The notes below the pieces were generated by a model. It was not told the DNA's origin. It did not search any database and saw only the letters and a list, made by a program, of their open reading frames with translations. Shown here piece after piece: positions 1-64,000 of a stretch of 64,000 nucleotides of DNA (its first letter is position 1; each line of letters begins with the position of its first letter). Location: assembly GCA_965219955.1 (NCBI GenBank), contig OZ244799.1, positions 896,001-960,000 of the forward strand, read 5' to 3'. Position numbers and translations under genes: made by a program. This DNA comes from a bacterium. GTDB lineage: Bacteria > UBA8248.

Positions 1-292
1 GAAAAAGCCGCGTGGAGCGATTTTGGGAATTCAGGCAACCGACGAGAGAGAAGAAATCACTCCCCCCTTGAGGGGGAGTCGATGAGCTAAGGGCGCAAGC
101 CCGCAAGCGAATCGGTGGGGGGACATGCCGCAGAAAAAGCGCCCCCCACCGAATCGGCCTTCGCACAAACCGCTCGGCCTCTTCGACTCCCCCTCAAGGG
201 GGGAGTGAAATTCAACGCGCTCCCTCAGGGGGCTTTTTCAACAGGCCCGAGGAGAGAGGGGTCGCTTCCCCTCAAGGGGCTTTTTCAACAGC
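1..292. repeat. Composite intergenic repeat: palindromic CACTCCCCCCTTGAGGGGGAGTCG element (58-209) plus MITE-like ends TTTTTCAACAG
   Basis: Inverted copy of 58-209 at ~30996-31169; TTTTTCAACAGG/C ends at ~234-249 and ~282-292; 1-66 resembles 5507-5538 and 37119-37175. Confidence 0.8.
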
Positions 293-351
293 GCTGTTTC
301 CCCCGTCTCCGGCATGCCGAGCGGCCCGGGGGCGGGGACGAGGAGGCCGGA

Positions 352-1137
352 GTGAGTTGGCGGGTCTTACGCCTGGAGGGCGTGGGGAAGGATTTCACCC
401 GCGCCGACGGGGGCGTCGCGCAGGTATTGCGGGACGTCACCCTGACCGTGGAGCGGGGGTCTTTCTTCACCCTCCTCGGGCCGAGCGGGTGCGGCAAATC
501 CACCCTCCTCAACATCGTCGCCGGCTTCGAGGGGGCGACGACGGGAGGCGCGTCCCTCGACGAGGAGCCCGTCGCCGGACCCGGAACGGACAGGACGGTC
601 ATCTTCCAGGACGTGAGCAACGCCCTCTTTCCCTGGATGAACGCGCGCGAGAACGTGGAGTTCGGCCCGAAGATGGCCCGCCTCGGCGCCGGGGTGCGCA
701 AGGAGCGCGCCGACACGTACCTTCGGCTCGTCGGTCTCGACGCCGACGCCGGGAAGTTCCCCTTCGAACTCTCGGGCGGGATGAAGCAGCGCATCCAGAT
801 CGCACGCGCGCTGGCGAACGACCCGGACATCCTCCTCATGGACGAGCCGTTCGCGGCCCTGGACGCGATAACGAAAAAACACCTCCAGGTCGAATTCCGT
901 AAAATCTGGTCCGAGACGGGCAAGACCATTTTCTACATCACCCACGACATTTTCGAGGCGCTCCTGCTGAGCACCCACCTGGCGGTGATGACGGCCGGGC
1001 CGAAGGCGGGGATCAAGGAGGTCTTCCAACTCGACCTCGAAGAACCCCGCTCTCCGTCCAATCCCGATTTCGCCGCCATGTACAGCCGGGTCGAGACGCT
1101 CATCGACGAAGAAGTACAGAGGATGCGCGCCCGGTGA
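352..1137 (+). CDS. NitT/TauT/SsuB-family ABC transporter ATP-binding protein
   Basis: Walker A GPSGCGKS, LSGGMKQR signature, LLMDEPF Walker B; GTG at 352 follows AGGAGG; the longer upstream ORF extension is repeat DNA. Confidence 0.92.
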   Translation: MSWRVLRLEGVGKDFTRADGGVAQVLRDVTLTVERGSFFTLLGPSGCGKSTLLNIVAGFEGATTGGASLDEEPVAGPGTDRTVIFQDVSNALFPWMNARENVEFGPKMARLGAGVRKERADTYLRLVGLDADAGKFPFELSGGMKQRIQIARALANDPDILLMDEPFAALDAITKKHLQVEFRKIWSETGKTIFYITHDIFEALLLSTHLAVMTAGPKAGIKEVFQLDLEEPRSPSNPDFAAMYSRVETLIDEEVQRMRAR

Positions 1138-1901
1138 ACCGCCGGACGGTATTCTGGAGAACGCTCTCGGTCGCCGCTGCGCTCTCCCTGTGGTGGTTGA
1201 GCAGCGGCACCCTCTTCAACCCGATCCTGGTGCCCGCGCCGCACAAGGTCGCCGTGCACCTCTGGGAGATGACGGCGGACGGCGAGATCATCTTTCACGC
1301 CTGGGCCAGCCTGCGGCGCGTGATCGTCGGTTACACGCTCGGCTCCGTCCTGGGGATTCTCACGGGGGTCGCCGTCGCGCGGATCCGGATCGCCGAAGAC
1401 ATGCTGGAGCCGCCCCTTCAGTTCGTGCGCAACATCACGCCGGTCGCCATCATCCCGCTGGCGGTGAACGCCTTCGGCCTGGAGGAGCCCAGCAAGTATT
1501 TCGTCATCATCTATTCGACCATCATTCCGGTCGTCTTCAACACCGCGGCGGGGGTGGCGTCGACGCCCCAGATTCGCGTCCGCGCGGCCATGTGCCTGGG
1601 CGCGGGGCGCTGGGACATCTTCATGCGCGTGGTGCTGCCCTCGGCCTGGCCGTTCATCCTCACAGGCCTCAGGGTCGCGCTCGGCTTCGCGTTCATGGGG
1701 GTGGTGGCCGCGGAGATGATCGCGGCCGAGTCCGGCGTGGGCTACCTCATCATGCAAAGCCGGAACATGCTGCTGCCCGAGCAGATGTTCTCGGGGCTGT
1801 TCCTGCTGGGCCTGATCGGGCTCGTGACGGATCGCGCCTTCCAGTTCACCATCGGCAGGCTCATGCGGCGCTATATGCTGCAGACGGCCGCGTTCGACTG
1901 A
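1134..1901 (+). CDS. NitT/TauT ABC transporter permease
   Basis: Hydrophobic; ASLRR, EAA-like loop RAAMCLGA, VVAAEM..A.SGVG; overlaps the ATPase stop (GTGA). Confidence 0.9.
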   Translation: MNRRTVFWRTLSVAAALSLWWLSSGTLFNPILVPAPHKVAVHLWEMTADGEIIFHAWASLRRVIVGYTLGSVLGILTGVAVARIRIAEDMLEPPLQFVRNITPVAIIPLAVNAFGLEEPSKYFVIIYSTIIPVVFNTAAGVASTPQIRVRAAMCLGAGRWDIFMRVVLPSAWPFILTGLRVALGFAFMGVVAAEMIAAESGVGYLIMQSRNMLLPEQMFSGLFLLGLIGLVTDRAFQFTIGRLMRRYMLQTAAFD

Positions 1902-1924
1902 TACGGGACGGGAGACGGGAAAGA

Positions 1925-2683
1925 ATGAATGCGGGCAAATTGGCGAGGCTGTCGGTTTCGATCCTGGTGTTCACAGGGGTCTGGTGGACGTCGAGCGGGA
2001 CCTTCTTCGAGGAGGCGATCGTTCCCTCTCCCGTCTCGGTGGCCGGGAAACTCGGCGAAATGATCTGGAACACCGAGCTGTTCGCCCACCTCGGAGCGAG
2101 CCTGCGGCGCATCGTCCTGGGCTACGCCCTGGGCTGCGTCATCGGGGTCGTGGTCGGCGTGGCGACCGGGGCGATTCGACTGGCCCGCGACCTCATCGAG
2201 CCGCCGCTGGAATTTTGCCGGAACATCCCGCCGGTGGCCCTCATCCCGCTGGTCGTCTCGATCTTCGGCATCGGCGAGATCGGAAAGTACTTCATCATCT
2301 CCTACGCCGCGGGGATCGCGGTGCTGTTCAACACCGCGGCAGGCGTCGCCTCCACGCCTCAGATCAGGGTCCGGGCCGCCCTCTGCCTGGGCGCGCGCAA
2401 ACAAGACATCTTCATGCGGGTCGTCCTGCCTTCGGCCTGGCCCCACGTCCTCACCGGGCTCAGGCTCGCGCTGGGCTTCTCCTTCATGGGCGTCGTGGCC
2501 GCGGAGATGCTGGCCGCGGACCAGGGCATCGGCTTCCTCATCATGCAGAGCACGAACATCATCGCGCCCGCCGAGATGTTCGTCGGGTTCCTGATGCTGG
2601 GCTCGTTCGGCCTCATCACCGACCAGCTCTTCCGGATGACCATCCACAGGCTCATGCGGCGCTATATGATTCCCATGGCGTGA
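1925..2683 (+). CDS. NitT/TauT ABC transporter permease (paralogue)
   Basis: C-terminal part of ORF 1190-2683 from ATG 1925; shares FNTAAGVASTPQIRVRAA and RLMRRYM with the previous gene. Confidence 0.9.
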   Translation: MNAGKLARLSVSILVFTGVWWTSSGTFFEEAIVPSPVSVAGKLGEMIWNTELFAHLGASLRRIVLGYALGCVIGVVVGVATGAIRLARDLIEPPLEFCRNIPPVALIPLVVSIFGIGEIGKYFIISYAAGIAVLFNTAAGVASTPQIRVRAALCLGARKQDIFMRVVLPSAWPHVLTGLRLALGFSFMGVVAAEMLAADQGIGFLIMQSTNIIAPAEMFVGFLMLGSFGLITDQLFRMTIHRLMRRYMIPMA

Positions 2684-3020
2684 AGCTGGAAAGACGCGGG
2701 GGACCGAACGGCCCGGGGGGTGTTCCGGCACTATGAGCCGAGGCCTGTGGGCTTAGTCTCTGGTCTCTGGCGGGCCGCGGGGAGGCCGGCCGGGACGTAC
2801 GACGGAGCCTCGCGCACGACGCCTGCGATGATGTTTCAGGGGTTCTGTCCGCGCGTCCTGTTCGGCGCCGGCAGGCGCGAACGACCCCGGGTTCGTCTCT
2901 ATACGGCTCACGTATGTATGTGTATGGTGTTTCAAAATTCACCCTTTCATAAGAAGAAACCAAATCAGAAACAATAATCGTTTCGCGCAAAAGGCATTCG
3001 CCGTTCTTCTCTCGCTCGCG

Positions 3021-4463
3021 TTGATATTGTCGGGCTGCGGTGGAGGCGGCGGGGGCGGTTTCGGACCCGCCGTTATCGGTTCTTTCGGTATCCAGAACAC
3101 CGCGGGGGTGGATATACGGGATACGTGGAAATCGACCGAGCCGATCGCCTCCTATTTCGGCCTGCAAGGAGGCGGCAGTCTCCCCCGGTTCGAGGGTCTG
3201 GACCCGTCGGGGTATTCCGTCCTGGGTTCGAAGGACGGGATCACGTACGCGCAGCGGATGTCGGGTCCGACGGACACGATTGATATTGACTTCATTGGGG
3301 ATTTTGATGGGTATTTTGATACGTTACCGGATTACGTGCAGGGCACCATAGAAAGAGCGGGAAAGGCCTGGTCTCACAGGCTCAAGGATGTGCTCGGATC
3401 CTTCATGTCAACAGATGAAGTGGTGACACGCAAGGGGAGGAATGAGTTGGGGCATACCATCCCGCGTCTGGTGGACGGGATTCTTCTTGATTTTGAAACT
3501 GATTTCGAGAATCCCAAGTGGGATTATGCTTGGGGGGGATCCAGGGGGCTATACCGGTACGAACAAGTAGTGGGACAGGATTTTACGGTAAGGACGGGCT
3601 GGTTTGAGGTGGCGGCGGGTGACATCAACAGTGGACCATTGTGGTTCGCTTATATTGCCGCTCATGAGATTGGCCACGCAATCGGGAGTGGTTTGGAATT
3701 TGGCAGAAGCGACATACCCGAAGCAATTGAACGTTATGTGGACTATGACCGGGGGGTATGGACCGGCCCGGAATTGACGGCGGCCAACGGAGGCAGGAAC
3801 GTGCGCTTCCAGAAGGATCGCGACGGCGAACCGGATTTTGGTCATCTGGGCGCCTGCCCGATGATCATGTCCTATTGCGGCCCTGAGATTGCGATTCCGC
3901 ATGAGATGGATTTCGCCTACATGAAGGATATCGGATACACCGTGGCGGATGACTATCCTGCCGAGCCTGAGCTCTACAGTTACGGCGCATGGGCGAAGCA
4001 CTCGGCGTGGGTGGTTACGACGGCCCGGCACATGACCTTCACTTCCACTCGCATCACCGATCGCATTACGGTGGAGGCGGACGTTTTCGGGAATCCGGCA
4101 GTCACCAATTTCGCCGATGCGCATACGGGCACGCTGACGTGGAACGGCTCCCTGCTGGCTACCGATATGAATAAGTTCGCTCCGGTGTTCGGCGAGGCGG
4201 AAATCGTTCTCTCGGCCGATACGCTCGACGGCACGGCGCGGTTTATGAATCTTCGCACGGCAGTTGACGTGGAAGCGCAGGCCCGGCTGACGGGATGGCG
4301 TAAATCCGGCCTGGCGTATGACGTGACGGTGGAAGCAAACGGTTTCACCGACGCGGACGGAAAAGTGATTGGCGGGTTTTACGGCCCGAACCACGAGGAG
4401 GCGGCGGGGATTCTCGATGATCGGGCGGAGAAAATTCTCGGCGCCTTCGGCGGGAGAAGATGA
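3021..4463 (+). CDS. Surface lipoprotein: HEXXH zinc metalloprotease (leishmanolysin-like) plus C-terminal TbpB-like beta-barrel; true start uncertain, probably upstream
   Basis: Lipobox LSGC + poly-Gly; AHEIGHAIG; GHLG..IMSYC; C-terminal GGFYGPNHEEAAG..GAFGGRR; paralogous to 33612-35384. Confidence 0.75.
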   Translation: MILSGCGGGGGGGFGPAVIGSFGIQNTAGVDIRDTWKSTEPIASYFGLQGGGSLPRFEGLDPSGYSVLGSKDGITYAQRMSGPTDTIDIDFIGDFDGYFDTLPDYVQGTIERAGKAWSHRLKDVLGSFMSTDEVVTRKGRNELGHTIPRLVDGILLDFETDFENPKWDYAWGGSRGLYRYEQVVGQDFTVRTGWFEVAAGDINSGPLWFAYIAAHEIGHAIGSGLEFGRSDIPEAIERYVDYDRGVWTGPELTAANGGRNVRFQKDRDGEPDFGHLGACPMIMSYCGPEIAIPHEMDFAYMKDIGYTVADDYPAEPELYSYGAWAKHSAWVVTTARHMTFTSTRITDRITVEADVFGNPAVTNFADAHTGTLTWNGSLLATDMNKFAPVFGEAEIVLSADTLDGTARFMNLRTAVDVEAQARLTGWRKSGLAYDVTVEANGFTDADGKVIGGFYGPNHEEAAGILDDRAEKILGAFGGRR

Positions 4464-4784
4464 GGACGGTTGCGACGCCCACTCGCTGCGCTTCCCGGTT
4501 CCGGCCGACAGATAAAACAGGGGAAAGACTTGGCGCACGGCACGAAGGCATGGGCGGTGTCGTCGAGAGAAGCGATATGTCCGCCGGATTCGGTGGAACG
4601 CGATAGAAAAAGATGGAAAGCCAAGGATGCTGTAGTGGGGATGGCGAAATATCAGGCTGATTCGTATCTTTTATTCCGCTCTAATCAATTAATCTGGGGT
4701 TTGTCTACTCTTTCTGGTATTTCCTGAAGAATCTCTCGCCTCGATACTGACTTGGGATGCTGTTCACCCGGAATCGAGGTTCGT

Positions 4785-4854
4785 ATCATGCTGAGCACGA
4801 ACATCGTCGCGCCCGCCGAGATGTTCGTCGGGTTCTTCATGTTGGTCTCGCTCG
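4785..4854 (+). pseudogene. ~70-bp duplicated fragment of the permease 3' region (2540-2609)
   Basis: Encodes IMLSTNIVAPAEMFVGFFML vs IMQSTNIIAPAEMFVGFLML. Confidence 0.75.
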
Positions 4855-4949
4855 TCGTGACGCCATACCGGCGCGAAAGGATTTGACTCGCGGATCGGTT
4901 GTTGGGCCCATAAGGGGATAACCCCTCCCCGGTCGCGTTCGACGCCCAG

Positions 4950-5810
4950 CCTCCCTTGAGGAGTCTGTTGAAAAAGTCCCCCAAGGGGTTGTTGACTCCC
5001 CCCCCAATCGGGGCTGTTGAAAAACCCTGCAATGCCAGGATTGCCGGAATGACGACGATCTACGGGTCGAGGCCGGCGTAGGGGCCGTTCGCGAACGGCC
5101 CCTACAGGCTTTCTTCTCGCCGGTCGCATCGAACCCTCGTTCATCGGGCCTTTTTCAAGAAACCCCTCAGGGGGGAGCGTCCACCCCATCGACCCGCTCG
5201 GGATGGCCTTTCGACAGGCTCAGGACAGGCCCTTCGATACGCGGCTTCGCCGCTACTCAGGGTGAGGGGTGCCGGGGAACGGCGGAGCCTGCCCCGAGCG
5301 AAGTCGAGGAGGCGGCTGCTCGGGGCGAGAGTGATATGGCGGTTGCTCAGGGTGAGGAAGACATAAAACTTCCTCATCCCGAGCAGGCTCGCCAGGGCCG
5401 TATCGAAGGTCAAACGCGACTGATGAGGGGTTGTTGAAAAAGTCATACTCGGCCGGAATTAACTACCGCCGACGCGGCTACGGACTTCTCCTTAGTACTC
5501 ATTGCCAACCGACGAGAGAGAAGAGAATCACTCCCCCCATGAGGGCCTGTTGAAAAAGTCCTCTCAAGCGGTGGGGGTACGATGGTTTTGTAGGGACAGG
5601 CCTCCGTGCCTGTCCTGCCCTCCATGGTTGTCCTTCGTCAGGACAGGCACGGAGGCCTGTCCCTACGGTAAACAATTCGATGATCGGGATTCCCTCCGTT
5701 CTTCGGGAGGACTTTTTCAACAACCCCTTGACAGGGGGGTAAAAAAAGAAAGCCCCCGGCGAGGGGGGGGGTAAAGGCAATGCCCCGACCTGGAGTTTTT
5801 CAAGAATCCC
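4950..5810. repeat. Nested MITE/REP cluster
   Basis: TGTTGAAAAA-type left ends near 4961, 5010, 5427, 5543 and TTTTTCAA right ends near 5151, 5713, 5796; they enclose GTAG-type palindromes (5078-5106, 5590-5666) and CCCTTCGATAC..CTCAGG repeats. Confidence 0.8.
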
Positions 5811-6069
5811 TCATCGGTCGGGTTTGGCCCCGCGTGGTTGTCCGCTCCCGGGGTTTTCCGTAGCCGGGCCGGACGCGGGGGCCGGACAGGACGCGGCCTG
5901 TCCATGCAAGCGGATTCACTCGCCGTGTCGTCGATCCGGCGAGATCAATCGGCGGGAACGACGCATTTGCCCGCATTTGCCGCTGTTCATCTCCTCCCGT
6001 GCTTCCCTAGACTGCGGGAGCGGGATATCCCCCTTCAGCCCCGGCCGAAGAGGGGAGGGCCGCCGGGAC

Positions 6070-6358
6070 TTCTCCCGTGAATTTCATAAGGGCATGTCCG
6101 GTGAAGGAATCGAATTTCCCGTAGCCGTTTTCATAAGGGCATACCCGGCGGGGCAGCCGTATTTCCTGCAGCCGTTTTCACAGGGGCGAACCCGGTGGAG
6201 GGATCGAATGTCTCGCAGTCATTTTCATAGAGGCGAACCGGGCTGTAATACCGTATTCCACGCAGCCGCATACCCATGGGTGATGAGGAGGGCTTACCAA
6301 ATTCCTCGCAGCCGTTTCATCAAGGTGAACCCGATGAGTCACCAAATCTCCTGGAGCC
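6070..6358. repeat. Degenerate non-coding tandem array, ~47-nt period, 6 units plus a partial unit
   Basis: Units start at 6070, 6116, 6163, 6210, 6257, 6303, 6348; core GCAGCCGTTTTCATA-GGGCGAACCCGG. Confidence 0.75.
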
Positions 6359-6719
6359 TCGTGGACGCAGACGGAGGGATGAAACCTCCCCTGAGCGCGG
6401 GTATGCTCCCGGTTTTTGAATTCGTGAAAAATTCGATAAATACCGATAAATTACTGAAAATATCTGCGGATAGAATGAACTGTATATTTTCCTGTAATTT
6501 AACTGGTTGCCGGATAATATTAAAGTAACACATTAAATAATTACGGAAATTTATCGAATGAAAAGTTTTTTTCAGCCCCCGCATTTGCCCGCAATTGCGC
6601 GATCTGATGCCGCGCCCTCCCGGTGGGCCGCCGCCCGCCTTCCCGCGCCTTGTGGCCTCGGGTTCCGTGGGTGGTGTATAACGTGGCCGGACTTTGGATG
6701 GTATCCTCTGGAGGCGGTG

Positions 6720-7781
6720 ATGGCGAAGCGCGTGGTGGTGGCGATGAGCGGCGGGGTGGACTCTTCGGTGGCCGCTGCCCTCATGGTGGAGGGGGGGTAT
6801 GAGGCCATCGGCGTGGGGCTTCGCCTGGCGGACAGGCCCGCGCAGGAATCGTTCCACCGGGGCTGTTGCGCGCCGCGCGATCTGGCCGATGCCCGCGCCG
6901 TGGCGGCACAGCTCGGCATCCCCTTCTACGTGATGGACGTGCGCGAATCCTTCAGGGAGAGCGTGATCGAGGACTTCGTAAACGAGTATGAAAACGGCAG
7001 AACGCCCGTGCCCTGCGTCAAGTGCAACCAGGTGGTGAAGTTCGACTATCTCGCCGAGCGCGCGATGGCGTTCGGCGCGGAGTTGCTCGTCACGGGCCAT
7101 TACGCCAGACGGGTGGAGGTCGGCGGGAGGCTGAGCGTCGCCAGGAGTCTCGACAAACAGAAGGACCAGACCTATTTCCTCTTCGGCATGACGCAGGAGC
7201 AACTCGCGCGCACCGCGTTCCCCCTGGGGGAGTTCACGAAGGAGCAAACGAGGGAATACGCCAGAAAACTGGGCCTTGCCACCGCGGAGAAGCCCGAAAG
7301 CCAGGAGATCTGCTTCGTGCCGAAGGATGACTACCGCGCTTTCCTCAAGACGGAGAAACCGGGCATCGACAGGCCGGGAGACATCGTGGACCTGGAGGGA
7401 AACGTGCTCGGCAGACACGGGGGGGTAACCAACTTCACCGTGGGGCAAAGGCGGGGCCTCGATTTGGGTGGCGGTCCGCCGCGCTACGTGGTGGAACTCG
7501 AAGCGGATTCGGCCACCGTCGTGGTGGGTGAGCGCGGGTCCTTGGCGCGCGAAGTGTTCTGGGCCCGGGACGTGCGCTGGTCGATTCCCCCCGAATCCGC
7601 GGATTTGCAGGTGCAGGTGCGGCACCGGGGCCGCGCCGCCGCCTGCGACGTGACGCCCGGAGACGACGGGACCGTCGAGATCAGGCCCCATGACCCCACG
7701 TATCTGGGCGCCGTGGCGCCCGGGCAGGCGGCCGTTTTCTACGCCGGCGACGTGCTCTACGGCGGCGGTTGGGTGGCCTAG
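6720..7781 (+). CDS. mnmA: tRNA 2-thiouridine(34) synthase MnmA
   Basis: [54 protein letters not shown]. Confidence 0.97.
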
Positions 7782-7782
7782 A

Positions 7783-8406
7783 GTGAAACGCATCCTTCTC
7801 GCTGCGATGGTGTTGTTCCTGGCAGTCTCTGCTTCCGCCCAGGAGCAGGACAAGAACCCGGAAGGGGCATACCTTCCGCTGCTCGGCTCCCATCAGGGCG
7901 AGCTGCTGGTCGCGCGCCCGGGTATGCCGGACGGTCGGTTTCACCAGAGCGTCATTCTTCTGGTGGAACACAATGAAAATGGGGCTTTCGGGCTGATAGT
8001 GAATCGTGTGGCGCAGAGAATTCCGCTCTCCGCGCTTTTCAGAAGTTTTGGTATCAAGGCGCCTCGAGACATGAGCCAGGTGAACATCCACTACGGTGGA
8101 CCCGTGTCGCCCGACACCGGCTTCGTGCTCCATACGACAGAACATGAACTCAACGTGATACACGACGTGGGAGAGAATGTGGCGATAAGCCCGGTGGATG
8201 CGGTCCTCCGGGCCATGACCCGAGGCAAACGACCCGAGAAAATCGTTATCGCGGTCGGCTACGCCGGCTGGGGCGCCGGGCAGTTGGAGAGCGAGATGAA
8301 GCGCGGAGACTGGTATACGGCGCCTGCGGATCCGGATATTTTGTTCGATGATGATCATGCGAGCAAATGGAGCCGGGCCATGGAGCGGCGATTCCGGGTG
8401 ATGTAG
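7783..8406 (+). CDS. YqgE/AlgH (DUF179) family protein with N-terminal signal-like peptide
   Basis: F.QSVILL.EH...GAFGLIVN, YGGPV, GYAGWGAGQLESE. Confidence 0.88.
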   Translation: MKRILLAAMVLFLAVSASAQEQDKNPEGAYLPLLGSHQGELLVARPGMPDGRFHQSVILLVEHNENGAFGLIVNRVAQRIPLSALFRSFGIKAPRDMSQVNIHYGGPVSPDTGFVLHTTEHELNVIHDVGENVAISPVDAVLRAMTRGKRPEKIVIAVGYAGWGAGQLESEMKRGDWYTAPADPDILFDDDHASKWSRAMERRFRVM

Positions 8407-8519
8407 GTTCTACGAGGGCATCAATGATCCGGCGAGTTTATATCGGGCGCCACGCGGCAAGCTCAGCGAGTTCCTCAACGGTGCTGTTCGGCTGGAAAAC
8501 TTCCCGCACGATCCTGCTG

Positions 8520-8864
8520 CTAGCCCGGCGGCCATTCCATGCGGCGTCCGCCCAGGAGGTGAAAGTGGATGTGAAAGACCGTCTGGCCCCCGTTTTCTCC
8601 GCAATTCGCGACGATACGGAATCCTTCTTGCGCGATTCCCCGTTTTCGGGCGATTTCATTCGCAACAACGAAAATCGAGCCAATCAGCTCCTTGTCCGCA
8701 TCCTGTATTTCGTGGAGCGTCTCCATGTGTTTTTTGGGGATGATCAGAATATGCGTGGGCGCCGCAGGGTTGACGTCTTCAAATGCAAACAATGCGTCAT
8801 CTTCATACACTTTTTTGCAAGGGATCTCGCCGGCTACGATTTTGCAAAAGACGCAAGATTGCAT
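8520..8864 (-). CDS. hinT: HIT family histidine triad nucleotide-binding protein
   Basis: CVFCKI, HILIIPKKH, GGQTVFHIHFHLLGGR..WPPG. Confidence 0.93.
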   Translation of the reverse strand: MQSCVFCKIVAGEIPCKKVYEDDALFAFEDVNPAAPTHILIIPKKHMETLHEIQDADKELIGSIFVVANEIARKRGIAQEGFRIVANCGENGGQTVFHIHFHLLGGRRMEWPPG

Positions 8865-9065
8865 TTTATATCTCCAAAATGGTGAGAGTATGCAAACGAT
8901 GGAAAATTCTATCCGCAAGTTATGCCTATGACAAACGCATCTGTATCCCGAGGGTATGAAGAAGGGTTCCCGCTCTTGCGCGGAGGCGGGATTCAGCCGG
9001 TTCTGGTATGATTTCCGGATAGAGAAAAACACCTGCCCGGTCGTGGGCTTACATCTCAAAATCAC

Positions 9066-10487
9066 ATGCCGACTTTAGCGGAAGGAGAAGTTCGAATGAA
9101 TATAAGCCGAATGCTCGTCGAGCACGTTCACGCCATTACATATGATTCTCTGCCCGATGAGGCCAGGGACCGCGCAAAGTATTTCCTGCTCGATCACCTC
9201 GGCGTTACATTGAGGGCGATGGAAGCGGCCAGTTCCCGGGTTTTTCATAATTTCGCCCAAAAGCGCGCTCCCCGGGGCGGGCCGTGCTCCATCATCGGTT
9301 CGGCTTTGAAAACGGATGCCCCTCATGCCGCGCTGGTGAACGGCGGCGTGAGCCACGCTACCGAAATGGATGATGTGACTACGCGCTCCAGCCTGCATCC
9401 CGCGGTCAGCGTCATGCCCAGCACGTTAGCCGTTGCCGAAGCGCATCAGCCCGACCCGAAGCGCGTGATCGCCGCTATCGTGGCAGGCTATGAAGTGACC
9501 AATCGCATTGGCAATGCCGTGAACCCGACGAGCCACTATGAGCGCGGGTTCCATCCCACGGGCACCTGCGGCACTTTCGCCTCCGCGATTACGGCGTCGA
9601 AGCTTCTGGGGCTGTCGGTCGAGGCCACCTCCAATGCAATGGGCATTTCGGGCAGCCAGGCGGCGGGATCGATGCAATACCTGGATAACGGCGCCTGGAC
9701 GAAGAGGTTTCACCCGGGATGGGCGGCGCATAGCGGTATCATCGCCGCCTATCTGGCCCAGGAGGGATATACGGGACCGGAAGATATCCTGGGCGGGAAG
9801 ACGGGATTTTTGCATGGCCATAGCGATGACTATTCGCCCGAGTATGTTGTGGAGCACTTTGGGGAGTACTGGGAAATCTGCGAGAGCGCCATAAAGCCCT
9901 ACGCTTGTTGTCGCTATAACCACGCTTCAATCGACGCCACAATCGAAGTCTGCAAAGCGCATGATATTCAGCCGGAGGAAATCAGACGAGTTAAAGTCCG
10001 GGTTCCAGAGACGAGCGTGATGGTGGTCATCGAACCCTATGACATGAAAACAAATCCGCAAAACATCGTTGATGCGCAGTTCAGCCTTCAATATGCAGTG
10101 GCTGTAGCGATTCTCAGGCGCGCCGCAGGACTTGATGAGTATGCCGACGATTTCCTTCGCTCCCAGGTTTACTCCTCGATCATCAAGAAAATTGAATGTT
10201 GCGGCGATGCCGAAATGGAAAAGGAATTTCCGGATAAATGGCAGGCGCATGTCGAAATCGAGACCGATCGCGGCGCTTTCGAAGCGCATCAGGATTATCC
10301 AAAAGGGGATTCGCGCAATCCGTTGACGTGGGATGAGTTGATCGAGCGATTCTACGTGATGACGGCCCCGGTGCTTGAAAAGGAAACGGGGGATTTGCTG
10401 ATCGAGCGGGTGAGGAATTTGGAAAATCTCAACAGCATCTCAGAGGTCATGGAACTTTTGTCCAAAGGGCAGGGAGTTCCAGCCTGA
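9066..10487 (+). CDS. MmgE/PrpD family protein
   Basis: SHATEMDD, HP, GYEV, GFHPTG, KPYACCRYNH, DAQFS, PKGD.RNP. Confidence 0.9.
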   Translation: MPTLAEGEVRMNISRMLVEHVHAITYDSLPDEARDRAKYFLLDHLGVTLRAMEAASSRVFHNFAQKRAPRGGPCSIIGSALKTDAPHAALVNGGVSHATEMDDVTTRSSLHPAVSVMPSTLAVAEAHQPDPKRVIAAIVAGYEVTNRIGNAVNPTSHYERGFHPTGTCGTFASAITASKLLGLSVEATSNAMGISGSQAAGSMQYLDNGAWTKRFHPGWAAHSGIIAAYLAQEGYTGPEDILGGKTGFLHGHSDDYSPEYVVEHFGEYWEICESAIKPYACCRYNHASIDATIEVCKAHDIQPEEIRRVKVRVPETSVMVVIEPYDMKTNPQNIVDAQFSLQYAVAVAILRRAAGLDEYADDFLRSQVYSSIIKKIECCGDAEMEKEFPDKWQAHVEIETDRGAFEAHQDYPKGDSRNPLTWDELIERFYVMTAPVLEKETGDLLIERVRNLENLNSISEVMELLSKGQGVPA

Positions 10488-10534
10488 TGATTCATAAGCT
10501 GGGAACGAGGCCGTTTCAAATCGGGCGCTTTGTT

Positions 10535-11260
10535 TTATAGGTTTGCTTGTGCGGTTTTTCCATTGTTGAATCGCTGGAAGATGGAAATTCCCAGGGCTAA
10601 ACGCATTGCAAGACGCTTGAGGAGGTGAGTCGCCATCCTTTCTTGGTATCGCTCGGGATCTCTTGAGCCCAAGATGAGAAAGCCGATGATTCCCTCATTA
10701 ATTTCCAGAGGAACAGTGGCGGTCGAATGAATATTTTCTCTCAACGTTTCTGGAAAGAGTGGGCCTCCGCTTCCTTCTAGTTTGCTTTTGAGCACAACGC
10801 CCCCTTCCATGGGAACGAGTTCTTCCTCAATTTTGGCAAGTGGACGAATGCGGGATGATTCCTCCGGATTAGCAGCAATCACCGGAATACCATCGATAGG
10901 TTCCAGAAGTAAGAAACCTGCGTATTCAATTCCAAAGCGTGATTCGATATTTTGGGCGATTCTTGTGAGGCTCGTTACCGAGGGCGCTTGTTCAAACAAA
11001 AGTTGTTCAATGGCCAAAAAGTCTTTTTCGATCTGCTCATTTTGGCGAACGAGTTCTATCGTTTCATCAAGGAGTCGTATCAGATCCTCTCTTTCGCCTT
11101 TTAAGCGGTCAAACAGTTTATCACGCAAGTTGAGGACTTTTGCTGAAGTGCTGTCTTGAGTCAGCAGACCGCTTTGGCGAAGCAAGTCTGGGTGTTCTAT
11201 GAAAAAACCGGGATTTTCTTCCAGGTAACATACGACATCATCCGCCGAAATCGGCGCCAT
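10535..11260 (-). CDS. DUF484 (YigA-like) GAF-fold protein
   Basis: VVCYLEENPGFFIEHP and LGSRDPERYQERMATHLL match the DUF484 pattern. Confidence 0.7.
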   Translation of the reverse strand: MAPISADDVVCYLEENPGFFIEHPDLLRQSGLLTQDSTSAKVLNLRDKLFDRLKGEREDLIRLLDETIELVRQNEQIEKDFLAIEQLLFEQAPSVTSLTRIAQNIESRFGIEYAGFLLLEPIDGIPVIAANPEESSRIRPLAKIEEELVPMEGGVVLKSKLEGSGGPLFPETLRENIHSTATVPLEINEGIIGFLILGSRDPERYQERMATHLLKRLAMRLALGISIFQRFNNGKTAQANL

Positions 11261-11438
11261 TTCGAATCTCCTTGAACGGCATATGAATAAACAAAGGGCG
11301 GGTGATGGGAAAAGCTTGGAATTATCAACAAGCTTACCACCCCAGTTGGGGATTGACAAAAACCTTAGAGCGAATAAAAACATCTAAACGATTGACGGTG
11401 GCTTCGATAACAAATTTTATCCAGATAGCGAGGAAATT

Positions 11439-12362
11439 ATGAAAACCTTAAAGCCAGGAAGCGTTACTATCGGTTTCGTCGGGATAGGAAAGATGGGAAA
11501 ACCCATGTCGAAAAATCTGAGGCATGGCGACTATACGGTGGTTGCTTATGACACGAGACCAGAAAATATGAAGGCTGTTGCGGCTGATGGCGTGCAAGAG
11601 GCTGAGAGCTTGAGCGATTTGGCGAGTCGCGCCGATGTTGTCATTACAATGTTACCTGATAGTGACGTCGTTGACGCAGTAGTGGATGGATCAGATGGAC
11701 TATCCTCACACCTGGATAAGGGGAAATTGATTATCGATATGAGTTCTTCCTACCCGATAAGGACTAGTATTCTCGCCTCGCGTGTGGAAGAAAAGGGATT
11801 GCACCTGATTGGAGCGCCGGTCTCGGGCGGCGTAGTTGGAGCGGAAGCCGCCACATTGGCGATCATGCCGGGTGGTCCCAAGGAGATTGTGGATGCGGCG
11901 ATGCCTATTTTTGAAACGTTGGGGAAAACGATTGTTCATATCGATGAAACACCGGAATCTGGACACGCAATGAAATGTGTAAATAATTTTCTCTCAGCCA
12001 CGAGCTTGCTCGCATCTATGGAGGCCATGGTTTTGGCATCGAAGCTGGGCCTGGACCCGGAAAGGGCGCTTCAGGTCTTCAATGGAGGCTCAGGCATGAA
12101 TAGCGCTACAAAAGACAAATGGCCTCGGTTTCTCCTGCCGCGGGACTTTACCTGTGGGTTCTCCACGGGGTTGATGCACAAAGATCTCTCGATGGGGAGC
12201 GATTTGGCACGCGAATACGGTGTGGCGGCGTTTTATTTGAATCAAGCTCGGCAGATGTATGGTCTGGGTGTGCAAAAATTTGGACCAGATTCAGATCAGA
12301 CGGAATTATTGCAAATGTTTGAGGAATGGTCTGGAAAAAAGGTGGGTGAACCACCTGCGTAG
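11439..12362 (+). CDS. 3-hydroxyisobutyrate/6-phosphogluconate dehydrogenase-like NAD(P)-dependent oxidoreductase
   Basis: GFVGIGKMGKPM, APVSGG, K..NN, KDL. Confidence 0.9.
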   Translation: MKTLKPGSVTIGFVGIGKMGKPMSKNLRHGDYTVVAYDTRPENMKAVAADGVQEAESLSDLASRADVVITMLPDSDVVDAVVDGSDGLSSHLDKGKLIIDMSSSYPIRTSILASRVEEKGLHLIGAPVSGGVVGAEAATLAIMPGGPKEIVDAAMPIFETLGKTIVHIDETPESGHAMKCVNNFLSATSLLASMEAMVLASKLGLDPERALQVFNGGSGMNSATKDKWPRFLLPRDFTCGFSTGLMHKDLSMGSDLAREYGVAAFYLNQARQMYGLGVQKFGPDSDQTELLQMFEEWSGKKVGEPPA

Positions 12363-12518
12363 CAGGGGACCGCTAACTAAGCGGATGGATCCCATAACAA
12401 AGTGTTTTTCCTCATAATGTTTTCAGTGTAAGCTGATGTTATGTATAGTATTGGTGTTTTCGAGAATGTCGATTTTCAAAGGGTTTTGATTATGTCTCGA
12501 AAATAGAATCGAGGAAAT

Positions 12519-12890
12519 ATGCATAAACCTTCGTTACAGCTTATTACGGGTTTTATTATTTTCCTCTTGCTTCTTCCGGGTGTGTCAGGATGTGGCAATA
12601 CCAGAAAGCAAATGGGGAAATGGTGGGAGAGGAATGTTGAGAATCCGATTAAAGGCTTCAAGAATCGACAACTAATCGTCACGTCGAATCCACCACAGGC
12701 AGATGTTTTCATCGATGATATTTACCAAGGAAAAACACCGCTGCGCCTGAAATTTAAAACCGGCATGAAAGATATTTTCAAGGGCTTTACCGTATCAGTG
12801 CAAAAGAAGGGATATTTGCCTGTCAGGCGTACCGTGTCGTATCGGGCCGAACGAGTGACGTTTAGCTTGATCAAGAAGAAAAGAAAATAA
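12519..12890 (+). CDS. PEGA-domain lipoprotein
   Basis: VSGC lipobox; VTSNPPQADVFIDD..GKTP..KKGY. Confidence 0.75.
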   Translation: MHKPSLQLITGFIIFLLLLPGVSGCGNTRKQMGKWWERNVENPIKGFKNRQLIVTSNPPQADVFIDDIYQGKTPLRLKFKTGMKDIFKGFTVSVQKKGYLPVRRTVSYRAERVTFSLIKKKRK

Positions 12891-13041
12891 GAGGAATGAA
12901 AAAGATAATCAGTTTGTTAAGACTTAGAATTGACTTTTAGCGGCTGGATTGATAGATATCCTCTTCGTTATGGCCGAAAGTTAGGGAAATGGTTGATTTT
13001 TAAGACCAAAGCATAATTTGGGCTTCAAGGAGATTTTTTGA

Positions 13042-13359
13042 ATGTATGCTGTAGTGGAAACCGGCGGCAAGCAGGTACGTATTGAAACGGGAGATCAAAT
13101 CTTGGTCGAGCGTTTGCCCGGTAATGTTGGAGAAAGCGTCGAGTTTGAGGATGTTCGACTTATCGTAGATGGAGAAGAAGTTGTTGCAGATAAAGAGGCG
13201 TTGAGCAAAGCTAAAGTAAAAGCGGTGATTCGTGACCACGGGCGTGGACAAAAAGTTGTAGCTTTTCGATTCAAACGCCGCAAAAAAGTTCGGACCAAAC
13301 GAGGGCACAGGCAGCCTTATACTCAAATAGAAGTGACAGACATCCTCGCTTCAGGATGA
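13042..13359 (+). CDS. rplU: 50S ribosomal protein L21
   Basis: MYAVVETGGKQ..GHRQPYT. Confidence 0.98.
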   Translation: MYAVVETGGKQVRIETGDQILVERLPGNVGESVEFEDVRLIVDGEEVVADKEALSKAKVKAVIRDHGRGQKVVAFRFKRRKKVRTKRGHRQPYTQIEVTDILASG

Positions 13360-13371
13360 AAGGAATAGAAT

Positions 13372-14697
<1,326 letters not shown>

Positions 14698-14698
<1 letters not shown>

Positions 14699-15849
14699 TG
14701 AGCGAGACGATGATCAGAAGAAATGATCCTGTACTCAAGAGTCGGCGCATTGTAGTCAAAGTGGGAAGCTCGGTTTTGACAGCATCTGATGAATTGGGCG
14801 TGAACCGTAGAGTTTTGGGACGCATCGCCTCCCAAGTGGCGAAACTCAGAGAAGAGGGTAGGCAAGTCGTTATGGTTTCATCTGGTGCCATTGCGGCTGG
14901 TGTGAAAAGGCTGGGTCTTAAAGGAATTCCTAAAGCAGTTCCTGAACGCCAAGCCGCCGCTGCAGTTGGCCAGCCCATCTTGATGGAAGCATATGGCCGT
15001 GCATTCAAACAGAGAGGCATCGAGACGGCACAGGTGTTGCTCATTCATTCAGATTTAGATGAGAGAAGCCGATTTCTGAACGCTTGTAATACTTTTCAAG
15101 CGTTGATTAACAAAGGTGTGCTCCCAATTGTGAACGAAAACGATACAGTTTCCATTGAGGAAATCCGTTTTGGGGACAACGACACATTGGCCGCCCAGAC
15201 AGCCCAAATAGTTCAGGCAGGTCTCGTCATTATCTTGTCAGATGTAGCGGGTTTGTATGATGAGGACCCTAGGCGATCAAAAATGGCGCGTTTGATTCCC
15301 CGTGTTGAGGGTCTGCCCAAGGAAATTACCTCAGTCGCAGGCACCAGTTCGAACCCACTTGCTCACGGGGGAATGCGTACGAAGGTTGAAGCCGTTAATA
15401 TCCTCAATAAAGTGGGTATTAGCACACTCATAGTGAAGGGGCGAGACCCCAACATTATCGAACGTGTCGTGATGGGTGAACCGTTAGGGACGCTTTTCGT
15501 GCCGAATGGTGCGCGCCTAAAGGGGAAAAAGGGCTGGATAGGAACCACGGCTAAAACCCGCGGGTGGCTTAAACTCGATAGCGGTGCCGTAAATGCCATG
15601 CTGAAGAGAGGAAAAAGTCTTTTGCCGAGTGGTGTATTATCCGTTGGAGGGAATTTTCGTTTTGGTGATGTAGTGGAGATACGTGATACTCAAGGAGTGG
15701 CATTTGGACGAGGACTAGCGAATTATTCGAGTGATGATGCTACTCGAATCGCAGGGAAACAAACCAAAGAAATCGCCTCTATTCTCGGAAGCAAGGATTA
15801 TGATGAGATCATTCACCGAAACAATTTCGTTTTGATTGAAGAAGAATAG
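14698..15849 (+). CDS. proB: Glutamate 5-kinase with PUA domain
   Basis: VVKVGSS, NENDTV, FGDND, GGM.TK, KSLLPSG. Confidence 0.96.
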
Positions 15850-16543
15850 TAATAGCCAAGGAGAGCGATTGCGCATCGGGATTCTAGGCGGGACATTTAA
15901 CCCGATTCACTATGGGCACCTCCGATCCGCCGAAGAAGTGTATAAAGAACTGATGCTTGATGAAATCAGGTTTGTTCCGTCTGCTTTGCCGCCTCATAAA
16001 CCGAAAGATGAAGTCGCCTCAGCGGATGACAGGCTGAAAATGGTTCGTATTGCTTTGGAGAATTATCCCGCATATGTATGTGATCCCGTTGAAGTAGAGC
16101 GGGGAGGGGCATCTTATACCCTTGATACTTTGAAGGAACTTACGAGAAAGATCCCTGACAAAAATGATATGTTCTTCATCATCGGTGCGGATGCGTTTCT
16201 TGAGTTGGGCACATGGCACAAGCCAAAAGAGGTTTTAAGCGCCACTAATTTTGCTGTTACTTTGCGAGGAAATCAAAATACTCCAGAGTATTTCGAAATG
16301 CTTCTCCGAGTGATTCAAGAAATTGAGCCAAGTTATTTCATCAACAGATTCTTAAAAGAAGTTAAATCTACTGATAAGAAGCGGGTGATAAAATTTATTC
16401 CGATCACTGAAGTTGACATTTCAGCAACCCGGATCAGGCAGCGCATAAAAGAGTCATCCTCCATACAGCATTTATTGCCACGCGAGGTCGAACTCTTTAT
16501 AATTCGCCGCCGATTATATGGGCATTCGGGAGTTGTTCGCTAG
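15836..16543 (+). CDS. nadD: Nicotinate-nucleotide adenylyltransferase
   Basis: GGTFNPIHYGH, PPHK, SYT, IGAD, ISAT.IR. Confidence 0.95.
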   Translation: MKKNSNSQGERLRIGILGGTFNPIHYGHLRSAEEVYKELMLDEIRFVPSALPPHKPKDEVASADDRLKMVRIALENYPAYVCDPVEVERGGASYTLDTLKELTRKIPDKNDMFFIIGADAFLELGTWHKPKEVLSATNFAVTLRGNQNTPEYFEMLLRVIQEIEPSYFINRFLKEVKSTDKKRVIKFIPITEVDISATRIRQRIKESSSIQHLLPREVELFIIRRRLYGHSGVVR

Positions 16544-16572
16544 AGGCTAAAGATTGAGGAGGATGGAGGCCT

Positions 16573-16929
16573 ATTAAGAAACTAGAGAATCGTCTTCATG
16601 CTCTCCAAGAGTCATTAGAAGCGAAGAAAGCCATGAAAGTAGTGCTTTTGGATCTTCGATCTCTATCCGTCGAGGTGGATGCATTTTTGATTTGCCATGG
16701 AACGAGCCTCCGACATGTGCAAGCGCTTTGTGAGGCGGCTAGGGAAAAACTCAAGAGAATTGGGGATACTGTATTATTGACAGAAGGGTTAACTGAAGGA
16801 AATTGGGTGTTGATGGATTGTGGTGATTTTCTTGTCCACATATTCAATGAAAAGAGCCGAGATTTTTACCGACTAGAAGATTTATGGTCGCACGCATCCG
16901 TCATCAAACCAATAGCACCTAGTGCTTAG
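16573..16929 (+). CDS. rsfS: Ribosome silencing factor RsfS; probable ATT start (first in-frame ATG is 16633)
   Basis: KKA..VVLLDL, W.L.D.GD..VHIF..R.FY.LE.LW; follows nadD. Confidence 0.9.
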   Translation: MKKLENRLHALQESLEAKKAMKVVLLDLRSLSVEVDAFLICHGTSLRHVQALCEAAREKLKRIGDTVLLTEGLTEGNWVLMDCGDFLVHIFNEKSRDFYRLEDLWSHASVIKPIAPSA

Positions 16930-16957
16930 ATCATCAGTATGAAAGTTGAGGTTCAGA

Positions 16958-17323
16958 GTGAAGCATTTGACTAAAAAACAGCTAAGAGATTTAGCAGAAA
17001 GATTGAATGCAGTGCGCCGCGAAATACTTGGGGATGTTGAGAAAAGTAAGATACACACCAAAGAAATCGGTGATGATGGGACTCAAGATATTGCGGACAT
17101 GGCTGCCGACACCTATTCTCGTCAGGTTTTAATGGATTTAGGAGAAAGGGAGCGGGAGCGTCTGCGGGAAGTGGAAGCAGCATTCCAGAGGATAGAAGAA
17201 GGACTTTATGGTATTTGTGAGGAGTCGGATGAGCCGATTCCCTATTCCCGCCTGGAAGCGATTCCCTATGCCCGTTATACAGTGGCGGCTCAAAATGCAA
17301 TTGAAAGGCGCGGCGGTAGTTAA
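16958..17323 (+). CDS. DksA/TraR family transcription regulator (single-Cys type)
   Basis: DIAD coiled-coil tip, RIEEG.YGICE..EPI..RLEAIP. Confidence 0.88.
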   Translation: MKHLTKKQLRDLAERLNAVRREILGDVEKSKIHTKEIGDDGTQDIADMAADTYSRQVLMDLGERERERLREVEAAFQRIEEGLYGICEESDEPIPYSRLEAIPYARYTVAAQNAIERRGGS

Positions 17324-17344
17324 ATACCGGGCTGTGAGTTGCGA

Positions 17345-18616
17345 ATGAAAATTCGGACTCTCTTAATCCTTGCAGCTCCAGTTGTGGCTGCTGTCTATTT
17401 TCTTCACTACAATCGAGAAATCATAGAACTGCGTCTCACGGATGCCTGGTCTGTGCGAGTACCATTAGCTCTAGTGGTTTTTGGAGCGGCTCTCATTGGT
17501 TCGTTTCTGGCCTCTGTTCTAGGGTGGGGGGAGGCTGCTCTTGGTTGGTTTTCGCGTCAGAAGATTGCAAAGAAACAAAAACGTTTACATCGTGCACAAG
17601 AACGATTTGTCAGAGCCCAAAGCTTTGGAATTCAAGGGAAAAGAAGGCGTGCCCGAAGAGAACTTAGGCGTGCCCTCAAGGATGATCCTTACTTTATACC
17701 CGCTTTGAGGCTAGCCGCAGATTTAGCTATAGATTCTGGCAATCCCAATGATGCTATTCAATGGAATGAGCGCCTTCGTGCTGTCACGAACAACTCACCT
17801 GATTCCATTATCCGTCTGTCGGAAACTTTAGATCAATCCGGTCAAGCGAAAGAGGCTCTTGAGTTACTTGCGCAAAACATTACAGGGAAAGGTGCGAGCC
17901 CTTTGTTGTTGCGAAAACTCAGGGATATGTATTTGGAGAATGGCCGCATCGAGGCTGCTGTCAATATTTGTGAGAAACTCTCACAATCGGGCGTGTCCGA
18001 TATGGATCGACAGGCGGATAACCAAATAGCTGGACGCGCGTATCTGTCTGTAGGAGAAGCTAAATTAAATAATTCTGACCCAGAAACGGCCATTACTTTT
18101 TTAGAACAAGCTCGGCGCCATCTAGCCAAGGAGAAAAAAGTACACCTTTTGTTGGGCGATGCACAATTGGCAGCAGGTCGTGAACGGCGAGCTCTACGTA
18201 CTTGGGAAAACGGCTATCAGGCTTTGGGTGGTTTGGAGTTTTTACAAAGGTTAGCGTTAGCTGTCGGACCCCTGGAGTCACAAAGCGCGATTAAAAAAGC
18301 CGCTGCAAATGTCCAATCTGCCGGAAAGCGCAGGGAGAAAGATATCCACCATCATGTGCTACACGCAGCGTTGATGCTCGAAGCAGGTCAAATCGAGAAA
18401 GTCGATAAAAGCTTGGAGCAGGTATCCGCCATGACCGTGTCAGCAGATGGTCAGGATTCTTGGGTACGTTTGGCACTGCATTTAATCGAGGCACGGTGTT
18501 TACAGGAAAAAGGAGAAAGGTTGGCCGCAGAGAATGAATTCAAGAAAACAGCGCAGGAGGCATCAAGGCTCCTAATGGGCAAGTCAATTTCTGGTACAGA
18601 ATTGAAACCATATTGA
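17345..18616 (+). CDS. Membrane-anchored TPR protein (LapA/LapB-like)
   Basis: Two N-terminal hydrophobic segments (N...I.L...W..PL pattern) followed by helical TPR-like repeats. Confidence 0.6.
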   Translation: MKIRTLLILAAPVVAAVYFLHYNREIIELRLTDAWSVRVPLALVVFGAALIGSFLASVLGWGEAALGWFSRQKIAKKQKRLHRAQERFVRAQSFGIQGKRRRARRELRRALKDDPYFIPALRLAADLAIDSGNPNDAIQWNERLRAVTNNSPDSIIRLSETLDQSGQAKEALELLAQNITGKGASPLLLRKLRDMYLENGRIEAAVNICEKLSQSGVSDMDRQADNQIAGRAYLSVGEAKLNNSDPETAITFLEQARRHLAKEKKVHLLLGDAQLAAGRERRALRTWENGYQALGGLEFLQRLALAVGPLESQSAIKKAAANVQSAGKRREKDIHHHVLHAALMLEAGQIEKVDKSLEQVSAMTVSADGQDSWVRLALHLIEARCLQEKGERLAAENEFKKTAQEASRLLMGKSISGTELKPY

Positions 18617-18747
18617 TGCCTTTTGTTGGATAAAAAATGTGTTTACACGAGCCAAATAGATTGGTGTCGTTTGCAATGGGTGCAATTTAGGTTCTCTTGC
18701 CACGTGATTTCAAAGACTTTGGGATCATAGGAGTGAATAGTGATTGC

Positions 18748-18776
18748 TTGACTTATGGTTTGCTACAGCCTAGGTT
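18748..18776 (+). promoter_or_regulatory. Putative sigma70 promoter of rpiB-nrdR
   Basis: TTGACT-17 nt-TAGGTT. Confidence 0.4.
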
Positions 18777-18821
18777 TTGAGTGGTTGTATCCCTCCAACA
18801 CACATCGCCCGGAGATTCCCG

Positions 18822-19280
18822 ATGAAGCGTATCGCTCTTGCCGCTGATCATGGAGGGTATGAACTCAAGGAAGCAGTCAAACAAATGCTTGATGATAGAG
18901 CGATTCCATATCTTGATTTCGGGACGAACTCGGATGAATCTTGTGATTACCCGGATTATGCCGAACTCGCCGCTCGTTCAGTGAGCGAAGGCAACTCCGA
19001 ACGGGGAATTTTCTGTTGTGGGTCGGCTGCGGGAATGGTCATCGTGGCGAATAAATTTCCGGGTGTTCGCGCCGTAGCCTGCCACAATGAGTGGGCCGCG
19101 CGAATGAGCCGCTTGCACAATGATGCCAATGTCTTGGCTCTAGGTGGTCGGGTGGTCAGCCTAGAAGAGGCAGAAAGAATTGTAGCCATTTGGTTGGAAA
19201 CAGAGTTTGAAGGCGGGCGTCATTCCCGCCGTTTGGATAAGATTTCTGATATTGAGGATGCGCTCCAGCCGACGTCCTGA
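18822..19280 (+). CDS. rpiB: Ribose-5-phosphate isomerase B
   Basis: ADHGG, DYPD, ANKFPGVRA, HNDANVL, FEGGRH.RR. Confidence 0.95.
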   Translation: MKRIALAADHGGYELKEAVKQMLDDRAIPYLDFGTNSDESCDYPDYAELAARSVSEGNSERGIFCCGSAAGMVIVANKFPGVRAVACHNEWAARMSRLHNDANVLALGGRVVSLEEAERIVAIWLETEFEGGRHSRRLDKISDIEDALQPTS

Positions 19281-19307
19281 TGATTCTACTGCACGGGCCG
19301 GATTCTT

Positions 19308-19772
19308 ATGAAATGTCCGATATGTAGTCACTCTGAGAGTAAAGTGGTCGACAGCCGAACGACCAAGGAAGGCAACTCAATTCGCAGAAGGCGTGAGTGC
19401 GAGGAATGCGCTCACCGTTTTACGACTTATGAGAGGGCGGAAGTCTCCTGGCCACTTATAATTAAGAAAGATGGCACACGTGTAAATTATCTTCGCGACA
19501 AAATAAGCATAGGGATCAAGAAGGCGCTGGAGAAAAGGCCTGTTTCTGCCGAGGATCAAGAAGCGATTGTCGACCGAATAGAACGATATATACTTGATAG
19601 TGGCGAGAAAGAGCTATCCACAGAGGCTATTGGGGAAAAGCTCATGGGAGAGTTGAGGGATGTAGATGAGGTAGCCTATGTGCGTTTCGCATCAGTCTAT
19701 CGTTCATTCAAAACCCTCAAAGATTTCGAAGCCGAGTTGGAAAAATTAGAAGAACGCACCAATATCGAATAA
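19308..19772 (+). CDS. nrdR: Transcriptional repressor NrdR
   Basis: MKCPIC, VVDSR, RRRREC, RFTTYE, ATP cone, YVRFASVY. Confidence 0.97.
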
Positions 19773-19876
19773 AGAGTGATTCATATCGTTAATCTATTTT
19801 GGCCCAATTTACTGTAATCCTACCGGATAAATGCCCAATCATACTCCATTTAATGGATTCTAAATTTGAAGTAGCT

Positions 19877-21091
19877 TTATTCGCTGATGGTTTCACCCAC
19901 AGGGTCAGCACCCCGGTGGGAAGCTCCGGATGCCATTAAATTTTTGATTTCTTTATCTTGAAATCCATATTCTTTTAATATTTCAACGGAATGCTCCCCC
20001 AATCGGGGTGGAGGGAAAGAGTCCCGTATAGGCAAATCCGAAAATTTTGGCGCCGGCCTCGTGCCGGGATAAGTCCCTTTGACGGGATGTTGGTATTCTC
20101 TTACGAACCCACCCGATTGAACCTGTGTGTGTCCGAAACTTTCGAGCATGTTAAGCGCCGGGCTCACACATACATCCGCACCATCAAAAAAAGTGGTCCA
20201 CTCATCGAGAGTTTTTGTTCGGAAAGTATTATTGAGTGCTTGAATCACCTCTATGCGGCGCTCACCGCTAGCGCTATAGTCATCGTGAAAATCATCATGC
20301 CCGATCAATTTGCATAAATTTATCCAAAATTTCGGCTCCGAGCATGCGACAGAAAGCATCCGGCCGTCTTTGGTAGGATAGAGGCGGTAACATGGTCTTC
20401 GGCCATTGTGTCGCATTTCTTCACGCCCTGGGCATTGCTCTGTCGAAAGATATGTTTGGCCGTGGATGGATAAAAAACTCATCACAGCATCGAGCATGGA
20501 CATGTCGATAAATTGTCCAACGCCTGTTCGGTCGGTAAGGCGTAAAGCCGCGAGTATTGCGAAAGCCGCCCACATTCCGGCACCCACATCCCCGATGAGC
20601 ACCCCGGGCACATACGGTGGGCCTCCTGCGGCTCCAGTAAGTTCTACGACACCACCTAGAGCCTGGAAGTTCAAATCATGTCCCGGAATTCGAGCCAGAG
20701 GGCCATCTTGTCCATATCCGGTGATAGAGCAATGGACAAGGGCTGGGTTCTCTTTTTTGAGTCTTTGATAGCCAATGCCCAGGCGCTCCATCACCCCCGG
20801 TCTGAAGCTATCGACGAGTACGTCTGTATCTTTCACCAGCTTGAGGAATGTGGATATACCGCTTTCATTCTTAAGATCTAATGCTAAGGAGCGTTTATTG
20901 CGGTTATAGCAAAGGTGAAGTGGGGATACGCCATGTTCATCAAAAGGGGATGCGAGGCGGATATAGTCGCCGCGCAGCGGTTCTTCTATCTTGATCACAT
21001 CCGCTCCCATATCGGCGAGCATCAAAGTGCATTGCCCGCCGGGAAGCAGGCGGCTCAAGTCTAATACACGTACACCAGTCAGTGGCATCAC
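19877..21091 (-). CDS. CaiB/BaiF family III CoA-transferase
   Basis: GVRVLDLSRLLPG, NRNKRS, GYGQDGP, GHD, PP.LGEHS. Confidence 0.92.
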   Translation of the reverse strand: MMPLTGVRVLDLSRLLPGGQCTLMLADMGADVIKIEEPLRGDYIRLASPFDEHGVSPLHLCYNRNKRSLALDLKNESGISTFLKLVKDTDVLVDSFRPGVMERLGIGYQRLKKENPALVHCSITGYGQDGPLARIPGHDLNFQALGGVVELTGAAGGPPYVPGVLIGDVGAGMWAAFAILAALRLTDRTGVGQFIDMSMLDAVMSFLSIHGQTYLSTEQCPGREEMRHNGRRPCYRLYPTKDGRMLSVACSEPKFWINLCKLIGHDDFHDDYSASGERRIEVIQALNNTFRTKTLDEWTTFFDGADVCVSPALNMLESFGHTQVQSGGFVREYQHPVKGTYPGTRPAPKFSDLPIRDSFPPPRLGEHSVEILKEYGFQDKEIKNLMASGASHRGADPVGETISE

Positions 21092-21257
21092 TTAACATTC
21101 CTTCTTGAAATTTGTAGACAAGCAGAGTTTCTATTGCGATATCATTCGACGTTTCAAAGATCAATGAAATGAGGGTGTATAAGTTGCTTCTCGCCTTTTA
21201 TCCTTCGCTTAAGATGGGCTACCCTAGGCGACCTTAAAGGAGCGGGTATGGAAGTAG

Positions 21258-22571
<1,314 letters not shown>

Positions 22572-22672
22572 TAGCGTACCGTATGTCATTCCGACAATAT
22601 TGATTATTTTGGAAATGAGAGGATGTCGCATTTTCGAATCGAGCGCCGTTTCCAAATTGAATCGATGAGGAT

Positions 22673-24028
22673 TTACTTGGATAAATAAATGTGCACGAGG
22701 CCGGATTGATCGACGAAAGCGATGTCGTCTTTCGCGTCTTGGTTGAAATCTGCGGTGAGTATGTTGGAACGAACGGGTGAGGGGATAGGCCTCGTCCATC
22801 TGAAATGCCAACGATTTCCGAAGAGCGCTAGCCCACTCAAATGCTGCCGGCCGACTTCTTGCATCACAACTTCCGCAACTCCTCGACGTCTTAGCAAAGT
22901 GAATTCCCAAAGGTTACGTGAACCAACCGAATGCGTGGTGAAACCAGCCATGCGAGCTCGCTCGCGGAGTCGTTTTCCACTAAGCCGCAGTGCCAGCAAG
23001 AAGCCTGCCAAATGTGGCTTTTCGACGGCCAGAACTTTCGGAGCACTGCCGTCGATATTGAATGCACCCAATAGATGCGACCAGCGCTTTCCCTTCCCGA
23101 TAGCCTCACCTCGGGCTTTTAGCGCAAGTTTGTTATTCCTCATGCCTAAAACCAGATGAGCCGCTCCACGGTCGTCGTCACTTTTAGTGACTAGAATTTC
23201 CTGTTTCCCGTCTTTGTCCAAGTCCGAGACTAGGGTACCAATGGCTTCGAAAACACCATTCTTTCCTGCGGTGTATTTGGCCATGAGTTGGAGAGATTTT
23301 TGGTTGAAGCGATATGCGTGGATTTCTGTTGGCTCGATGTCATCGCCAAGTACGGCGTGTCTATAAAGTCTGGATGGTACAGCGGGCACGATCAATTCTT
23401 TTCTTCCATCTCCGTCCAGATCCGCTGTTGTTAAGACAGCGTCTGGCAATACTCTTGCCGTTTTCGCTTTAATGAGTTGAGTCTGGAGCCATTTGCCCTC
23501 TTTTTTTTGGAATAAAAGCAAGGAGCCATCGACGCCGACCATTGCCACGTTATCTCTATCCAATACGACGGGTTTCGATAGGGTTGAAGGGCGGATGCTT
23601 GGCCAGACGAACAACCAACGCCGTTCGATAGTGTCGACATTGATGAACATTCCACTTTTTCCTGCGCCGACAAAGCTCCCGTCGGACAATTGCGTGGGTG
23701 GGACATTTGCAGCCAGGTCGGAGGGGGTAGGGTGGTCTTGCACATGCACACGAAACAGTTCGCCTGATTTCTTGAAGGTGATGGGATGAAAATCGCCATC
23801 CATTGTAAAGGCCAGAAGGGTAGTTTTTGTCTTTGAAGAACCTTTTTCGGCAGGTGCTGTCAACAACCACTTCGTTCTGCTTGATACTAAGGCGGTGAGT
23901 GTTTGGTGAGTAACGAGAGTTTCTGAGCCTTCAGCTATATTTTCATGTGGATAGAAGGTAAAGACGCAGACTAGAGCAAAAAGAATAGATAACTTCTTTC
24001 TTGAAATTCTCATCATCGCATCGTGCAT
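22673..24028 (-). CDS. Secreted FG-GAP/VCBS-repeat protein
   Basis: Signal peptide; DLDGDGRKEL, DLDKDGKQEI, DFNQDAKDDI calcium-blade motifs. Confidence 0.7.
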   Translation of the reverse strand: MHDAMMRISRKKLSILFALVCVFTFYPHENIAEGSETLVTHQTLTALVSSRTKWLLTAPAEKGSSKTKTTLLAFTMDGDFHPITFKKSGELFRVHVQDHPTPSDLAANVPPTQLSDGSFVGAGKSGMFINVDTIERRWLFVWPSIRPSTLSKPVVLDRDNVAMVGVDGSLLLFQKKEGKWLQTQLIKAKTARVLPDAVLTTADLDGDGRKELIVPAVPSRLYRHAVLGDDIEPTEIHAYRFNQKSLQLMAKYTAGKNGVFEAIGTLVSDLDKDGKQEILVTKSDDDRGAAHLVLGMRNNKLALKARGEAIGKGKRWSHLLGAFNIDGSAPKVLAVEKPHLAGFLLALRLSGKRLRERARMAGFTTHSVGSRNLWEFTLLRRRGVAEVVMQEVGRQHLSGLALFGNRWHFRWTRPIPSPVRSNILTADFNQDAKDDIAFVDQSGLVHIYLSK

Positions 24029-24033
24029 GGTTT

Positions 24034-24798
24034 CTACCCTGCCGTGACGCCGCCATCTGAAAGCACTATCGAGCCATTCATGAATGCATTTTCAGGAGAG
24101 ACCATAAACAGAGCAGTGGCCGCCATATTTTCGACCGTACCGAGTTGATGGAGTGGTATGCCCTCCAGTCTGGACTGGAGATATTCGGGTTTTGCATCGA
24201 GCCTTACTTTTACGCGAGGGCTTGCAACCAGGCCCGGTGCCAGGCAGTTCACGCGAACTCCCAGAGGTCCTAATTCCAGGGCCAGGCATTTCGTGAGATG
24301 GTGAAGCACGGATTTGGTCACCGAATAGAGACTCGTATCGGCTCTGCCTCGATGACCAGCAGATGAGCCGATCATCAAAATTGTGCCGCTTTTTTGAGGA
24401 ATCATCACCTTTGCCGCTTCACGGGATGCGATGTAGGCGGCTTTGGCATTGACTTCGAACAAGAGGTCGACTTCATCATCTGTGATTTCGACAATGGGTT
24501 TGAAGGCTCGAGTGCCCGCGCAAATGACTAAAATATCAAGTCCACCTAGGAAGTCGACGCCATCACGAATCAGTTGAACGGTGCGCCGCGCTTTGGATAA
24601 ATCATAACATTTTCCACCGGCGTTTACGCCAAGGTTTTTGCACGCGTTGATGGTGCTTCGCAGTCCTTGTGGATCGCTACCTCCCGTTCCCCATACGTGA
24701 GCCCCTGCTTGGGCGTATACGTGGGCGATAGCGGCTCCGATACCGGTTGATGCTCCTGTGATGATGACACGCTTATCCGCCAATAGTTTTGTAGACAT
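24034..24798 (-). CDS. Short-chain dehydrogenase/reductase
   Basis: TGASTGIG, YSVTK, RVN.LAPG. Confidence 0.92.
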   Translation of the reverse strand: MSTKLLADKRVIITGASTGIGAAIAHVYAQAGAHVWGTGGSDPQGLRSTINACKNLGVNAGGKCYDLSKARRTVQLIRDGVDFLGGLDILVICAGTRAFKPIVEITDDEVDLLFEVNAKAAYIASREAAKVMIPQKSGTILMIGSSAGHRGRADTSLYSVTKSVLHHLTKCLALELGPLGVRVNCLAPGLVASPRVKVRLDAKPEYLQSRLEGIPLHQLGTVENMAATALFMVSPENAFMNGSIVLSDGGVTAG

Positions 24799-25102
24799 GG
24801 AGTATCCTCTTACGATGAATAGGAAAAGTAAGGGTGATGATTATCGAATAGATTGCAATGATGGTAAATACATTCGAAGGTTTGTGGTTTTTGGTCATGG
24901 CATGGAAACCTGCGTTTTAGAGTTTGGAGTTCGAGAGGGTTGTACGAGGGTCATACTATCTGTTGGCGATTTCATGTGAAACTGAAAGCGCAATAATGTT
25001 CATTAGAGATTACTTTGGTCTGATCACTCATTAGAAATGTTCAAAAGGGCAGAGGGTTTTCAAGGTCGAATGAAGATATTTGGAACTTTGGTCGTTTAGT
25101 AT

Positions 25103-25546
25103 ATGAAAGGGAAGGAAATGGGCAAAAAAGTAGAGCATCGCCATTGGCCGGACGCCCCTGAATTATGGATGCCATATGCGCCGGTTATCAAAGTAACCGG
25201 GGGTAGCCTCGTATTTCTGGCTGGGGTAACCGCTGCACCCGTCTATCATTATCATCCGCATCGACCGGAAGAATTTGATGCCATGCCCCGAGATATGGAG
25301 GGGCAGACTCGAGCGGCGTTGGAGAACTTGAAAAAAAGCCTTGAGGCGGTGGACGCCGATTTTGGCGATGTCGTTTCCGCCAACCGATTTGTTACTGACT
25401 TGGCGGATCAAGATTCTCTGAATAAAGTATGGGCTGAATATTTCGGAGACAACAAGCCAACTACAACCACTGTCCAGGTGGTTCAACTGGCTACAGATCC
25501 ACGTTGTCTCATCGAGGTAAATGCCTTGGCCGTTGTCGATTCATAA
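25103..25546 (+). CDS. RidA/YjgF family protein
   Basis: QTRAALEN, N..WAEYF..KP, LIEV. Confidence 0.85.
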   Translation: MKGKEMGKKVEHRHWPDAPELWMPYAPVIKVTGGSLVFLAGVTAAPVYHYHPHRPEEFDAMPRDMEGQTRAALENLKKSLEAVDADFGDVVSANRFVTDLADQDSLNKVWAEYFGDNKPTTTTVQVVQLATDPRCLIEVNALAVVDS

Positions 25547-25689
25547 CGATAGCTTAGAATCCAAAACTTATGCTTGCACAAAAGCTTGGATTACAGCCAG
25601 AGACACGAAGCTCTTGTCAGAGCGGGGCGCCCTTTGTTAGCATTTGTTCATACATGAATATGCGCCCTTGGTTCCCCACCGAGAATTAG

Positions 25690-26877
25690 GTGTCCATGAT
25701 ACGTCGCTTAAGAAATCCGGAATCTCGTATCAAAGTTTTGGAAGGGCGTTTACAACAATACCCATCCTCGGCTGTTTTTTTCCCTCTGGCCTCACTTTTA
25801 TGGGAGAAAGGCTTGGTAGATCAGGCCGAAAATCTCCTGAAAAGTGGCCTTGCAACCTATCCCAACTACGCAGCTGCGGGTGTTTTGCTTGGAGAAATAC
25901 TCATTACGAAAGAAGAACATGAACAAGCAGTCCGCTATATCACAAAAGCTCTGGAAATCGCTCCCTGGAATATTTCTGGTAGGCGTCTTCTGGCTGAATG
26001 CTATCGAAAAGAGGGCGATGAGGAAGCCATGCAAGTCGCGTTAAGAGTAGCCAAGATGCTTGAGGGCGATGAAGTAGCGATCCAAAGCGCGATAATCGAT
26101 TCCAATGTGGATAGCGCTCCAGTTGTTGTTCCGGAAGGCGAATTGGACGAAGTGGCAACGCCTGCTCTCGCTGAGCTTTATATGGCTCAGGGCCATCTGG
26201 ATAAGGCGCGGGACGTTTATGAGCGTCTTTTGGAGTCTGAGCCCGCTAAAGTCGAATGGAATGAGAGATTGGTTGCTATCAAAGAGCAAATATCGCAGGG
26301 GGAGGATGGTGATGGGCCCACGGGATACCCCGAGATGGGGGAAAATCTCGATTTGATAGCAGGAGAAATAAAAGGTGAGGCAAACGTACCGGGTGAGGCG
26401 AAGGCGGATGACGTCGCGTCCGGAAATATGGAAGCAGTTAAAGGGGACGTCGATACGTCAGCCGCCGAATTTCAAGACTTGGGTGATGTTTCGAGCCCTG
26501 CCGATAAAATAGCTGAAAGCGAGAATGAGGGGCGGGAGCCTGGCACCGCTCCAGAAGAAGAGGGTGTTGTTGGGGAAAAAGCCGTCGACTCCATTCTCCG
26601 AAAGATGGTTGAACTCTACGTCGAAGAGGATAACGATGCACTAGCGCTGGATATGTGCCGAAAAGCGCAAGCCTTGGGAGAGAACGCCCCTTGGATGTTG
26701 GAAAAAATCTCGGTGCTTGAGCGAAAAATGGAAGAATCGGCCGCATCACTGTTGCGTTATGAAGAGGAAGAAGATAAAGACCGATCGACTCCGGATCTTC
26801 TTCGTGCTGACCAGATGGTTGTGGAAACTTTGGAAGATTGGCTCGAAACGTTGCAACGGCGCAAAGCGAACGCATAA
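25690..26877 (+). CDS. Tetratricopeptide repeat protein
   Basis: FFPLA..GL..YPNY, TPALAELY.AQG..A..Y, acidic linker. Confidence 0.75.
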   Translation: MSMIRRLRNPESRIKVLEGRLQQYPSSAVFFPLASLLWEKGLVDQAENLLKSGLATYPNYAAAGVLLGEILITKEEHEQAVRYITKALEIAPWNISGRRLLAECYRKEGDEEAMQVALRVAKMLEGDEVAIQSAIIDSNVDSAPVVVPEGELDEVATPALAELYMAQGHLDKARDVYERLLESEPAKVEWNERLVAIKEQISQGEDGDGPTGYPEMGENLDLIAGEIKGEANVPGEAKADDVASGNMEAVKGDVDTSAAEFQDLGDVSSPADKIAESENEGREPGTAPEEEGVVGEKAVDSILRKMVELYVEEDNDALALDMCRKAQALGENAPWMLEKISVLERKMEESAASLLRYEEEEDKDRSTPDLLRADQMVVETLEDWLETLQRRKANA

Positions 26878-26986
26878 CCCGTCCGCCTGGTTAATTGGAT
26901 TGCTTGAAATATCGGGATATGGGTTCTGGAAAATGTGTTTGCTCCTGTTTTTTAGTTTGTTGACCTCGTAAGCGGGTGAATTTGGC

Positions 26987-29023
26987 ATGACGAAACTATC
27001 AAAAGAGAAGGCTCTATTCTCTGGCATGAGTATTGCCGAACAATCAATTCACACCATACGTACACTTTCGATGGATGCGGTGCAGAAGGCGAACAGTGGT
27101 CATCCGGGCACGCCAATGGCGCTGGCGCCACTAGCGTATGAACTGTGGGTGAACCATCTGCGTTATAATCCCCGGAACTCAGACTGGTTTGATCGAGACC
27201 GTTTCGTGCTTTCGTGTGGTCATGCCTCCATGCTTCTTTATGCCGTTCTCCATTTGAGCGGTTATGAACTTCCGCTCGATGAGATCGTTCGCTTTCGTCA
27301 GTGGGACAGCAAGACGCCGGGACACCCCGAATATGGTCTTACGCCGGGTGTCGAGACCACTACTGGCCCGCTCGGACAGGGGTTCATGAACGCAGTGGGC
27401 ATGGCAATGGCGGAGGCGCATTTGGCGGCCACTTTCAATCGGCCAGGCCATTCGATTGTAGACCACAATACCTATGTATTCATGAGCGATGGCGATATCA
27501 TGGAAGGCGCATCGCATGAAGCGGCATCCCTCGCGGGACATCTGGGTCTGGCGAAATTGATATGTGTCTATGACGATAATCGCATCACTATCGACGGCGA
27601 AACATCGTTGAGTTACTCCGATGACGTTGTGAAACGTTTTGAGGGGTACAACTGGCATGTGCAGAATCTCGGTGATAGTGCGGAGGATTTATCCCGGATT
27701 TCAGGAGCGCTTGACTCGGCAAAGGCGGAAACCGAGCGCCCTTCTTTGATTGTAGTGCGTTCGCACATCGGATATGGCTCGCCTCGATATCAGGATACCG
27801 CGCGGGCGCATGGTGCTCCTTTGGGGAATGAGGAAGTCGAGGCTACGAAAAGGAGTTATGGCTGGCCCGAGGGCGAGACGTTTCTGGTGCCGGACGAGGT
27901 ATCCACCCATATGGGAGAGGCGGTTTCTCGCGGCGCCGCGCTTGAAGAGGACTGGAATCACCGGTTCTCAAAATATGAATCGGAGAATCCTGAGTTGGCT
28001 GAGAAGTTTCAGGCGGCGCTTAAAGGCGAACCTCCTGCCGGCTGGGAGAGCTGCATTCCCGGTTTTGGAGCCGATGACGGGGCGCTCGCAACGCGGGCGG
28101 CATCTGGCGAAGTATTGAATGAAATCGCCTCTGCTATTCCCTGGTTGATTGGAGGAAGCGCGGACTTGGCGGCTTCAAACAACTCGCTCATCAAAGAATC
28201 AGGAAATTTCGCCAGGGGGGATTTTTCCAATCGCAACATCAACTGGGGCATCAGGGAACACGCTATGGGAGCCGCCTGCTCGGGAATGGCCCTGCACGGG
28301 GGTGTTCGTCCTTATGCGGCCACATTTTTCACGTTCACCGATTACGCCCGCCCGGCCATACGGCTCGCGGCGCTGATGGAATTGCCCGTCATCTATGTAA
28401 TGACGCATGACTCTATCGGTCTGGGCGAGGATGGCCCCACCCACCAGCCTGTCGAGCATCTCGCATCGCTTCGCGCCATGCCGGGTCTCACCATCATACG
28501 GCCATGCGACGCGAACGAAACCACCGCAGCTTGGCGAGTGGCGATCGAGCGTCTTGAAGGTCCGACCATGCTCGTGTTGACGCGCCAGGGCCTGCCCATC
28601 TTGGAGCGTTCGGAGGAGAACGAAGCGGATGCCCTGTCACGAGGGGCCTATGTCGTCTCGGCAGAGAGCGGGAATTCTCCTCAAGCTATATTGATTGCCA
28701 CGGGCTCGGAAGTGCATCTCGCAATGGAAGCGCAAAGCGCGTTGGCGGCAGATGGAATCGATGCCCGGGTCGTGAGCATGCCGAGTTGGGAGCTTTTCAG
28801 GGAGCAATCTCCCGCCTATCGGGATTCCGTTCTCCCGCCGGAGGTGAAGGCGAGAGTTGCGATTGAGGCGGGCGCCACCATGGGTTGGCGCGAGTGGGTC
28901 GGGGAGGATGGCGTTGTGATTGGAATCGATCGATTTGGGGCGAGCGCTCCTTATAAGGAAATTTATGCGCATTTCGGACTCACGCCGGAGAACGTCGCCG
29001 CGCGCGTGAATGACCTCCTCTGA
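26987..29023 (+). CDS. tkt: Transketolase
   Basis: [42 protein letters not shown]. Confidence 0.98.
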
Positions 29024-29025
29024 AG

Positions 29026-29041
29026 CGTTTCACGTGAAACG
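29026..29041. promoter_or_regulatory. parS-like centromere palindrome
   Basis: CGTTTCACGTGAAACG; its 14-bp core is identical to the parS consensus TGTTTCACGTGAAACA. Confidence 0.65.
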
Positions 29042-29359
29042 ACCCGCGCATTTGCCCGCAGACGCGCGCATTTGCCGCTGCGCAAACTGATCCATGGGCG
29101 TGTATCCTCACGATTGTTCCAGGCGGGGCGGAGTTGCGCCTCCGTATGCAGCAAAAACGGATTGAAAACCCTCGCAAATTTATCGAAAAGCCCCGTGAAT
29201 TTATCTATATTTATCTGAATTTACAGAAATTCACCCGCTCCCGCTGCGCGTCCGCCCCGGCTGTCTCCCCTCGAATTTGAATCCCCGGTTTTGTGTGGCT
29301 TTCTCGGGTATCGTGAAGTAAAATCACTCTTTTGGGCCGCATCGTCTGAGGAGTGAGAG

Positions 29360-30676
29360 ATGTCGAAAAAATATCGTTTATCCGGGTGGATGATATGGGC
29401 CGGCGCCCTGGTGCTGCTCGTCGCGGGGATGTCGATGAGCCCCGTCGCGAATCTGGCGGCAAGCGAGACGAGCGCCTATTCGGAGCTGAGGGCCTTCAGC
29501 GAGGTCCTGAGCCTCGTTGAGGAGAACTACGTCAACAAGGTGGACGCCAAGAAACTGATTCGCGGCGCCATCCGGGGCATGCTTCGCACGCTCGACCCCC
29601 ATACGACCTATCTGAATCCCGAATTCTTCAAGGAGATGCAGGTCGAGACCACGGGCCGCTTCGGCGGCCTGGGCGTGGAGATTTCGATTCGCGACGGCGT
29701 GCTGACCGTGGTGACGCCCATCGAGGACACCCCGGCGTACAAGGCCGGCGTCCAGGCGGGCGATCAGATCATCCTCATCGAGGAGGAGCCGACGAAAGAC
29801 CTCCTGCTTCAGGAGATCGTCAAGAAGCTTCGGGGCAAGCCCGGCACGAAGGTGAAGATCACGGTGAGGCGCAAGGGGGAGAAGGAGCCGATCCCCTTCA
29901 CGATCACGCGCCGGATCATCCGCATCAAGAGCGTGAGAAGCCGGATGCTGGAAGACGATATCGCCTACATCCGGGTTCGCAGTTTCCAGAACGGCACGGG
30001 CCGCGAAGTGAAGGACGCCCTCTCCTCGCTCGAGGGTGAGGGCGCCAAAGCCCTCGTGCTCGATCTCAGGAACAATCCGGGCGGGCTCCTCTCCCAGGCG
30101 GTTTCGGTGTCCGACATATTCCTGAAGGCGGGCAGCCTGATCGTCTACACCAAGGGCCGCATGACCGACCAGGAACATCGCTTCACATCCACGCACGAAG
30201 CGCTTGGCGGCAAGATTCCCATGGCGGTCCTCGTCAACGCGGGAAGCGCCAGCGCGTCCGAGATCGTGGCGGGCGCGCTCCAGGATCTGGAAAGAGCCAA
30301 GCTCATCGGCGTCAAGACGTTCGGGAAGGGCTCGGTGCAGACCGTCGTTCCGCTCTCGGACGGTTCGGGGCTTAGGCTGACCACCGCGCTTTATTTCACC
30401 CCCAAGGGAAGGCGCATCCAGGGCAAGGGAATCGAGCCCGACATCGTCAGCGAGGTGGGCGCAAGTTCCGGCGGCGCGCGCATGATGCGCGAGAAGGACC
30501 TGCCCGGCCATCTGCCCGGCGAGGCGGAGAAAGAGGCGGAAAAAGAAGACAAGGGCGCCGGTGACGCCCAGGCCGGCCCGGCGAAAAGCCCCGATGAGGA
30601 AGAGAAAGACACCCAGCTCGAGCGCGCTGTGAAATACCTCAAGGATTCGTTCCTCGACAAGAAGATGGGGGCCTAG
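29360..30676 (+). CDS. ctpA: S41 carboxy-terminal processing protease with PDZ domain
   Basis: LDPH, FGGLG, DLRNNPGG, SASASEI, TFGKGSVQ. Confidence 0.95.
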   Translation: MSKKYRLSGWMIWAGALVLLVAGMSMSPVANLAASETSAYSELRAFSEVLSLVEENYVNKVDAKKLIRGAIRGMLRTLDPHTTYLNPEFFKEMQVETTGRFGGLGVEISIRDGVLTVVTPIEDTPAYKAGVQAGDQIILIEEEPTKDLLLQEIVKKLRGKPGTKVKITVRRKGEKEPIPFTITRRIIRIKSVRSRMLEDDIAYIRVRSFQNGTGREVKDALSSLEGEGAKALVLDLRNNPGGLLSQAVSVSDIFLKAGSLIVYTKGRMTDQEHRFTSTHEALGGKIPMAVLVNAGSASASEIVAGALQDLERAKLIGVKTFGKGSVQTVVPLSDGSGLRLTTALYFTPKGRRIQGKGIEPDIVSEVGASSGGARMMREKDLPGHLPGEAEKEAEKEDKGAGDAQAGPAKSPDEEEKDTQLERAVKYLKDSFLDKKMGA

Positions 30677-30699
30677 GCCGAGGGAAACGAACGCGGGCT

Positions 30700-31430
30700 G
30701 GTATGAACCCTTGGCAGGGGGTGAACATCCTGCCAACCGTGTTTTGCACCGTAGCGGACAGGCCCCTGTGCCTGTTCGAGGCCCCCGTGCCTGTCCTGAC
30801 GATTTTTCCGGTAGGGGCGGACCCATGTGTCCGCCCTTATGCGTTCGGCCTCGTCGAATGTTCGATGAATTCGTAGCCGGACAGGCCCTCGTGCCTGTCC
30901 GAGGTTGCGACCTGTCCTTACGAGGCAGTGCGCTTTTGTTCGCCATTCCGGCAATCCCTCCCGCCTTGTTTGCCACTCCGCCTCGGTTTGAAAATCACTC
31001 CCCCCTTGAGGGGGAGTCGAAGAGGCCGAGCGTTTTTTGCGAAGGCCGATTCGGTGGGGGGAGGTTTACTCTGTGGCATGTCCCCCCACCGAATCGCTTG
31101 CGGGCTTACGCCCTTAGCTCTTCGTCGGCCTTCCCGAGGAGGAAAGGCCGACCCTCAAGGGGGGAGTGATTGTTGGGCGCTCTACAAGGGAGGAAAGCGG
31201 TTTTGGTTCGTCATTCCGGCGAAAGCCGGAATCCATTTGTTTTGCCTTTGTTTTTTATTTCCTGATTGATTCTTGACAATGACGGAGAGATGAAAAGCCA
31301 GTGTATCGTCATTCTGCATTAGAATGGATTCCGGCTTTCGCCGGAATGACGAACCAGGGTGAGAACCACATCTATCCGTAATGACAGCCCCTCCCCGGGG
31401 CTGTCCCACAGGTCGCGGCCTGTCCCTGCT
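30700..31430. repeat. REP cluster: GTAG-type palindromes, CCCCCTTGAGGGGG element (30996-31169) and a REP doublet (31210-31350)
   Basis: GTCATTCCGGCGAAAGCCGGAATCCA at 31210-31235 with its inverse at 31325-31350. Confidence 0.85.
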
Positions 31431-31658
31431 GGTTCAAGCGGGGAGAGGGGTTTTCCCGAGGAAGAGCGTGAGGCCGATGCAGGCGCGTAGCAACGCCGCG
31501 CTTTGCGGTATCGCACATGCCATCGGCCCCGCCGTCTTCCACCACGATTTCTTTGTACTCCACGTGGAAGCTACTTGAGTCCGCGTGAACCGGATCGCCC
31601 GACGCTGTTCACGTTTAATTTCCTGAAAATCCACTGGACACGGCAAGAATTTCAAAAT

Positions 31659-31677
31659 CCCCCCAATATTAGGGGGG
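31659..31677. promoter_or_regulatory. Palindromic operator-like site, copy 1
   Basis: CCCCCC-AATATTA-GGGGGG; a related copy lies at 33287-33303. Confidence 0.5.
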
Positions 31678-32054
31678 CGGTGAATCGTAAGATTTTCTAT
31701 ACTTTTATGTATTGTTATTTCATCTGAACACTCTGGACTGGAATGGATAGATACCCCTGCACCGGTCGGCTTGGCGGAGTGGAACACCGGAGATTCGGGA
31801 TGCGATCCCGGAAGTGTTCAAATGACTCCGGGCCGGGTATACGGCTCTGGCGCAGCAACCACCATTGTCTTGTCCCGGCAGCCCGCGCATCACGCCGCCA
31901 ACGTCATCCGGTAGTGGTTGGAACAGTTCGATTTACCCGCAACGATGCCAGTGTCCATGACTACGAGGGGTCATATGGGCAACCAAAGAGGGCTCTCGCC
32001 TCTTGATATAATGGAATACGGGCCGACCGTGCGTCCGCCGGCAGGGCAGACGTC

Positions 32055-33212
32055 ATGATCAAACGAGATGCGTTCGATCGCATCCTGGCATCGATGCACG
32101 AAGCGGCGCTGGACGATTCCCGCTGGTCGAGCGCCTCTGCGCTGATCGACGATGCCCTCGGCGTGCACGGCAACTGCCTGGCGTTTGCCGACTTGAACTC
32201 CAGCAGGGAATTACAGTTCTCATTTGTGGGGATATTCTTCCGCGGGCAACGGCACCATGAATTGGAACGCGAGTATCTCGAAGACTACTATTCCCTGGAC
32301 GAACGAGTCCCCCGTTTTGGGAAAGTTCCTGACAGCCGACTGTACCATATTACCGACCTCTTCACCGAAGAGGAACTGAAGCACTCCGTGGTATACAACG
32401 ATTTCGCGCCCCGTATGCATGCCCGGAACAGTATCAACCTGCGCCTGGACGGACCCGAGGGCTTGAGCTTTTGCTGGGGCATCAACGATCCGGTTGACGG
32501 TAACGGCTGGTCGTCCGCCCGGCTCGACTCGATCCGGCGTCTCCTGCCCCATATCCGTCAGTACATGCGCGTCCGGCAGGCGCTGGGCAGCGCCGGTGCG
32601 CTGGGCGCCTCCCTCACGCAGATGCTCGATACCACCGGGGCGGGCATCATCCAGCTCGATCGACACGGGCGCATCGTGGAAATGAACGACCTCGCCCGGG
32701 ATTTGCTGCGAACAGGAGACGGCCTGTTCGATGCGCGCGGTTCCCTGTTCGCCCGCGCGCCACAGGACAACGCCAAACTCCAGGGAGTCCTGAATCGGGC
32801 GTTGCCGCCGTTCGGGACTCAGGGCGTCGGCGGCTCGACGGTGGTGAGACGCGCATCGGCCCTGCCGCTGGCGGTGCACGTCAACCCGGTGGATCGGCAG
32901 GAAACGGACTACGGTGTTTGGCCGGTCGCTGCCCTCATGCTGGTCGTGGACCCGGCGAGCCGGCACCGCATCGATCCGGCCGTGGCCGGAGCGGTTCTCG
33001 GCCTCACCAAAATGGAGAGCCAGGTGGCGGTGCTGTTGGCCGAAGGCAGGAGCGTCGCTCAGATCGCCGCGGCGTTCGGCCGAAAGGAAAGCACGATCCG
33101 CTGGCACGTGAAGCAAATATCCTCCAAGCTCGGCCTCTCCCGGCAGGTGGATCTGGTGCGGCTTGTGCTGTCGCTGCCCGGCGTTCAAAGAGCCTCGATA
33201 CTGAATGTTTAA
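32055..33212 (+). CDS. LuxR-family HTH regulator with N-terminal sensory and PAS-like domains
   Basis: C-terminal GLTKMESQVAVLLAEGRS..IA..TIRWHVKQI.SKLG.SRQ.DLV; LD..GRIVEMN..A PAS-like segment. Confidence 0.9.
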   Translation: MIKRDAFDRILASMHEAALDDSRWSSASALIDDALGVHGNCLAFADLNSSRELQFSFVGIFFRGQRHHELEREYLEDYYSLDERVPRFGKVPDSRLYHITDLFTEEELKHSVVYNDFAPRMHARNSINLRLDGPEGLSFCWGINDPVDGNGWSSARLDSIRRLLPHIRQYMRVRQALGSAGALGASLTQMLDTTGAGIIQLDRHGRIVEMNDLARDLLRTGDGLFDARGSLFARAPQDNAKLQGVLNRALPPFGTQGVGGSTVVRRASALPLAVHVNPVDRQETDYGVWPVAALMLVVDPASRHRIDPAVAGAVLGLTKMESQVAVLLAEGRSVAQIAAAFGRKESTIRWHVKQISSKLGLSRQVDLVRLVLSLPGVQRASILNV

Positions 33213-33286
33213 GCCGTCCTGGCGCGGCGGCGACATCCTTCGTTTTCCCGAAAATTTCACCAAAAAAGCAAAAAATTTCGCAATAT

Positions 33287-33303
33287 CCCCCCAAATCTGG
33301 GGG
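33287..33303. promoter_or_regulatory. Palindromic operator-like site, copy 2
   Basis: CCCCCCAAATCTGGGGG upstream of the lipoprotein gene. Confidence 0.5.
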
Positions 33304-33611
33304 CGCGGAAGAAACGCACGTCTGCCTATAGTTCAAGCATTGCAATAGATCTGAACACGCAGCACCGGGATGGACAGGAATCTTCGCACCGGTTGGCGCG
33401 ACGGGAGGTATACCGGTGACTTTGCCAGGAATTTCGTATTCAACGAAATACAACCCGCTACAAATGAACCCGCCGGAACCAATCGCACGGATCATCGATG
33501 CGGCGGCGTCACCATTACCAAATTCACCGACGGTGTGGGTGCGATATACCTCCGGATGGTTATCGTCATTTTTGGGAATTAGATACGAGACTCATTAGAG
33601 GAGGAATATAA

Positions 33612-35384
33612 ATGCCGGAGATTCCAGTGCTGATGGCGAAGTCCTCTCGATTCCCCACGTTCGCGACTCGAATTTTAACTATGGTAGCGATCGTCGTAAT
33701 CTTGGCCAGTTGCGGCGGGGGAGGCGGAGGTGGCGCTAGCATGCCCAACACCGGCGGCCCGATGGTAATACCGGTGCAGCCGGAAATACCCGAGCAGCAG
33801 CCGGATGAACCCATGCCCAACACGGAGCTTGGGCAGATCACCGGATGGCGGAACAACCCGTCGGCTCAGGATCTCCTCGATCACTGGAACGATCCGGATG
33901 GTCTGCGGCAGGGAATCGGTGCGGGGCTTGTCGGGCTGAACGGTAGCGACGCCACCGCCCGCCTCGACACGTTGCGCACAATTCTGCAAGCGCCCACAGA
34001 TTCATCGGATGATTCCAAAACGCTTTTGCGCAACGTTGACATTGGATCGATGACGGTGGTCGGGGAGCGCGACGGCATCACCTATGGGCAATGGAAAAGC
34101 GGTCCTGCCGGAACGCTCGACATAGACTTTGACTATAGGTTTGCGCCGGAACTCGATTCGACCGACCGAGCGATGATCGAACGGGCCGGAAAGTCGTGGT
34201 CATGGCGACTCGGGGATGATTTCGGAATCCGTACAATCGATGCCGGTCAGCGAATTGCTCGGAGCCTAACTGTTGAAGGGATAACCCTGGAGGAGCTTCG
34301 GCTGGACGAGGAGGTGACCACGGACGGTCATCTGGTCTTCGTGGATCGCCACGACGGAACTCGAAGAAGCTTGGGAGGAAAAAGGTATAGAACAAATCAA
34401 AGCGACATCGGTAGCATTAATTTTGAGCCTCTCTTTGGTTATGTCAGGTTAGGACAACCAAGATTCGATGAAGTGAGCAGTCGAGGGAATCTCCGCCTGG
34501 TGGGTTTAATAGCGCACGAAATCGGACACACGCTTGGCATAACCTTAGGTTTAAGTAATCCCAATCTTCCTTTATACAACGAACTTGTTGATGAGCAAGC
34601 GGGCACCTTCAACGGACCAAGGGCCGTGGAGGCGAATGGTGGAAGGCCAGTGCCGTTTCAATGGCTCGACGCAAATCGCAGATCGGTTGCACCGGGAACC
34701 ATCGGCGCTTCGATAGATCCCGGTCATCTAGGACCGTGCACATCAGTCATGTCCTACTGCAGAGGAGAAAATAATCTATACGCTCCCTCGGAACTCGATT
34801 TCGCGTTTCTCGCAGACATAGGGTACGAGGTGCTCGATAAAGGAGTCGAGGAAGAGCCGGAGGTCTATGGATTTGGCGCTTGGGGTCGTTACAGCGCATG
34901 GGGCGCAGGCGTAGAACGCACTATCAGTTATCAGGAACAAATTAGCGGGGGTTTTAAGAATCTCTCGGTGCGTGACTCATTGCGTGCCGGCGCCGACGCG
35001 TTCGGCATTGCTCCGACCACGAGCCTTACCGATGAGCATGGACCGCAAGGGAGCGTAACATGGTCGGGGTCGCTCATAGGCGTCGACCTGGGGAGTCCGC
35101 GCCTCGCGCCTGTTTTCGGAGTTGCGGAAGTCACAGTAGATTTGACAAGCCTCGACGGCACCGCCGAATTCAACAACCTCACGGTGGTCAATGACGGTCA
35201 GGCCGCCGCCTTTCGTATGTCGAACCTGAACTATGCCATCGAAGTGACGGGTAATACCTTCTCGGACTCGGGAGGTCGAATCGGGGGAGGCTTCTTCGGG
35301 CCGGCCCAGGAGGAAATGGCCGGCGTGCTTCGTGACGAGGCGACAAACGTCAATCTCCTGGGCGGATTCGGGGGCAAGCGTTGA
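33612..35384 (+). CDS. Surface lipoprotein: HEXXH metalloprotease plus TbpB-like beta-barrel
   Basis: LASC + poly-Gly; AHEIGHTLG; GHLGPCTSVMSYC; GGFFGPAQEEMAGV..GGFGGKR. Confidence 0.8.
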   Translation: MPEIPVLMAKSSRFPTFATRILTMVAIVVILASCGGGGGGGASMPNTGGPMVIPVQPEIPEQQPDEPMPNTELGQITGWRNNPSAQDLLDHWNDPDGLRQGIGAGLVGLNGSDATARLDTLRTILQAPTDSSDDSKTLLRNVDIGSMTVVGERDGITYGQWKSGPAGTLDIDFDYRFAPELDSTDRAMIERAGKSWSWRLGDDFGIRTIDAGQRIARSLTVEGITLEELRLDEEVTTDGHLVFVDRHDGTRRSLGGKRYRTNQSDIGSINFEPLFGYVRLGQPRFDEVSSRGNLRLVGLIAHEIGHTLGITLGLSNPNLPLYNELVDEQAGTFNGPRAVEANGGRPVPFQWLDANRRSVAPGTIGASIDPGHLGPCTSVMSYCRGENNLYAPSELDFAFLADIGYEVLDKGVEEEPEVYGFGAWGRYSAWGAGVERTISYQEQISGGFKNLSVRDSLRAGADAFGIAPTTSLTDEHGPQGSVTWSGSLIGVDLGSPRLAPVFGVAEVTVDLTSLDGTAEFNNLTVVNDGQAAAFRMSNLNYAIEVTGNTFSDSGGRIGGGFFGPAQEEMAGVLRDEATNVNLLGGFGGKR

Positions 35385-35508
35385 TGTATGGAGCGATTTT
35401 CGTCAGTGAAGATAATGCATATAGAGACCGTCACCGGGCGAATTCCGGCGAACGTGGAACCTGACAACGCGGGAATTCCATTTTATGTGAATCAACGAAG
35501 GAGCAGAC

Positions 35509-36180
35509 ATGAGTACCCTGCGTATTGCAGCGCTTTTCATTCTGACGGTCGTGTTTTCCCTTGGCATCTATACGCCGGCATGGGCCTGGAACGAAGAGAC
35601 GACGGCGGACAGCTTCCACAAGATTGCATGCGCGGGCTACCCGCCGAGTTCGTCACCTTGGCATGTGGGAAACCTCTATGATTGCGGGGCCCGCGAGATG
35701 TTCGTTCCCTACCAGCTATGGACGGGTGCGGAGTGGGACGGCCGCAAGGACGGTCCCTGCATGCACAAGGCCGACACCACCTTCACTGTCAACAACAGGA
35801 GCGAGACGAGGATATGGGGGCCCAAGAAATGGCGCAATCCGAAAACGGACAAAGAAGAAATGGTTTGGGTGCGAGAAAAAGTCCAGGGATTTAAGGAGCA
35901 GTACTTCAACTGTCATGAAAAAGGGATTGGCAGGCTTTACGACAGCAGGCGCCCACGTTATTACCGGACCGGGCGTTGCAAGTTCCCTGCCGGGCAGGGT
36001 TGGAAAATTCGCTCGAAGAGGGACTGCGTCAAAACTTCGTTGAATATCACCCACGTCGGTCTGGATGATAAAGGCCACCTGAGCGAGCTTGAGTTCGAGT
36101 ATTGGTCCAGGCGGGACAGGCTGGATCACATCTACCGCTACGTCCCGAATCAGGGGATGACGAACGCCTGGAAGCAGTGA
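35509..36180 (+). CDS. Secreted Cys/Trp-rich hypothetical protein
   Basis: AAGGAG RBS, signal peptide ending AWA, 7 Cys. Confidence 0.7.
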   Translation: MSTLRIAALFILTVVFSLGIYTPAWAWNEETTADSFHKIACAGYPPSSSPWHVGNLYDCGAREMFVPYQLWTGAEWDGRKDGPCMHKADTTFTVNNRSETRIWGPKKWRNPKTDKEEMVWVREKVQGFKEQYFNCHEKGIGRLYDSRRPRYYRTGRCKFPAGQGWKIRSKRDCVKTSLNITHVGLDDKGHLSELEFEYWSRRDRLDHIYRYVPNQGMTNAWKQ

Positions 36181-36208
36181 AACGCCCCGATCAGACATAA
36201 TCTGGAGG

Positions 36209-36967
36209 ATGCCCATGACCAGAATCTTTTTGCTTAGCGTATGCCTTGCGCTTGCGGCTCTCGCACCCATGACGGCCTATGGAGCTACAACCGAGCGCGG
36301 CGCCATCACCGTTGACGGCAAGCGGTACCGCACGGAGCTTCACCTGCCGAAGGCGGCCGGCCCCGTCCCGCTGGTGGTCATGATTCCGGGAACTTCCGGG
36401 GTCGACCGGAGGCAGGCGTTTTACCGGTCGCACCTGCTGCGCGCTGGGATAGGGACATTCGTTTTAGACATCAAGACCGGCATCTTCAGGAGCCGCCGCG
36501 ACCGCCCCCCGGCGGATGACAACATACCGGTGGTGCTGGAGGCCGCGCGACAGATTCGCAAACGCGCCGACGTGGACGGCAAGCGTATCGGGATCATGGG
36601 TTGGTCTTACGGCGGCACGGTGGCGTTTCGTATGGTGAATACCGAAAAGACGCCTGCTCCGGTCTTCGCCGCCCACGTGGGAATCTACGGCGGGTGCACG
36701 CGCAGCACCAGGGTGAGTTTGTACAATCTTCCGATGCTGATGCTGATGGGCACCGCCGACACGTATGTGGACCCCGACAGGTGCTTTCAATTCCAGCACA
36801 ACCACAACGTGCCCGTGATTTTCTTTGAAGGCGCGCATCACGGGTACGACAAGAAGGGAGTGAACCGCAACCGGCGCGGCCGGATCATGAGATGGGATGA
36901 AGATGCGGCCCACAAATCCCGCGATCACGTGGTGCGGTTCTTCAAGAAGCACTTGATATCTCAATAA
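36209..36967 (+). CDS. Secreted dienelactone hydrolase-family alpha/beta hydrolase
   Basis: Signal peptide; RIGIMGWSYGG; G.AD; GAHHGYD. Confidence 0.85.
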   Translation: MPMTRIFLLSVCLALAALAPMTAYGATTERGAITVDGKRYRTELHLPKAAGPVPLVVMIPGTSGVDRRQAFYRSHLLRAGIGTFVLDIKTGIFRSRRDRPPADDNIPVVLEAARQIRKRADVDGKRIGIMGWSYGGTVAFRMVNTEKTPAPVFAAHVGIYGGCTRSTRVSLYNLPMLMLMGTADTYVDPDRCFQFQHNHNVPVIFFEGAHHGYDKKGVNRNRRGRIMRWDEDAAHKSRDHVVRFFKKHLISQ

Positions 36968-37109
36968 CAGGCAATAGACACTGCCTGGGGATAACGCAAA
37001 TCATTATTCTTAAACGCGACCCATTCATTTGTTCGTAATTTAGGCGGTGGGATTCTGCCTGAGCGGGATGGGCGTGTTCGCGCTCCTCCTCGGGAAACCC
37101 GACCCCCAG

Positions 37110-37526
37110 GCGGCTGTTGAAAAAGTTCCTTGGAGCGATTTTGGTTGAGGCAAGTTTTTGAAGTTCACTCCCCCTTGAGGGTCTGTTGAAAAAGCCTTGA
37201 TGAACGAGGGATGGCGAATTATGGCCGCGCTCGCCGCGGATGAAAATTTCAACCGTAGGGGCGGGCCTCCGTGCCCGCCCGTATCGGGAATGTCCATGCC
37301 CGTAAGAGGCCTCGGACAGGCACGGAGGCCTGTCCCTACTAAACCATCACGTCTGCGACCTCCGTAAACCGCCGACGCCTCTCTCCTCACCCTGAGTAGC
37401 CGCCGAAGGCGGCGTATCGAAGGGCGAGAGGGGGTCGAACGCCTCGCGCCGGGCGAGAGGGCATCCTTCGATACGCGGCTCCGCCGCTACTCAGGATGAG
37501 GCGGATAGGGGTTTTTCAACAGCCCC
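37110..37526. repeat. Nested MITE shell carrying GTAG-REP and CCTGAG..TCGAAGGG palindromes
   Basis: Left ends at 37110 and 37179 (..CTGTTGAAAAA); right end TTTTTCAACAGCCCC ending at 37526. Confidence 0.8.
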
Positions 37527-37582
37527 GATAGGGAGGATTCGATCTTCACGGGGGCATGCGGTTTGCGGTTGCTTCCGGCGCC

Positions 37583-39205
37583 CTAGTGCCCGCCGCGGGC
37601 CTCGGCGGTGATGAGTTCCAGGATCTCCTGGCTGGTTATCGCGCCCACGAACTCGCCCGATTCGCGCTCCATCACCGGCAAGACCGTCAGGGAGTTTTCC
37701 GTCATCCGCTGCAGGGCGTCCTCCACGTGCTCGTCCGGCCATGTGTTCAGCTCGGTTTCCCGCGCGATCTTGCCGAGCGGGGTATCGGGCCACGAATGCC
37801 TGGGAAGATAGCGGAGCATCGCGAGCGACACGATGCCGACCAGCACGTCCCCCTCCGCCACCACGTAGTCCTGCTGGTGGGTCGCGATCCACTCCTCCGC
37901 GAACTCGCGCACCGTGAGCCCGGGACCCGGATAGCCGCGCGTGCGGTCGATGACGTCGCCCACGGTGATGTCTTCCAGGGCGAACCGGACAAGCGCGGGC
38001 GGCAGGGTCGGCGGCGGCGTGAACCGTCCGGAGGGCTTGGCGCGGCTCACCGCGAAGCTGATGACCGGCGGCGCGAAAAGGATGTAGGCCAGCATGATGA
38101 AAACGAACAGCGAGAAAACGGCCTGCCCGATGACCTCGTGCTCCAGGAGCACGAGCAGGACGGCGATCTCCGCCACGCCCTTGGCCATGAGTCCCGTCGA
38201 GAAGGCGAAAGGCGAATCGATCCGCGCCACCAGTGCGCCCAGAGCCGCGCCGGCGAACTTTCCGAGCAGGGGGACCACCACCAGCGCCGCAATGGTCAAC
38301 GCCGGCAACCCGGTGAACGAGAGGCTCAGGTGCAGTCCGGCCGAGGAGAAGAAAAGGGGCACGAAAAACCCGTCGGCGATGCTCTTCAAGCTCGGGACGA
38401 TCTCGCGCTGCACCTGATGGGGCAGCCTCGCCAGGGCGACGCCCAGGAGCAGGGCGCCGAGAGAGCCGTGCAGGCCGAGCCTTTCGGCGCACACGACCGA
38501 AACGAGCAGGATGCCCAGGATGATGCCGAAAGAAAGCTGGGGGACGCGCAGCAGACGCTCCAGATACACGATCAGCAGCGGAATGACCCGCCCCGCCAGT
38601 ACCCATGTCACCACGATGAAGGCGGCGATCTGCCCCAGCAGGAGGAGCACCCCCGTCCAGCTCAGGGAGTGGGCGTGCTCGCCGATGGTCATTCCCACCA
38701 TCAGCAGCACCAGCAACTCGGCGATGAGCGCGGTGGTGAACAGCTCGATCCCGATGGGTTCCCGCAGGCGGTCGGTGTCGATCAGCACCTTGGCGAGGAC
38801 GCCCAGACTCGTCAGCGCCAAAACACCCGCGAGAGCCAGCGAGCCGTTGAAATCGAGCCCGAGCCCGAAATCGTGGAACAGGTCGAAGGTGATCGCCAGA
38901 GACGCCATGATGGGAATGATGACCGAAATGACGGCAGCCACGAAGAACCGCCCGCTCAGGGCCGCCATGAACCCCGTGACGTCGATCTCGTCCAGGCCGA
39001 TGAGGAAGAAATAGAGGAAGATGCCGAGGGCCAGGAAGATTTGGATGTAGCCGTTGAGTTCGACGAGGCCCAGAACGGGGCCGAGAAGGACGCCCGTCGC
39101 CATGTACGCGACGATCGAGTTCAGCCGGAAACGCCGGAAAATGCCCTCGGCCAGCTTGGCGACGACAATCAGCAGGCCGATGGAGAGTAGCGCATCTTCA
39201 AGCAT
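37583..39205 (-). CDS. Cation:proton antiporter (CPA2) with C-terminal CBS domains, copy 1
   Basis: Many TM segments; FLIGL.E.D, LGHGSLGA-like motif, FFVPLFF..AGL; CBS pair (LVGIVS, FVGAIT). Confidence 0.88.
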   Translation of the reverse strand: MLEDALLSIGLLIVVAKLAEGIFRRFRLNSIVAYMATGVLLGPVLGLVELNGYIQIFLALGIFLYFFLIGLDEIDVTGFMAALSGRFFVAAVISVIIPIMASLAITFDLFHDFGLGLDFNGSLALAGVLALTSLGVLAKVLIDTDRLREPIGIELFTTALIAELLVLLMVGMTIGEHAHSLSWTGVLLLLGQIAAFIVVTWVLAGRVIPLLIVYLERLLRVPQLSFGIILGILLVSVVCAERLGLHGSLGALLLGVALARLPHQVQREIVPSLKSIADGFFVPLFFSSAGLHLSLSFTGLPALTIAALVVVPLLGKFAGAALGALVARIDSPFAFSTGLMAKGVAEIAVLLVLLEHEVIGQAVFSLFVFIMLAYILFAPPVISFAVSRAKPSGRFTPPPTLPPALVRFALEDITVGDVIDRTRGYPGPGLTVREFAEEWIATHQQDYVVAEGDVLVGIVSLAMLRYLPRHSWPDTPLGKIARETELNTWPDEHVEDALQRMTENSLTVLPVMERESGEFVGAITSQEILELITAEARGGH

Positions 39206-39339
39206 GTCTTGTTCCGTGGTCGAGAGTGGTGTGGCTACGTAAAAAATCAAACATGTTGAACGATCGGTTCGAATCGAAGTTTATCCAATCTACGCCGTTT
39301 TTCAATAGCCGCGCAAGTTTTTTTCTCCCCGGCGGGGAG

Positions 39340-40100
39340 GAAAGACGTCCGAGCGAGGAGGCGAAAAAGCAAGGCGAAAATGGATTCCGGCTTTCGCCGG
39401 AATGACGGCCAAAACCCGAAACCGGGCGGAGCCGTAGGGACGGATATATTCGCGCATCGCCAGGACGTAACCGTAGGGACAACCCTCCGTGGTTGTCCTT
39501 CGCCAGGACAGGCGCGGAGGCCTGTCCCTACGGTGAACAATTCGATGATCGGGGTTCCCTCCCTGAAGGGATTGTGGCAAAAGTCGTTCCTGATCGGAAT
39601 TGGCCACCACCGTCATTCCGGCGAAAGCCGGAATCCATTTTATGCTTTTTGCTTATTTTCGCATTTGATTCTGACTCTCGGAAAGGAACGCCGCGCCCGA
39701 AGCCCGAACGGGTGAAGCGGATATATATGGCGGCGTCCGTATTTTCCCGGTCGGGAGAGAGGACGGCTAAGCGAAAGACCAAAGACAAAGGCGAAAATGG
39801 ATTCCGGCTTTCGCCGGAATGACGAACAAAAGCGAAGGTCAATCCCAAGCGAAGCGAGACTTTTTCAACAGGCCCCTCAAGGGGGGAGGGATTCTTGCTC
39901 CCTCATCGGTTGCCCCAAACCCTCATCCTGAGTAGGCGCGCAAGCGCCGTATCGAAGGATGGAAGGCGCAAACTTCGCCCTCTCGCCCGGCGCGAGGCTT
40001 GCCCTTCGATACGCCGCCATCGGCGGCTACTCAGGGTGAGGAATGAGGCGTTGGCGGTTTGCGAGGGGGGGGTGGGTCAGGCTGTTTCAACAAACCCCTC
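39340..40100. repeat. REP/MITE cluster between the duplicated antiporters
   Basis: ATTCCGGC..GCCGGAAT palindromes at ~39381, 39612, 39798; GTAG pair 39473-39531; CCTGAG..CTCAGG 39921-40041; TTTCAACA ends. Confidence 0.8.
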
Positions 40101-40126
40101 GAGGCGGGAGTGATTCTCCCGGCTCG

Positions 40127-41749
40127 CTAATGCGCGCCGCGGGCCTCGGCGGTCATGAGCTCCAGTATCTCCTGGCTGGAAATCGCGCCCACGAACGTGC
40201 GTGACTCCCGCTCGAGGACCGGCATCACCGTCAGAGAGTACTCCATCATCCGGTGCAGGGCGTTCTCCACGTGCTCGTCCGGCCAGGTGTTCGGTGTGTT
40301 CTCCCGCGCGATCTGGCCGATCGGGGTGTCGAACCAGGAGTCCTTGGGCAGGTAGCCGAGCATCGAGAGCGACACGATGCCGACCAGCGTGCCGTTTTCC
40401 GAGACCACGTAGTCGTGCTGATGGGGCACGATCCACTCGTCGGCGAATTTCCGCACCGAGAGTTCCGGGCCCGGATAGGCATGCGTCCGGTCGATGACGT
40501 CGCCGACGGTGATGTCGTCCAGGGCGAACCGGACAAGCGCGGGCGGCAGGGTCTCGGGCGGCGTGAACCGCCCGGAGGGCCTGGCGCGGCTCACGGCGAA
40601 ACCGATGAGCGGCGGCGAGAAAAGGATGTAGGTCAGCATGATGAGAACGAGCAGCGAGAATACGGGCCGCCCGATGACGTCGTGTTCGTGGAGCACCAGC
40701 AGAATGGCGATTTCGACGACGCCCTTGGCCATCAGCCCGGTCGCGATGGTGAAAGGCGCGTCGAGCCGCGCCACGAGCGCGCCCAGGGACGCCCCGGCGA
40801 ACTTCGCGACCAGCGGGACCACCATCAGGGCTGCGATGGTCAGCAGGGGCAACTCGGTGAACGAGAGGTCCAGATGCAGCCCCGCCGAAGTGAAGAAAAG
40901 GGGCACGAAAAACCCGTCGGCGATGCTCTTGAGGCTCGGGACTATCTCGCGCTGCACCTGATGCGGGAGCCTCGAGAGGGCGACGCCGAAGACGAGCGCT
41001 CCCAGAGAGCCGTGCAGGCCGAACTTTTCGGCGAACACGACCACGATGAGCAGAATGCCGAGGATCAGGCCGAACGAAAGATGGGGCACGCGCAGCAGGC
41101 GTTCCAGCAACTCGATCAGGCGCGGAATAACCCGGCCCGCCAGCACCCAGGTCACCACGATGAAGCCCGCGATCTGCCCCAGCAGGATGAGCACCCCCGT
41201 CCAGTTCAGGGCGTGGGTGAACTCGCCGATGGTCAACCCCACCATGAGCAGCAACAGCAATTCGGCGATGAGCGCGGTCGTGAACATCTCGATCCCGATG
41301 GGCTGCCGCAGGCGGTCGGTGTCGATCAGCACCTTGGCGAGGACGCCCAGGCTGGTCAGGGACAGGACGCCCGCGAGAGCCAGCGCACCGTCGAAGTCGA
41401 GCCGCAACCCGAAATCGTGAAGCAAGTCCAGGGTGATGACCAGGGAGGCCAGGAGGGGGATGATGACCGAGATGAGCGCGGCGACGAAGAATCGTCCGCG
41501 CAGGGCCGCCATGAATCCCGTGACGTCGATCTCGTCCAGACCGATGAGAAAGAAATAGAGGAAGATGCCGAGTCCCAGCAGGACGTATAGCTGCTCGCTG
41601 AGGTCGACGAACCCCAGAACGGGTCCGAGAAGGACGCCCGTCGCCATGTACGCGATGATCGAACTCAGCCGCAAACGCCGGAAAATGCCCTCGGCCAACT
41701 TGGCGACGACGATCAGCAGGCCGACAGAGAGTAACGCATTTTCAAGCAT
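40127..41749 (-). CDS. Cation:proton antiporter (CPA2) with CBS domains, copy 2
   Basis: Colinear, same-length paralogue of 37583-39205. Confidence 0.88.
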   Translation of the reverse strand: MLENALLSVGLLIVVAKLAEGIFRRLRLSSIIAYMATGVLLGPVLGFVDLSEQLYVLLGLGIFLYFFLIGLDEIDVTGFMAALRGRFFVAALISVIIPLLASLVITLDLLHDFGLRLDFDGALALAGVLSLTSLGVLAKVLIDTDRLRQPIGIEMFTTALIAELLLLLMVGLTIGEFTHALNWTGVLILLGQIAGFIVVTWVLAGRVIPRLIELLERLLRVPHLSFGLILGILLIVVVFAEKFGLHGSLGALVFGVALSRLPHQVQREIVPSLKSIADGFFVPLFFTSAGLHLDLSFTELPLLTIAALMVVPLVAKFAGASLGALVARLDAPFTIATGLMAKGVVEIAILLVLHEHDVIGRPVFSLLVLIMLTYILFSPPLIGFAVSRARPSGRFTPPETLPPALVRFALDDITVGDVIDRTHAYPGPELSVRKFADEWIVPHQHDYVVSENGTLVGIVSLSMLGYLPKDSWFDTPIGQIARENTPNTWPDEHVENALHRMMEYSLTVMPVLERESRTFVGAISSQEILELMTAEARGAH

Positions 41750-42228
41750 GCTTTGGTCCGTGGTCGAGAGTGGTGCGCCGTACGCGAAAATCAAACATAT
41801 TACACGACCGTTTCCGATCGAGGTTCATCCAATCTACGCCGTCTCATAACGGCCGCGCAAGTTTGTTTCTCCCCGGCGGGGAGTGAAGATACCACCATCC
41901 GAATGTTACACGGTAGCCGGCCAGGTGGGGGGAGCCGTGTCTACGGGTTCGTCTCGATACGCGTGGTTTCCGTAGTGACAGGTCCCTGTGCCTGTCAAAG
42001 GTCGCGACTTGTCCGAAGCCCCGGCTTGCCCGTCTTCGTCTCGCCCGTTGTTCCTGGCCCGGCCCTGAGCTAACCTGCCGGGGAACCATCTGCATGAGGC
42101 CCGTCGAACCAGAGGTGGAATGCGGAAAGCATGACGAAGTGCGCCCCGTAAGGAACGCATCTTGAGCCTGGCGCTACCTGCGTGCGGGGCCGTGCATCTG
42201 AAACCGAAATCAATCGGAGGAACGCGGG

Positions 42229-43170
42229 ATGCTGAACACGGGGGACCGGCTTTCGATTCTTGCGGCAGTCGTGTCGTTCCTGATGATGTTGTCCGGTTGT
42301 GGCGGCGGCGGCCAGGGCGCCGGGTCCGTGATTCTGGAGACGAATGAAATCGAAAGCGTTTTGAACGGTTTACGGAGCGATTCGAAATCTCCCGCGTTGG
42401 CTCGATTCGGCGCTGATCCTCCTCCTCCTGACTCTGCTACGTGCGCGGCGCTGCTCATAGGATGCGAAGGAGGGCTCGGGCCGGTTCACTACGGGGCGGT
42501 CGGCGAGTTCGACTTTTCCGGCTTTCATTTCGTCGAACGCCGTCGCGGCGTGTCTCTGGCGGAAAGGGCGCGCGTTTCAGGAGAAGGAGGCGATACTGCC
42601 AACTACCGCGCCCTGGCCGGCTGGATCGACCATAGTTTTTTCCTGGTCAAGACGCCCGGAATCGAGGTGGCGTCTGAAGAAAACCGGGTTTCCGCAAATT
42701 ACTATGGCGCCTATTCGATAGGAAACGCGACAGGTTCGAATCCCGATGTTCTGGTCGGCGGCGCCGCGACGTGGTCCGGGGTTATGGTCGGTATCCGTAT
42801 TGCCGAGCCGGATGGTTTCGTCAAGGGCGATGCCGAAATAACGGTTTCCCGTCCGGGAGGAAATCCTGATCTGCTGGTCGATGTCGAGTTCGCGAACATG
42901 AAAGACGAACGAACGGGTGTCCGTTTCGATAATGTTTCCTGGGAAGGGCTGGCGCTCAAGGACGGATCGTTCGGAGTCGTGCCCGTCGGCGGCGACGAGG
43001 CGGACGTCAGCCGGCATCCTGCGAGGAGAGGCATTTCCGGCCGGTTCTATGGCCAAAACCATGAGGAAGTGGGCGGCTTGTTCAGTTTCAGGGCGTCTGT
43101 TGCTGAAAACGACAGGGTCGGTGGAGATATTCATGATGTTTCCGGCGCATTCGGAGCCAGACGCGACTAG
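42229..43170 (+). CDS. Lipoprotein with TbpB-like C-terminal beta-barrel (no protease motif)
   Basis: LSGC-GGGG; ATWSG.M.G; ISGRFYGQNHEEVGGLF; GAFGARRD. Confidence 0.75.
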   Translation: MLNTGDRLSILAAVVSFLMMLSGCGGGGQGAGSVILETNEIESVLNGLRSDSKSPALARFGADPPPPDSATCAALLIGCEGGLGPVHYGAVGEFDFSGFHFVERRRGVSLAERARVSGEGGDTANYRALAGWIDHSFFLVKTPGIEVASEENRVSANYYGAYSIGNATGSNPDVLVGGAATWSGVMVGIRIAEPDGFVKGDAEITVSRPGGNPDLLVDVEFANMKDERTGVRFDNVSWEGLALKDGSFGVVPVGGDEADVSRHPARRGISGRFYGQNHEEVGGLFSFRASVAENDRVGGDIHDVSGAFGARRD

Positions 43171-43258
43171 CCCGGCCGTTGCGTGAAGGTGAAGGCATTT
43201 TGTTTTTCTTCGATGAAACGAATATAACGCCTGAAACGAAAGGCAAAAGCAAATTCCC

Positions 43259-43328
43259 TGGATTCCGGCTTTCGCCGGAATGACGAACAAAACCACACTT
43301 CCTCGTAGTGGGCCGTTCTTGTGAGCGG
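43259..43328. repeat. REP copy with conserved flank
   Basis: TGGATTCCGGCTTTCGCCGGAATGACGAACAAAACC..CCTCGTAGTGGG, near-identical to 51945-52012. Confidence 0.75.
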
Positions 43329-43351
43329 TCCTCATTCACGAAAGCGCGGGT

Positions 43352-43380
43352 TTGACAGCGGACGTGATATTCCCTATATT
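43352..43380 (+). promoter_or_regulatory. sigma70 promoter of the toxin-antitoxin operon
   Basis: TTGACA-17 nt-TATATT. Confidence 0.7.
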
Positions 43381-43424
43381 TTTTAATCTAATGGATCTCA
43401 CGCCTCGTCCTGGAGGGTGGCCGC

Positions 43425-44099
43425 ATGAGTGAAGCATTGTCCCTGATCGATCTGACGCCCGGCGAAATCGAGCGGCTGCCCGCCAGTCTGCGGAGGAGGA
43501 TCGGTGGTTCCTCGCGCCCGAAGGATTCCCTGCCCGGCGCTTGGCTCCTCGTGGGCGAACGCACGGAGGGGCGGGCGGAACTGCTCGAACGGGCGCTCGA
43601 AGCGCTACCTGCCCTTGCGGCTGAACGCGGATATCGGTTATCCGAGGCGAATATCGAGAAAATACTCGACGTCATTCTCTCGGACGCGCCCCGCCCCCGG
43701 GTCGAGAATGAACTCGAAATCGACAACGCCAGGCTGCGTTCCCGGTATCTCCAGGAAACGCCCCTTTTGACCGGGGCCGAGGTTCGCGCCGCTTCGGGTC
43801 TCAACCCGCGCAACAGGAGCGAGCCCGCCTCCCGCTGGAAACGGGAGGGCAAACTGTTCGCGGTGCGCCGCTCGGGCGTTGACCACTATCCGGCCTTTCA
43901 GTTTGCCGACGGAGCTCCGCGCCCGGTCATTAAGGCGATTCTCGCCGCTCTTCCGAAGGACATGACCGCTTGGCAAATCGCCATGTGGTTCGCATCCGGC
44001 AACGGCTGGCTGGACGGCGACGAGCCGCAGGAGCGCCTCTCCGACCCGGACGCCGTCGTCGAAGCGGCCCGGAGGCTTGCCGATCCGGTGCTCGGGTAG
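43425..44099 (+). CDS. Putative antitoxin (Xre/MbcA/ParS-like C-terminal domain)
   Basis: W......F......YPAFQF middle region; WFASGNGWLDG..P...L C-terminus; directly upstream of a RES gene. Confidence 0.75.
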   Translation: MSEALSLIDLTPGEIERLPASLRRRIGGSSRPKDSLPGAWLLVGERTEGRAELLERALEALPALAAERGYRLSEANIEKILDVILSDAPRPRVENELEIDNARLRSRYLQETPLLTGAEVRAASGLNPRNRSEPASRWKREGKLFAVRRSGVDHYPAFQFADGAPRPVIKAILAALPKDMTAWQIAMWFASGNGWLDGDEPQERLSDPDAVVEAARRLADPVLG

Positions 44100-44113
44100 G
44101 GCGTGTTCGCTGG

Positions 44114-44749
44114 ATGACGATTCGAAAACCCCAAGAGACGCTCGTAGAACCCAACCTCGTTACGCTCGAGGCCGGTGTGCTCGTGCACCGGGTGCACGAC
44201 AGGAATTACGGCGGGAACGCCTTCAATCCTTGCAAGGGTTCTCCCACGCGCTTCGCTCCCGTCTACGATGCGGCGGGTGAGTGCGTCCCGTCTCTTTACG
44301 CGGCCGACACGCTGGAGGCGGCGATCCATGAAACGATCTTCCACGACGTTCCCGCAGCGGCGAAACGCAAGACCGTTCCCAGGACGCTCGTGCAAAGCCG
44401 TGCGCACGCCCGGCTGGAAGTCCTGCGGGAATTGCGTCTCGCCTCCTTGCGCGGCCCCGATCTCAGGCGGTGGCGTATCGGCCGGAATTCGCTGCTCGCC
44501 ACGTCGCCGAAGCTTTATTCCGAGACCGCCCGATGGGCGAGCGCCATACACGGCCGGTTCCCCGGCGTCGAGGGCCTGCTCTGGACCTCGAACCAGTGCG
44601 ACCCGGACACCGCATACCTGTTCTTCGGAGACCGCGTAAAGCCTGAGGATTTCCGGATCCTGAACGCGCGCGATGGATTGTACGACACGACGTTCCTCTC
44701 GGATGTTCGCCAGGCGGGGCGCAGATGCGGAATTACTATCACCGTGTAG
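44114..44749 (+). CDS. RES-domain toxin (putative NAD+-degrading)
   Basis: HRVH, RF (R), LY.A...EAA.HET.FHD (E), GLLWTS (S). Confidence 0.82.
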   Translation: MTIRKPQETLVEPNLVTLEAGVLVHRVHDRNYGGNAFNPCKGSPTRFAPVYDAAGECVPSLYAADTLEAAIHETIFHDVPAAAKRKTVPRTLVQSRAHARLEVLRELRLASLRGPDLRRWRIGRNSLLATSPKLYSETARWASAIHGRFPGVEGLLWTSNQCDPDTAYLFFGDRVKPEDFRILNARDGLYDTTFLSDVRQAGRRCGITITV

Positions 44750-44805
44750 GCCGACTTTTTTTCTTATCGTCTGGCTTGCCGAGGAGGGAGGGCTTGCGGT
44801 TTGCC

Positions 44806-44940
44806 GTAGGGACAGGTCGCGACCTGTCCATGCTCCTTTTCTCATCAACCGGGAGAAGCCACTGTCATTCCGGCATGCGCCGGAATGACGGGCGAATACT
44901 GCGCCCGTTGTAGGGGCAGGTCGCGAACCGTCCCTACGGG
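44806..44940. repeat. GTAG-REP pair surrounding an ATTCCGGC palindrome
   Basis: GTAGGGACAGGTCGCGACCTGTCC; GTCATTCCGGCATGCGCCGGAATGAC; GTAGGGGCAGG..CCCTAC. Confidence 0.75.
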
Positions 44941-45114
44941 TGAGACCCGAGCGGCGAATGAGAAAAGCCACTCCCTTGTGTTGTCGACGTAGACCCTCAA
45001 TGGAGCAATGACATCCCGAATCGCGCCCGCGCGCCCCGCCGGGCGTTGCTTCCCCGCGAAAATTCCCGTATCCACTTGAGCAGAGCTTGATGGGGTTTGC
45101 GCAAAGCGGGGAGT

Positions 45115-46239
45115 ATGGACGTGTATATCCTGGGCGTGGAGACGAGTTGCGACGAGACGGCGGCGGCCGTTCTGGCATTCGGGGATGGTTCCGCGCCGAA
45201 GGTCCTCTCGAACGTCGTGGCTTCTCAGCACGAGATTCATGCGCGATACGGCGGCGTTGTGCCCGAGCTCGCGGCGCGCCGCCACGTGGAGATGATAGCT
45301 CCCGTGCTGGAGGCGGCTCTGGAAGATGCCTCTGTCTCGGTCAGGGAAATCGACGCGGTGGCCGTCACGCGCGGCCCCGGCCTGGTGGTGGCCCTGCTCG
45401 TGGGCCTCTCCGCGGCGAAGGGGCTGGCGTGGAGCCTGGGCGTTCCACTCATCGGCGTGCATCATCTGGACGGCCACGTTCATTCCCTGTTTTTGCCTAC
45501 GGAAGAGGGGAGCGCTGCGCCGCCTCCGTTTCCGCATCTGGGCTTCGTGGTCTCGGGCGGGCATACGGATTTCTACCGCGTGAACGGACATTCGGAAGTC
45601 ACGCACCTGGGAGGCACGCTGGATGACGCCCTGGGCGAGGCCTACGACAAGGTGGCGGCCATCATGGGGCTGGGCTATCCGGGCGGCCCCATCGTCGATC
45701 GCCTGCATGCGAAGTTTCTGGAGGCGAACGGGAGCGGCGCTGCTCCGGTCGAATTCCCCCGGCCGTTTCTTGAGGACAGGCCTTACGCTTTCAGCTTTAG
45801 TGGGTTGAAAACGGCTGTGTTAAACTACCAGAAAGAGCGAGGATTGTACCTGAGCGACAGGAACCTCCCCCCCTGGGCGCGTCCCCAGGAAGTGCCCGAA
45901 GAGGTGGCGTGCGCGGTGGCCGCGGGGTTTCAGGAAGCGGCGGTGGAGGTTCTCGTGGAGAAGGTGAGCGGGGTGGTCCGCCGCGAAAAGCTGCCCGCCG
46001 TCTCCGTGAGCGGGGGCGTGGCCGCGAATTCCTACCTGCGGGTGAAGCTGGCCGAACGGGCGGAGCAAGAGGGCTGGTCGCTCCATTTCCCCGCGCGCAA
46101 ATACTGCACGGACAACGCCGCGATGATCGCCTGCGCGGGCGGCTTCCGCCTCGGAGAACGCGGGCGCGAGGGTTTCATGGATTTTACCGATATGGATGCG
46201 GACCCCTCATGGGAACTGGGAGATGCGTCGAATGGATAG
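45115..46239 (+). CDS. tsaD: tRNA t6A37 threonylcarbamoyltransferase TsaD
   Basis: LGVETSCDET, GGVVPELAARRH, HHLDGH, SGGH, SFSGLKT, GGVAAN, TDNAAMI. Confidence 0.97.
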   Translation: MDVYILGVETSCDETAAAVLAFGDGSAPKVLSNVVASQHEIHARYGGVVPELAARRHVEMIAPVLEAALEDASVSVREIDAVAVTRGPGLVVALLVGLSAAKGLAWSLGVPLIGVHHLDGHVHSLFLPTEEGSAAPPPFPHLGFVVSGGHTDFYRVNGHSEVTHLGGTLDDALGEAYDKVAAIMGLGYPGGPIVDRLHAKFLEANGSGAAPVEFPRPFLEDRPYAFSFSGLKTAVLNYQKERGLYLSDRNLPPWARPQEVPEEVACAVAAGFQEAAVEVLVEKVSGVVRREKLPAVSVSGGVAANSYLRVKLAERAEQEGWSLHFPARKYCTDNAAMIACAGGFRLGERGREGFMDFTDMDADPSWELGDASNG

Positions 46240-46260
46240 CGTTTGCGGGAGGATGGACTG

Positions 46261-47358
46261 ATGCGCCCTGAAGAAGCGGGTCCGAGCGTTTGCGAGGTGC
46301 CTTTTGAGGCGGTTCCACCGCCGCCGGCGGGTTTCGATGCGCCCCTCTATATCGGCGGGGTGAGACTCGAGAACCGCCTCGTCATGGCGCCCATGGCGGG
46401 GTATACGAACCTGCCCTTCCGCACGCTGGTGAAGGCGCACGGCGCAGGCATGGTGGCCACCGAGATGGTGAGCAGCCAGGCCCTCGTTCGGCGCCACAAG
46501 AAGACCTACGACCTGATGCGGAACGACGCGGCGGAAAAGCCCGTCTCCATTCAGCTTTTCGGCGCGGACCCGGCCCAGATGGGCGAGGCGGCGGCCATGG
46601 TGGAGGGAGCGGGCGCGGACATCGTGGATCTGAACTGCGGATGCCCCGTCAAGAAGATTACGAAAAACCAGGCGGGTTCTTCTCTTCTGAGATACCCCGA
46701 GCGAGCGTATGAAATCGTCTCCGCCATGGTGCGCGCGGTGCAAATCCCCGTGACGGTGAAGATGCGCACCGGCTGGGACACCGTCGAGCGGAGCCAGGCG
46801 GAAGTCTTCGCCAGGGCGGTGGAGGATGCGGGTGCTGCGGCCATCACCGTGCATGGCAGGACGCGCCAGGCCATGTTCAGCGGCGCTGTGGATCTCGACG
46901 CCATCGCCCGGGTCAAGCGCGCGGTCAAGGTTCCCGTTCTGGGGAACGGCAGCATCCTGAGTCCGCAGGACGCCATCGCCATGATTCGCAAAACCGGCGT
47001 GGACGCCCTGATGATCGGGCGCGGCGCCATCGGCAATCCGTGGATTTTCTCGCGCCTGCTCCATTGGCTCAAAACGGGAGAGTTGCCCGCACCGCCCGGC
47101 CTCGCGGAGAAGAAGAAGATGGCGCTTCGCCACCTGGGGCTCTTGAGAGAGGTGCTGGGCGAGCGGCTCGCCGCCTTCCACTCCCGCAAGCACCTGCCCG
47201 CCTACACGAAGGGTCTTCGGGGAGGCTCGGCGATGCGCGAGCGGGTGAACCGGCTGGAGGATATGGACGCCGTCCTCCGCGAGGTGGAGGCTTTCTTCGA
47301 TAATCCGGCCTTGCGCTCTCGCATGATGAGGGCAGGGGAGAGCGCCCATGCGGCTTGA
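46261..47358 (+). CDS. dusB: tRNA-dihydrouridine synthase (DusB-like); start uncertain
   Basis: APMAG, QLFG, DLNCGCP, HGRT, GNG.I, IGRG..GNPW. Confidence 0.9.
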   Translation: MRPEEAGPSVCEVPFEAVPPPPAGFDAPLYIGGVRLENRLVMAPMAGYTNLPFRTLVKAHGAGMVATEMVSSQALVRRHKKTYDLMRNDAAEKPVSIQLFGADPAQMGEAAAMVEGAGADIVDLNCGCPVKKITKNQAGSSLLRYPERAYEIVSAMVRAVQIPVTVKMRTGWDTVERSQAEVFARAVEDAGAAAITVHGRTRQAMFSGAVDLDAIARVKRAVKVPVLGNGSILSPQDAIAMIRKTGVDALMIGRGAIGNPWIFSRLLHWLKTGELPAPPGLAEKKKMALRHLGLLREVLGERLAAFHSRKHLPAYTKGLRGGSAMRERVNRLEDMDAVLREVEAFFDNPALRSRMMRAGESAHAA

Positions 47359-48130
47359 GGGCAGGCGTGCGTTCATCACCGGCGGCGGACGCGGCATCGG
47401 GCGCGCCATCGCGCTCAAATTCGCGAGCGAGGGCGCGGACGTGGCCGTCGCCGCGAGAACGCGCGCCGAGATCGACGCGGTCGCCGGAGAGATAAGGGAA
47501 AAGGGGGGGCGCTGCCTGGCGATTCCCTGCGACGTGGGCGATTCCAAAGAGGTGGACGAAGCCGTTCAGCGCGCAATTCGGGAGTTCGGCGGGGTGGACG
47601 TCCTGGTCGCCAACGCGGGCGCGCTCGTCCATGCGCCGCTGGGAGAGACCACCGACGCCCTTTGGGACGAGATGATGCGCGTGAACTTAAACGGCGCGTT
47701 CTACGCCTTTCGCGCGGCGGTCGGCGGCATGAGCGAGCGCGGCTGGGGCCGCCTCATCGCGATCAGTTCGGTCTCGGGCAAAATCGGTGGTGCGAACCGG
47801 AGCGCCTACCACGCGGCGAAACACGGCGTGCTGGGCCTGGTTCGCTCGGTGGCGTTGGAAGCGGCGGCGGCGGGCGTCACCGTGAACGCGATCTGCCCCG
47901 GCTTCGTGGACACGAGCCTGGTGGACACCTTCAGGGAGGGCCTCGACCGCCACGGCGAGAGTGGAGAGAGCGGCGAGGCGGCGATGAATCGCTACAGGGA
48001 CGACATCCCGATGGGGCGCTTCCTGGCGCCCGATGAGATCGCCGCCATGGCCTTGTACCTCGCAAGCGAGGAGGCGGCCGGCATCACCGGACAGGCCTAC
48101 ACCATCTCCTGCGGCGCGATACAGATCTGA
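47348..48130 (+). CDS. Short-chain dehydrogenase/reductase
   Basis: TGGGRGIG, NAG, YHAAK, VNAICPG. Confidence 0.92.
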   Translation: MRLEGRRAFITGGGRGIGRAIALKFASEGADVAVAARTRAEIDAVAGEIREKGGRCLAIPCDVGDSKEVDEAVQRAIREFGGVDVLVANAGALVHAPLGETTDALWDEMMRVNLNGAFYAFRAAVGGMSERGWGRLIAISSVSGKIGGANRSAYHAAKHGVLGLVRSVALEAAAAGVTVNAICPGFVDTSLVDTFREGLDRHGESGESGEAAMNRYRDDIPMGRFLAPDEIAAMALYLASEEAAGITGQAYTISCGAIQI

Positions 48131-48219
48131 GGTCAGGCGCGGCCTGAAGGGGGTTGCCTGAAAAGCCTTCCCGCAAACAGGTAATGAATTTCTCAATCGA
48201 CATAGGCTTATGAATTTAC

Positions 48220-48557
48220 TCTCCCTCAAGGGGGTGTTGAAAAACCCCCTTGGGAGAGAAATCTCATAAAGGCAACCCCCCCTACCCCCCTTGTCAGGGG
48301 GGTAAAAAGAAACAAAACCCGCTTGCCAGGAAGGTAAGAAAAGGTGGCGCCCGCCGCCGGCAGAGGGGTTTTGCTTTTTCTTGCCCCCCTGACAAGGGGG
48401 GGTAGGGGGGGTTGGTTTTCGAGTCGAGGGAGGGCCAGCGGGGAGGGAGCGATTTCTCGGCTTGGGATTTTGCTCGTCATTCCGGCGAAAGCCGGAATCC
48501 ATTTTCAAGCAGAATGACAATTCTTCGGCTTTTTATCTCTCCGTCATTGGTGTGAAC
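48220..48557. repeat. MITE left end, CCCCCCTTGTCAGGGGGG palindromes and left half of a REP doublet
   Basis: GGGGGTGTTGAAAAA at 48230; REP at 48476-48501. Confidence 0.75.
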
Positions 48558-48561
48558 CTAA

Positions 48562-50296
48562 CCCGGATATTTCACCGACAAATGGCATGGGGCCTCTGAA
48601 TGTCGGATAATGTGAGTTGTCTCAATAACTTACACCCGTCCGACAGAGAGGCCCCATGGATACGCATTGTACACCGGAACAACTTCACTTTCACCCCCAC
48701 GGAAGACGCGAGGTCATCGCCCGATTCGACGGCGGACGGATCACGTCGGACGCCGGCGGGGTGCTGCTTCGCGAGACGGATCTCCGCCTGGGTCTGATGG
48801 CTCGTCTGGCGCGGTGTTTTCGTGATTGCCGCAAGCCCGGCAGCGTGGAGCACCCGGTGCGCTCGCTGGCGGCGCAGCGGGTGTACGCGCTGGCGCTGGG
48901 CTACGAGGACCTGAACGACCACGAGGATTTGCGCCGCGACAGGTTGCTGGCGCTGCTGGTGGGCAAGCGGGACCTGACGGGAGCCGGGCGGGTTCGCCTT
49001 CGGGACCGCGGCTCTCCGCTGGCCGCATCGAGTACGCTGAACCGCCTGGAGTTGGGCGGCGCCGAGGCGGCGACGGATCGCTACAAGCGCATCGCTGCGG
49101 ACTTCGAGGCGATGGACCGCCTGCTGGTGGACGTGTTCATGGAGTCTTACGCCGAACCGCCCGAAGAGATATGGCTGGACCTCGACGCCACGGACGACCC
49201 CCTGCACGGTCGCCAGGAGGGGCGCTTCTTCCACGGCTATTACGGCCGCTACTGTTATCTGCCGCTCTACGTCTTCTGCGGCGCGCATCTGCTGTGCGCG
49301 CGGCTGCGCCGCTCGAACGTCGACGCCTCGGCCGGCAGCGAGGAGGAGTTGGCGCGGATCGTGGCGCAGGTCCGCAGGCGCTGGCCGCGTACGCGGGTCG
49401 TGGTTCGCGGCGACTCGGGTTTTTGCCGCGAGCCGTTGATGCGCTGGTGCGAGGAGAACGGCGTCGGCTACGTGTTCGGCATGGCGCGCAACGCGCGGCT
49501 GGTGCGGGCGATTGGCCGGGACCTCTACCGGGCCGAGGTCGTCTGTCGCCGCACGGGTGAGCCGGCGCGCCGGTATCGCGACTTCCGCTATCGAACGCGC
49601 AAGAGCTGGTCCAGAACCCGCCGGGTGGTGGGCAAGGCGCAATACCTGCCCAGGGGGGCGAACCCGCGGTTCGTGGTCACCAATCTCCGCCCCCGGCGGG
49701 CCGGCGCCAGACGCCTCTACGAAGAACTCTACTGCGCCCGGGGAGAGATGGAGAACCGCATCAAGGAACAGCAACTCGGCCTGTTCGCCGACCGCACCAG
49801 CAGCGCCACCATGAGGGCCAATCAGTTGCGGCTCTACTTCGCCTCCTTCGCCTACGTCCTGATGCACGGACTCCGGCGCCTGGGGCTGGCGGGCACGACA
49901 TGCGCCAGGGCCCAGTGCGCAACGATCCGGCTGAAACTGCTCAAGATCGGCGCCCGCGTGAGGGTCAGCGTGCGCAAGGTCCGGCTGTCTATCTCCGAGG
50001 CCTGGCCCCATGCGGCGCTCTTCGAAAAGGTAGTGAACAACCTGCGTACGCACCCGCCCTGGCCGACGGCGGGGGAGAGTGACTGAGCGTAGAATCGGAG
50101 CGACATAGGTTGCCGCAGCGGGAAACCTGCGCCTGCGCGTCGGCCGGCACTCCCCGAAAGCCTTCGAAATCGACGAAAAAGCGCCGCTCGGGCGCCGTGC
50201 GTCATCGTATCGCGCCGACGAAGAAGGCCGCCTCCCGAATCAAGCCGTCCACGACTTCAAATCAGGCCGTTCCAAAGCCTCGGTGAAATATCCGGG
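48562..50296 (+). mobile_element. IS1380-family insertion sequence
   Basis: Perfect 17-bp TIRs CCCGGATATTTCACCGA; CTAA on both sides (48558-61, 50297-300). Confidence 0.95.
48656..50086 (+). CDS. IS1380-family DDE transposase
   Basis: FDGG.ITSDAG, LDLDATDDP.HG.QE, RGDSGF, Y..RGEMENRIKE. Confidence 0.95.
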   Translation: MDTHCTPEQLHFHPHGRREVIARFDGGRITSDAGGVLLRETDLRLGLMARLARCFRDCRKPGSVEHPVRSLAAQRVYALALGYEDLNDHEDLRRDRLLALLVGKRDLTGAGRVRLRDRGSPLAASSTLNRLELGGAEAATDRYKRIAADFEAMDRLLVDVFMESYAEPPEEIWLDLDATDDPLHGRQEGRFFHGYYGRYCYLPLYVFCGAHLLCARLRRSNVDASAGSEEELARIVAQVRRRWPRTRVVVRGDSGFCREPLMRWCEENGVGYVFGMARNARLVRAIGRDLYRAEVVCRRTGEPARRYRDFRYRTRKSWSRTRRVVGKAQYLPRGANPRFVVTNLRPRRAGARRLYEELYCARGEMENRIKEQQLGLFADRTSSATMRANQLRLYFASFAYVLMHGLRRLGLAGTTCARAQCATIRLKLLKIGARVRVSVRKVRLSISEAWPHAALFEKVVNNLRTHPPWPTAGESD

Positions 50297-50300
50297 CTAA

Positions 50301-51915
50301 CAGCCTGTCGGGCTTTGGCCTGCCAAGGAGTTCGAAGCACCAATCGTGGGAGTGATTTTCGGGGTTCTTCTCGGTAATCGATTCTTGTTGGCCGGCGATT
50401 CGGTGTCAGGAGCCATGATCGGCCCTCACAGGCCCGGTGGGAGTCATAGCGGCCGGCAACAGGCCACGGGACGAGGGCGTTTATCCTCCGATCACGCCGA
50501 CTTCAGGTTGTGCAGACGCTTGCAGTTATAAGCCAGCATCACCAGGACCCACTCGCCCTGCACCTTCTCGAGACCGCGCAAGAGGAACTGCCGGAAGCCC
50601 ATCGCCTGCTTGACGATGCCGAACACCGGCTCCACCGTCTGCCGCCGCAGGCGATAACGGGCGCGCTCTTCCGGCTTCGCCATCTTCGCGCGCATCGCCG
50701 CAATCCACTCCGCTCGAACTTCCGGACCTGGCCGGGAAGCCACCGGTGGCCGGAAGTCGTGCCGACGGCGCCCCCCTTCGGCTTGCGTGGCCACCAGAAC
50801 CTCGACGCCCCGTCTCTCGAGTTCTTCCACTTCGCTGCCCGTCGCGTAGCCGCTGTCCGCCAACACACGCGCCGGCGCGGCAACCGAAGGCGGAATCGCC
50901 TCCACGTCCGCCACCAGTTCCCCGCGGTCGCTCGCGTTGTTGCTCACACGCGCTCCCAGCACCAACTGGCTGCCTTCGGCATCCACCACCGCCTGCGCGT
51001 TGTACGCCTGGCGATACTCGTGACGCTTGCTCTTGCGCATCAAGGCGCTGTCCCCATCCGTCAGGTTGATCTGCCGCCCCTCTTCGGGCTTCTCCCGAGG
51101 GGGCTTGATGCGCGGACCCTTCCTCCGACCTGAACGGCGCTCCCGAGACGCCGCCTTGCGTTCATATTCCGCCCGACCCGCCTCGGCCGACCTCTTCGCG
51201 CGGCGCTCCAGTTCCGCGCACGCCGCATCCAGCTTCGACTTCAACTCCTCGCGACGCGCCAACTCCTCCGGCAGCGCCTGCGGATCCCCTACCTCCTGCG
51301 CATCTTCGCTCTCCGCACGCTCCAGCAACTCCTCGACCTCTCCGCGCAATTGAGAGCCCAACGCCTGCGCACGGTCATACCGGACGTTGTTGTGCTTGCT
51401 CGCGTTCGCGTCCACCTTCGTCCCGTCCACGCTCACCGTCCCGACCCGCAACAACTTCAACTCCTTCGCCAGCAGCAAAACCTGCTCGAACGTCTCCGCT
51501 ATCGCCTCGAAGTTATCGCGACGGAACGCGCAGATCGTGTCGTGGTCCGGGTGTGTGTTCGACGCCACGTATCGAACCCCGATATCCCGGTACGTCGCGC
51601 GCTCGATCCGGCGCGAACCGAATATCCCGTTCGCGTAGCAGTAAATCAGCAGCGCCAGCATCATCCGGGGATGGTACTGCGCTGAACCCGTGCCGCGCTC
51701 GTTCACGCGGAATGACCCCAGAGGCACCCGTTCCACCGCCTCCACTACGAAGTGCGCCAGATCGTCCTCCGGCAACCACTCCCGCATGTCCACAGGAAGA
51801 AGATACAACTGCGACTGATTACAATCTACAAACTTCGCCACCCCAATCCCCTCCCTTAAAAATACCTCGCGAGAACGACATATTATAAAAGGTAGGGCCT
51901 AAGTCCGACAGGCTG
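50301..51915 (-). mobile_element. IS1182-family insertion sequence
   Basis: 20-bp imperfect TIRs CAGCCTGTCGG(G/A)CTT(T/A)GGCC; CTAA on both sides (50297-300, 51916-19). Confidence 0.93.
50492..51841 (-). CDS. IS1182-family transposase
   Basis: YHPRMM..Y, SRRIE, PDHDTI, VDGTK..ANAS, N.TD.DS, YNAQ, ADSGY, R.QTVEPVFG.K. Confidence 0.95.
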   Translation of the reverse strand: MAKFVDCNQSQLYLLPVDMREWLPEDDLAHFVVEAVERVPLGSFRVNERGTGSAQYHPRMMLALLIYCYANGIFGSRRIERATYRDIGVRYVASNTHPDHDTICAFRRDNFEAIAETFEQVLLLAKELKLLRVGTVSVDGTKVDANASKHNNVRYDRAQALGSQLRGEVEELLERAESEDAQEVGDPQALPEELARREELKSKLDAACAELERRAKRSAEAGRAEYERKAASRERRSGRRKGPRIKPPREKPEEGRQINLTDGDSALMRKSKRHEYRQAYNAQAVVDAEGSQLVLGARVSNNASDRGELVADVEAIPPSVAAPARVLADSGYATGSEVEELERRGVEVLVATQAEGGRRRHDFRPPVASRPGPEVRAEWIAAMRAKMAKPEERARYRLRRQTVEPVFGIVKQAMGFRQFLLRGLEKVQGEWVLVMLAYNCKRLHNLKSA

Positions 51916-51919
51916 CTAA

Positions 51920-52274
51920 CAGAAAAAAACAAAGGCAAAACAAATGGATTCCGGCTTTCGCCGGAATGACGAACAAAACCGTATCTCCTCGTAGTGGGTC
52001 GTTCTTGTGAACGGGAAAAGCCGTAGTCAGGGACAGGCGAGGGGGGCCTGTCCGTCACGGTCGCTGTTCGAGGGTTTTGTAGGGGACGCATACATGCGTC
52101 CCGTGACTTTATGTTTTCCCGTTTGGCGTTGTGGACGCGATGCGGGCGGGAAAGTGGCCGACGAGCGTGGTTTTGTTCGTCCGCATGGGTCGCATGTCAG
52201 TAGCGCTCCCATGAAGATAGTCCTGGCTGGCTACATACGCCGAATAAGGAAATGAGGACTTTTCAACAACCCCC
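51920..52274. repeat. Right half of the REP doublet, GTAG-REPs and a MITE right end
   Basis: REP at 51945-51970; GTAGGGGACGCAT..ATGCGTCCC ~52079; TTTTCAACAACCCC ~52260-52273. Confidence 0.75.
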
Positions 52275-52298
52275 GGTTATTCCGGTTGTTGCTCCCCC

Positions 52299-54335
52299 TC
52301 ATTGCGTCGCGGGGTTCAGCGCCGGGGGGAGCAGCGCGCCCTCGCGCCATGACGTGCCGGGCAGGGCGCTCTCGAACCTCCGGGGCGGCGTCACCATCTG
52401 AAGATGCCGGATTTTTTTCTCCTGCACCGACAGCACGAACAACTGGCGCCGCGCGTCGTTGTCCGGCCCCATGTCCGTAAGGCCCATGACGCCCTCGAAA
52501 CCCCGGAGAGCGGCGAGATGCCGCCTCACGTCCTCGCGCGTCCTGGCGCCCCCGGCCAAGGCCGCGAAGATGATTTGCGCCGCGTCGTAGCCAAGCGCCG
52601 AGAAGATGTCCGGCGTTTTCTTGAAATTCTCTCTGAATTCCCTCACGAAGCGCGCGACCATCGGCTCCGCCGAACCCGGGAAAAACCCGTCCACGAAAAC
52701 CGCGCCCTCCACGTAGCGCTCCCCGTGTTCGAGCAGGCGGGGGTTGTTCCAGCCGCTGCCGCCCAGGAGCCTGACCGCGCGCATGTTGTAGAAGAGGACC
52801 TGCGGCGCGATGAGCACCGCTTCCTCGTGGCGGACGGGCACGAAGAGCGCCTCGAAGTTCAGCGGGAGTCGGAACGGGTCCGACCTGCGGAGACCCAGCG
52901 AGCGTCTCCTCCTGTTCAACTGGCGGTCGTCCATGCCGCCGAGCGCGAGCATCTGCGCCCTGAAGTCGGTGGCTTTATCCGGAAACGAGACGATTTTGAC
53001 GACCTCGCCTCCCATGTTCTCCACCGCCCGGGTGAAGGCGTCGGTCAGCTCTATCCCGTCCCGCTCCACCGGGTAGAGGACGGCGAAGCGCCGTACCCCC
53101 AGGTGCTGGATGGCGTAGGCGGCGAGGCCCTGGGCCTGGAGGCGGTTCGTGATCGAATTGCGGAACACCCAGGTGGAATCGGGGTTCATGCGCATCCGGA
53201 CCGCAAACGGCGTGAGCATGGGGGTTTTCAGGCGGTTCGCGACCCGGGCTGCGCCTTCCGCCGCTTGGGTGAGGAGCGGGCCGATGAGGGCGAGCGCCTT
53301 TTCTTTTTCGATCAGTTCGGCGGCCACTTCGGCCGCGTCGCCCCCGGAATGCGCCGTGCTTTTCGTATCGCGGATCGCGAGTTGAATCCGAAGGTTCGGA
53401 TATTTCGCCAGACTGTGGCGAAGCGCCAGTTGAATCCCCTCGTATACGCGTCCGCCCGCGGCGCCGGCGGCGCCCGATAGCGGAAGCATGATGCCCACGC
53501 GTCCGATCACGGGCGGAGGCTTGCCCGCCTTGTCCGCCTCGCTTTGAGGGGGCGCATCTTTGGGCGCCGGCTGGCCGGGTTTCTCCTGCCCTTTGCGGTC
53601 CGCCAGGGCTGCTTGCAGATACGGACCCGCAGGCGTTCCGGCGAAGCGCCCGGCCGCCGAGCGAAGCTTGTGGGACTCGATTTCTCCCGCCAGCGCCTCG
53701 ACGCGCTCGATGAGCATCTTCTTCCCGAAAATTTTCCGGTCGCTCCTCAAGGCGCGCGCGTAGGAGAGCATGGCGGGGTAAGGCTCGCCGCGCATTTCAT
53801 AGACTGCTCCCAGGGAGGCTTCGAGCAAGGCGCGTCGTGCGGGGCTGGTCTCCTTGCTCAGGCTGCTTCTCAGGGAAATCCACGCCTCATCGTGCCGGCC
53901 GGAAGCCTGGAGGGCGAGGCCGCGGTAAAACACGCTCTCCGGATACAGGGGCGAGAGGGGGAACTTCTCCTGGAGCCTATCGAGGCTTTGCGCCGCGGGT
54001 TCGAGTTCCCCGCGCGCGAGCTGGTGTTTTGCGATGTCGAGCAGCGTCTTGTCGGCGTCGCGGGCGGCCGGATTTTTCTCGAAATTCGCCCTCAGAGCGG
54101 CCGGCGGCGTCCGGGGCGCCGCCGGGGCGGGGGCCGACCAGCTTCCGGAGTCTTCGGCGAGCGCCTTTCGCGCGGCGGGCTCGGGCGCCGGCGGCGTTTC
54201 GACTTTCGCTTCGGGAGCGGGGGGGCGCGCGGCGGGCCCGGGCGTGATCTGTGGACCCGGACCCGGCTTGCATCCTGTGACGAGCAATGCGGTGACGAAG
54301 GCGATGAGCATGAATTTCAAGATGGCGATGTGCAT
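52299..54335 (-). CDS. LppC/LpoA-like lipoprotein (TPR plus type I periplasmic-binding fold)
   Basis: VTGC lipobox, Pro-rich linker, TPR (FP.SP.Y), VGIMLPLSG, IGPL, LLG..GW, LGYDA. Confidence 0.8.
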   Translation of the reverse strand: MHIAILKFMLIAFVTALLVTGCKPGPGPQITPGPAARPPAPEAKVETPPAPEPAARKALAEDSGSWSAPAPAAPRTPPAALRANFEKNPAARDADKTLLDIAKHQLARGELEPAAQSLDRLQEKFPLSPLYPESVFYRGLALQASGRHDEAWISLRSSLSKETSPARRALLEASLGAVYEMRGEPYPAMLSYARALRSDRKIFGKKMLIERVEALAGEIESHKLRSAAGRFAGTPAGPYLQAALADRKGQEKPGQPAPKDAPPQSEADKAGKPPPVIGRVGIMLPLSGAAGAAGGRVYEGIQLALRHSLAKYPNLRIQLAIRDTKSTAHSGGDAAEVAAELIEKEKALALIGPLLTQAAEGAARVANRLKTPMLTPFAVRMRMNPDSTWVFRNSITNRLQAQGLAAYAIQHLGVRRFAVLYPVERDGIELTDAFTRAVENMGGEVVKIVSFPDKATDFRAQMLALGGMDDRQLNRRRRSLGLRRSDPFRLPLNFEALFVPVRHEEAVLIAPQVLFYNMRAVRLLGGSGWNNPRLLEHGERYVEGAVFVDGFFPGSAEPMVARFVREFRENFKKTPDIFSALGYDAAQIIFAALAGGARTREDVRRHLAALRGFEGVMGLTDMGPDNDARRQLFVLSVQEKKIRHLQMVTPPRRFESALPGTSWREGALLPPALNPATQ

Positions 54336-54409
54336 TTTCTTTCTCGCGGGCGGAGTGCCACACACGCGAGAGTAGGAATTGAGGCGCGGGGTGTCAAGGT
54401 GCGTGAAGC

Positions 54410-55498
54410 GTGCGGGTTGGGTTAGAATCCCCGCGATGCGCGATTTCTCCTTTTCATCCGCCGTGGACACTGCAATTGAACGAGCAGGCAGGGAACTTCG
54501 GATCGGGCGGTCGTCCTCTCCATGAGGCCCCGCGCGAGGATCAGGCGCCCGATGAGCGTGTGGATGGTTTCGGGCCGGAGGGGGAGGTATTTCCGCACCG
54601 GATGCGTACGGCAATCCCGGCCGCTGCTCCTTTCGAGCGTGTGGCCGATACGAGGGTTCCCCCCTGGCGAACTGTAGGGATCCCCGCGTTGATGTTCGTT
54701 CTGACCGCCGTTTCCACCCTGCTGGCGGGCGCGCTCCAGCGCGGCGTCGCGCCCGGAGCCGTCTTCTCGCAGCCGGCGGCCCTTCTGGTGGGCCTGCCCT
54801 ATTCGCTGACGCTGCTCCTGATCCTCGGCGCGCACGAGATGGGCCATTACGTCGCGAGCCGGAGGTGGGGGGTGGACGCGTCGCTGCCCTATTTCCTGCC
54901 GGCGCCCTCACTGCTGGGGACGTTCGGCGCGGTCATCCGCATACGCGGCGGGATTCTGAACCGCAACGCCCTCATGGACGTGGCCGTGGCGGGGCCGCTG
55001 GCCGGCCTGGCCGCTGCGGTTCCGGCCCTGCTCGTGGGGTTGATGATGTCCAGACTCGCGCCCGGGGGGAGTTCGCTCGGCATCGGGCTGGGAACCCCTC
55101 TTTTGTTCGACGGCCTCGCATGGCTGGTGCACGGCCCTGTCCCTGAGGGCCAGACCATTTTGCTCCATCCGGTGGCCTTTGCGGGCTGGTGCGGATTGCT
55201 GGTGACGTCGCTCAATCTCATCCCCGCCGGACAGCTCGACGGCGGCCACGTCGTCTACACGCTCCTCGGGGGGTGGCACGCGAAGATATCCGTCGCGATT
55301 GGCCTCGTTCTTCTGGTGATGGGATACTGGTGGCCCGGCTGGATTTTCTGGAGCGTGATGGTGCTCGCGCTGGGCCGGCGGCATCCACGGCTCATGGACG
55401 AATGGGAGCCCCTGACGCGCAAGAGGCGTTTTTGGGGATTTGCGTGTATGATAATCCTGGTTTGCACGTTCACCCTGACGCCCATTCGGCTGTTTTGA
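54410..55498 (+). CDS. Site-2 protease (M50 family); start uncertain
   Basis: HEMGH, PYFLP, AGPLAG, NLIPAGQLDGGH. Confidence 0.88.
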   Translation: MRVGLESPRCAISPFHPPWTLQLNEQAGNFGSGGRPLHEAPREDQAPDERVDGFGPEGEVFPHRMRTAIPAAAPFERVADTRVPPWRTVGIPALMFVLTAVSTLLAGALQRGVAPGAVFSQPAALLVGLPYSLTLLLILGAHEMGHYVASRRWGVDASLPYFLPAPSLLGTFGAVIRIRGGILNRNALMDVAVAGPLAGLAAAVPALLVGLMMSRLAPGGSSLGIGLGTPLLFDGLAWLVHGPVPEGQTILLHPVAFAGWCGLLVTSLNLIPAGQLDGGHVVYTLLGGWHAKISVAIGLVLLVMGYWWPGWIFWSVMVLALGRRHPRLMDEWEPLTRKRRFWGFACMIILVCTFTLTPIRLF

Positions 55499-55524
55499 TG
55501 GTTTCCTCCTGGTAGAGAACTATC

Positions 55525-56577
55525 GTGTCCGACGATTCCACGCCATTGGCCATCGACATCGGGAGTTCCGCCGTCAAGGCGGTGAAACTCGAAAAGAAAG
55601 AGGAGCGTCTCGTCCTCTCCCGCCTGGGGGCGTGTTCCCTGGCGCCGGGGGCCGTGCAGGGCGGCTTCGTGCATGACCCCGAGGAGGTCGAACGGGCGCT
55701 GGGGGAATTGCTGCCCCCCGGAGCGGAGGAAGAAAGAGAGGTGGTCGTGGCGCTTTCGGGGAGGGCGGCCATGGTGCGGACGGTGCTGCTGCCCGCCGAG
55801 GAGGATTTTCCCGTCGTCGACGCCTTGGAAGCCGAGGCGATGCAGGTGCTGCCCGTTCCCCTGGAGGAGGTGCGCCTCTCTCATCTGCGGGTGGGGCAAC
55901 TCGAAAGAGGGGTGGAGAGGCTGGATGAGTATCTGATGATCGCCGTGAGGCGCGAGCCGCTCGAGGCGCTGCTGAATTTCCTGAAGCGCATCGGATATGA
56001 GCCCGTGATCGTGGATGTGAACTTTCTGGCCATGGAAAGCGCTTTCGAACTCTCGGGTATGCGCGAGGAAGGGGAAATCACCGCCCTGGTGGACATCGGC
56101 GCGTCCGAGACGCTGGTGAACGTGGTGTGCGACGAACACACGCTGATCACGAGGGCGGTTCCGTTCGGCGGAGAGGGGTTGACGCGCTCGCTGTCGGGTC
56201 GTCTGGCGATCTCCCGCGAGGAGGCGGAAGCCGTCAAGCGGGGGAAAGCGCCCGCCGCCAATCAGGACGCCCTGGACGACGTTCTCCGCCTGGAGGCGCA
56301 GAAACTGGCATACGAACTTGATGGAACGTTTCAGCTCATGTGGCCGATAACGCCCGCTCCTGAGGTCGAGCGGGTGCTCCTCTCCGGTGGCGGTGCGCGG
56401 CTCATGGGGCTGCCGGGGCGTCTGGAGGAAGCGCTCGATGCGCCCGTGGAAATGCTGGATCCCTTTCGCCGCGTGGAGGCGCCCGAGGAGGAGTTCGATT
56501 CAGATATGCTGGAATCTCTCGCTCCCGCCGCCGCCATCGGGGCAGGGCTCGCGTATCGCGCCGTGGAGGCCGCATGA
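55525..56577 (+). CDS. pilM: Type IV pilus assembly protein PilM (actin-like)
   Basis: IDIGSSAVK, VDIGA..T, FGG..LT, LSGGGA.L.GL, GLA.R. Confidence 0.82.
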   Translation: MSDDSTPLAIDIGSSAVKAVKLEKKEERLVLSRLGACSLAPGAVQGGFVHDPEEVERALGELLPPGAEEEREVVVALSGRAAMVRTVLLPAEEDFPVVDALEAEAMQVLPVPLEEVRLSHLRVGQLERGVERLDEYLMIAVRREPLEALLNFLKRIGYEPVIVDVNFLAMESAFELSGMREEGEITALVDIGASETLVNVVCDEHTLITRAVPFGGEGLTRSLSGRLAISREEAEAVKRGKAPAANQDALDDVLRLEAQKLAYELDGTFQLMWPITPAPEVERVLLSGGGARLMGLPGRLEEALDAPVEMLDPFRRVEAPEEEFDSDMLESLAPAAAIGAGLAYRAVEAA

Positions 56578-57656
56578 AAAACGTCCGCGTTCATCTGGGA
56601 GAGCGCTCCTACACGATCAGGATCGGTGCGGACGCGCTCGGGGATATCGGAAAAGTCTCCCTGCGTCATTTCAGGGGCGCGAGGGCGCTCGTCGTGACGG
56701 ACGCGAACGTGGCGCCGCTCTATGCCGAAAAAACGCTCGATGCACTTGCGGCTGCGGGCGTTCAGGCGTCTTTGCTCAGGATTCCTGCGGGCGAGGCGAG
56801 CAAGTCGATGCGGCAGTTGTCCCGGATACTGGACAAGATGGCTTCCTTGAGGCTGGACAGGGGCTGCGGCGCCGTGGCCCTGGGCGGCGGCGTCGTGGGC
56901 GACATCGCCGGATTCGCGGCGGCCGTCTTCCTGAGAGGGGTTCCCTATGTCCAGGCGCCGACGACGCTCCTCGCCCAGGTGGACAGCGCGGTGGGCGGCA
57001 AGACGGCCATCGATCACAAACTCGGGAAAAACCTCGTGGGCGCGTTTCATCAGCCGATAGCGGTGGTCAGCGATACGTCGTCGCTGGGGACGCTGCCCGA
57101 GCGGGAGTTCAGGGCGGGGCTGGCCGAGGTGGTGAAGCACGCGGCGATTGCGGATGCCCGGCTTTTCGCCTTTTTGGAGAAGAACGAGGCGCCAATCCTC
57201 GAGCGCGACGAGGGCGTCATGGAGCGCATCGTCGCCACGAACTGCCGGATCAAGGCGCGAGTCGTCGAGCAGGACGAGCGCGAGGGGGGGTTAAGGCAGA
57301 TACTCAACTACGGCCACACCCTCGGACACGCGGTGGAGGCGCTGGCGGGCTACTCGTCCGAACTGCTCCACGGAGAGGCCGTCGCGATCGGCATGGCCGC
57401 GGCGAGCCGGATATCCTGCGCGATGGGGCGCTGCGCGCCGGGCGACGTGGATCGGCTGACCGCTCTTCTCGATCGTTTCGGCCTGCCCACGCGCATGGCG
57501 GAGCCTCCCAGGCTCGCGGTCCTGAAGCGGCTGCTCGCCAGCGACAAGAAAACGCGCCGGGGGAGCCCCCGGTTCGTCCTGATGCGGAAAATCGGCGCGG
57601 TGGAGCCGGGCATAGTAGTATCTCCCCGCTTGTGGCGGAACGCGCTCGCGGGTTAG
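56574..57656 (+). CDS. aroB: 3-dehydroquinate synthase
   Basis: GGGVVGD, PTTLLAQVDS.VGGKT, NYGHT.GH, HGEAV, DKK. Confidence 0.97.
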   Translation: MKNVRVHLGERSYTIRIGADALGDIGKVSLRHFRGARALVVTDANVAPLYAEKTLDALAAAGVQASLLRIPAGEASKSMRQLSRILDKMASLRLDRGCGAVALGGGVVGDIAGFAAAVFLRGVPYVQAPTTLLAQVDSAVGGKTAIDHKLGKNLVGAFHQPIAVVSDTSSLGTLPEREFRAGLAEVVKHAAIADARLFAFLEKNEAPILERDEGVMERIVATNCRIKARVVEQDEREGGLRQILNYGHTLGHAVEALAGYSSELLHGEAVAIGMAAASRISCAMGRCAPGDVDRLTALLDRFGLPTRMAEPPRLAVLKRLLASDKKTRRGSPRFVLMRKIGAVEPGIVVSPRLWRNALAG

Positions 57657-57853
57657 GGGGTTGCTGAAAAAACCCCTCTCCGCCTCATCCTGAGTAGCGG
57701 CGGAGCCGCGTATCGAAGGATGCCCTCTCGCACGACGCGAGGCGTTCGGCTTTCCTCGCCCTTCGATACGCCGCCTTCGGCGGCTACTCAGGGTGAGGAA
57801 AGAGGGCGTTGGCGGTTTGCGGGGATCGCAGACGGGGCTTTTTCAACAACCCC
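57656..57853. mobile_element. MITE (TIR GGGGTTG[CT]TGAAAAA) with REP cargo and GTTA duplication
   Basis: GTTA at 57652-55 and 57854-57 flanks the inverted ends. Confidence 0.8.
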
Positions 57854-57965
57854 GTTAATCACGGGTTCAGCCGCTTTCGTTCGTTGACGCCATCGCCCGT
57901 GTTCTCTACCATCCTCCCCGGTTTCCATGTGGAAACGATGCGGCGCACCCTCTTTGAGTGAGCGA

Positions 57966-58463
57966 ATGAGAATACTGCTTTTGAACGGTCCGAATCTGAA
58001 TCTGCTGGGAACCCGCGAGCCGGAAGTGTACGGCAGGACGACGTTGGCCGAACTCGAGGCGGCCCTCGCCCGGATGGCGGCGGACGAGGGGGTAGACCTC
58101 GAGTGTTTCCAGTCCAACGTCGAGGGAGAGCTCATCGACGCGCTCCAGCGCGCGGGGGGGGCGAAGCCGCCCGGGAAGGACGCGGCTCCCTCGGGCGAAT
58201 GCGCCGCCTGCGTCTTCAATCCGGGAGGGTACACCCACACCAGCGTCGCACTCAGGGACGCGATAGGCGGCCTGGACTTGCCCGTCTACGAGGTGCACAT
58301 CTCCAACGTCATGAAGCGCGAGGATTTCCGGCATCGCTCGATGATAGGGCCGGTGGCGGCGGGGAGCGTGGTCGGATTCGGCCTGGCGGGCTACGCCCTG
58401 GCCCTGCGCGCGGCGATCGACGCCTGCGTCAAGGGGCTGGCGTTTCCACCGGAAGAAGAATGA
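57966..58463 (+). CDS. aroQ: Type II 3-dehydroquinate dehydratase
   Basis: LNGPNLNLLG.REP.VYG, QSN.EG, NPG..THTS, EVHISN. Confidence 0.95.
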   Translation: MRILLLNGPNLNLLGTREPEVYGRTTLAELEAALARMAADEGVDLECFQSNVEGELIDALQRAGGAKPPGKDAAPSGECAACVFNPGGYTHTSVALRDAIGGLDLPVYEVHISNVMKREDFRHRSMIGPVAAGSVVGFGLAGYALALRAAIDACVKGLAFPPEEE

Positions 58464-59530
58464 ACCACCGTCTGCGCGCCCTGAGAAAGGCGATGCGGCG
58501 CGAAGGCCTGGCCGCCCTTGCCGTCACGAACCGGAAGAACGTCCGCTATCTCACCGGGTTCACGGGTTCTGCGGGCGCGTGCCTGATCTCCTCGGGAAGC
58601 GCCGTCTTCATCACGGATTTCCGCTACCGCTCGCAGGCGGCGAAGCAGGTGCCGCCCGATTTTCGCCGCGCCGAGCACGCCTCCCCGATTCAGGGAATAG
58701 CAAGAGAGCTGAAAAAAACGAGGGCGAAGACGCTCGCCTTCGAGGAGGCGCACGTCACCCACGGTGTTTACAGGCAGTTGCGTAGGCTCATCAAAGGCGT
58801 GCGCCTGAAACCCGTTTCGGGCCTCGTGGAGGGTTTGAGGCTTTGCAAGGACCCGGGCGAGGTTCGAATGCTCAAGCGAGGCGCCAGAGTGAACGCCGGG
58901 GCATTGAGCGAGACCGCCGATTCGATTCGTCCGGGACGCACAGAATCTGACGTTGCGCTGGACCTCGAGACCGCTATGAGGCGAAGGGGGGCTTCGGGCG
59001 CCTCGTTCGACACCATCGTCGCCTCGGGTCCGCGCTCCGCCCTGCCGCACGGGATCGCCTCGTCGAGAAAGCTCAAAAAAGGCGACCTCATCACCATCGA
59101 TTTCGGCGCCGTGGTGTCGGGCTACCATGCGGATACGACGCGCGTGTTCTCCCTCGGCAGGCCCACGCCCAGGGGAGAGAAGATATTCAATATCGTCCTC
59201 GAAGCCCAGATGACGGCGCTGGAAGCCGTGAAACCGGGCGTCCTCTGCGGAGAAGTCGATAAGGCCGCGCGCGGCGTCATCGCAGGATATGGCTACGGCG
59301 AGGCCTTCGGGCACGGGACGGGCCACGGCGTGGGACTCGATATTCACGAAGCCCCCAGGCTCGGCCCCGGCGTGAAGGAGGTACTCAGGCCCGGCATGGT
59401 GGTCACGGTGGAACCCGGCATCTATCTGCCCCGCTGGGGCGGCGTGAGAATAGAGGATATGGTGCTCGTCACCGAGCGGGGAAAAGAAGTCCTCACCCGT
59501 TCGATACCCAAGGAACTCGTCGTTTTGTAG
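58460..59530 (+). CDS. Xaa-Pro peptidase (M24B)
   Basis: YLTGF.GS, TDFRY, SALPH, IDFG..Y.AD.TR, H..GHGVGL..HE, EPGIY, RIED. Confidence 0.93.
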   Translation: MNHRLRALRKAMRREGLAALAVTNRKNVRYLTGFTGSAGACLISSGSAVFITDFRYRSQAAKQVPPDFRRAEHASPIQGIARELKKTRAKTLAFEEAHVTHGVYRQLRRLIKGVRLKPVSGLVEGLRLCKDPGEVRMLKRGARVNAGALSETADSIRPGRTESDVALDLETAMRRRGASGASFDTIVASGPRSALPHGIASSRKLKKGDLITIDFGAVVSGYHADTTRVFSLGRPTPRGEKIFNIVLEAQMTALEAVKPGVLCGEVDKAARGVIAGYGYGEAFGHGTGHGVGLDIHEAPRLGPGVKEVLRPGMVVTVEPGIYLPRWGGVRIEDMVLVTERGKEVLTRSIPKELVVL

Positions 59531-59562
59531 ACATTTTCATCATCAGGAGGTTTTTGGAACCG

Positions 59563-60129
59563 ATGCCCTCGACAAGTGATTTCCGTAATGGCCTCAAAAT
59601 CGAGCTCGATAACGAGCCGTTCATCATCGTGGAGTTCCAGCACGTGAAGCCCGGCAAGGGCGGGGCGTTCGTGCGCACGAAACTCAAGAATCTCCGGACG
59701 GGCCGCGTTCTGGAGAAGACCTTCCGCTCGGGCGAGTCCGTCGGCGACCCCGGGATCGAGCAAAAACAGATGCAGTATCTCTACCGCGACGGCGATATCT
59801 TCTATTTCATGGACACGCAGACCTACGATCAGACCGGGCTGGGCGAGGAGAAACTCGGGCACAGCGTGAAGCTCCTGCGCGAGGAGACCATCGTCGACAT
59901 CCTCTTCCACAAGGGCGACGCGATCTCCATCGAGATGCCCACGTTCGTGGAACTGGCGATCAGGAAGACAGAGCCGGGCGTGCGGGGCGATACGGCGACG
60001 GGCGCGACCAAGCAGGCGGAACTCGAGACGGGCGCGGTGGTCACCGTGCCCTTGTTCCTGAACGAGGGCGACGTGCTCAAAATCGACACGCGGACGGGCG
60101 AATACATCGAGCGCGTGAGGACGGCCTAG
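59563..60129 (+). CDS. efp: Elongation factor P
   Basis: KPGKGGAF, PGVRGDT, VPLF, DTR.GEY. Confidence 0.97.
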   Translation: MPSTSDFRNGLKIELDNEPFIIVEFQHVKPGKGGAFVRTKLKNLRTGRVLEKTFRSGESVGDPGIEQKQMQYLYRDGDIFYFMDTQTYDQTGLGEEKLGHSVKLLREETIVDILFHKGDAISIEMPTFVELAIRKTEPGVRGDTATGATKQAELETGAVVTVPLFLNEGDVLKIDTRTGEYIERVRTA

Positions 60130-60321
60130 CTGGAGCGACCGTCAAAACAAATCTTGAAAGGCTCTTTCTCTTTGCGTATTTTATGAGGAAGCGAATATCA
60201 CGGTGCAGGAATAGTCCCGATTGCCGCGAGGAGCAATTCAGGGAACAACGTAAAGTTGCCTTGTAGCGTGCATGCAGCCTTTGGTTCTCAATAGATTCCA
60301 GTTGCCTGAAGGAGACTCAAC

Positions 60322-61446
60322 ATGCGCAAGAAGCTGTATTCCGTACTGACCATTCTCACAGCCGCCGTATTCCTGGGTTCGGCCGCGCACGCCGCGACGC
60401 TCAAGATAGGCGTGGCCGGGCCGCTCACGGGAGATCAGGCGGCGTTCGGCGAGATGCTGAAAAACGGCGCTACGCTCGCGGTGGAGGAGTGGAACGCCAG
60501 GGGCGGCGTGAAAGTCGGCAAAAAGAAGATGAAGGTGGACATCCTCTGGGGCGACGACCGTCACGACCCCAGGGAAGGGGTGTCGATCGCGCACAAGTTC
60601 GTGAACTCGGGCGCCGCCGGCATCGTCGGCCATTTCAACAGTTCGGTCTCCATTCCGGCGTCCACCGTGTATGCGGAGGCGGGCGTCGTCCAGATCACGC
60701 CGGCGTCCACGAACCCCAAGCTCACCGAGCAGGGCTTCTCGACGGTGTTCCGCGTCTGCGGTCGCGACGATCAGCAAGGAGAGGTGGCGGCCAACTACAT
60801 CGTGGACAAGTTGAAGCTGAAACGCATCGCCATCCTCCACGACAAGACCACCTACGGCCAGGGCTTGGCGGACGAGACGAAGCGGTTTCTGGAGAAAAGA
60901 GGCGTCAAGCCCGTCTTCTACAGCGGCGTCGTGCAGGGGGACAAGGACTACACGCCGGTTCTCACGGCCGCGAAACAGGAAAAGCCCGAACTCGTCTACT
61001 TCGGCGGCATCCACCCCGAGGCCATCCTTCTGGTGAAGCAGATGCGCGAGCGCCTCGGCATGAAGGCGCTCTTCATGAGCGGCGACGGCATCGTCACGGA
61101 AGAGTATTACAAGATCGCCGGCAAATCCGCCGAGGGCACCCTGATAACGTTCACGCCGGATCAGACGAAACTCGCAGCGGCGCAGAACGTCATCAAGAAA
61201 CACCGCAAGCGCTTCGGCAAGGAAGTGGGCGCCTACACCATTTACAGCTACGTGGCCATGAACATGATTCTGAACTCGATCCAGGCCACGGGCAGCACGA
61301 AGGGGGCCAAGCTGGCCACTCACCTGCGCAGCAAGGCCTGGAACACGTCGTTGGGCAAACTCCAGTTCAACAAGAAAGGAGACGTCCTGGAGAGCCCCTA
61401 CGTGCTCTGGCAGGTGAAGGGGTCGAAATTCGCAGAGATCAAATAG
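60322..61446 (+). CDS. livK: Branched-chain amino acid ABC transporter substrate-binding protein
   Basis: Signal peptide, IGVAGPLTG, GHFNS, STNP.LT, D.QQG, YG.GLA. Confidence 0.9.
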   Translation: MRKKLYSVLTILTAAVFLGSAAHAATLKIGVAGPLTGDQAAFGEMLKNGATLAVEEWNARGGVKVGKKKMKVDILWGDDRHDPREGVSIAHKFVNSGAAGIVGHFNSSVSIPASTVYAEAGVVQITPASTNPKLTEQGFSTVFRVCGRDDQQGEVAANYIVDKLKLKRIAILHDKTTYGQGLADETKRFLEKRGVKPVFYSGVVQGDKDYTPVLTAAKQEKPELVYFGGIHPEAILLVKQMRERLGMKALFMSGDGIVTEEYYKIAGKSAEGTLITFTPDQTKLAAAQNVIKKHRKRFGKEVGAYTIYSYVAMNMILNSIQATGSTKGAKLATHLRSKAWNTSLGKLQFNKKGDVLESPYVLWQVKGSKFAEIK

Positions 61447-61487
61447 GGCGCGCATTGCCGCGTTGAATCATGAGAGGGGAGGCGAAA

Positions 61488-61979
61488 GGGGTTGTTGAAA
61501 AACCTCTTGTGAGTCGGGTCAAACGACTCCCTCCTTGAGGGGGCTGTTGAAAGAGCCCCTTATGCGTCCTCCAGAAACCGCCAACGTCTCTGTCCTCACC
61601 CTGAGTAGCCGCCGAAGGCGGCGTATCGAAGGGCGAGGGGCTCGCGCCGTGGCGAGAGCAAACGCTCATTCATCAATCGCGCTTGACCTTCGATACGCGG
61701 CTCCGCCGCTACTCAGGATGAGGAGTGTCGGGGAACGGCGGAGCCTGCCCGAGCGAAGTCGAGGGGCCGCTACTCAGGATGAAGCGGTGCGGTTTTGTTC
61801 GTCATTCCGGCGAAAGCCGGAATCCATTTGCGGGTGAGGGTGAATGAACCGCGGCATTTGATTCCCCGCCAGTGTGCGGGAGCCCTGACGAAAAGCAAAA
61901 GGCGAAAAATGGATTCCGGCTTTCGCCGGAATGACGGCGGTAGTCAGTTCCGAACGAGGAGGGGTTTTTCAACAACCCC
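61488..61979. mobile_element. MITE with perfect 15-bp TIRs and 4-bp GAAA duplication, carrying nested REPs
   Basis: GAAA|GGGGTTGTTGAAAAA ... TTTTTCAACAACCCC|GAAA. Confidence 0.88.
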
Positions 61980-62027
61980 GAAAGCCTCCTCTTTCCTTTT
62001 GCCTCATAACCATGTGAAGATTTCTCT

Positions 62028-62933
62028 ATGTTTGCGCAACAGCTGGTGAACGGGCTCGTCGTGGGGGCGGTGTACGCCCTGATCGCCCTGGGCTACACGC
62101 TCGTCTACGGGATTTTGCAGCTCATCAATTTCGCCCACGGCGAAATTTACATGATAGGCGCGTATGTGGGCATCGCCGTCCTGGCGGTGCTGGGGACGAT
62201 GGGCCTCACGCAGACGAGCCTGGCGCTGAGCATCGTTCTCGTCTTTCTCATCCCGATGATCTATTGCGCCGCGTACGGGATCACCCTGGAGCGCGTCGCC
62301 TACCGCCCGCTGCGGGGTGCGCCGAGGCTCTCCCCGCTCATCAGCGCGATCGGCATGAGCCTGTTTCTCCAGAACTACGTGCAGGTCGTGCAGGGAGCGC
62401 GCGACAAGGCGTTTCCCAACCTGCTCGAACTGGGGAGTTTCCAGCTCTTCGGCGCCTACGTGAACGGCCTGCAGATCTTCATCCTCATTCTGGCCCTGGG
62501 CCTCATGGCCGCTCTCCAGTTGTTCATCAAGAAGACGAAGCTCGGCAAGGCCATGCGCGCCACCGCGCAGGACAGGACGATGGCCTCGCTCGTCGGGGTG
62601 AACGTGAACCGGGTGATCGCGGTCACGTTCGCCATCGGCTCCGTGCTGGCCGCCGTGGCCGGCGTGATGGTGGGCATGTACTACGGAATCGTGAACCACC
62701 ACATCGGCTTCGTCGCGGGCATGAAGGCGTTCACCGCGGCCGTCCTGGGCGGTATCGGCAACGTGACGGGCGCGTTCCTGGGCGGCTTTCTGCTGGCGCT
62801 TCTGGAGAGTTTCTGGGCGGGGTACGTCTCCGCGATCTACAAGGACGTGTTCGCGTTCATGGTGCTGGTCGTCGTACTCATCTTCCGGCCCCAGGGCATC
62901 CTGGGCGGCTCCGGCGAGGCGGACAGAACATGA
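62028..62933 (+). CDS. livH: Branched-chain amino acid ABC permease LivH
   Basis: YALIALG.TL.YG..INFAHG, GKAMRA, KAF.AAVLGGIG, RPQG. Confidence 0.93.
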   Translation: MFAQQLVNGLVVGAVYALIALGYTLVYGILQLINFAHGEIYMIGAYVGIAVLAVLGTMGLTQTSLALSIVLVFLIPMIYCAAYGITLERVAYRPLRGAPRLSPLISAIGMSLFLQNYVQVVQGARDKAFPNLLELGSFQLFGAYVNGLQIFILILALGLMAALQLFIKKTKLGKAMRATAQDRTMASLVGVNVNRVIAVTFAIGSVLAAVAGVMVGMYYGIVNHHIGFVAGMKAFTAAVLGGIGNVTGAFLGGFLLALLESFWAGYVSAIYKDVFAFMVLVVVLIFRPQGILGGSGEADRT

Positions 62934-64000
62934 GCGCATACGCGAGGGTCCCGCTCATCGGCCTTTGGTTCGCCTTCCTGGCGTTGCCTCTTGCGGGATG
63001 GAAGAGGAGCCTCTGGATTGGGCTGGGCTGCGCCCTGGTTGTCCTGGTCGTGAGCCTCGCGCGGGCGAGCGTGCAGTCGGGCTTGCTGGCGGGGCCCGCT
63101 GCCCGGGTGAAGGAGAAGTTCGTATCCGCCTGGGGCTTCATCGAGGAGAAATCCTACGACAAGCGATATTTCAGCCTGTTCCTGCTTCTCATCATCGCGC
63201 TTCCCTGGACGCTCGATCGCTATTCCACCGACGTGCTCGTCATCACCGGCATCTACATCATGCTCGCACTGGGGCTGAACGTCGTGGTCGGCTTCGCCGG
63301 TCTCCTGGACCTGGGCTACGTGGCCTTCTACGCCGTGGGGGCGTATTCCTACGCGCTTCTGAACAGTTGGTACGGGCTCTCCTTCTGGCCGGCCCTGGGG
63401 GTGGGCGTGGCCAGTTCCGCCCTGTTCGGGATCATTCTGGGGATCCCCGTGCTGAGGCTCCGGGGCGATTATCTCGCCATCGTCACGCTCGGCTTCGGCG
63501 AGATCATCCGCCTCGTTCTCAACAACTGGGACAACGTGACCCAGGGTCCGAACGGCATCCTGGGCATCGGACGCCCCTATCTGGGCGAGATGCGCCTCTA
63601 CAAGCCCATGCACTTCTACTACCTCGTGGTCGTCTTGTGCATCGTGACCATCTTCATCGTGAACCGGCTCGACAGGAGCCGCCTGGGCCGCGCCTGGGCG
63701 GCCATGCGCGAGGACGAGACGGTGGCCGAGTGCATGGGCATCAACATCGTCTACACGAAGCTCTCCGCCTTCGCCTTCGGCGCCGCCTGGGCCGGGTTCG
63801 GAGGCGTCGTCTTCGCCGCGAAGCAGACGTTCATCTCGCCGGAGAGTTTTACGTTTTTTGAATCCGTCATCATCCTGTGCATGGTGGTGCTGGGCGGCAT
63901 GGCGAGCATTCCGGGCGTCATGCTCGGCGCGTTCATCCTCACCGTGCTGCCCGAGGCGCTCAGGGAACTCACGCTTTTCCGGCCCATGCTCCTGGGCGGC
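62930..64000 (+). CDS. livM: Branched-chain amino acid ABC permease LivM (runs off the window end)
   Basis: ATG overlaps the livH stop; frame encodes GLNVVVG.AGLLDLGY, LRLRGDYLAIVTLGFGE, GRAW.A.REDE. Confidence 0.9.
   Translation, partial: MSAYARVPLIGLWFAFLALPLAGWKRSLWIGLGCALVVLVVSLARASVQSGLLAGPAARVKEKFVSAWGFIEEKSYDKRYFSLFLLLIIALPWTLDRYSTDVLVITGIYIMLALGLNVVVGFAGLLDLGYVAFYAVGAYSYALLNSWYGLSFWPALGVGVASSALFGIILGIPVLRLRGDYLAIVTLGFGEIIRLVLNNWDNVTQGPNGILGIGRPYLGEMRLYKPMHFYYLVVVLCIVTIFIVNRLDRSRLGRAWAAMREDETVAECMGINIVYTKLSAFAFGAAWAGFGGVVFAAKQTFISPESFTFFESVIILCMVVLGGMASIPGVMLGAFILTVLPEALRELTLFRPMLLGG

Follow-up and report, generated by a model that had tools for sequence, protein, structure and literature searches.

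A low-GC domain of collinear core genes in the chromosome of a sponge-associated bacterium

Within the 64,000-nt stretch of DNA analyzed here (the window; contig OZ244799.1, positions 896,001 to 960,000) lies a run of core genes that is far poorer in GC than the DNA on either side, which raises the question of whether it is foreign DNA or a resident part of the chromosome that evolves under rules of its own. The source bacterium is sponge-associated.

Extent, gene content and composition of the block

The original prediction described a ~20-kb low-GC valley with gradual edges and without REPs, and GC, GC3 and a repeat search confirm it. GC content is 0.481 at 10500-27000 and 0.493 at 8400-28500, compared with 0.622 in the rest of the window and 0.609 in the genome (standard deviation of 5-kb windows 0.039). 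The hand counts of G+C on which the prediction was based were reproduced (26/60 at line 13141, 45/60 at line 1561, 26/60 and 16/60 in nadD, and 39/60 in efp). The extent first given, 8400-28500, is indeed low in GC, but the valley core is narrower, at ~10.5-27.0 kb (16.5 kb of a stretch of about 18 kb), and the remainder consists of gradients at 8.4-10.5 and 27-29.3 kb. GC3 values, like the gene starts behind them, depend on our own choice of ORFs; they are 0.39-0.54 in core ORFs, from the DUF484 gene to the second TPR gene, and 0.71-0.88 in 11 flank genes.

The block is bounded on the left by a cluster of REP-like repeats with a 47-nt x3 tandem repeat (5001..6222; families D6, D7, D9-D11, D13-D16, D18 and D19). 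The last fully GC-rich gene on this side is mnmA (6558..7781, plus strand, as are all genes below unless marked minus; NCBIfam NF001138, E 1e-121; GC3 0.83). The left gradient covers yqgE, an AlgH-like DUF179 gene (7690-8406; Pfam PF02622; GC3 0.71), an unnamed ORF (8367-8885; 0.59) and a gene for an MmgE/PrpD-family protein (9066-10487; Pfam PF03972/PF19305; 0.65). The left part of the core encodes a DUF484 protein (10535-11383, minus), a HIBADH-like dehydrogenase (11439-12362) and a PEGA-domain protein (12519-12890), with GC3 in the range 0.45-0.52. These are followed by rplU (13042-13359), rpmA (13372-13629), obg (13610-14698), proB (14698-15849) and nadD (15836-16543), all assigned by NCBIfam/Pfam and, apart from rpmA, which lay outside the GC3 scoring and copy-number queries, within 0.39-0.48. 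A DksA/TraR-like zinc finger gene (16946-17323), the first TPR gene (17339-18616), rpiB (18777-19280) and nrdR (19308-19772) fall within 0.41-0.49, a CaiB-family CoA-transferase gene (19877..21091, minus) has 0.48, and eno, encoding enolase (21279..22571; TIGR01060, E 1e-203), has 0.54. The core ends with genes for an FG-GAP repeat protein (22673-24028, minus), an SDR (24034-24798, minus), a Rid-family protein (25103-25546) and the second TPR protein (25690-26877), at 0.47-0.51. The transketolase gene tkt (26987..29023; TIGR00232, E 2e-267; GC3 0.61) holds the right gradient, with GC3 of about 0.5-0.6 in its 5' half and 0.6-0.75 in its 3' half. On the right, full GC richness returns with the gene for the S41 C-terminal processing peptidase (ctp; 29360..30676; 0.85), and beyond it lies a second REP-like cluster (30752..31358; D3, D4, D8, D11 and D16), whose summed contig depth is very high, as expected of a repeat. 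A tblastn search of the whole genome found rplU, obg, proB, nadD, rpiB, nrdR, eno and tkt to be single-copy. The block had been described as made of core housekeeping genes; many are present, but it also carries non-housekeeping families (MmgE/PrpD-like, HIBADH-like, CaiB, SDR, Rid, TPR, PEGA and FG-GAP). RNA-library contigs map onto valley genes, a weak hint against silencing.

Both edges are gradients of 2-4 kb each, and the mean of 15 other valley-bearing species matches them. In 50-codon steps, GC3 falls from 0.85 through 0.72 and 0.6 to 0.45 across ~7.6-10.6 kb on the left, and on the right it rises from 0.47 to 0.55-0.75 within tkt and 0.82 in ctp.

The composition shift is regional and not a matter of codon choice, as synonymous, intergenic and replacement sites are shifted alike. 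Fourfold sites have A/C/G/T frequencies of.22/.24/.26/.27 in the valley, in all eight codon families, and.05/.44/.43/.08 in the flanks. FYMINK residues make up.226 of valley and.188 of flank proteins, and GARP residues.286 and.354, respectively. Spacer GC is 0.405 in the valley and 0.564 in the flanks, although the true contrast is smaller than these values suggest because the flank spacers carry GC-rich REPs (two without REPs have GC of 0.47 and 0.53).

Inheritance and substitution regime

In what follows, G000 denotes the source genome, G001 and G007 the genus members without the valley, and G023 the tree root. The block, ~24 kb from mnmA to the S41 peptidase gene, is collinear in 19/19 genus members examined, 17 of which carry the valley (scored over at least 22 kb). 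The same genes have GC3 of 0.77-0.94 in G001 and G007 (0.88-0.92 for eno), and blastn pieces match their high-GC blocks in order from 6.6 to 30.7 kb. We found no tRNA in the block, no insertion relative to the relatives, and no integrase or transposase among its annotated ORFs.

The protein distance ratio d(G000,G001)/d(G001,G007) is 1.32 in 16 valley genes (4219 columns), compared with 1.46 in 10 flank genes (3491 columns) and 1.44 in two edge genes. With G023 as the root, a tree of nine valley genes unites all 16 valley bearers on a short stem (0.029), with (G001,G007) as their sister group. The flank tree (mnmA and ctp) has nearly the same topology, with (G022,G008) placed differently. Valley genes thus follow the species history and are not drawn into another lineage, and the rooted tree places the origin of the regime on the stem of the valley clade, after its split from the G001/G007 lineage. 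No coverage break is seen at the right edge, which lies within a 25,306-nt contig from an independent short-read run (X6); this contig covers 12001-31019 at one depth and shows 114 differences.

Like a genomic island, the valley is a contiguous stretch of atypically low GC. A true island of the same genome (3703-3722k) is absent from G001, G007 and G019 and has only scattered-repeat matches in G022. The valley differs in its lack of an insertion, tRNA, integrase or transposase, in its single-copy core genes and in its gradual edges. We therefore reject a horizontally acquired island on the grounds of collinear orthologs, single-copy core genes and gradual edges.

Changes were polarized by parsimony where the outgroups were unanimous, a procedure that favors conserved sites. 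At fourfold sites, S>W:W>S changes in the valley number 148:89, 83:71 and 58:52 under three polarizations, compared with 57:111, 44:87 and 39:126 expected under flank per-site rates. The flanks themselves show 103:19, 86:14 and 67:20 (Fisher p of 1e-5, 7e-8 and 6e-4). Over all sites the counts are 260:196 in the valley and 361:248 in the flanks. The implied equilibrium GC4 is 0.42-0.50 in the valley and 0.70-0.78 in the flanks. The valley is not ameliorating, as S>W changes at its fourfold sites equal or outnumber those from W to S, and the low-GC regime has persisted through ~one substitution per fourfold site; the fourfold p-distance inside the clade reaches 0.54 (G000-G019, n=1791).

Very probably the valley is a collinear block of orthologs that has been passed on vertically and that, across a clade of 17 or more species, follows a substitution regime of its own. 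The prediction of a chromosomal domain under its own regime rather than an island is borne out by the collinear high-GC orthologs, equal protein divergence, lack of amelioration, occurrence in 17 species and at least six more domains of the same kind.

Further low-GC domains and the cause of the regime

Six further low-GC segments (644-657k, 1086-1115k, 1281-1301k, 1358-1373k, 1433-1445k and 3561-3598k) are collinear core blocks that carry gltX, ftsK, secA, dnaN, thrC, nadA/nadC and others. The genome therefore contains at least seven such domains (12-37 kb besides this one), and their depth differs by lineage: GC is 47-53% in G000 and G022, and varying and mostly higher in G019, G001 and G007. 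Two of the further valleys are absent in G019 and one is deep in G001. The 1433-1445k block has GC of 0.60 in G001 and G007, compared with roughly 0.67-0.70 elsewhere in these genomes, and the 1281-1301k block has 0.51-0.55 in G001. A comparison of gene content revealed no functional theme common to the valleys. From cumulative skew, the terminus is placed at ~1.32 Mb and the origin at ~3.60 Mb. This contradicts the suggestion of a terminus-like domain: some 400 kb separate the window (0.90-0.96 Mb) from the terminus, and another valley is found at the origin, over the dnaN region where the skew has its minimum.

REP-like families cluster in the window at 54-300, 5001-6222, 30752-31358 and further right; the repeat search found no copy in 6223-30751 except one 67% match at chance level. 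Genome-wide, 1/944 copies of four REP motifs falls in the low-GC segments (276 kb), whose length would predict about 61. Absence of REPs is not sufficient for a valley, as GC is normal in some REP-free intervals, up to 130 kb long, and falls only weakly with distance from REPs (rho -0.19).

Sequence comparisons suggest, without going further, a link between the valley and lower recombination. In 1-kb bins, median divergence between close species is 2.7% in low-GC bins against 4.7% for G000-G011 (71 and 72 bins) and 2.0% against 5.7% for G022-G008 (50 and 53 bins), and bins more than 3% diverged make up 39% against 75% and 34% against 89%, respectively, although neither the bins nor the species are independent of one another. 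Site incompatibility rises from 0.15 in the valley to 0.25-0.38 in flank blocks, and 82% of informative valley sites fit three compatible splits compared with 49-66% in the flanks, but repeated mutation within a narrow G/C state space, rather than recombination, could account for the higher flank incompatibility. The valleys are not free of recombination: the valley gives a significant PHI (z -8.8), which flank blocks B2 and B4 do not, and divergent patches within valleys stay low in GC, among them one of up to 13-21% in valley 2 (G022 against G008) and the PEGA gene of G011, with a fourfold p of 0.35 against 0.10 for G003.

We favor a heritable chromosomal domain with a weak GC-favoring fixation bias, probably through less recombination, a cause that we infer. 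The rest of the genome would be held at GC3 of about 0.8 against AT-biased mutation by a GC-favoring force, for which GC-biased gene conversion or recombination-assisted selection for GC are candidates. The low-GC domains would drift towards mutational equilibrium because this force is weak or absent there. The most likely reason would be that homologous recombination is less effective in long, REP-free, never-interrupted core blocks, and the 2-4 kb edge gradients may mark the reach of conversion tracts from recombining flanks. Less effective recombination as the cause of the valley is proposed tentatively. The flanks also show 3-5 times the valley rate of S<->S changes per S site, an excess that GC fixation bias alone does not predict.

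A region-specific mutation bias, with more GC>AT mutation or less repair through local DNA state (protein occupancy, supercoiling, replication or repair pathway choice), seems unlikely, even though it would suit domains that are discrete, heritable and lineage-differing. It fits the S>W rate per fourfold S site, which exceeds that of the flanks by a factor of 1.5-2.6. The valley also has, however, a lower W>S rate per W site (0.179/0.156/0.091 against 0.224/0.192/0.220), which added GC>AT input does not predict; together the two rates lean towards fixation bias over mutation or repair bias. Fourfold divergence between close species (G000-G011) is lower in the valley, at 0.060 against 0.099, not higher. 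GC skew per window, 0.13-0.24 in the valley and about 0.0-0.1 outside, and a classical leading-strand skew (G>C, T>A) that is visible at valley fourfold sites and absent in the flanks also favor a mutational origin, but this skew tracks replication: minus-strand genes show C>G on the coding strand, which argues against transcription-associated deamination.

Selection for AT-rich DNA, whether for nucleoid organization, for ease of strand opening or to attract an AT-preferring nucleoid protein, is improbable. Boundaries kept in 15 species, the valley over the dnaN region and the low or somewhat lowered GC of the same blocks in several lineages (1433-1445k in G001/G007; 1281-1301k in G001) are what it would lead one to expect. 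Valley fourfold sites are nevertheless nearly uniform (25% each), as under little constraint, and not strongly AT-skewed; they are not more constrained than flank sites, since their deep divergence is higher (0.30-0.54 against 0.23-0.36). The same genes reach GC3 of about 0.9 in G001 and G007, and the valleys share no functional theme.

Ancient en-bloc homologous replacement by the allele of a low-GC relative, not yet ameliorated, is very improbable. It would account for atypical composition across a contiguous block, for a right boundary inside the conserved gene tkt, as a recombination endpoint might be, and for the differing position of (G022,G008). It is opposed by the lack of extra valley-protein divergence to G001/G007, the short clade stem, the absence of a W>S excess at a fourfold p of up to 0.54, and edges that are gradients, not steps, alike in 15 species. 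Six further blocks would have to share this history, with a depth that depends on lineage; none of the 19 genus members examined is a low-GC genome, and the only low-GC relative seen, G031, is related at class level (eno 71% identity).

The last two readings are refuted for practical purposes: expression-linked codon usage, suggested by genes of a kind often expressed at high levels (rplU-rpmA, eno and tkt), conflicts with uniform fourfold sites in eight families, the shifted spacers and amino-acid usage and the valley composition of TPR, SDR and CoA-transferase genes, and an assembly or binning chimera, conceivable in what relatives' records suggest is a metagenome assembly, conflicts with the occurrence of the same junctions in 17 separately assembled genomes and the single-depth X6 contig.

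Relation to known compositional heterogeneity

Lassalle et al. 2015 (PMC4450053), in the findings considered here, describe within-genome GC3 differences among core genes that are larger at third positions than overall and unexplained by optimal codons, with signs of less recombination in GC-poorer genes, and offer gBGC as an explanation. The core genes of the valley genome likewise differ in GC3, and not by codon choice. The contrast reported there is a modest average between scattered gene classes, whereas here it is about 35-40 GC3 points in discrete, contiguous 12-37 kb blocks with kb-scale gradients, kept over ~one synonymous substitution per site, while sister species have GC3 of ~0.9; the link to recombination in the valley genus is suggestive only. 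A 2024 study in Nucleic Acids Res (PMC11879095) reports that recombination coldspots mainly encode housekeeping genes, that landscapes are conserved among related species and that in 82% of species GC and r/m are positively correlated, and argues for selection rather than gBGC. Large discrete compositional domains are not described in the parts of that study drawn on here.

The dip in the valley amounts to about 13-14 points of GC and 35-40 of GC3. Eukaryotic isochores are long GC domains that affect synonymous, non-coding and amino-acid composition and are thought to follow local recombination. The GC shift of the valley likewise spans all three. Its domains measure tens of kb where isochores reach hundreds of kb to Mb, its host is a bacterium without meiosis and, unlike isochores, they are GC-poor exceptions in a GC-rich genome. 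Having lost GC enrichment yet stayed low across many related species, the valley resembles a small bacterial 'isochore' and not foreign DNA.

Composition, gene content and repeats of the valley

The low-GC valley placed by the original prediction at 8400-28500 was borne out, with a GC of 0.493 in that interval versus 0.622 in the remaining window, and the hand counts of single lines behind it proved exact on recount (26/60 at 13141, 45/60 at 1561, 26/60 and 16/60 in nadD, and 39/60 in efp). In 1-kb steps, GC is 0.43-0.52 across ~10-27 kb of the window and 0.55-0.69 outside. The source contig is a single sequence of 4,283,615 bp with a GC of 0.609, on which the window takes up 896001-960000; 5-kb windows of the genome average 0.609 (SD 0.039), with 34 of them under 0.52. 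The 17 valley genes (10535-26877) have a GC3 of 0.39-0.54, compared with 0.71-0.88 for 11 genes of the flanks; the three genes at the left edge reach 0.59-0.71 and tkt 0.61. The resulting valley-flank gap of ~0.35-0.4 in GC3 is accompanied by a smaller gap at GC1 and GC2. Both edges are gradual, as had been judged by eye. In 50-codon steps, GC3 declines from 0.85 to 0.72, 0.6 and 0.45 over ~7.6-10.6 kb on the left, and on the right it climbs from 0.47 to 0.55-0.75 within tkt and to 0.82 in the S41 peptidase. The gradients are alike in the GC3 mean over 15 other species.

Fourfold sites in the plus-strand valley genes use the four bases almost uniformly (A.22, C.24, G.26, T.27), and do so in all eight codon families; the flank values for A/C/G/T are.05/.44/.43/.08. 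A leading-strand skew (G>C, T>A) is present at valley fourfold sites in either gene orientation and absent at those of the flanks. Spacer GC is 0.405 in the valley (ten spacers) versus 0.564 in the flanks (five spacers, of which three contain GC-rich REPs and the other two have 0.47 and 0.53). Amino acid usage also differs between valley and flanks (FYMINK.226 vs.188; GARP.286 vs.354). The valley GC gap is mostly synonymous, extends to non-coding DNA (the flank spacers being those that hold REPs) and is not explained by optimal codons.

Genes were placed by family scans, with coordinates taken from our own ORF picks and predicted starts. The left edge carries, in order, mnmA, an AlgH-like DUF179 gene (yqgE), an unnamed ORF and a gene for an MmgE/PrpD-family protein. 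The valley itself begins with a DUF484 protein (minus strand), a HIBADH-like dehydrogenase and a PEGA-domain protein, and continues with rplU, rpmA, obg, proB and nadD, followed by a DksA/TraR-like protein, a TPR protein, rpiB and nrdR. Its rightmost genes encode a CaiB CoA-transferase (minus strand), eno, an FG-GAP protein and an SDR (both minus strand), a Rid protein and a TPR protein; tkt and then the S41 peptidase gene (ctp) lie to the right. The prediction that the valley is made of core housekeeping genes holds for rplU, rpmA, obg, eno, tkt and others, but ordinary metabolic genes are interspersed, so the block is of mixed content on the gene order given by the family scans. A whole-genome tblastn search returned no second full copy of rplU, obg, proB, nadD, rpiB, nrdR, eno or tkt; tkt has one weak partial match elsewhere, at 31% identity. 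The CaiB CoA-transferase has 18 tblastn matches at E <1e-10 genome-wide, the valley copy among them. Paralogs are likewise many for MmgE/PrpD (11 matches), the HIBADH-like dehydrogenase (19 matches) and the SDR, and several F420/LLM-type oxidoreductases occur in the genome. Scans for tRNA genes and Rfam families gave no match anywhere in the window.

The valley is also free of REPs, as originally noted: REP-like clusters lie at 5001-6222 and 30752-31358, with none in between. REP/MITE-like families whose cores are palindromic and GC-rich (ATTCCGGCTTTCGCCGGAAT being one such core) occupy 54-300 and 5001-5821 on the left; on the right, families of this kind lie at 30752-31358, 37170-37531, 39293-39947, 43237-43328 and 48221-48504, and farther right at 51923-52014, 57683-57864 and 61521-61984. 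These families sit at breaks between collinear blocks and are nearly missing from low-GC segments; four REP motifs have 944 copies genome-wide, of which one falls within the 276 kb of low-GC segments versus ~61 expected. Immediately left of mnmA, where the collinear block has its left end, lies a 47-nt unit in three tandem copies (6082-6222; 72-77% identity to the first). In the right flank, two adjacent ~1.8 kb copies (37572-39345 and 40116-41889; 81-83% identity, spacing 2544) each contain a long ORF, and both are present in the relative G011. The pair looks like a tandem gene duplication in a variable, REP-rich flank.

The valley in relatives and along the chromosome

An enolase search found the gene in 40 of 41 genomes, with identity dropping in step with kinship. 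One enolase match, at G022:C1:3028171-3029457, was reported with one TAG inside, which may simply be the terminal stop. The region was compared in 18 other genus members, with G015, G018 and G021 outside the comparison, and the same profile recurs at the collinear place in 16 of them (G011, G005, G003, G022, G008, G020, G013, G002, G004, G006, G009, G010, G012, G014, G016 and G019). The valley is shallower, with GC3 of about 0.50-0.65, in G009, G010 and G019. The two members that lack it, G001 and G007, have the identical genes and order at GC3 0.77-0.94 and regional GC of 64-73%. G017 is low-GC at the eno locus, the sole locus covered there. The sister genus, represented by G023, keeps the gene order at GC3 0.58-0.79, a regional range that might represent a shallow valley. 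Among further relatives, G025 and G026 have high GC3, and G031, related at class level, is low-GC across the whole fetched region. Only two of the 80 best loci in an Obg search came from the genus; the others belong to distant phyla at 43-56% identity and therefore provided no useful outgroups.

The source genome, G000, contains 22 segments of at least 6 kb with GC <0.53. Eight larger ones, the window valley counted, were tested against G001, G007, G022 and G019 or against G001, G007, G022, G020 and G002, and seven of the eight are collinear core blocks. Regional GC of the window valley is 43-52% in G000, 46-50% in G022, about 48-58% in G019, 64-72% in G001 and 67-73% in G007. In the same order of genomes, the percentages are 51, 49-50, 57, 51-55 and 60-67 for 1281-1301 kb (secA); 53, 50, 64, 60 and 65 for 1358-1373 kb; 49, 47, 53-55, 60 and 60 for 1433-1445 kb; 52, 51, 57, 67-68 and 68-71 for 644-657 kb; and 52, 48-50, 64-65, 66-68 and 67-69 for 3561-3598 kb (thrC, dnaN, nadA, nadC). 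The block at 1086-1115 kb (gltX, ftsK, peroxiredoxin) has 49% in G000, 47% in G022, 63% in G001, 66% in G007 and 49-50% in G020 and G002. G001, where the window valley is absent, has a deep valley elsewhere. Since the GC of a block differs genome by genome, valley depth is a per-block, per-lineage quantity. An ordinary accessory island of low GC makes up the eighth segment (L060, G000:C1:3703001-3722000), which is without a match in G001, G007 and G019. In G022 only scattered repeats match; fragments of the segment recur there at as many as 62 sites, suggestive of mobile elements.

Enrichment in AT near the terminus, seen as structuring of G+C3 along the chromosome, is a known pattern, and the valley had been proposed to be terminus-like. 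This part of the proposal fails on position. Cumulative skew has its maximum (terminus) near 1.32 Mb and its minimum (origin) near 3.60 Mb; the window, at 0.90-0.96 Mb, lies ~400 kb from the terminus, and valleys are scattered, one of them at the origin with dnaN. The latter is a 37-kb block (L058 and L059, G000:C1:3561001-3598000) that also contains tupA and an mscK-like gene. It lies at the skew minimum, so the region presumed to hold the origin forms a valley in G000 and G022 and not in G019, G001 or G007.

The valley has its own substitution regime

The alternative that the valley is a horizontally acquired island, which the original prediction had set aside, was rejected on four grounds. 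As an insertion it is contradicted by synteny, as each of the 19 genus members examined, valley-less G001 and G007 included, keeps the block at 6.6-30.7 kb collinear. Signs of mobility are lacking: family scans of 22 ORFs in the valley and at its edges yielded no integrase or transposase, tRNA genes are absent from the window, and the nearby repeats belong only to genome-wide REP families. Divergence is host-like. Amino acid distance, normalised to G001-G007 over the same genes, comes to 1.32 in the valley (16 genes, 4219 columns), 1.46 in the flanks (ten genes, 3491 columns) and 1.44 in two edge genes. When nine valley genes were combined in one tree (LG+G4, 2267 columns, G023 as root), the 16 valley bearers included formed a group with (G001,G007) as its sister. 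The stem of this group is short (0.029, SH-aLRT 89), and G009 and G019 branch first within it; G001 and G007 are deviant in residue composition. The flank tree of mnmA and ctp (843 columns) recovers the same groups, with (G022,G008) alone placed differently. The two trees are thus nearly alike, and the valley genes are not placed in another lineage.

The fourth ground is the absence of amelioration. Fourfold changes between G/C (S) and A/T (W) bases were polarised by parsimony with unanimous outgroups, using three ingroup/outgroup choices of which the first and third overlap. In the valley, S>W:W>S was 148:89, 83:71 and 58:52, compared with 57:111, 44:87 and 39:126 expected at flank per-site rates; the flanks gave 103:19, 86:14 and 67:20. 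S>W changes thus equalled or exceeded W>S in all three polarisations. The implied equilibrium GC4 is 0.42-0.50 in the valley versus 0.70-0.78 in the flanks. Both directions differ: S>W per fourfold S site is 0.091-0.245 in the valley versus 0.061-0.094 in the flanks, and W>S per fourfold W site is 0.091-0.179 versus 0.192-0.224, the flank value coming from few W sites (73-91). Lower S>W and higher W>S in the flanks is the pattern of a GC fixation bias that is weaker in the GC-poor part. Over all sites, S>W:W>S is 260:196 in the valley (GC* 0.41) and 361:248 in the flanks (GC* 0.55). Fourfold p-distance from G000 is 0.30 to G022, 0.39 to G020 and 0.54 to G019, the last equivalent to about one substitution per site after Jukes-Cantor correction, so there was ample time for amelioration. 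These counts show a regional substitution regime of the valley. Of the original proposal, a chromosomal domain with its own regime stands, with a separate substitution equilibrium; its terminus-like character is lost.

An assembly artefact is rejected by identical junctions in 17 separately assembled genomes and by the independent short-read run X6, in which one contig of 25,306 nt covers 12001-31019 at single depth with 114 differences. Contigs, as opposed to reads, from two further runs also cover the valley; the runs holding the stretch carry sponge, marine or coral metagenome labels and come from seven studies.

Candidate causes and implications

Near-uniform fourfold usage, unmasked replication skew, higher S>W, lower W>S and higher deep fourfold divergence are all expected near mutational equilibrium. 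The valley may therefore evolve close to that equilibrium, with the flanks under a GC-favouring fixation bias. Candidates for such a bias are GC-biased gene conversion, as put forward in PMC4450053, and recombination-assisted selection, as put forward in PMC11879095; the latter also describes recombination coldspots as mainly encoding housekeeping genes, with landscapes conserved between related species. A link of the valley regime to recombination is the most likely cause but is unproven.

Several measures are suggestive of less recombination in the valleys. Between close species, median divergence in 1-kb bins is 2.7% in low-GC bins versus 4.7% in others for G000-G011 (71 and 72 bins, three regions), and 2.0% versus 5.7% for G022-G008 (50 and 53 bins, two regions), neighbouring bins being non-independent. 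Bins more than 3% divergent make up 39% of low-GC versus 75% of other bins in the first pair and 34% versus 89% in the second. G000 and G011 differ at fourfold sites with a p of 0.060 in the valley versus 0.099 in the flanks, and site incompatibility is 0.15 and 0.25-0.38, respectively. Other observations count against it. The PHI test reaches significance for the valley (z -8.8) but not for two of three flank blocks; S<->S changes per site are 3-5 times commoner in the flanks, which fixation bias alone does not explain; and valleys contain divergent patches that stay low-GC. Those patches resemble homologous DNA imported from other lineages with valleys. The PEGA-domain gene (12519-12890) has a fourfold p of 0.35 to G011 versus 0.10 to G003, and a low-GC patch at about G022:C1:2863000-2877000 reaches 13-21% divergence from G008.

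A domain bound by a xenogeneic silencer of the H-NS, Lsr2, MvaT or Rok type implies foreign and silent DNA. The valley fits this poorly: it consists of native core genes, and contigs from a metatranscriptome library fall on rplU-rpmA, the dksA-like gene, rpiB-nrdR, the Rid gene and tkt, although contigs give no expression levels and DNA carry-over is possible. Distance to REPs predicts GC weakly (0.62 to 0.59, rho -0.19), and REP-free stretches of normal GC extend up to 130 kb. A motif explanation was dropped, as no Chi-, KOPS- or uptake-like octamer was strongly skewed or over-represented; the best, GGGCAGGG, is 71% on the leading strand with an observed/expected ratio of 1.12.

The nearest known kind of pattern is recombination-linked GC3 heterogeneity among core genes. 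The valleys differ from it in their larger gap (~35-40 GC3 points), in forming contiguous 12-37 kb blocks with kb-scale gradients, in that the window valley is kept through at least 17 species, and in that sister species run the same genes at GC3 ~0.9. A non-exhaustive full-text literature search, covering few subscription journals, turned up no account of a bacterium whose core genes form discrete GC3 valleys spanning several genes. We raise tentatively, as a possibility that we consider rather doubtful, that bacteria can have true 'isochores', that is, discrete heritable multi-gene domains of core genes in which stable chromosome organisation turns off the force maintaining GC, and which appear, deepen or fade independently per lineage. 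The stable feature might be, for example, a recombination-proof or protein-organised domain.

Composition-based island finders and checks for binning or contamination would mislabel such valleys as foreign. Why bacterial GC exceeds the expectation from AT-biased mutation has long been disputed, with biased gene conversion and selection as the contending answers and with PMC4450053 and PMC11879095 on opposing sides. The valley offers an unusually clean contrast within a chromosome: native genes have the composition of mutational equilibrium in 17 species, whereas two sister species carry them at GC3 ~0.9. To this are added kb-scale edge gradients and six or more replicate blocks whose depth varies with the lineage. 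If the isochore reading is true, the genus is a natural experiment that would tell apart mutation, gene conversion and selection as determinants of GC in bacteria, its sister species carrying the same genes at GC3 0.45 and 0.9.
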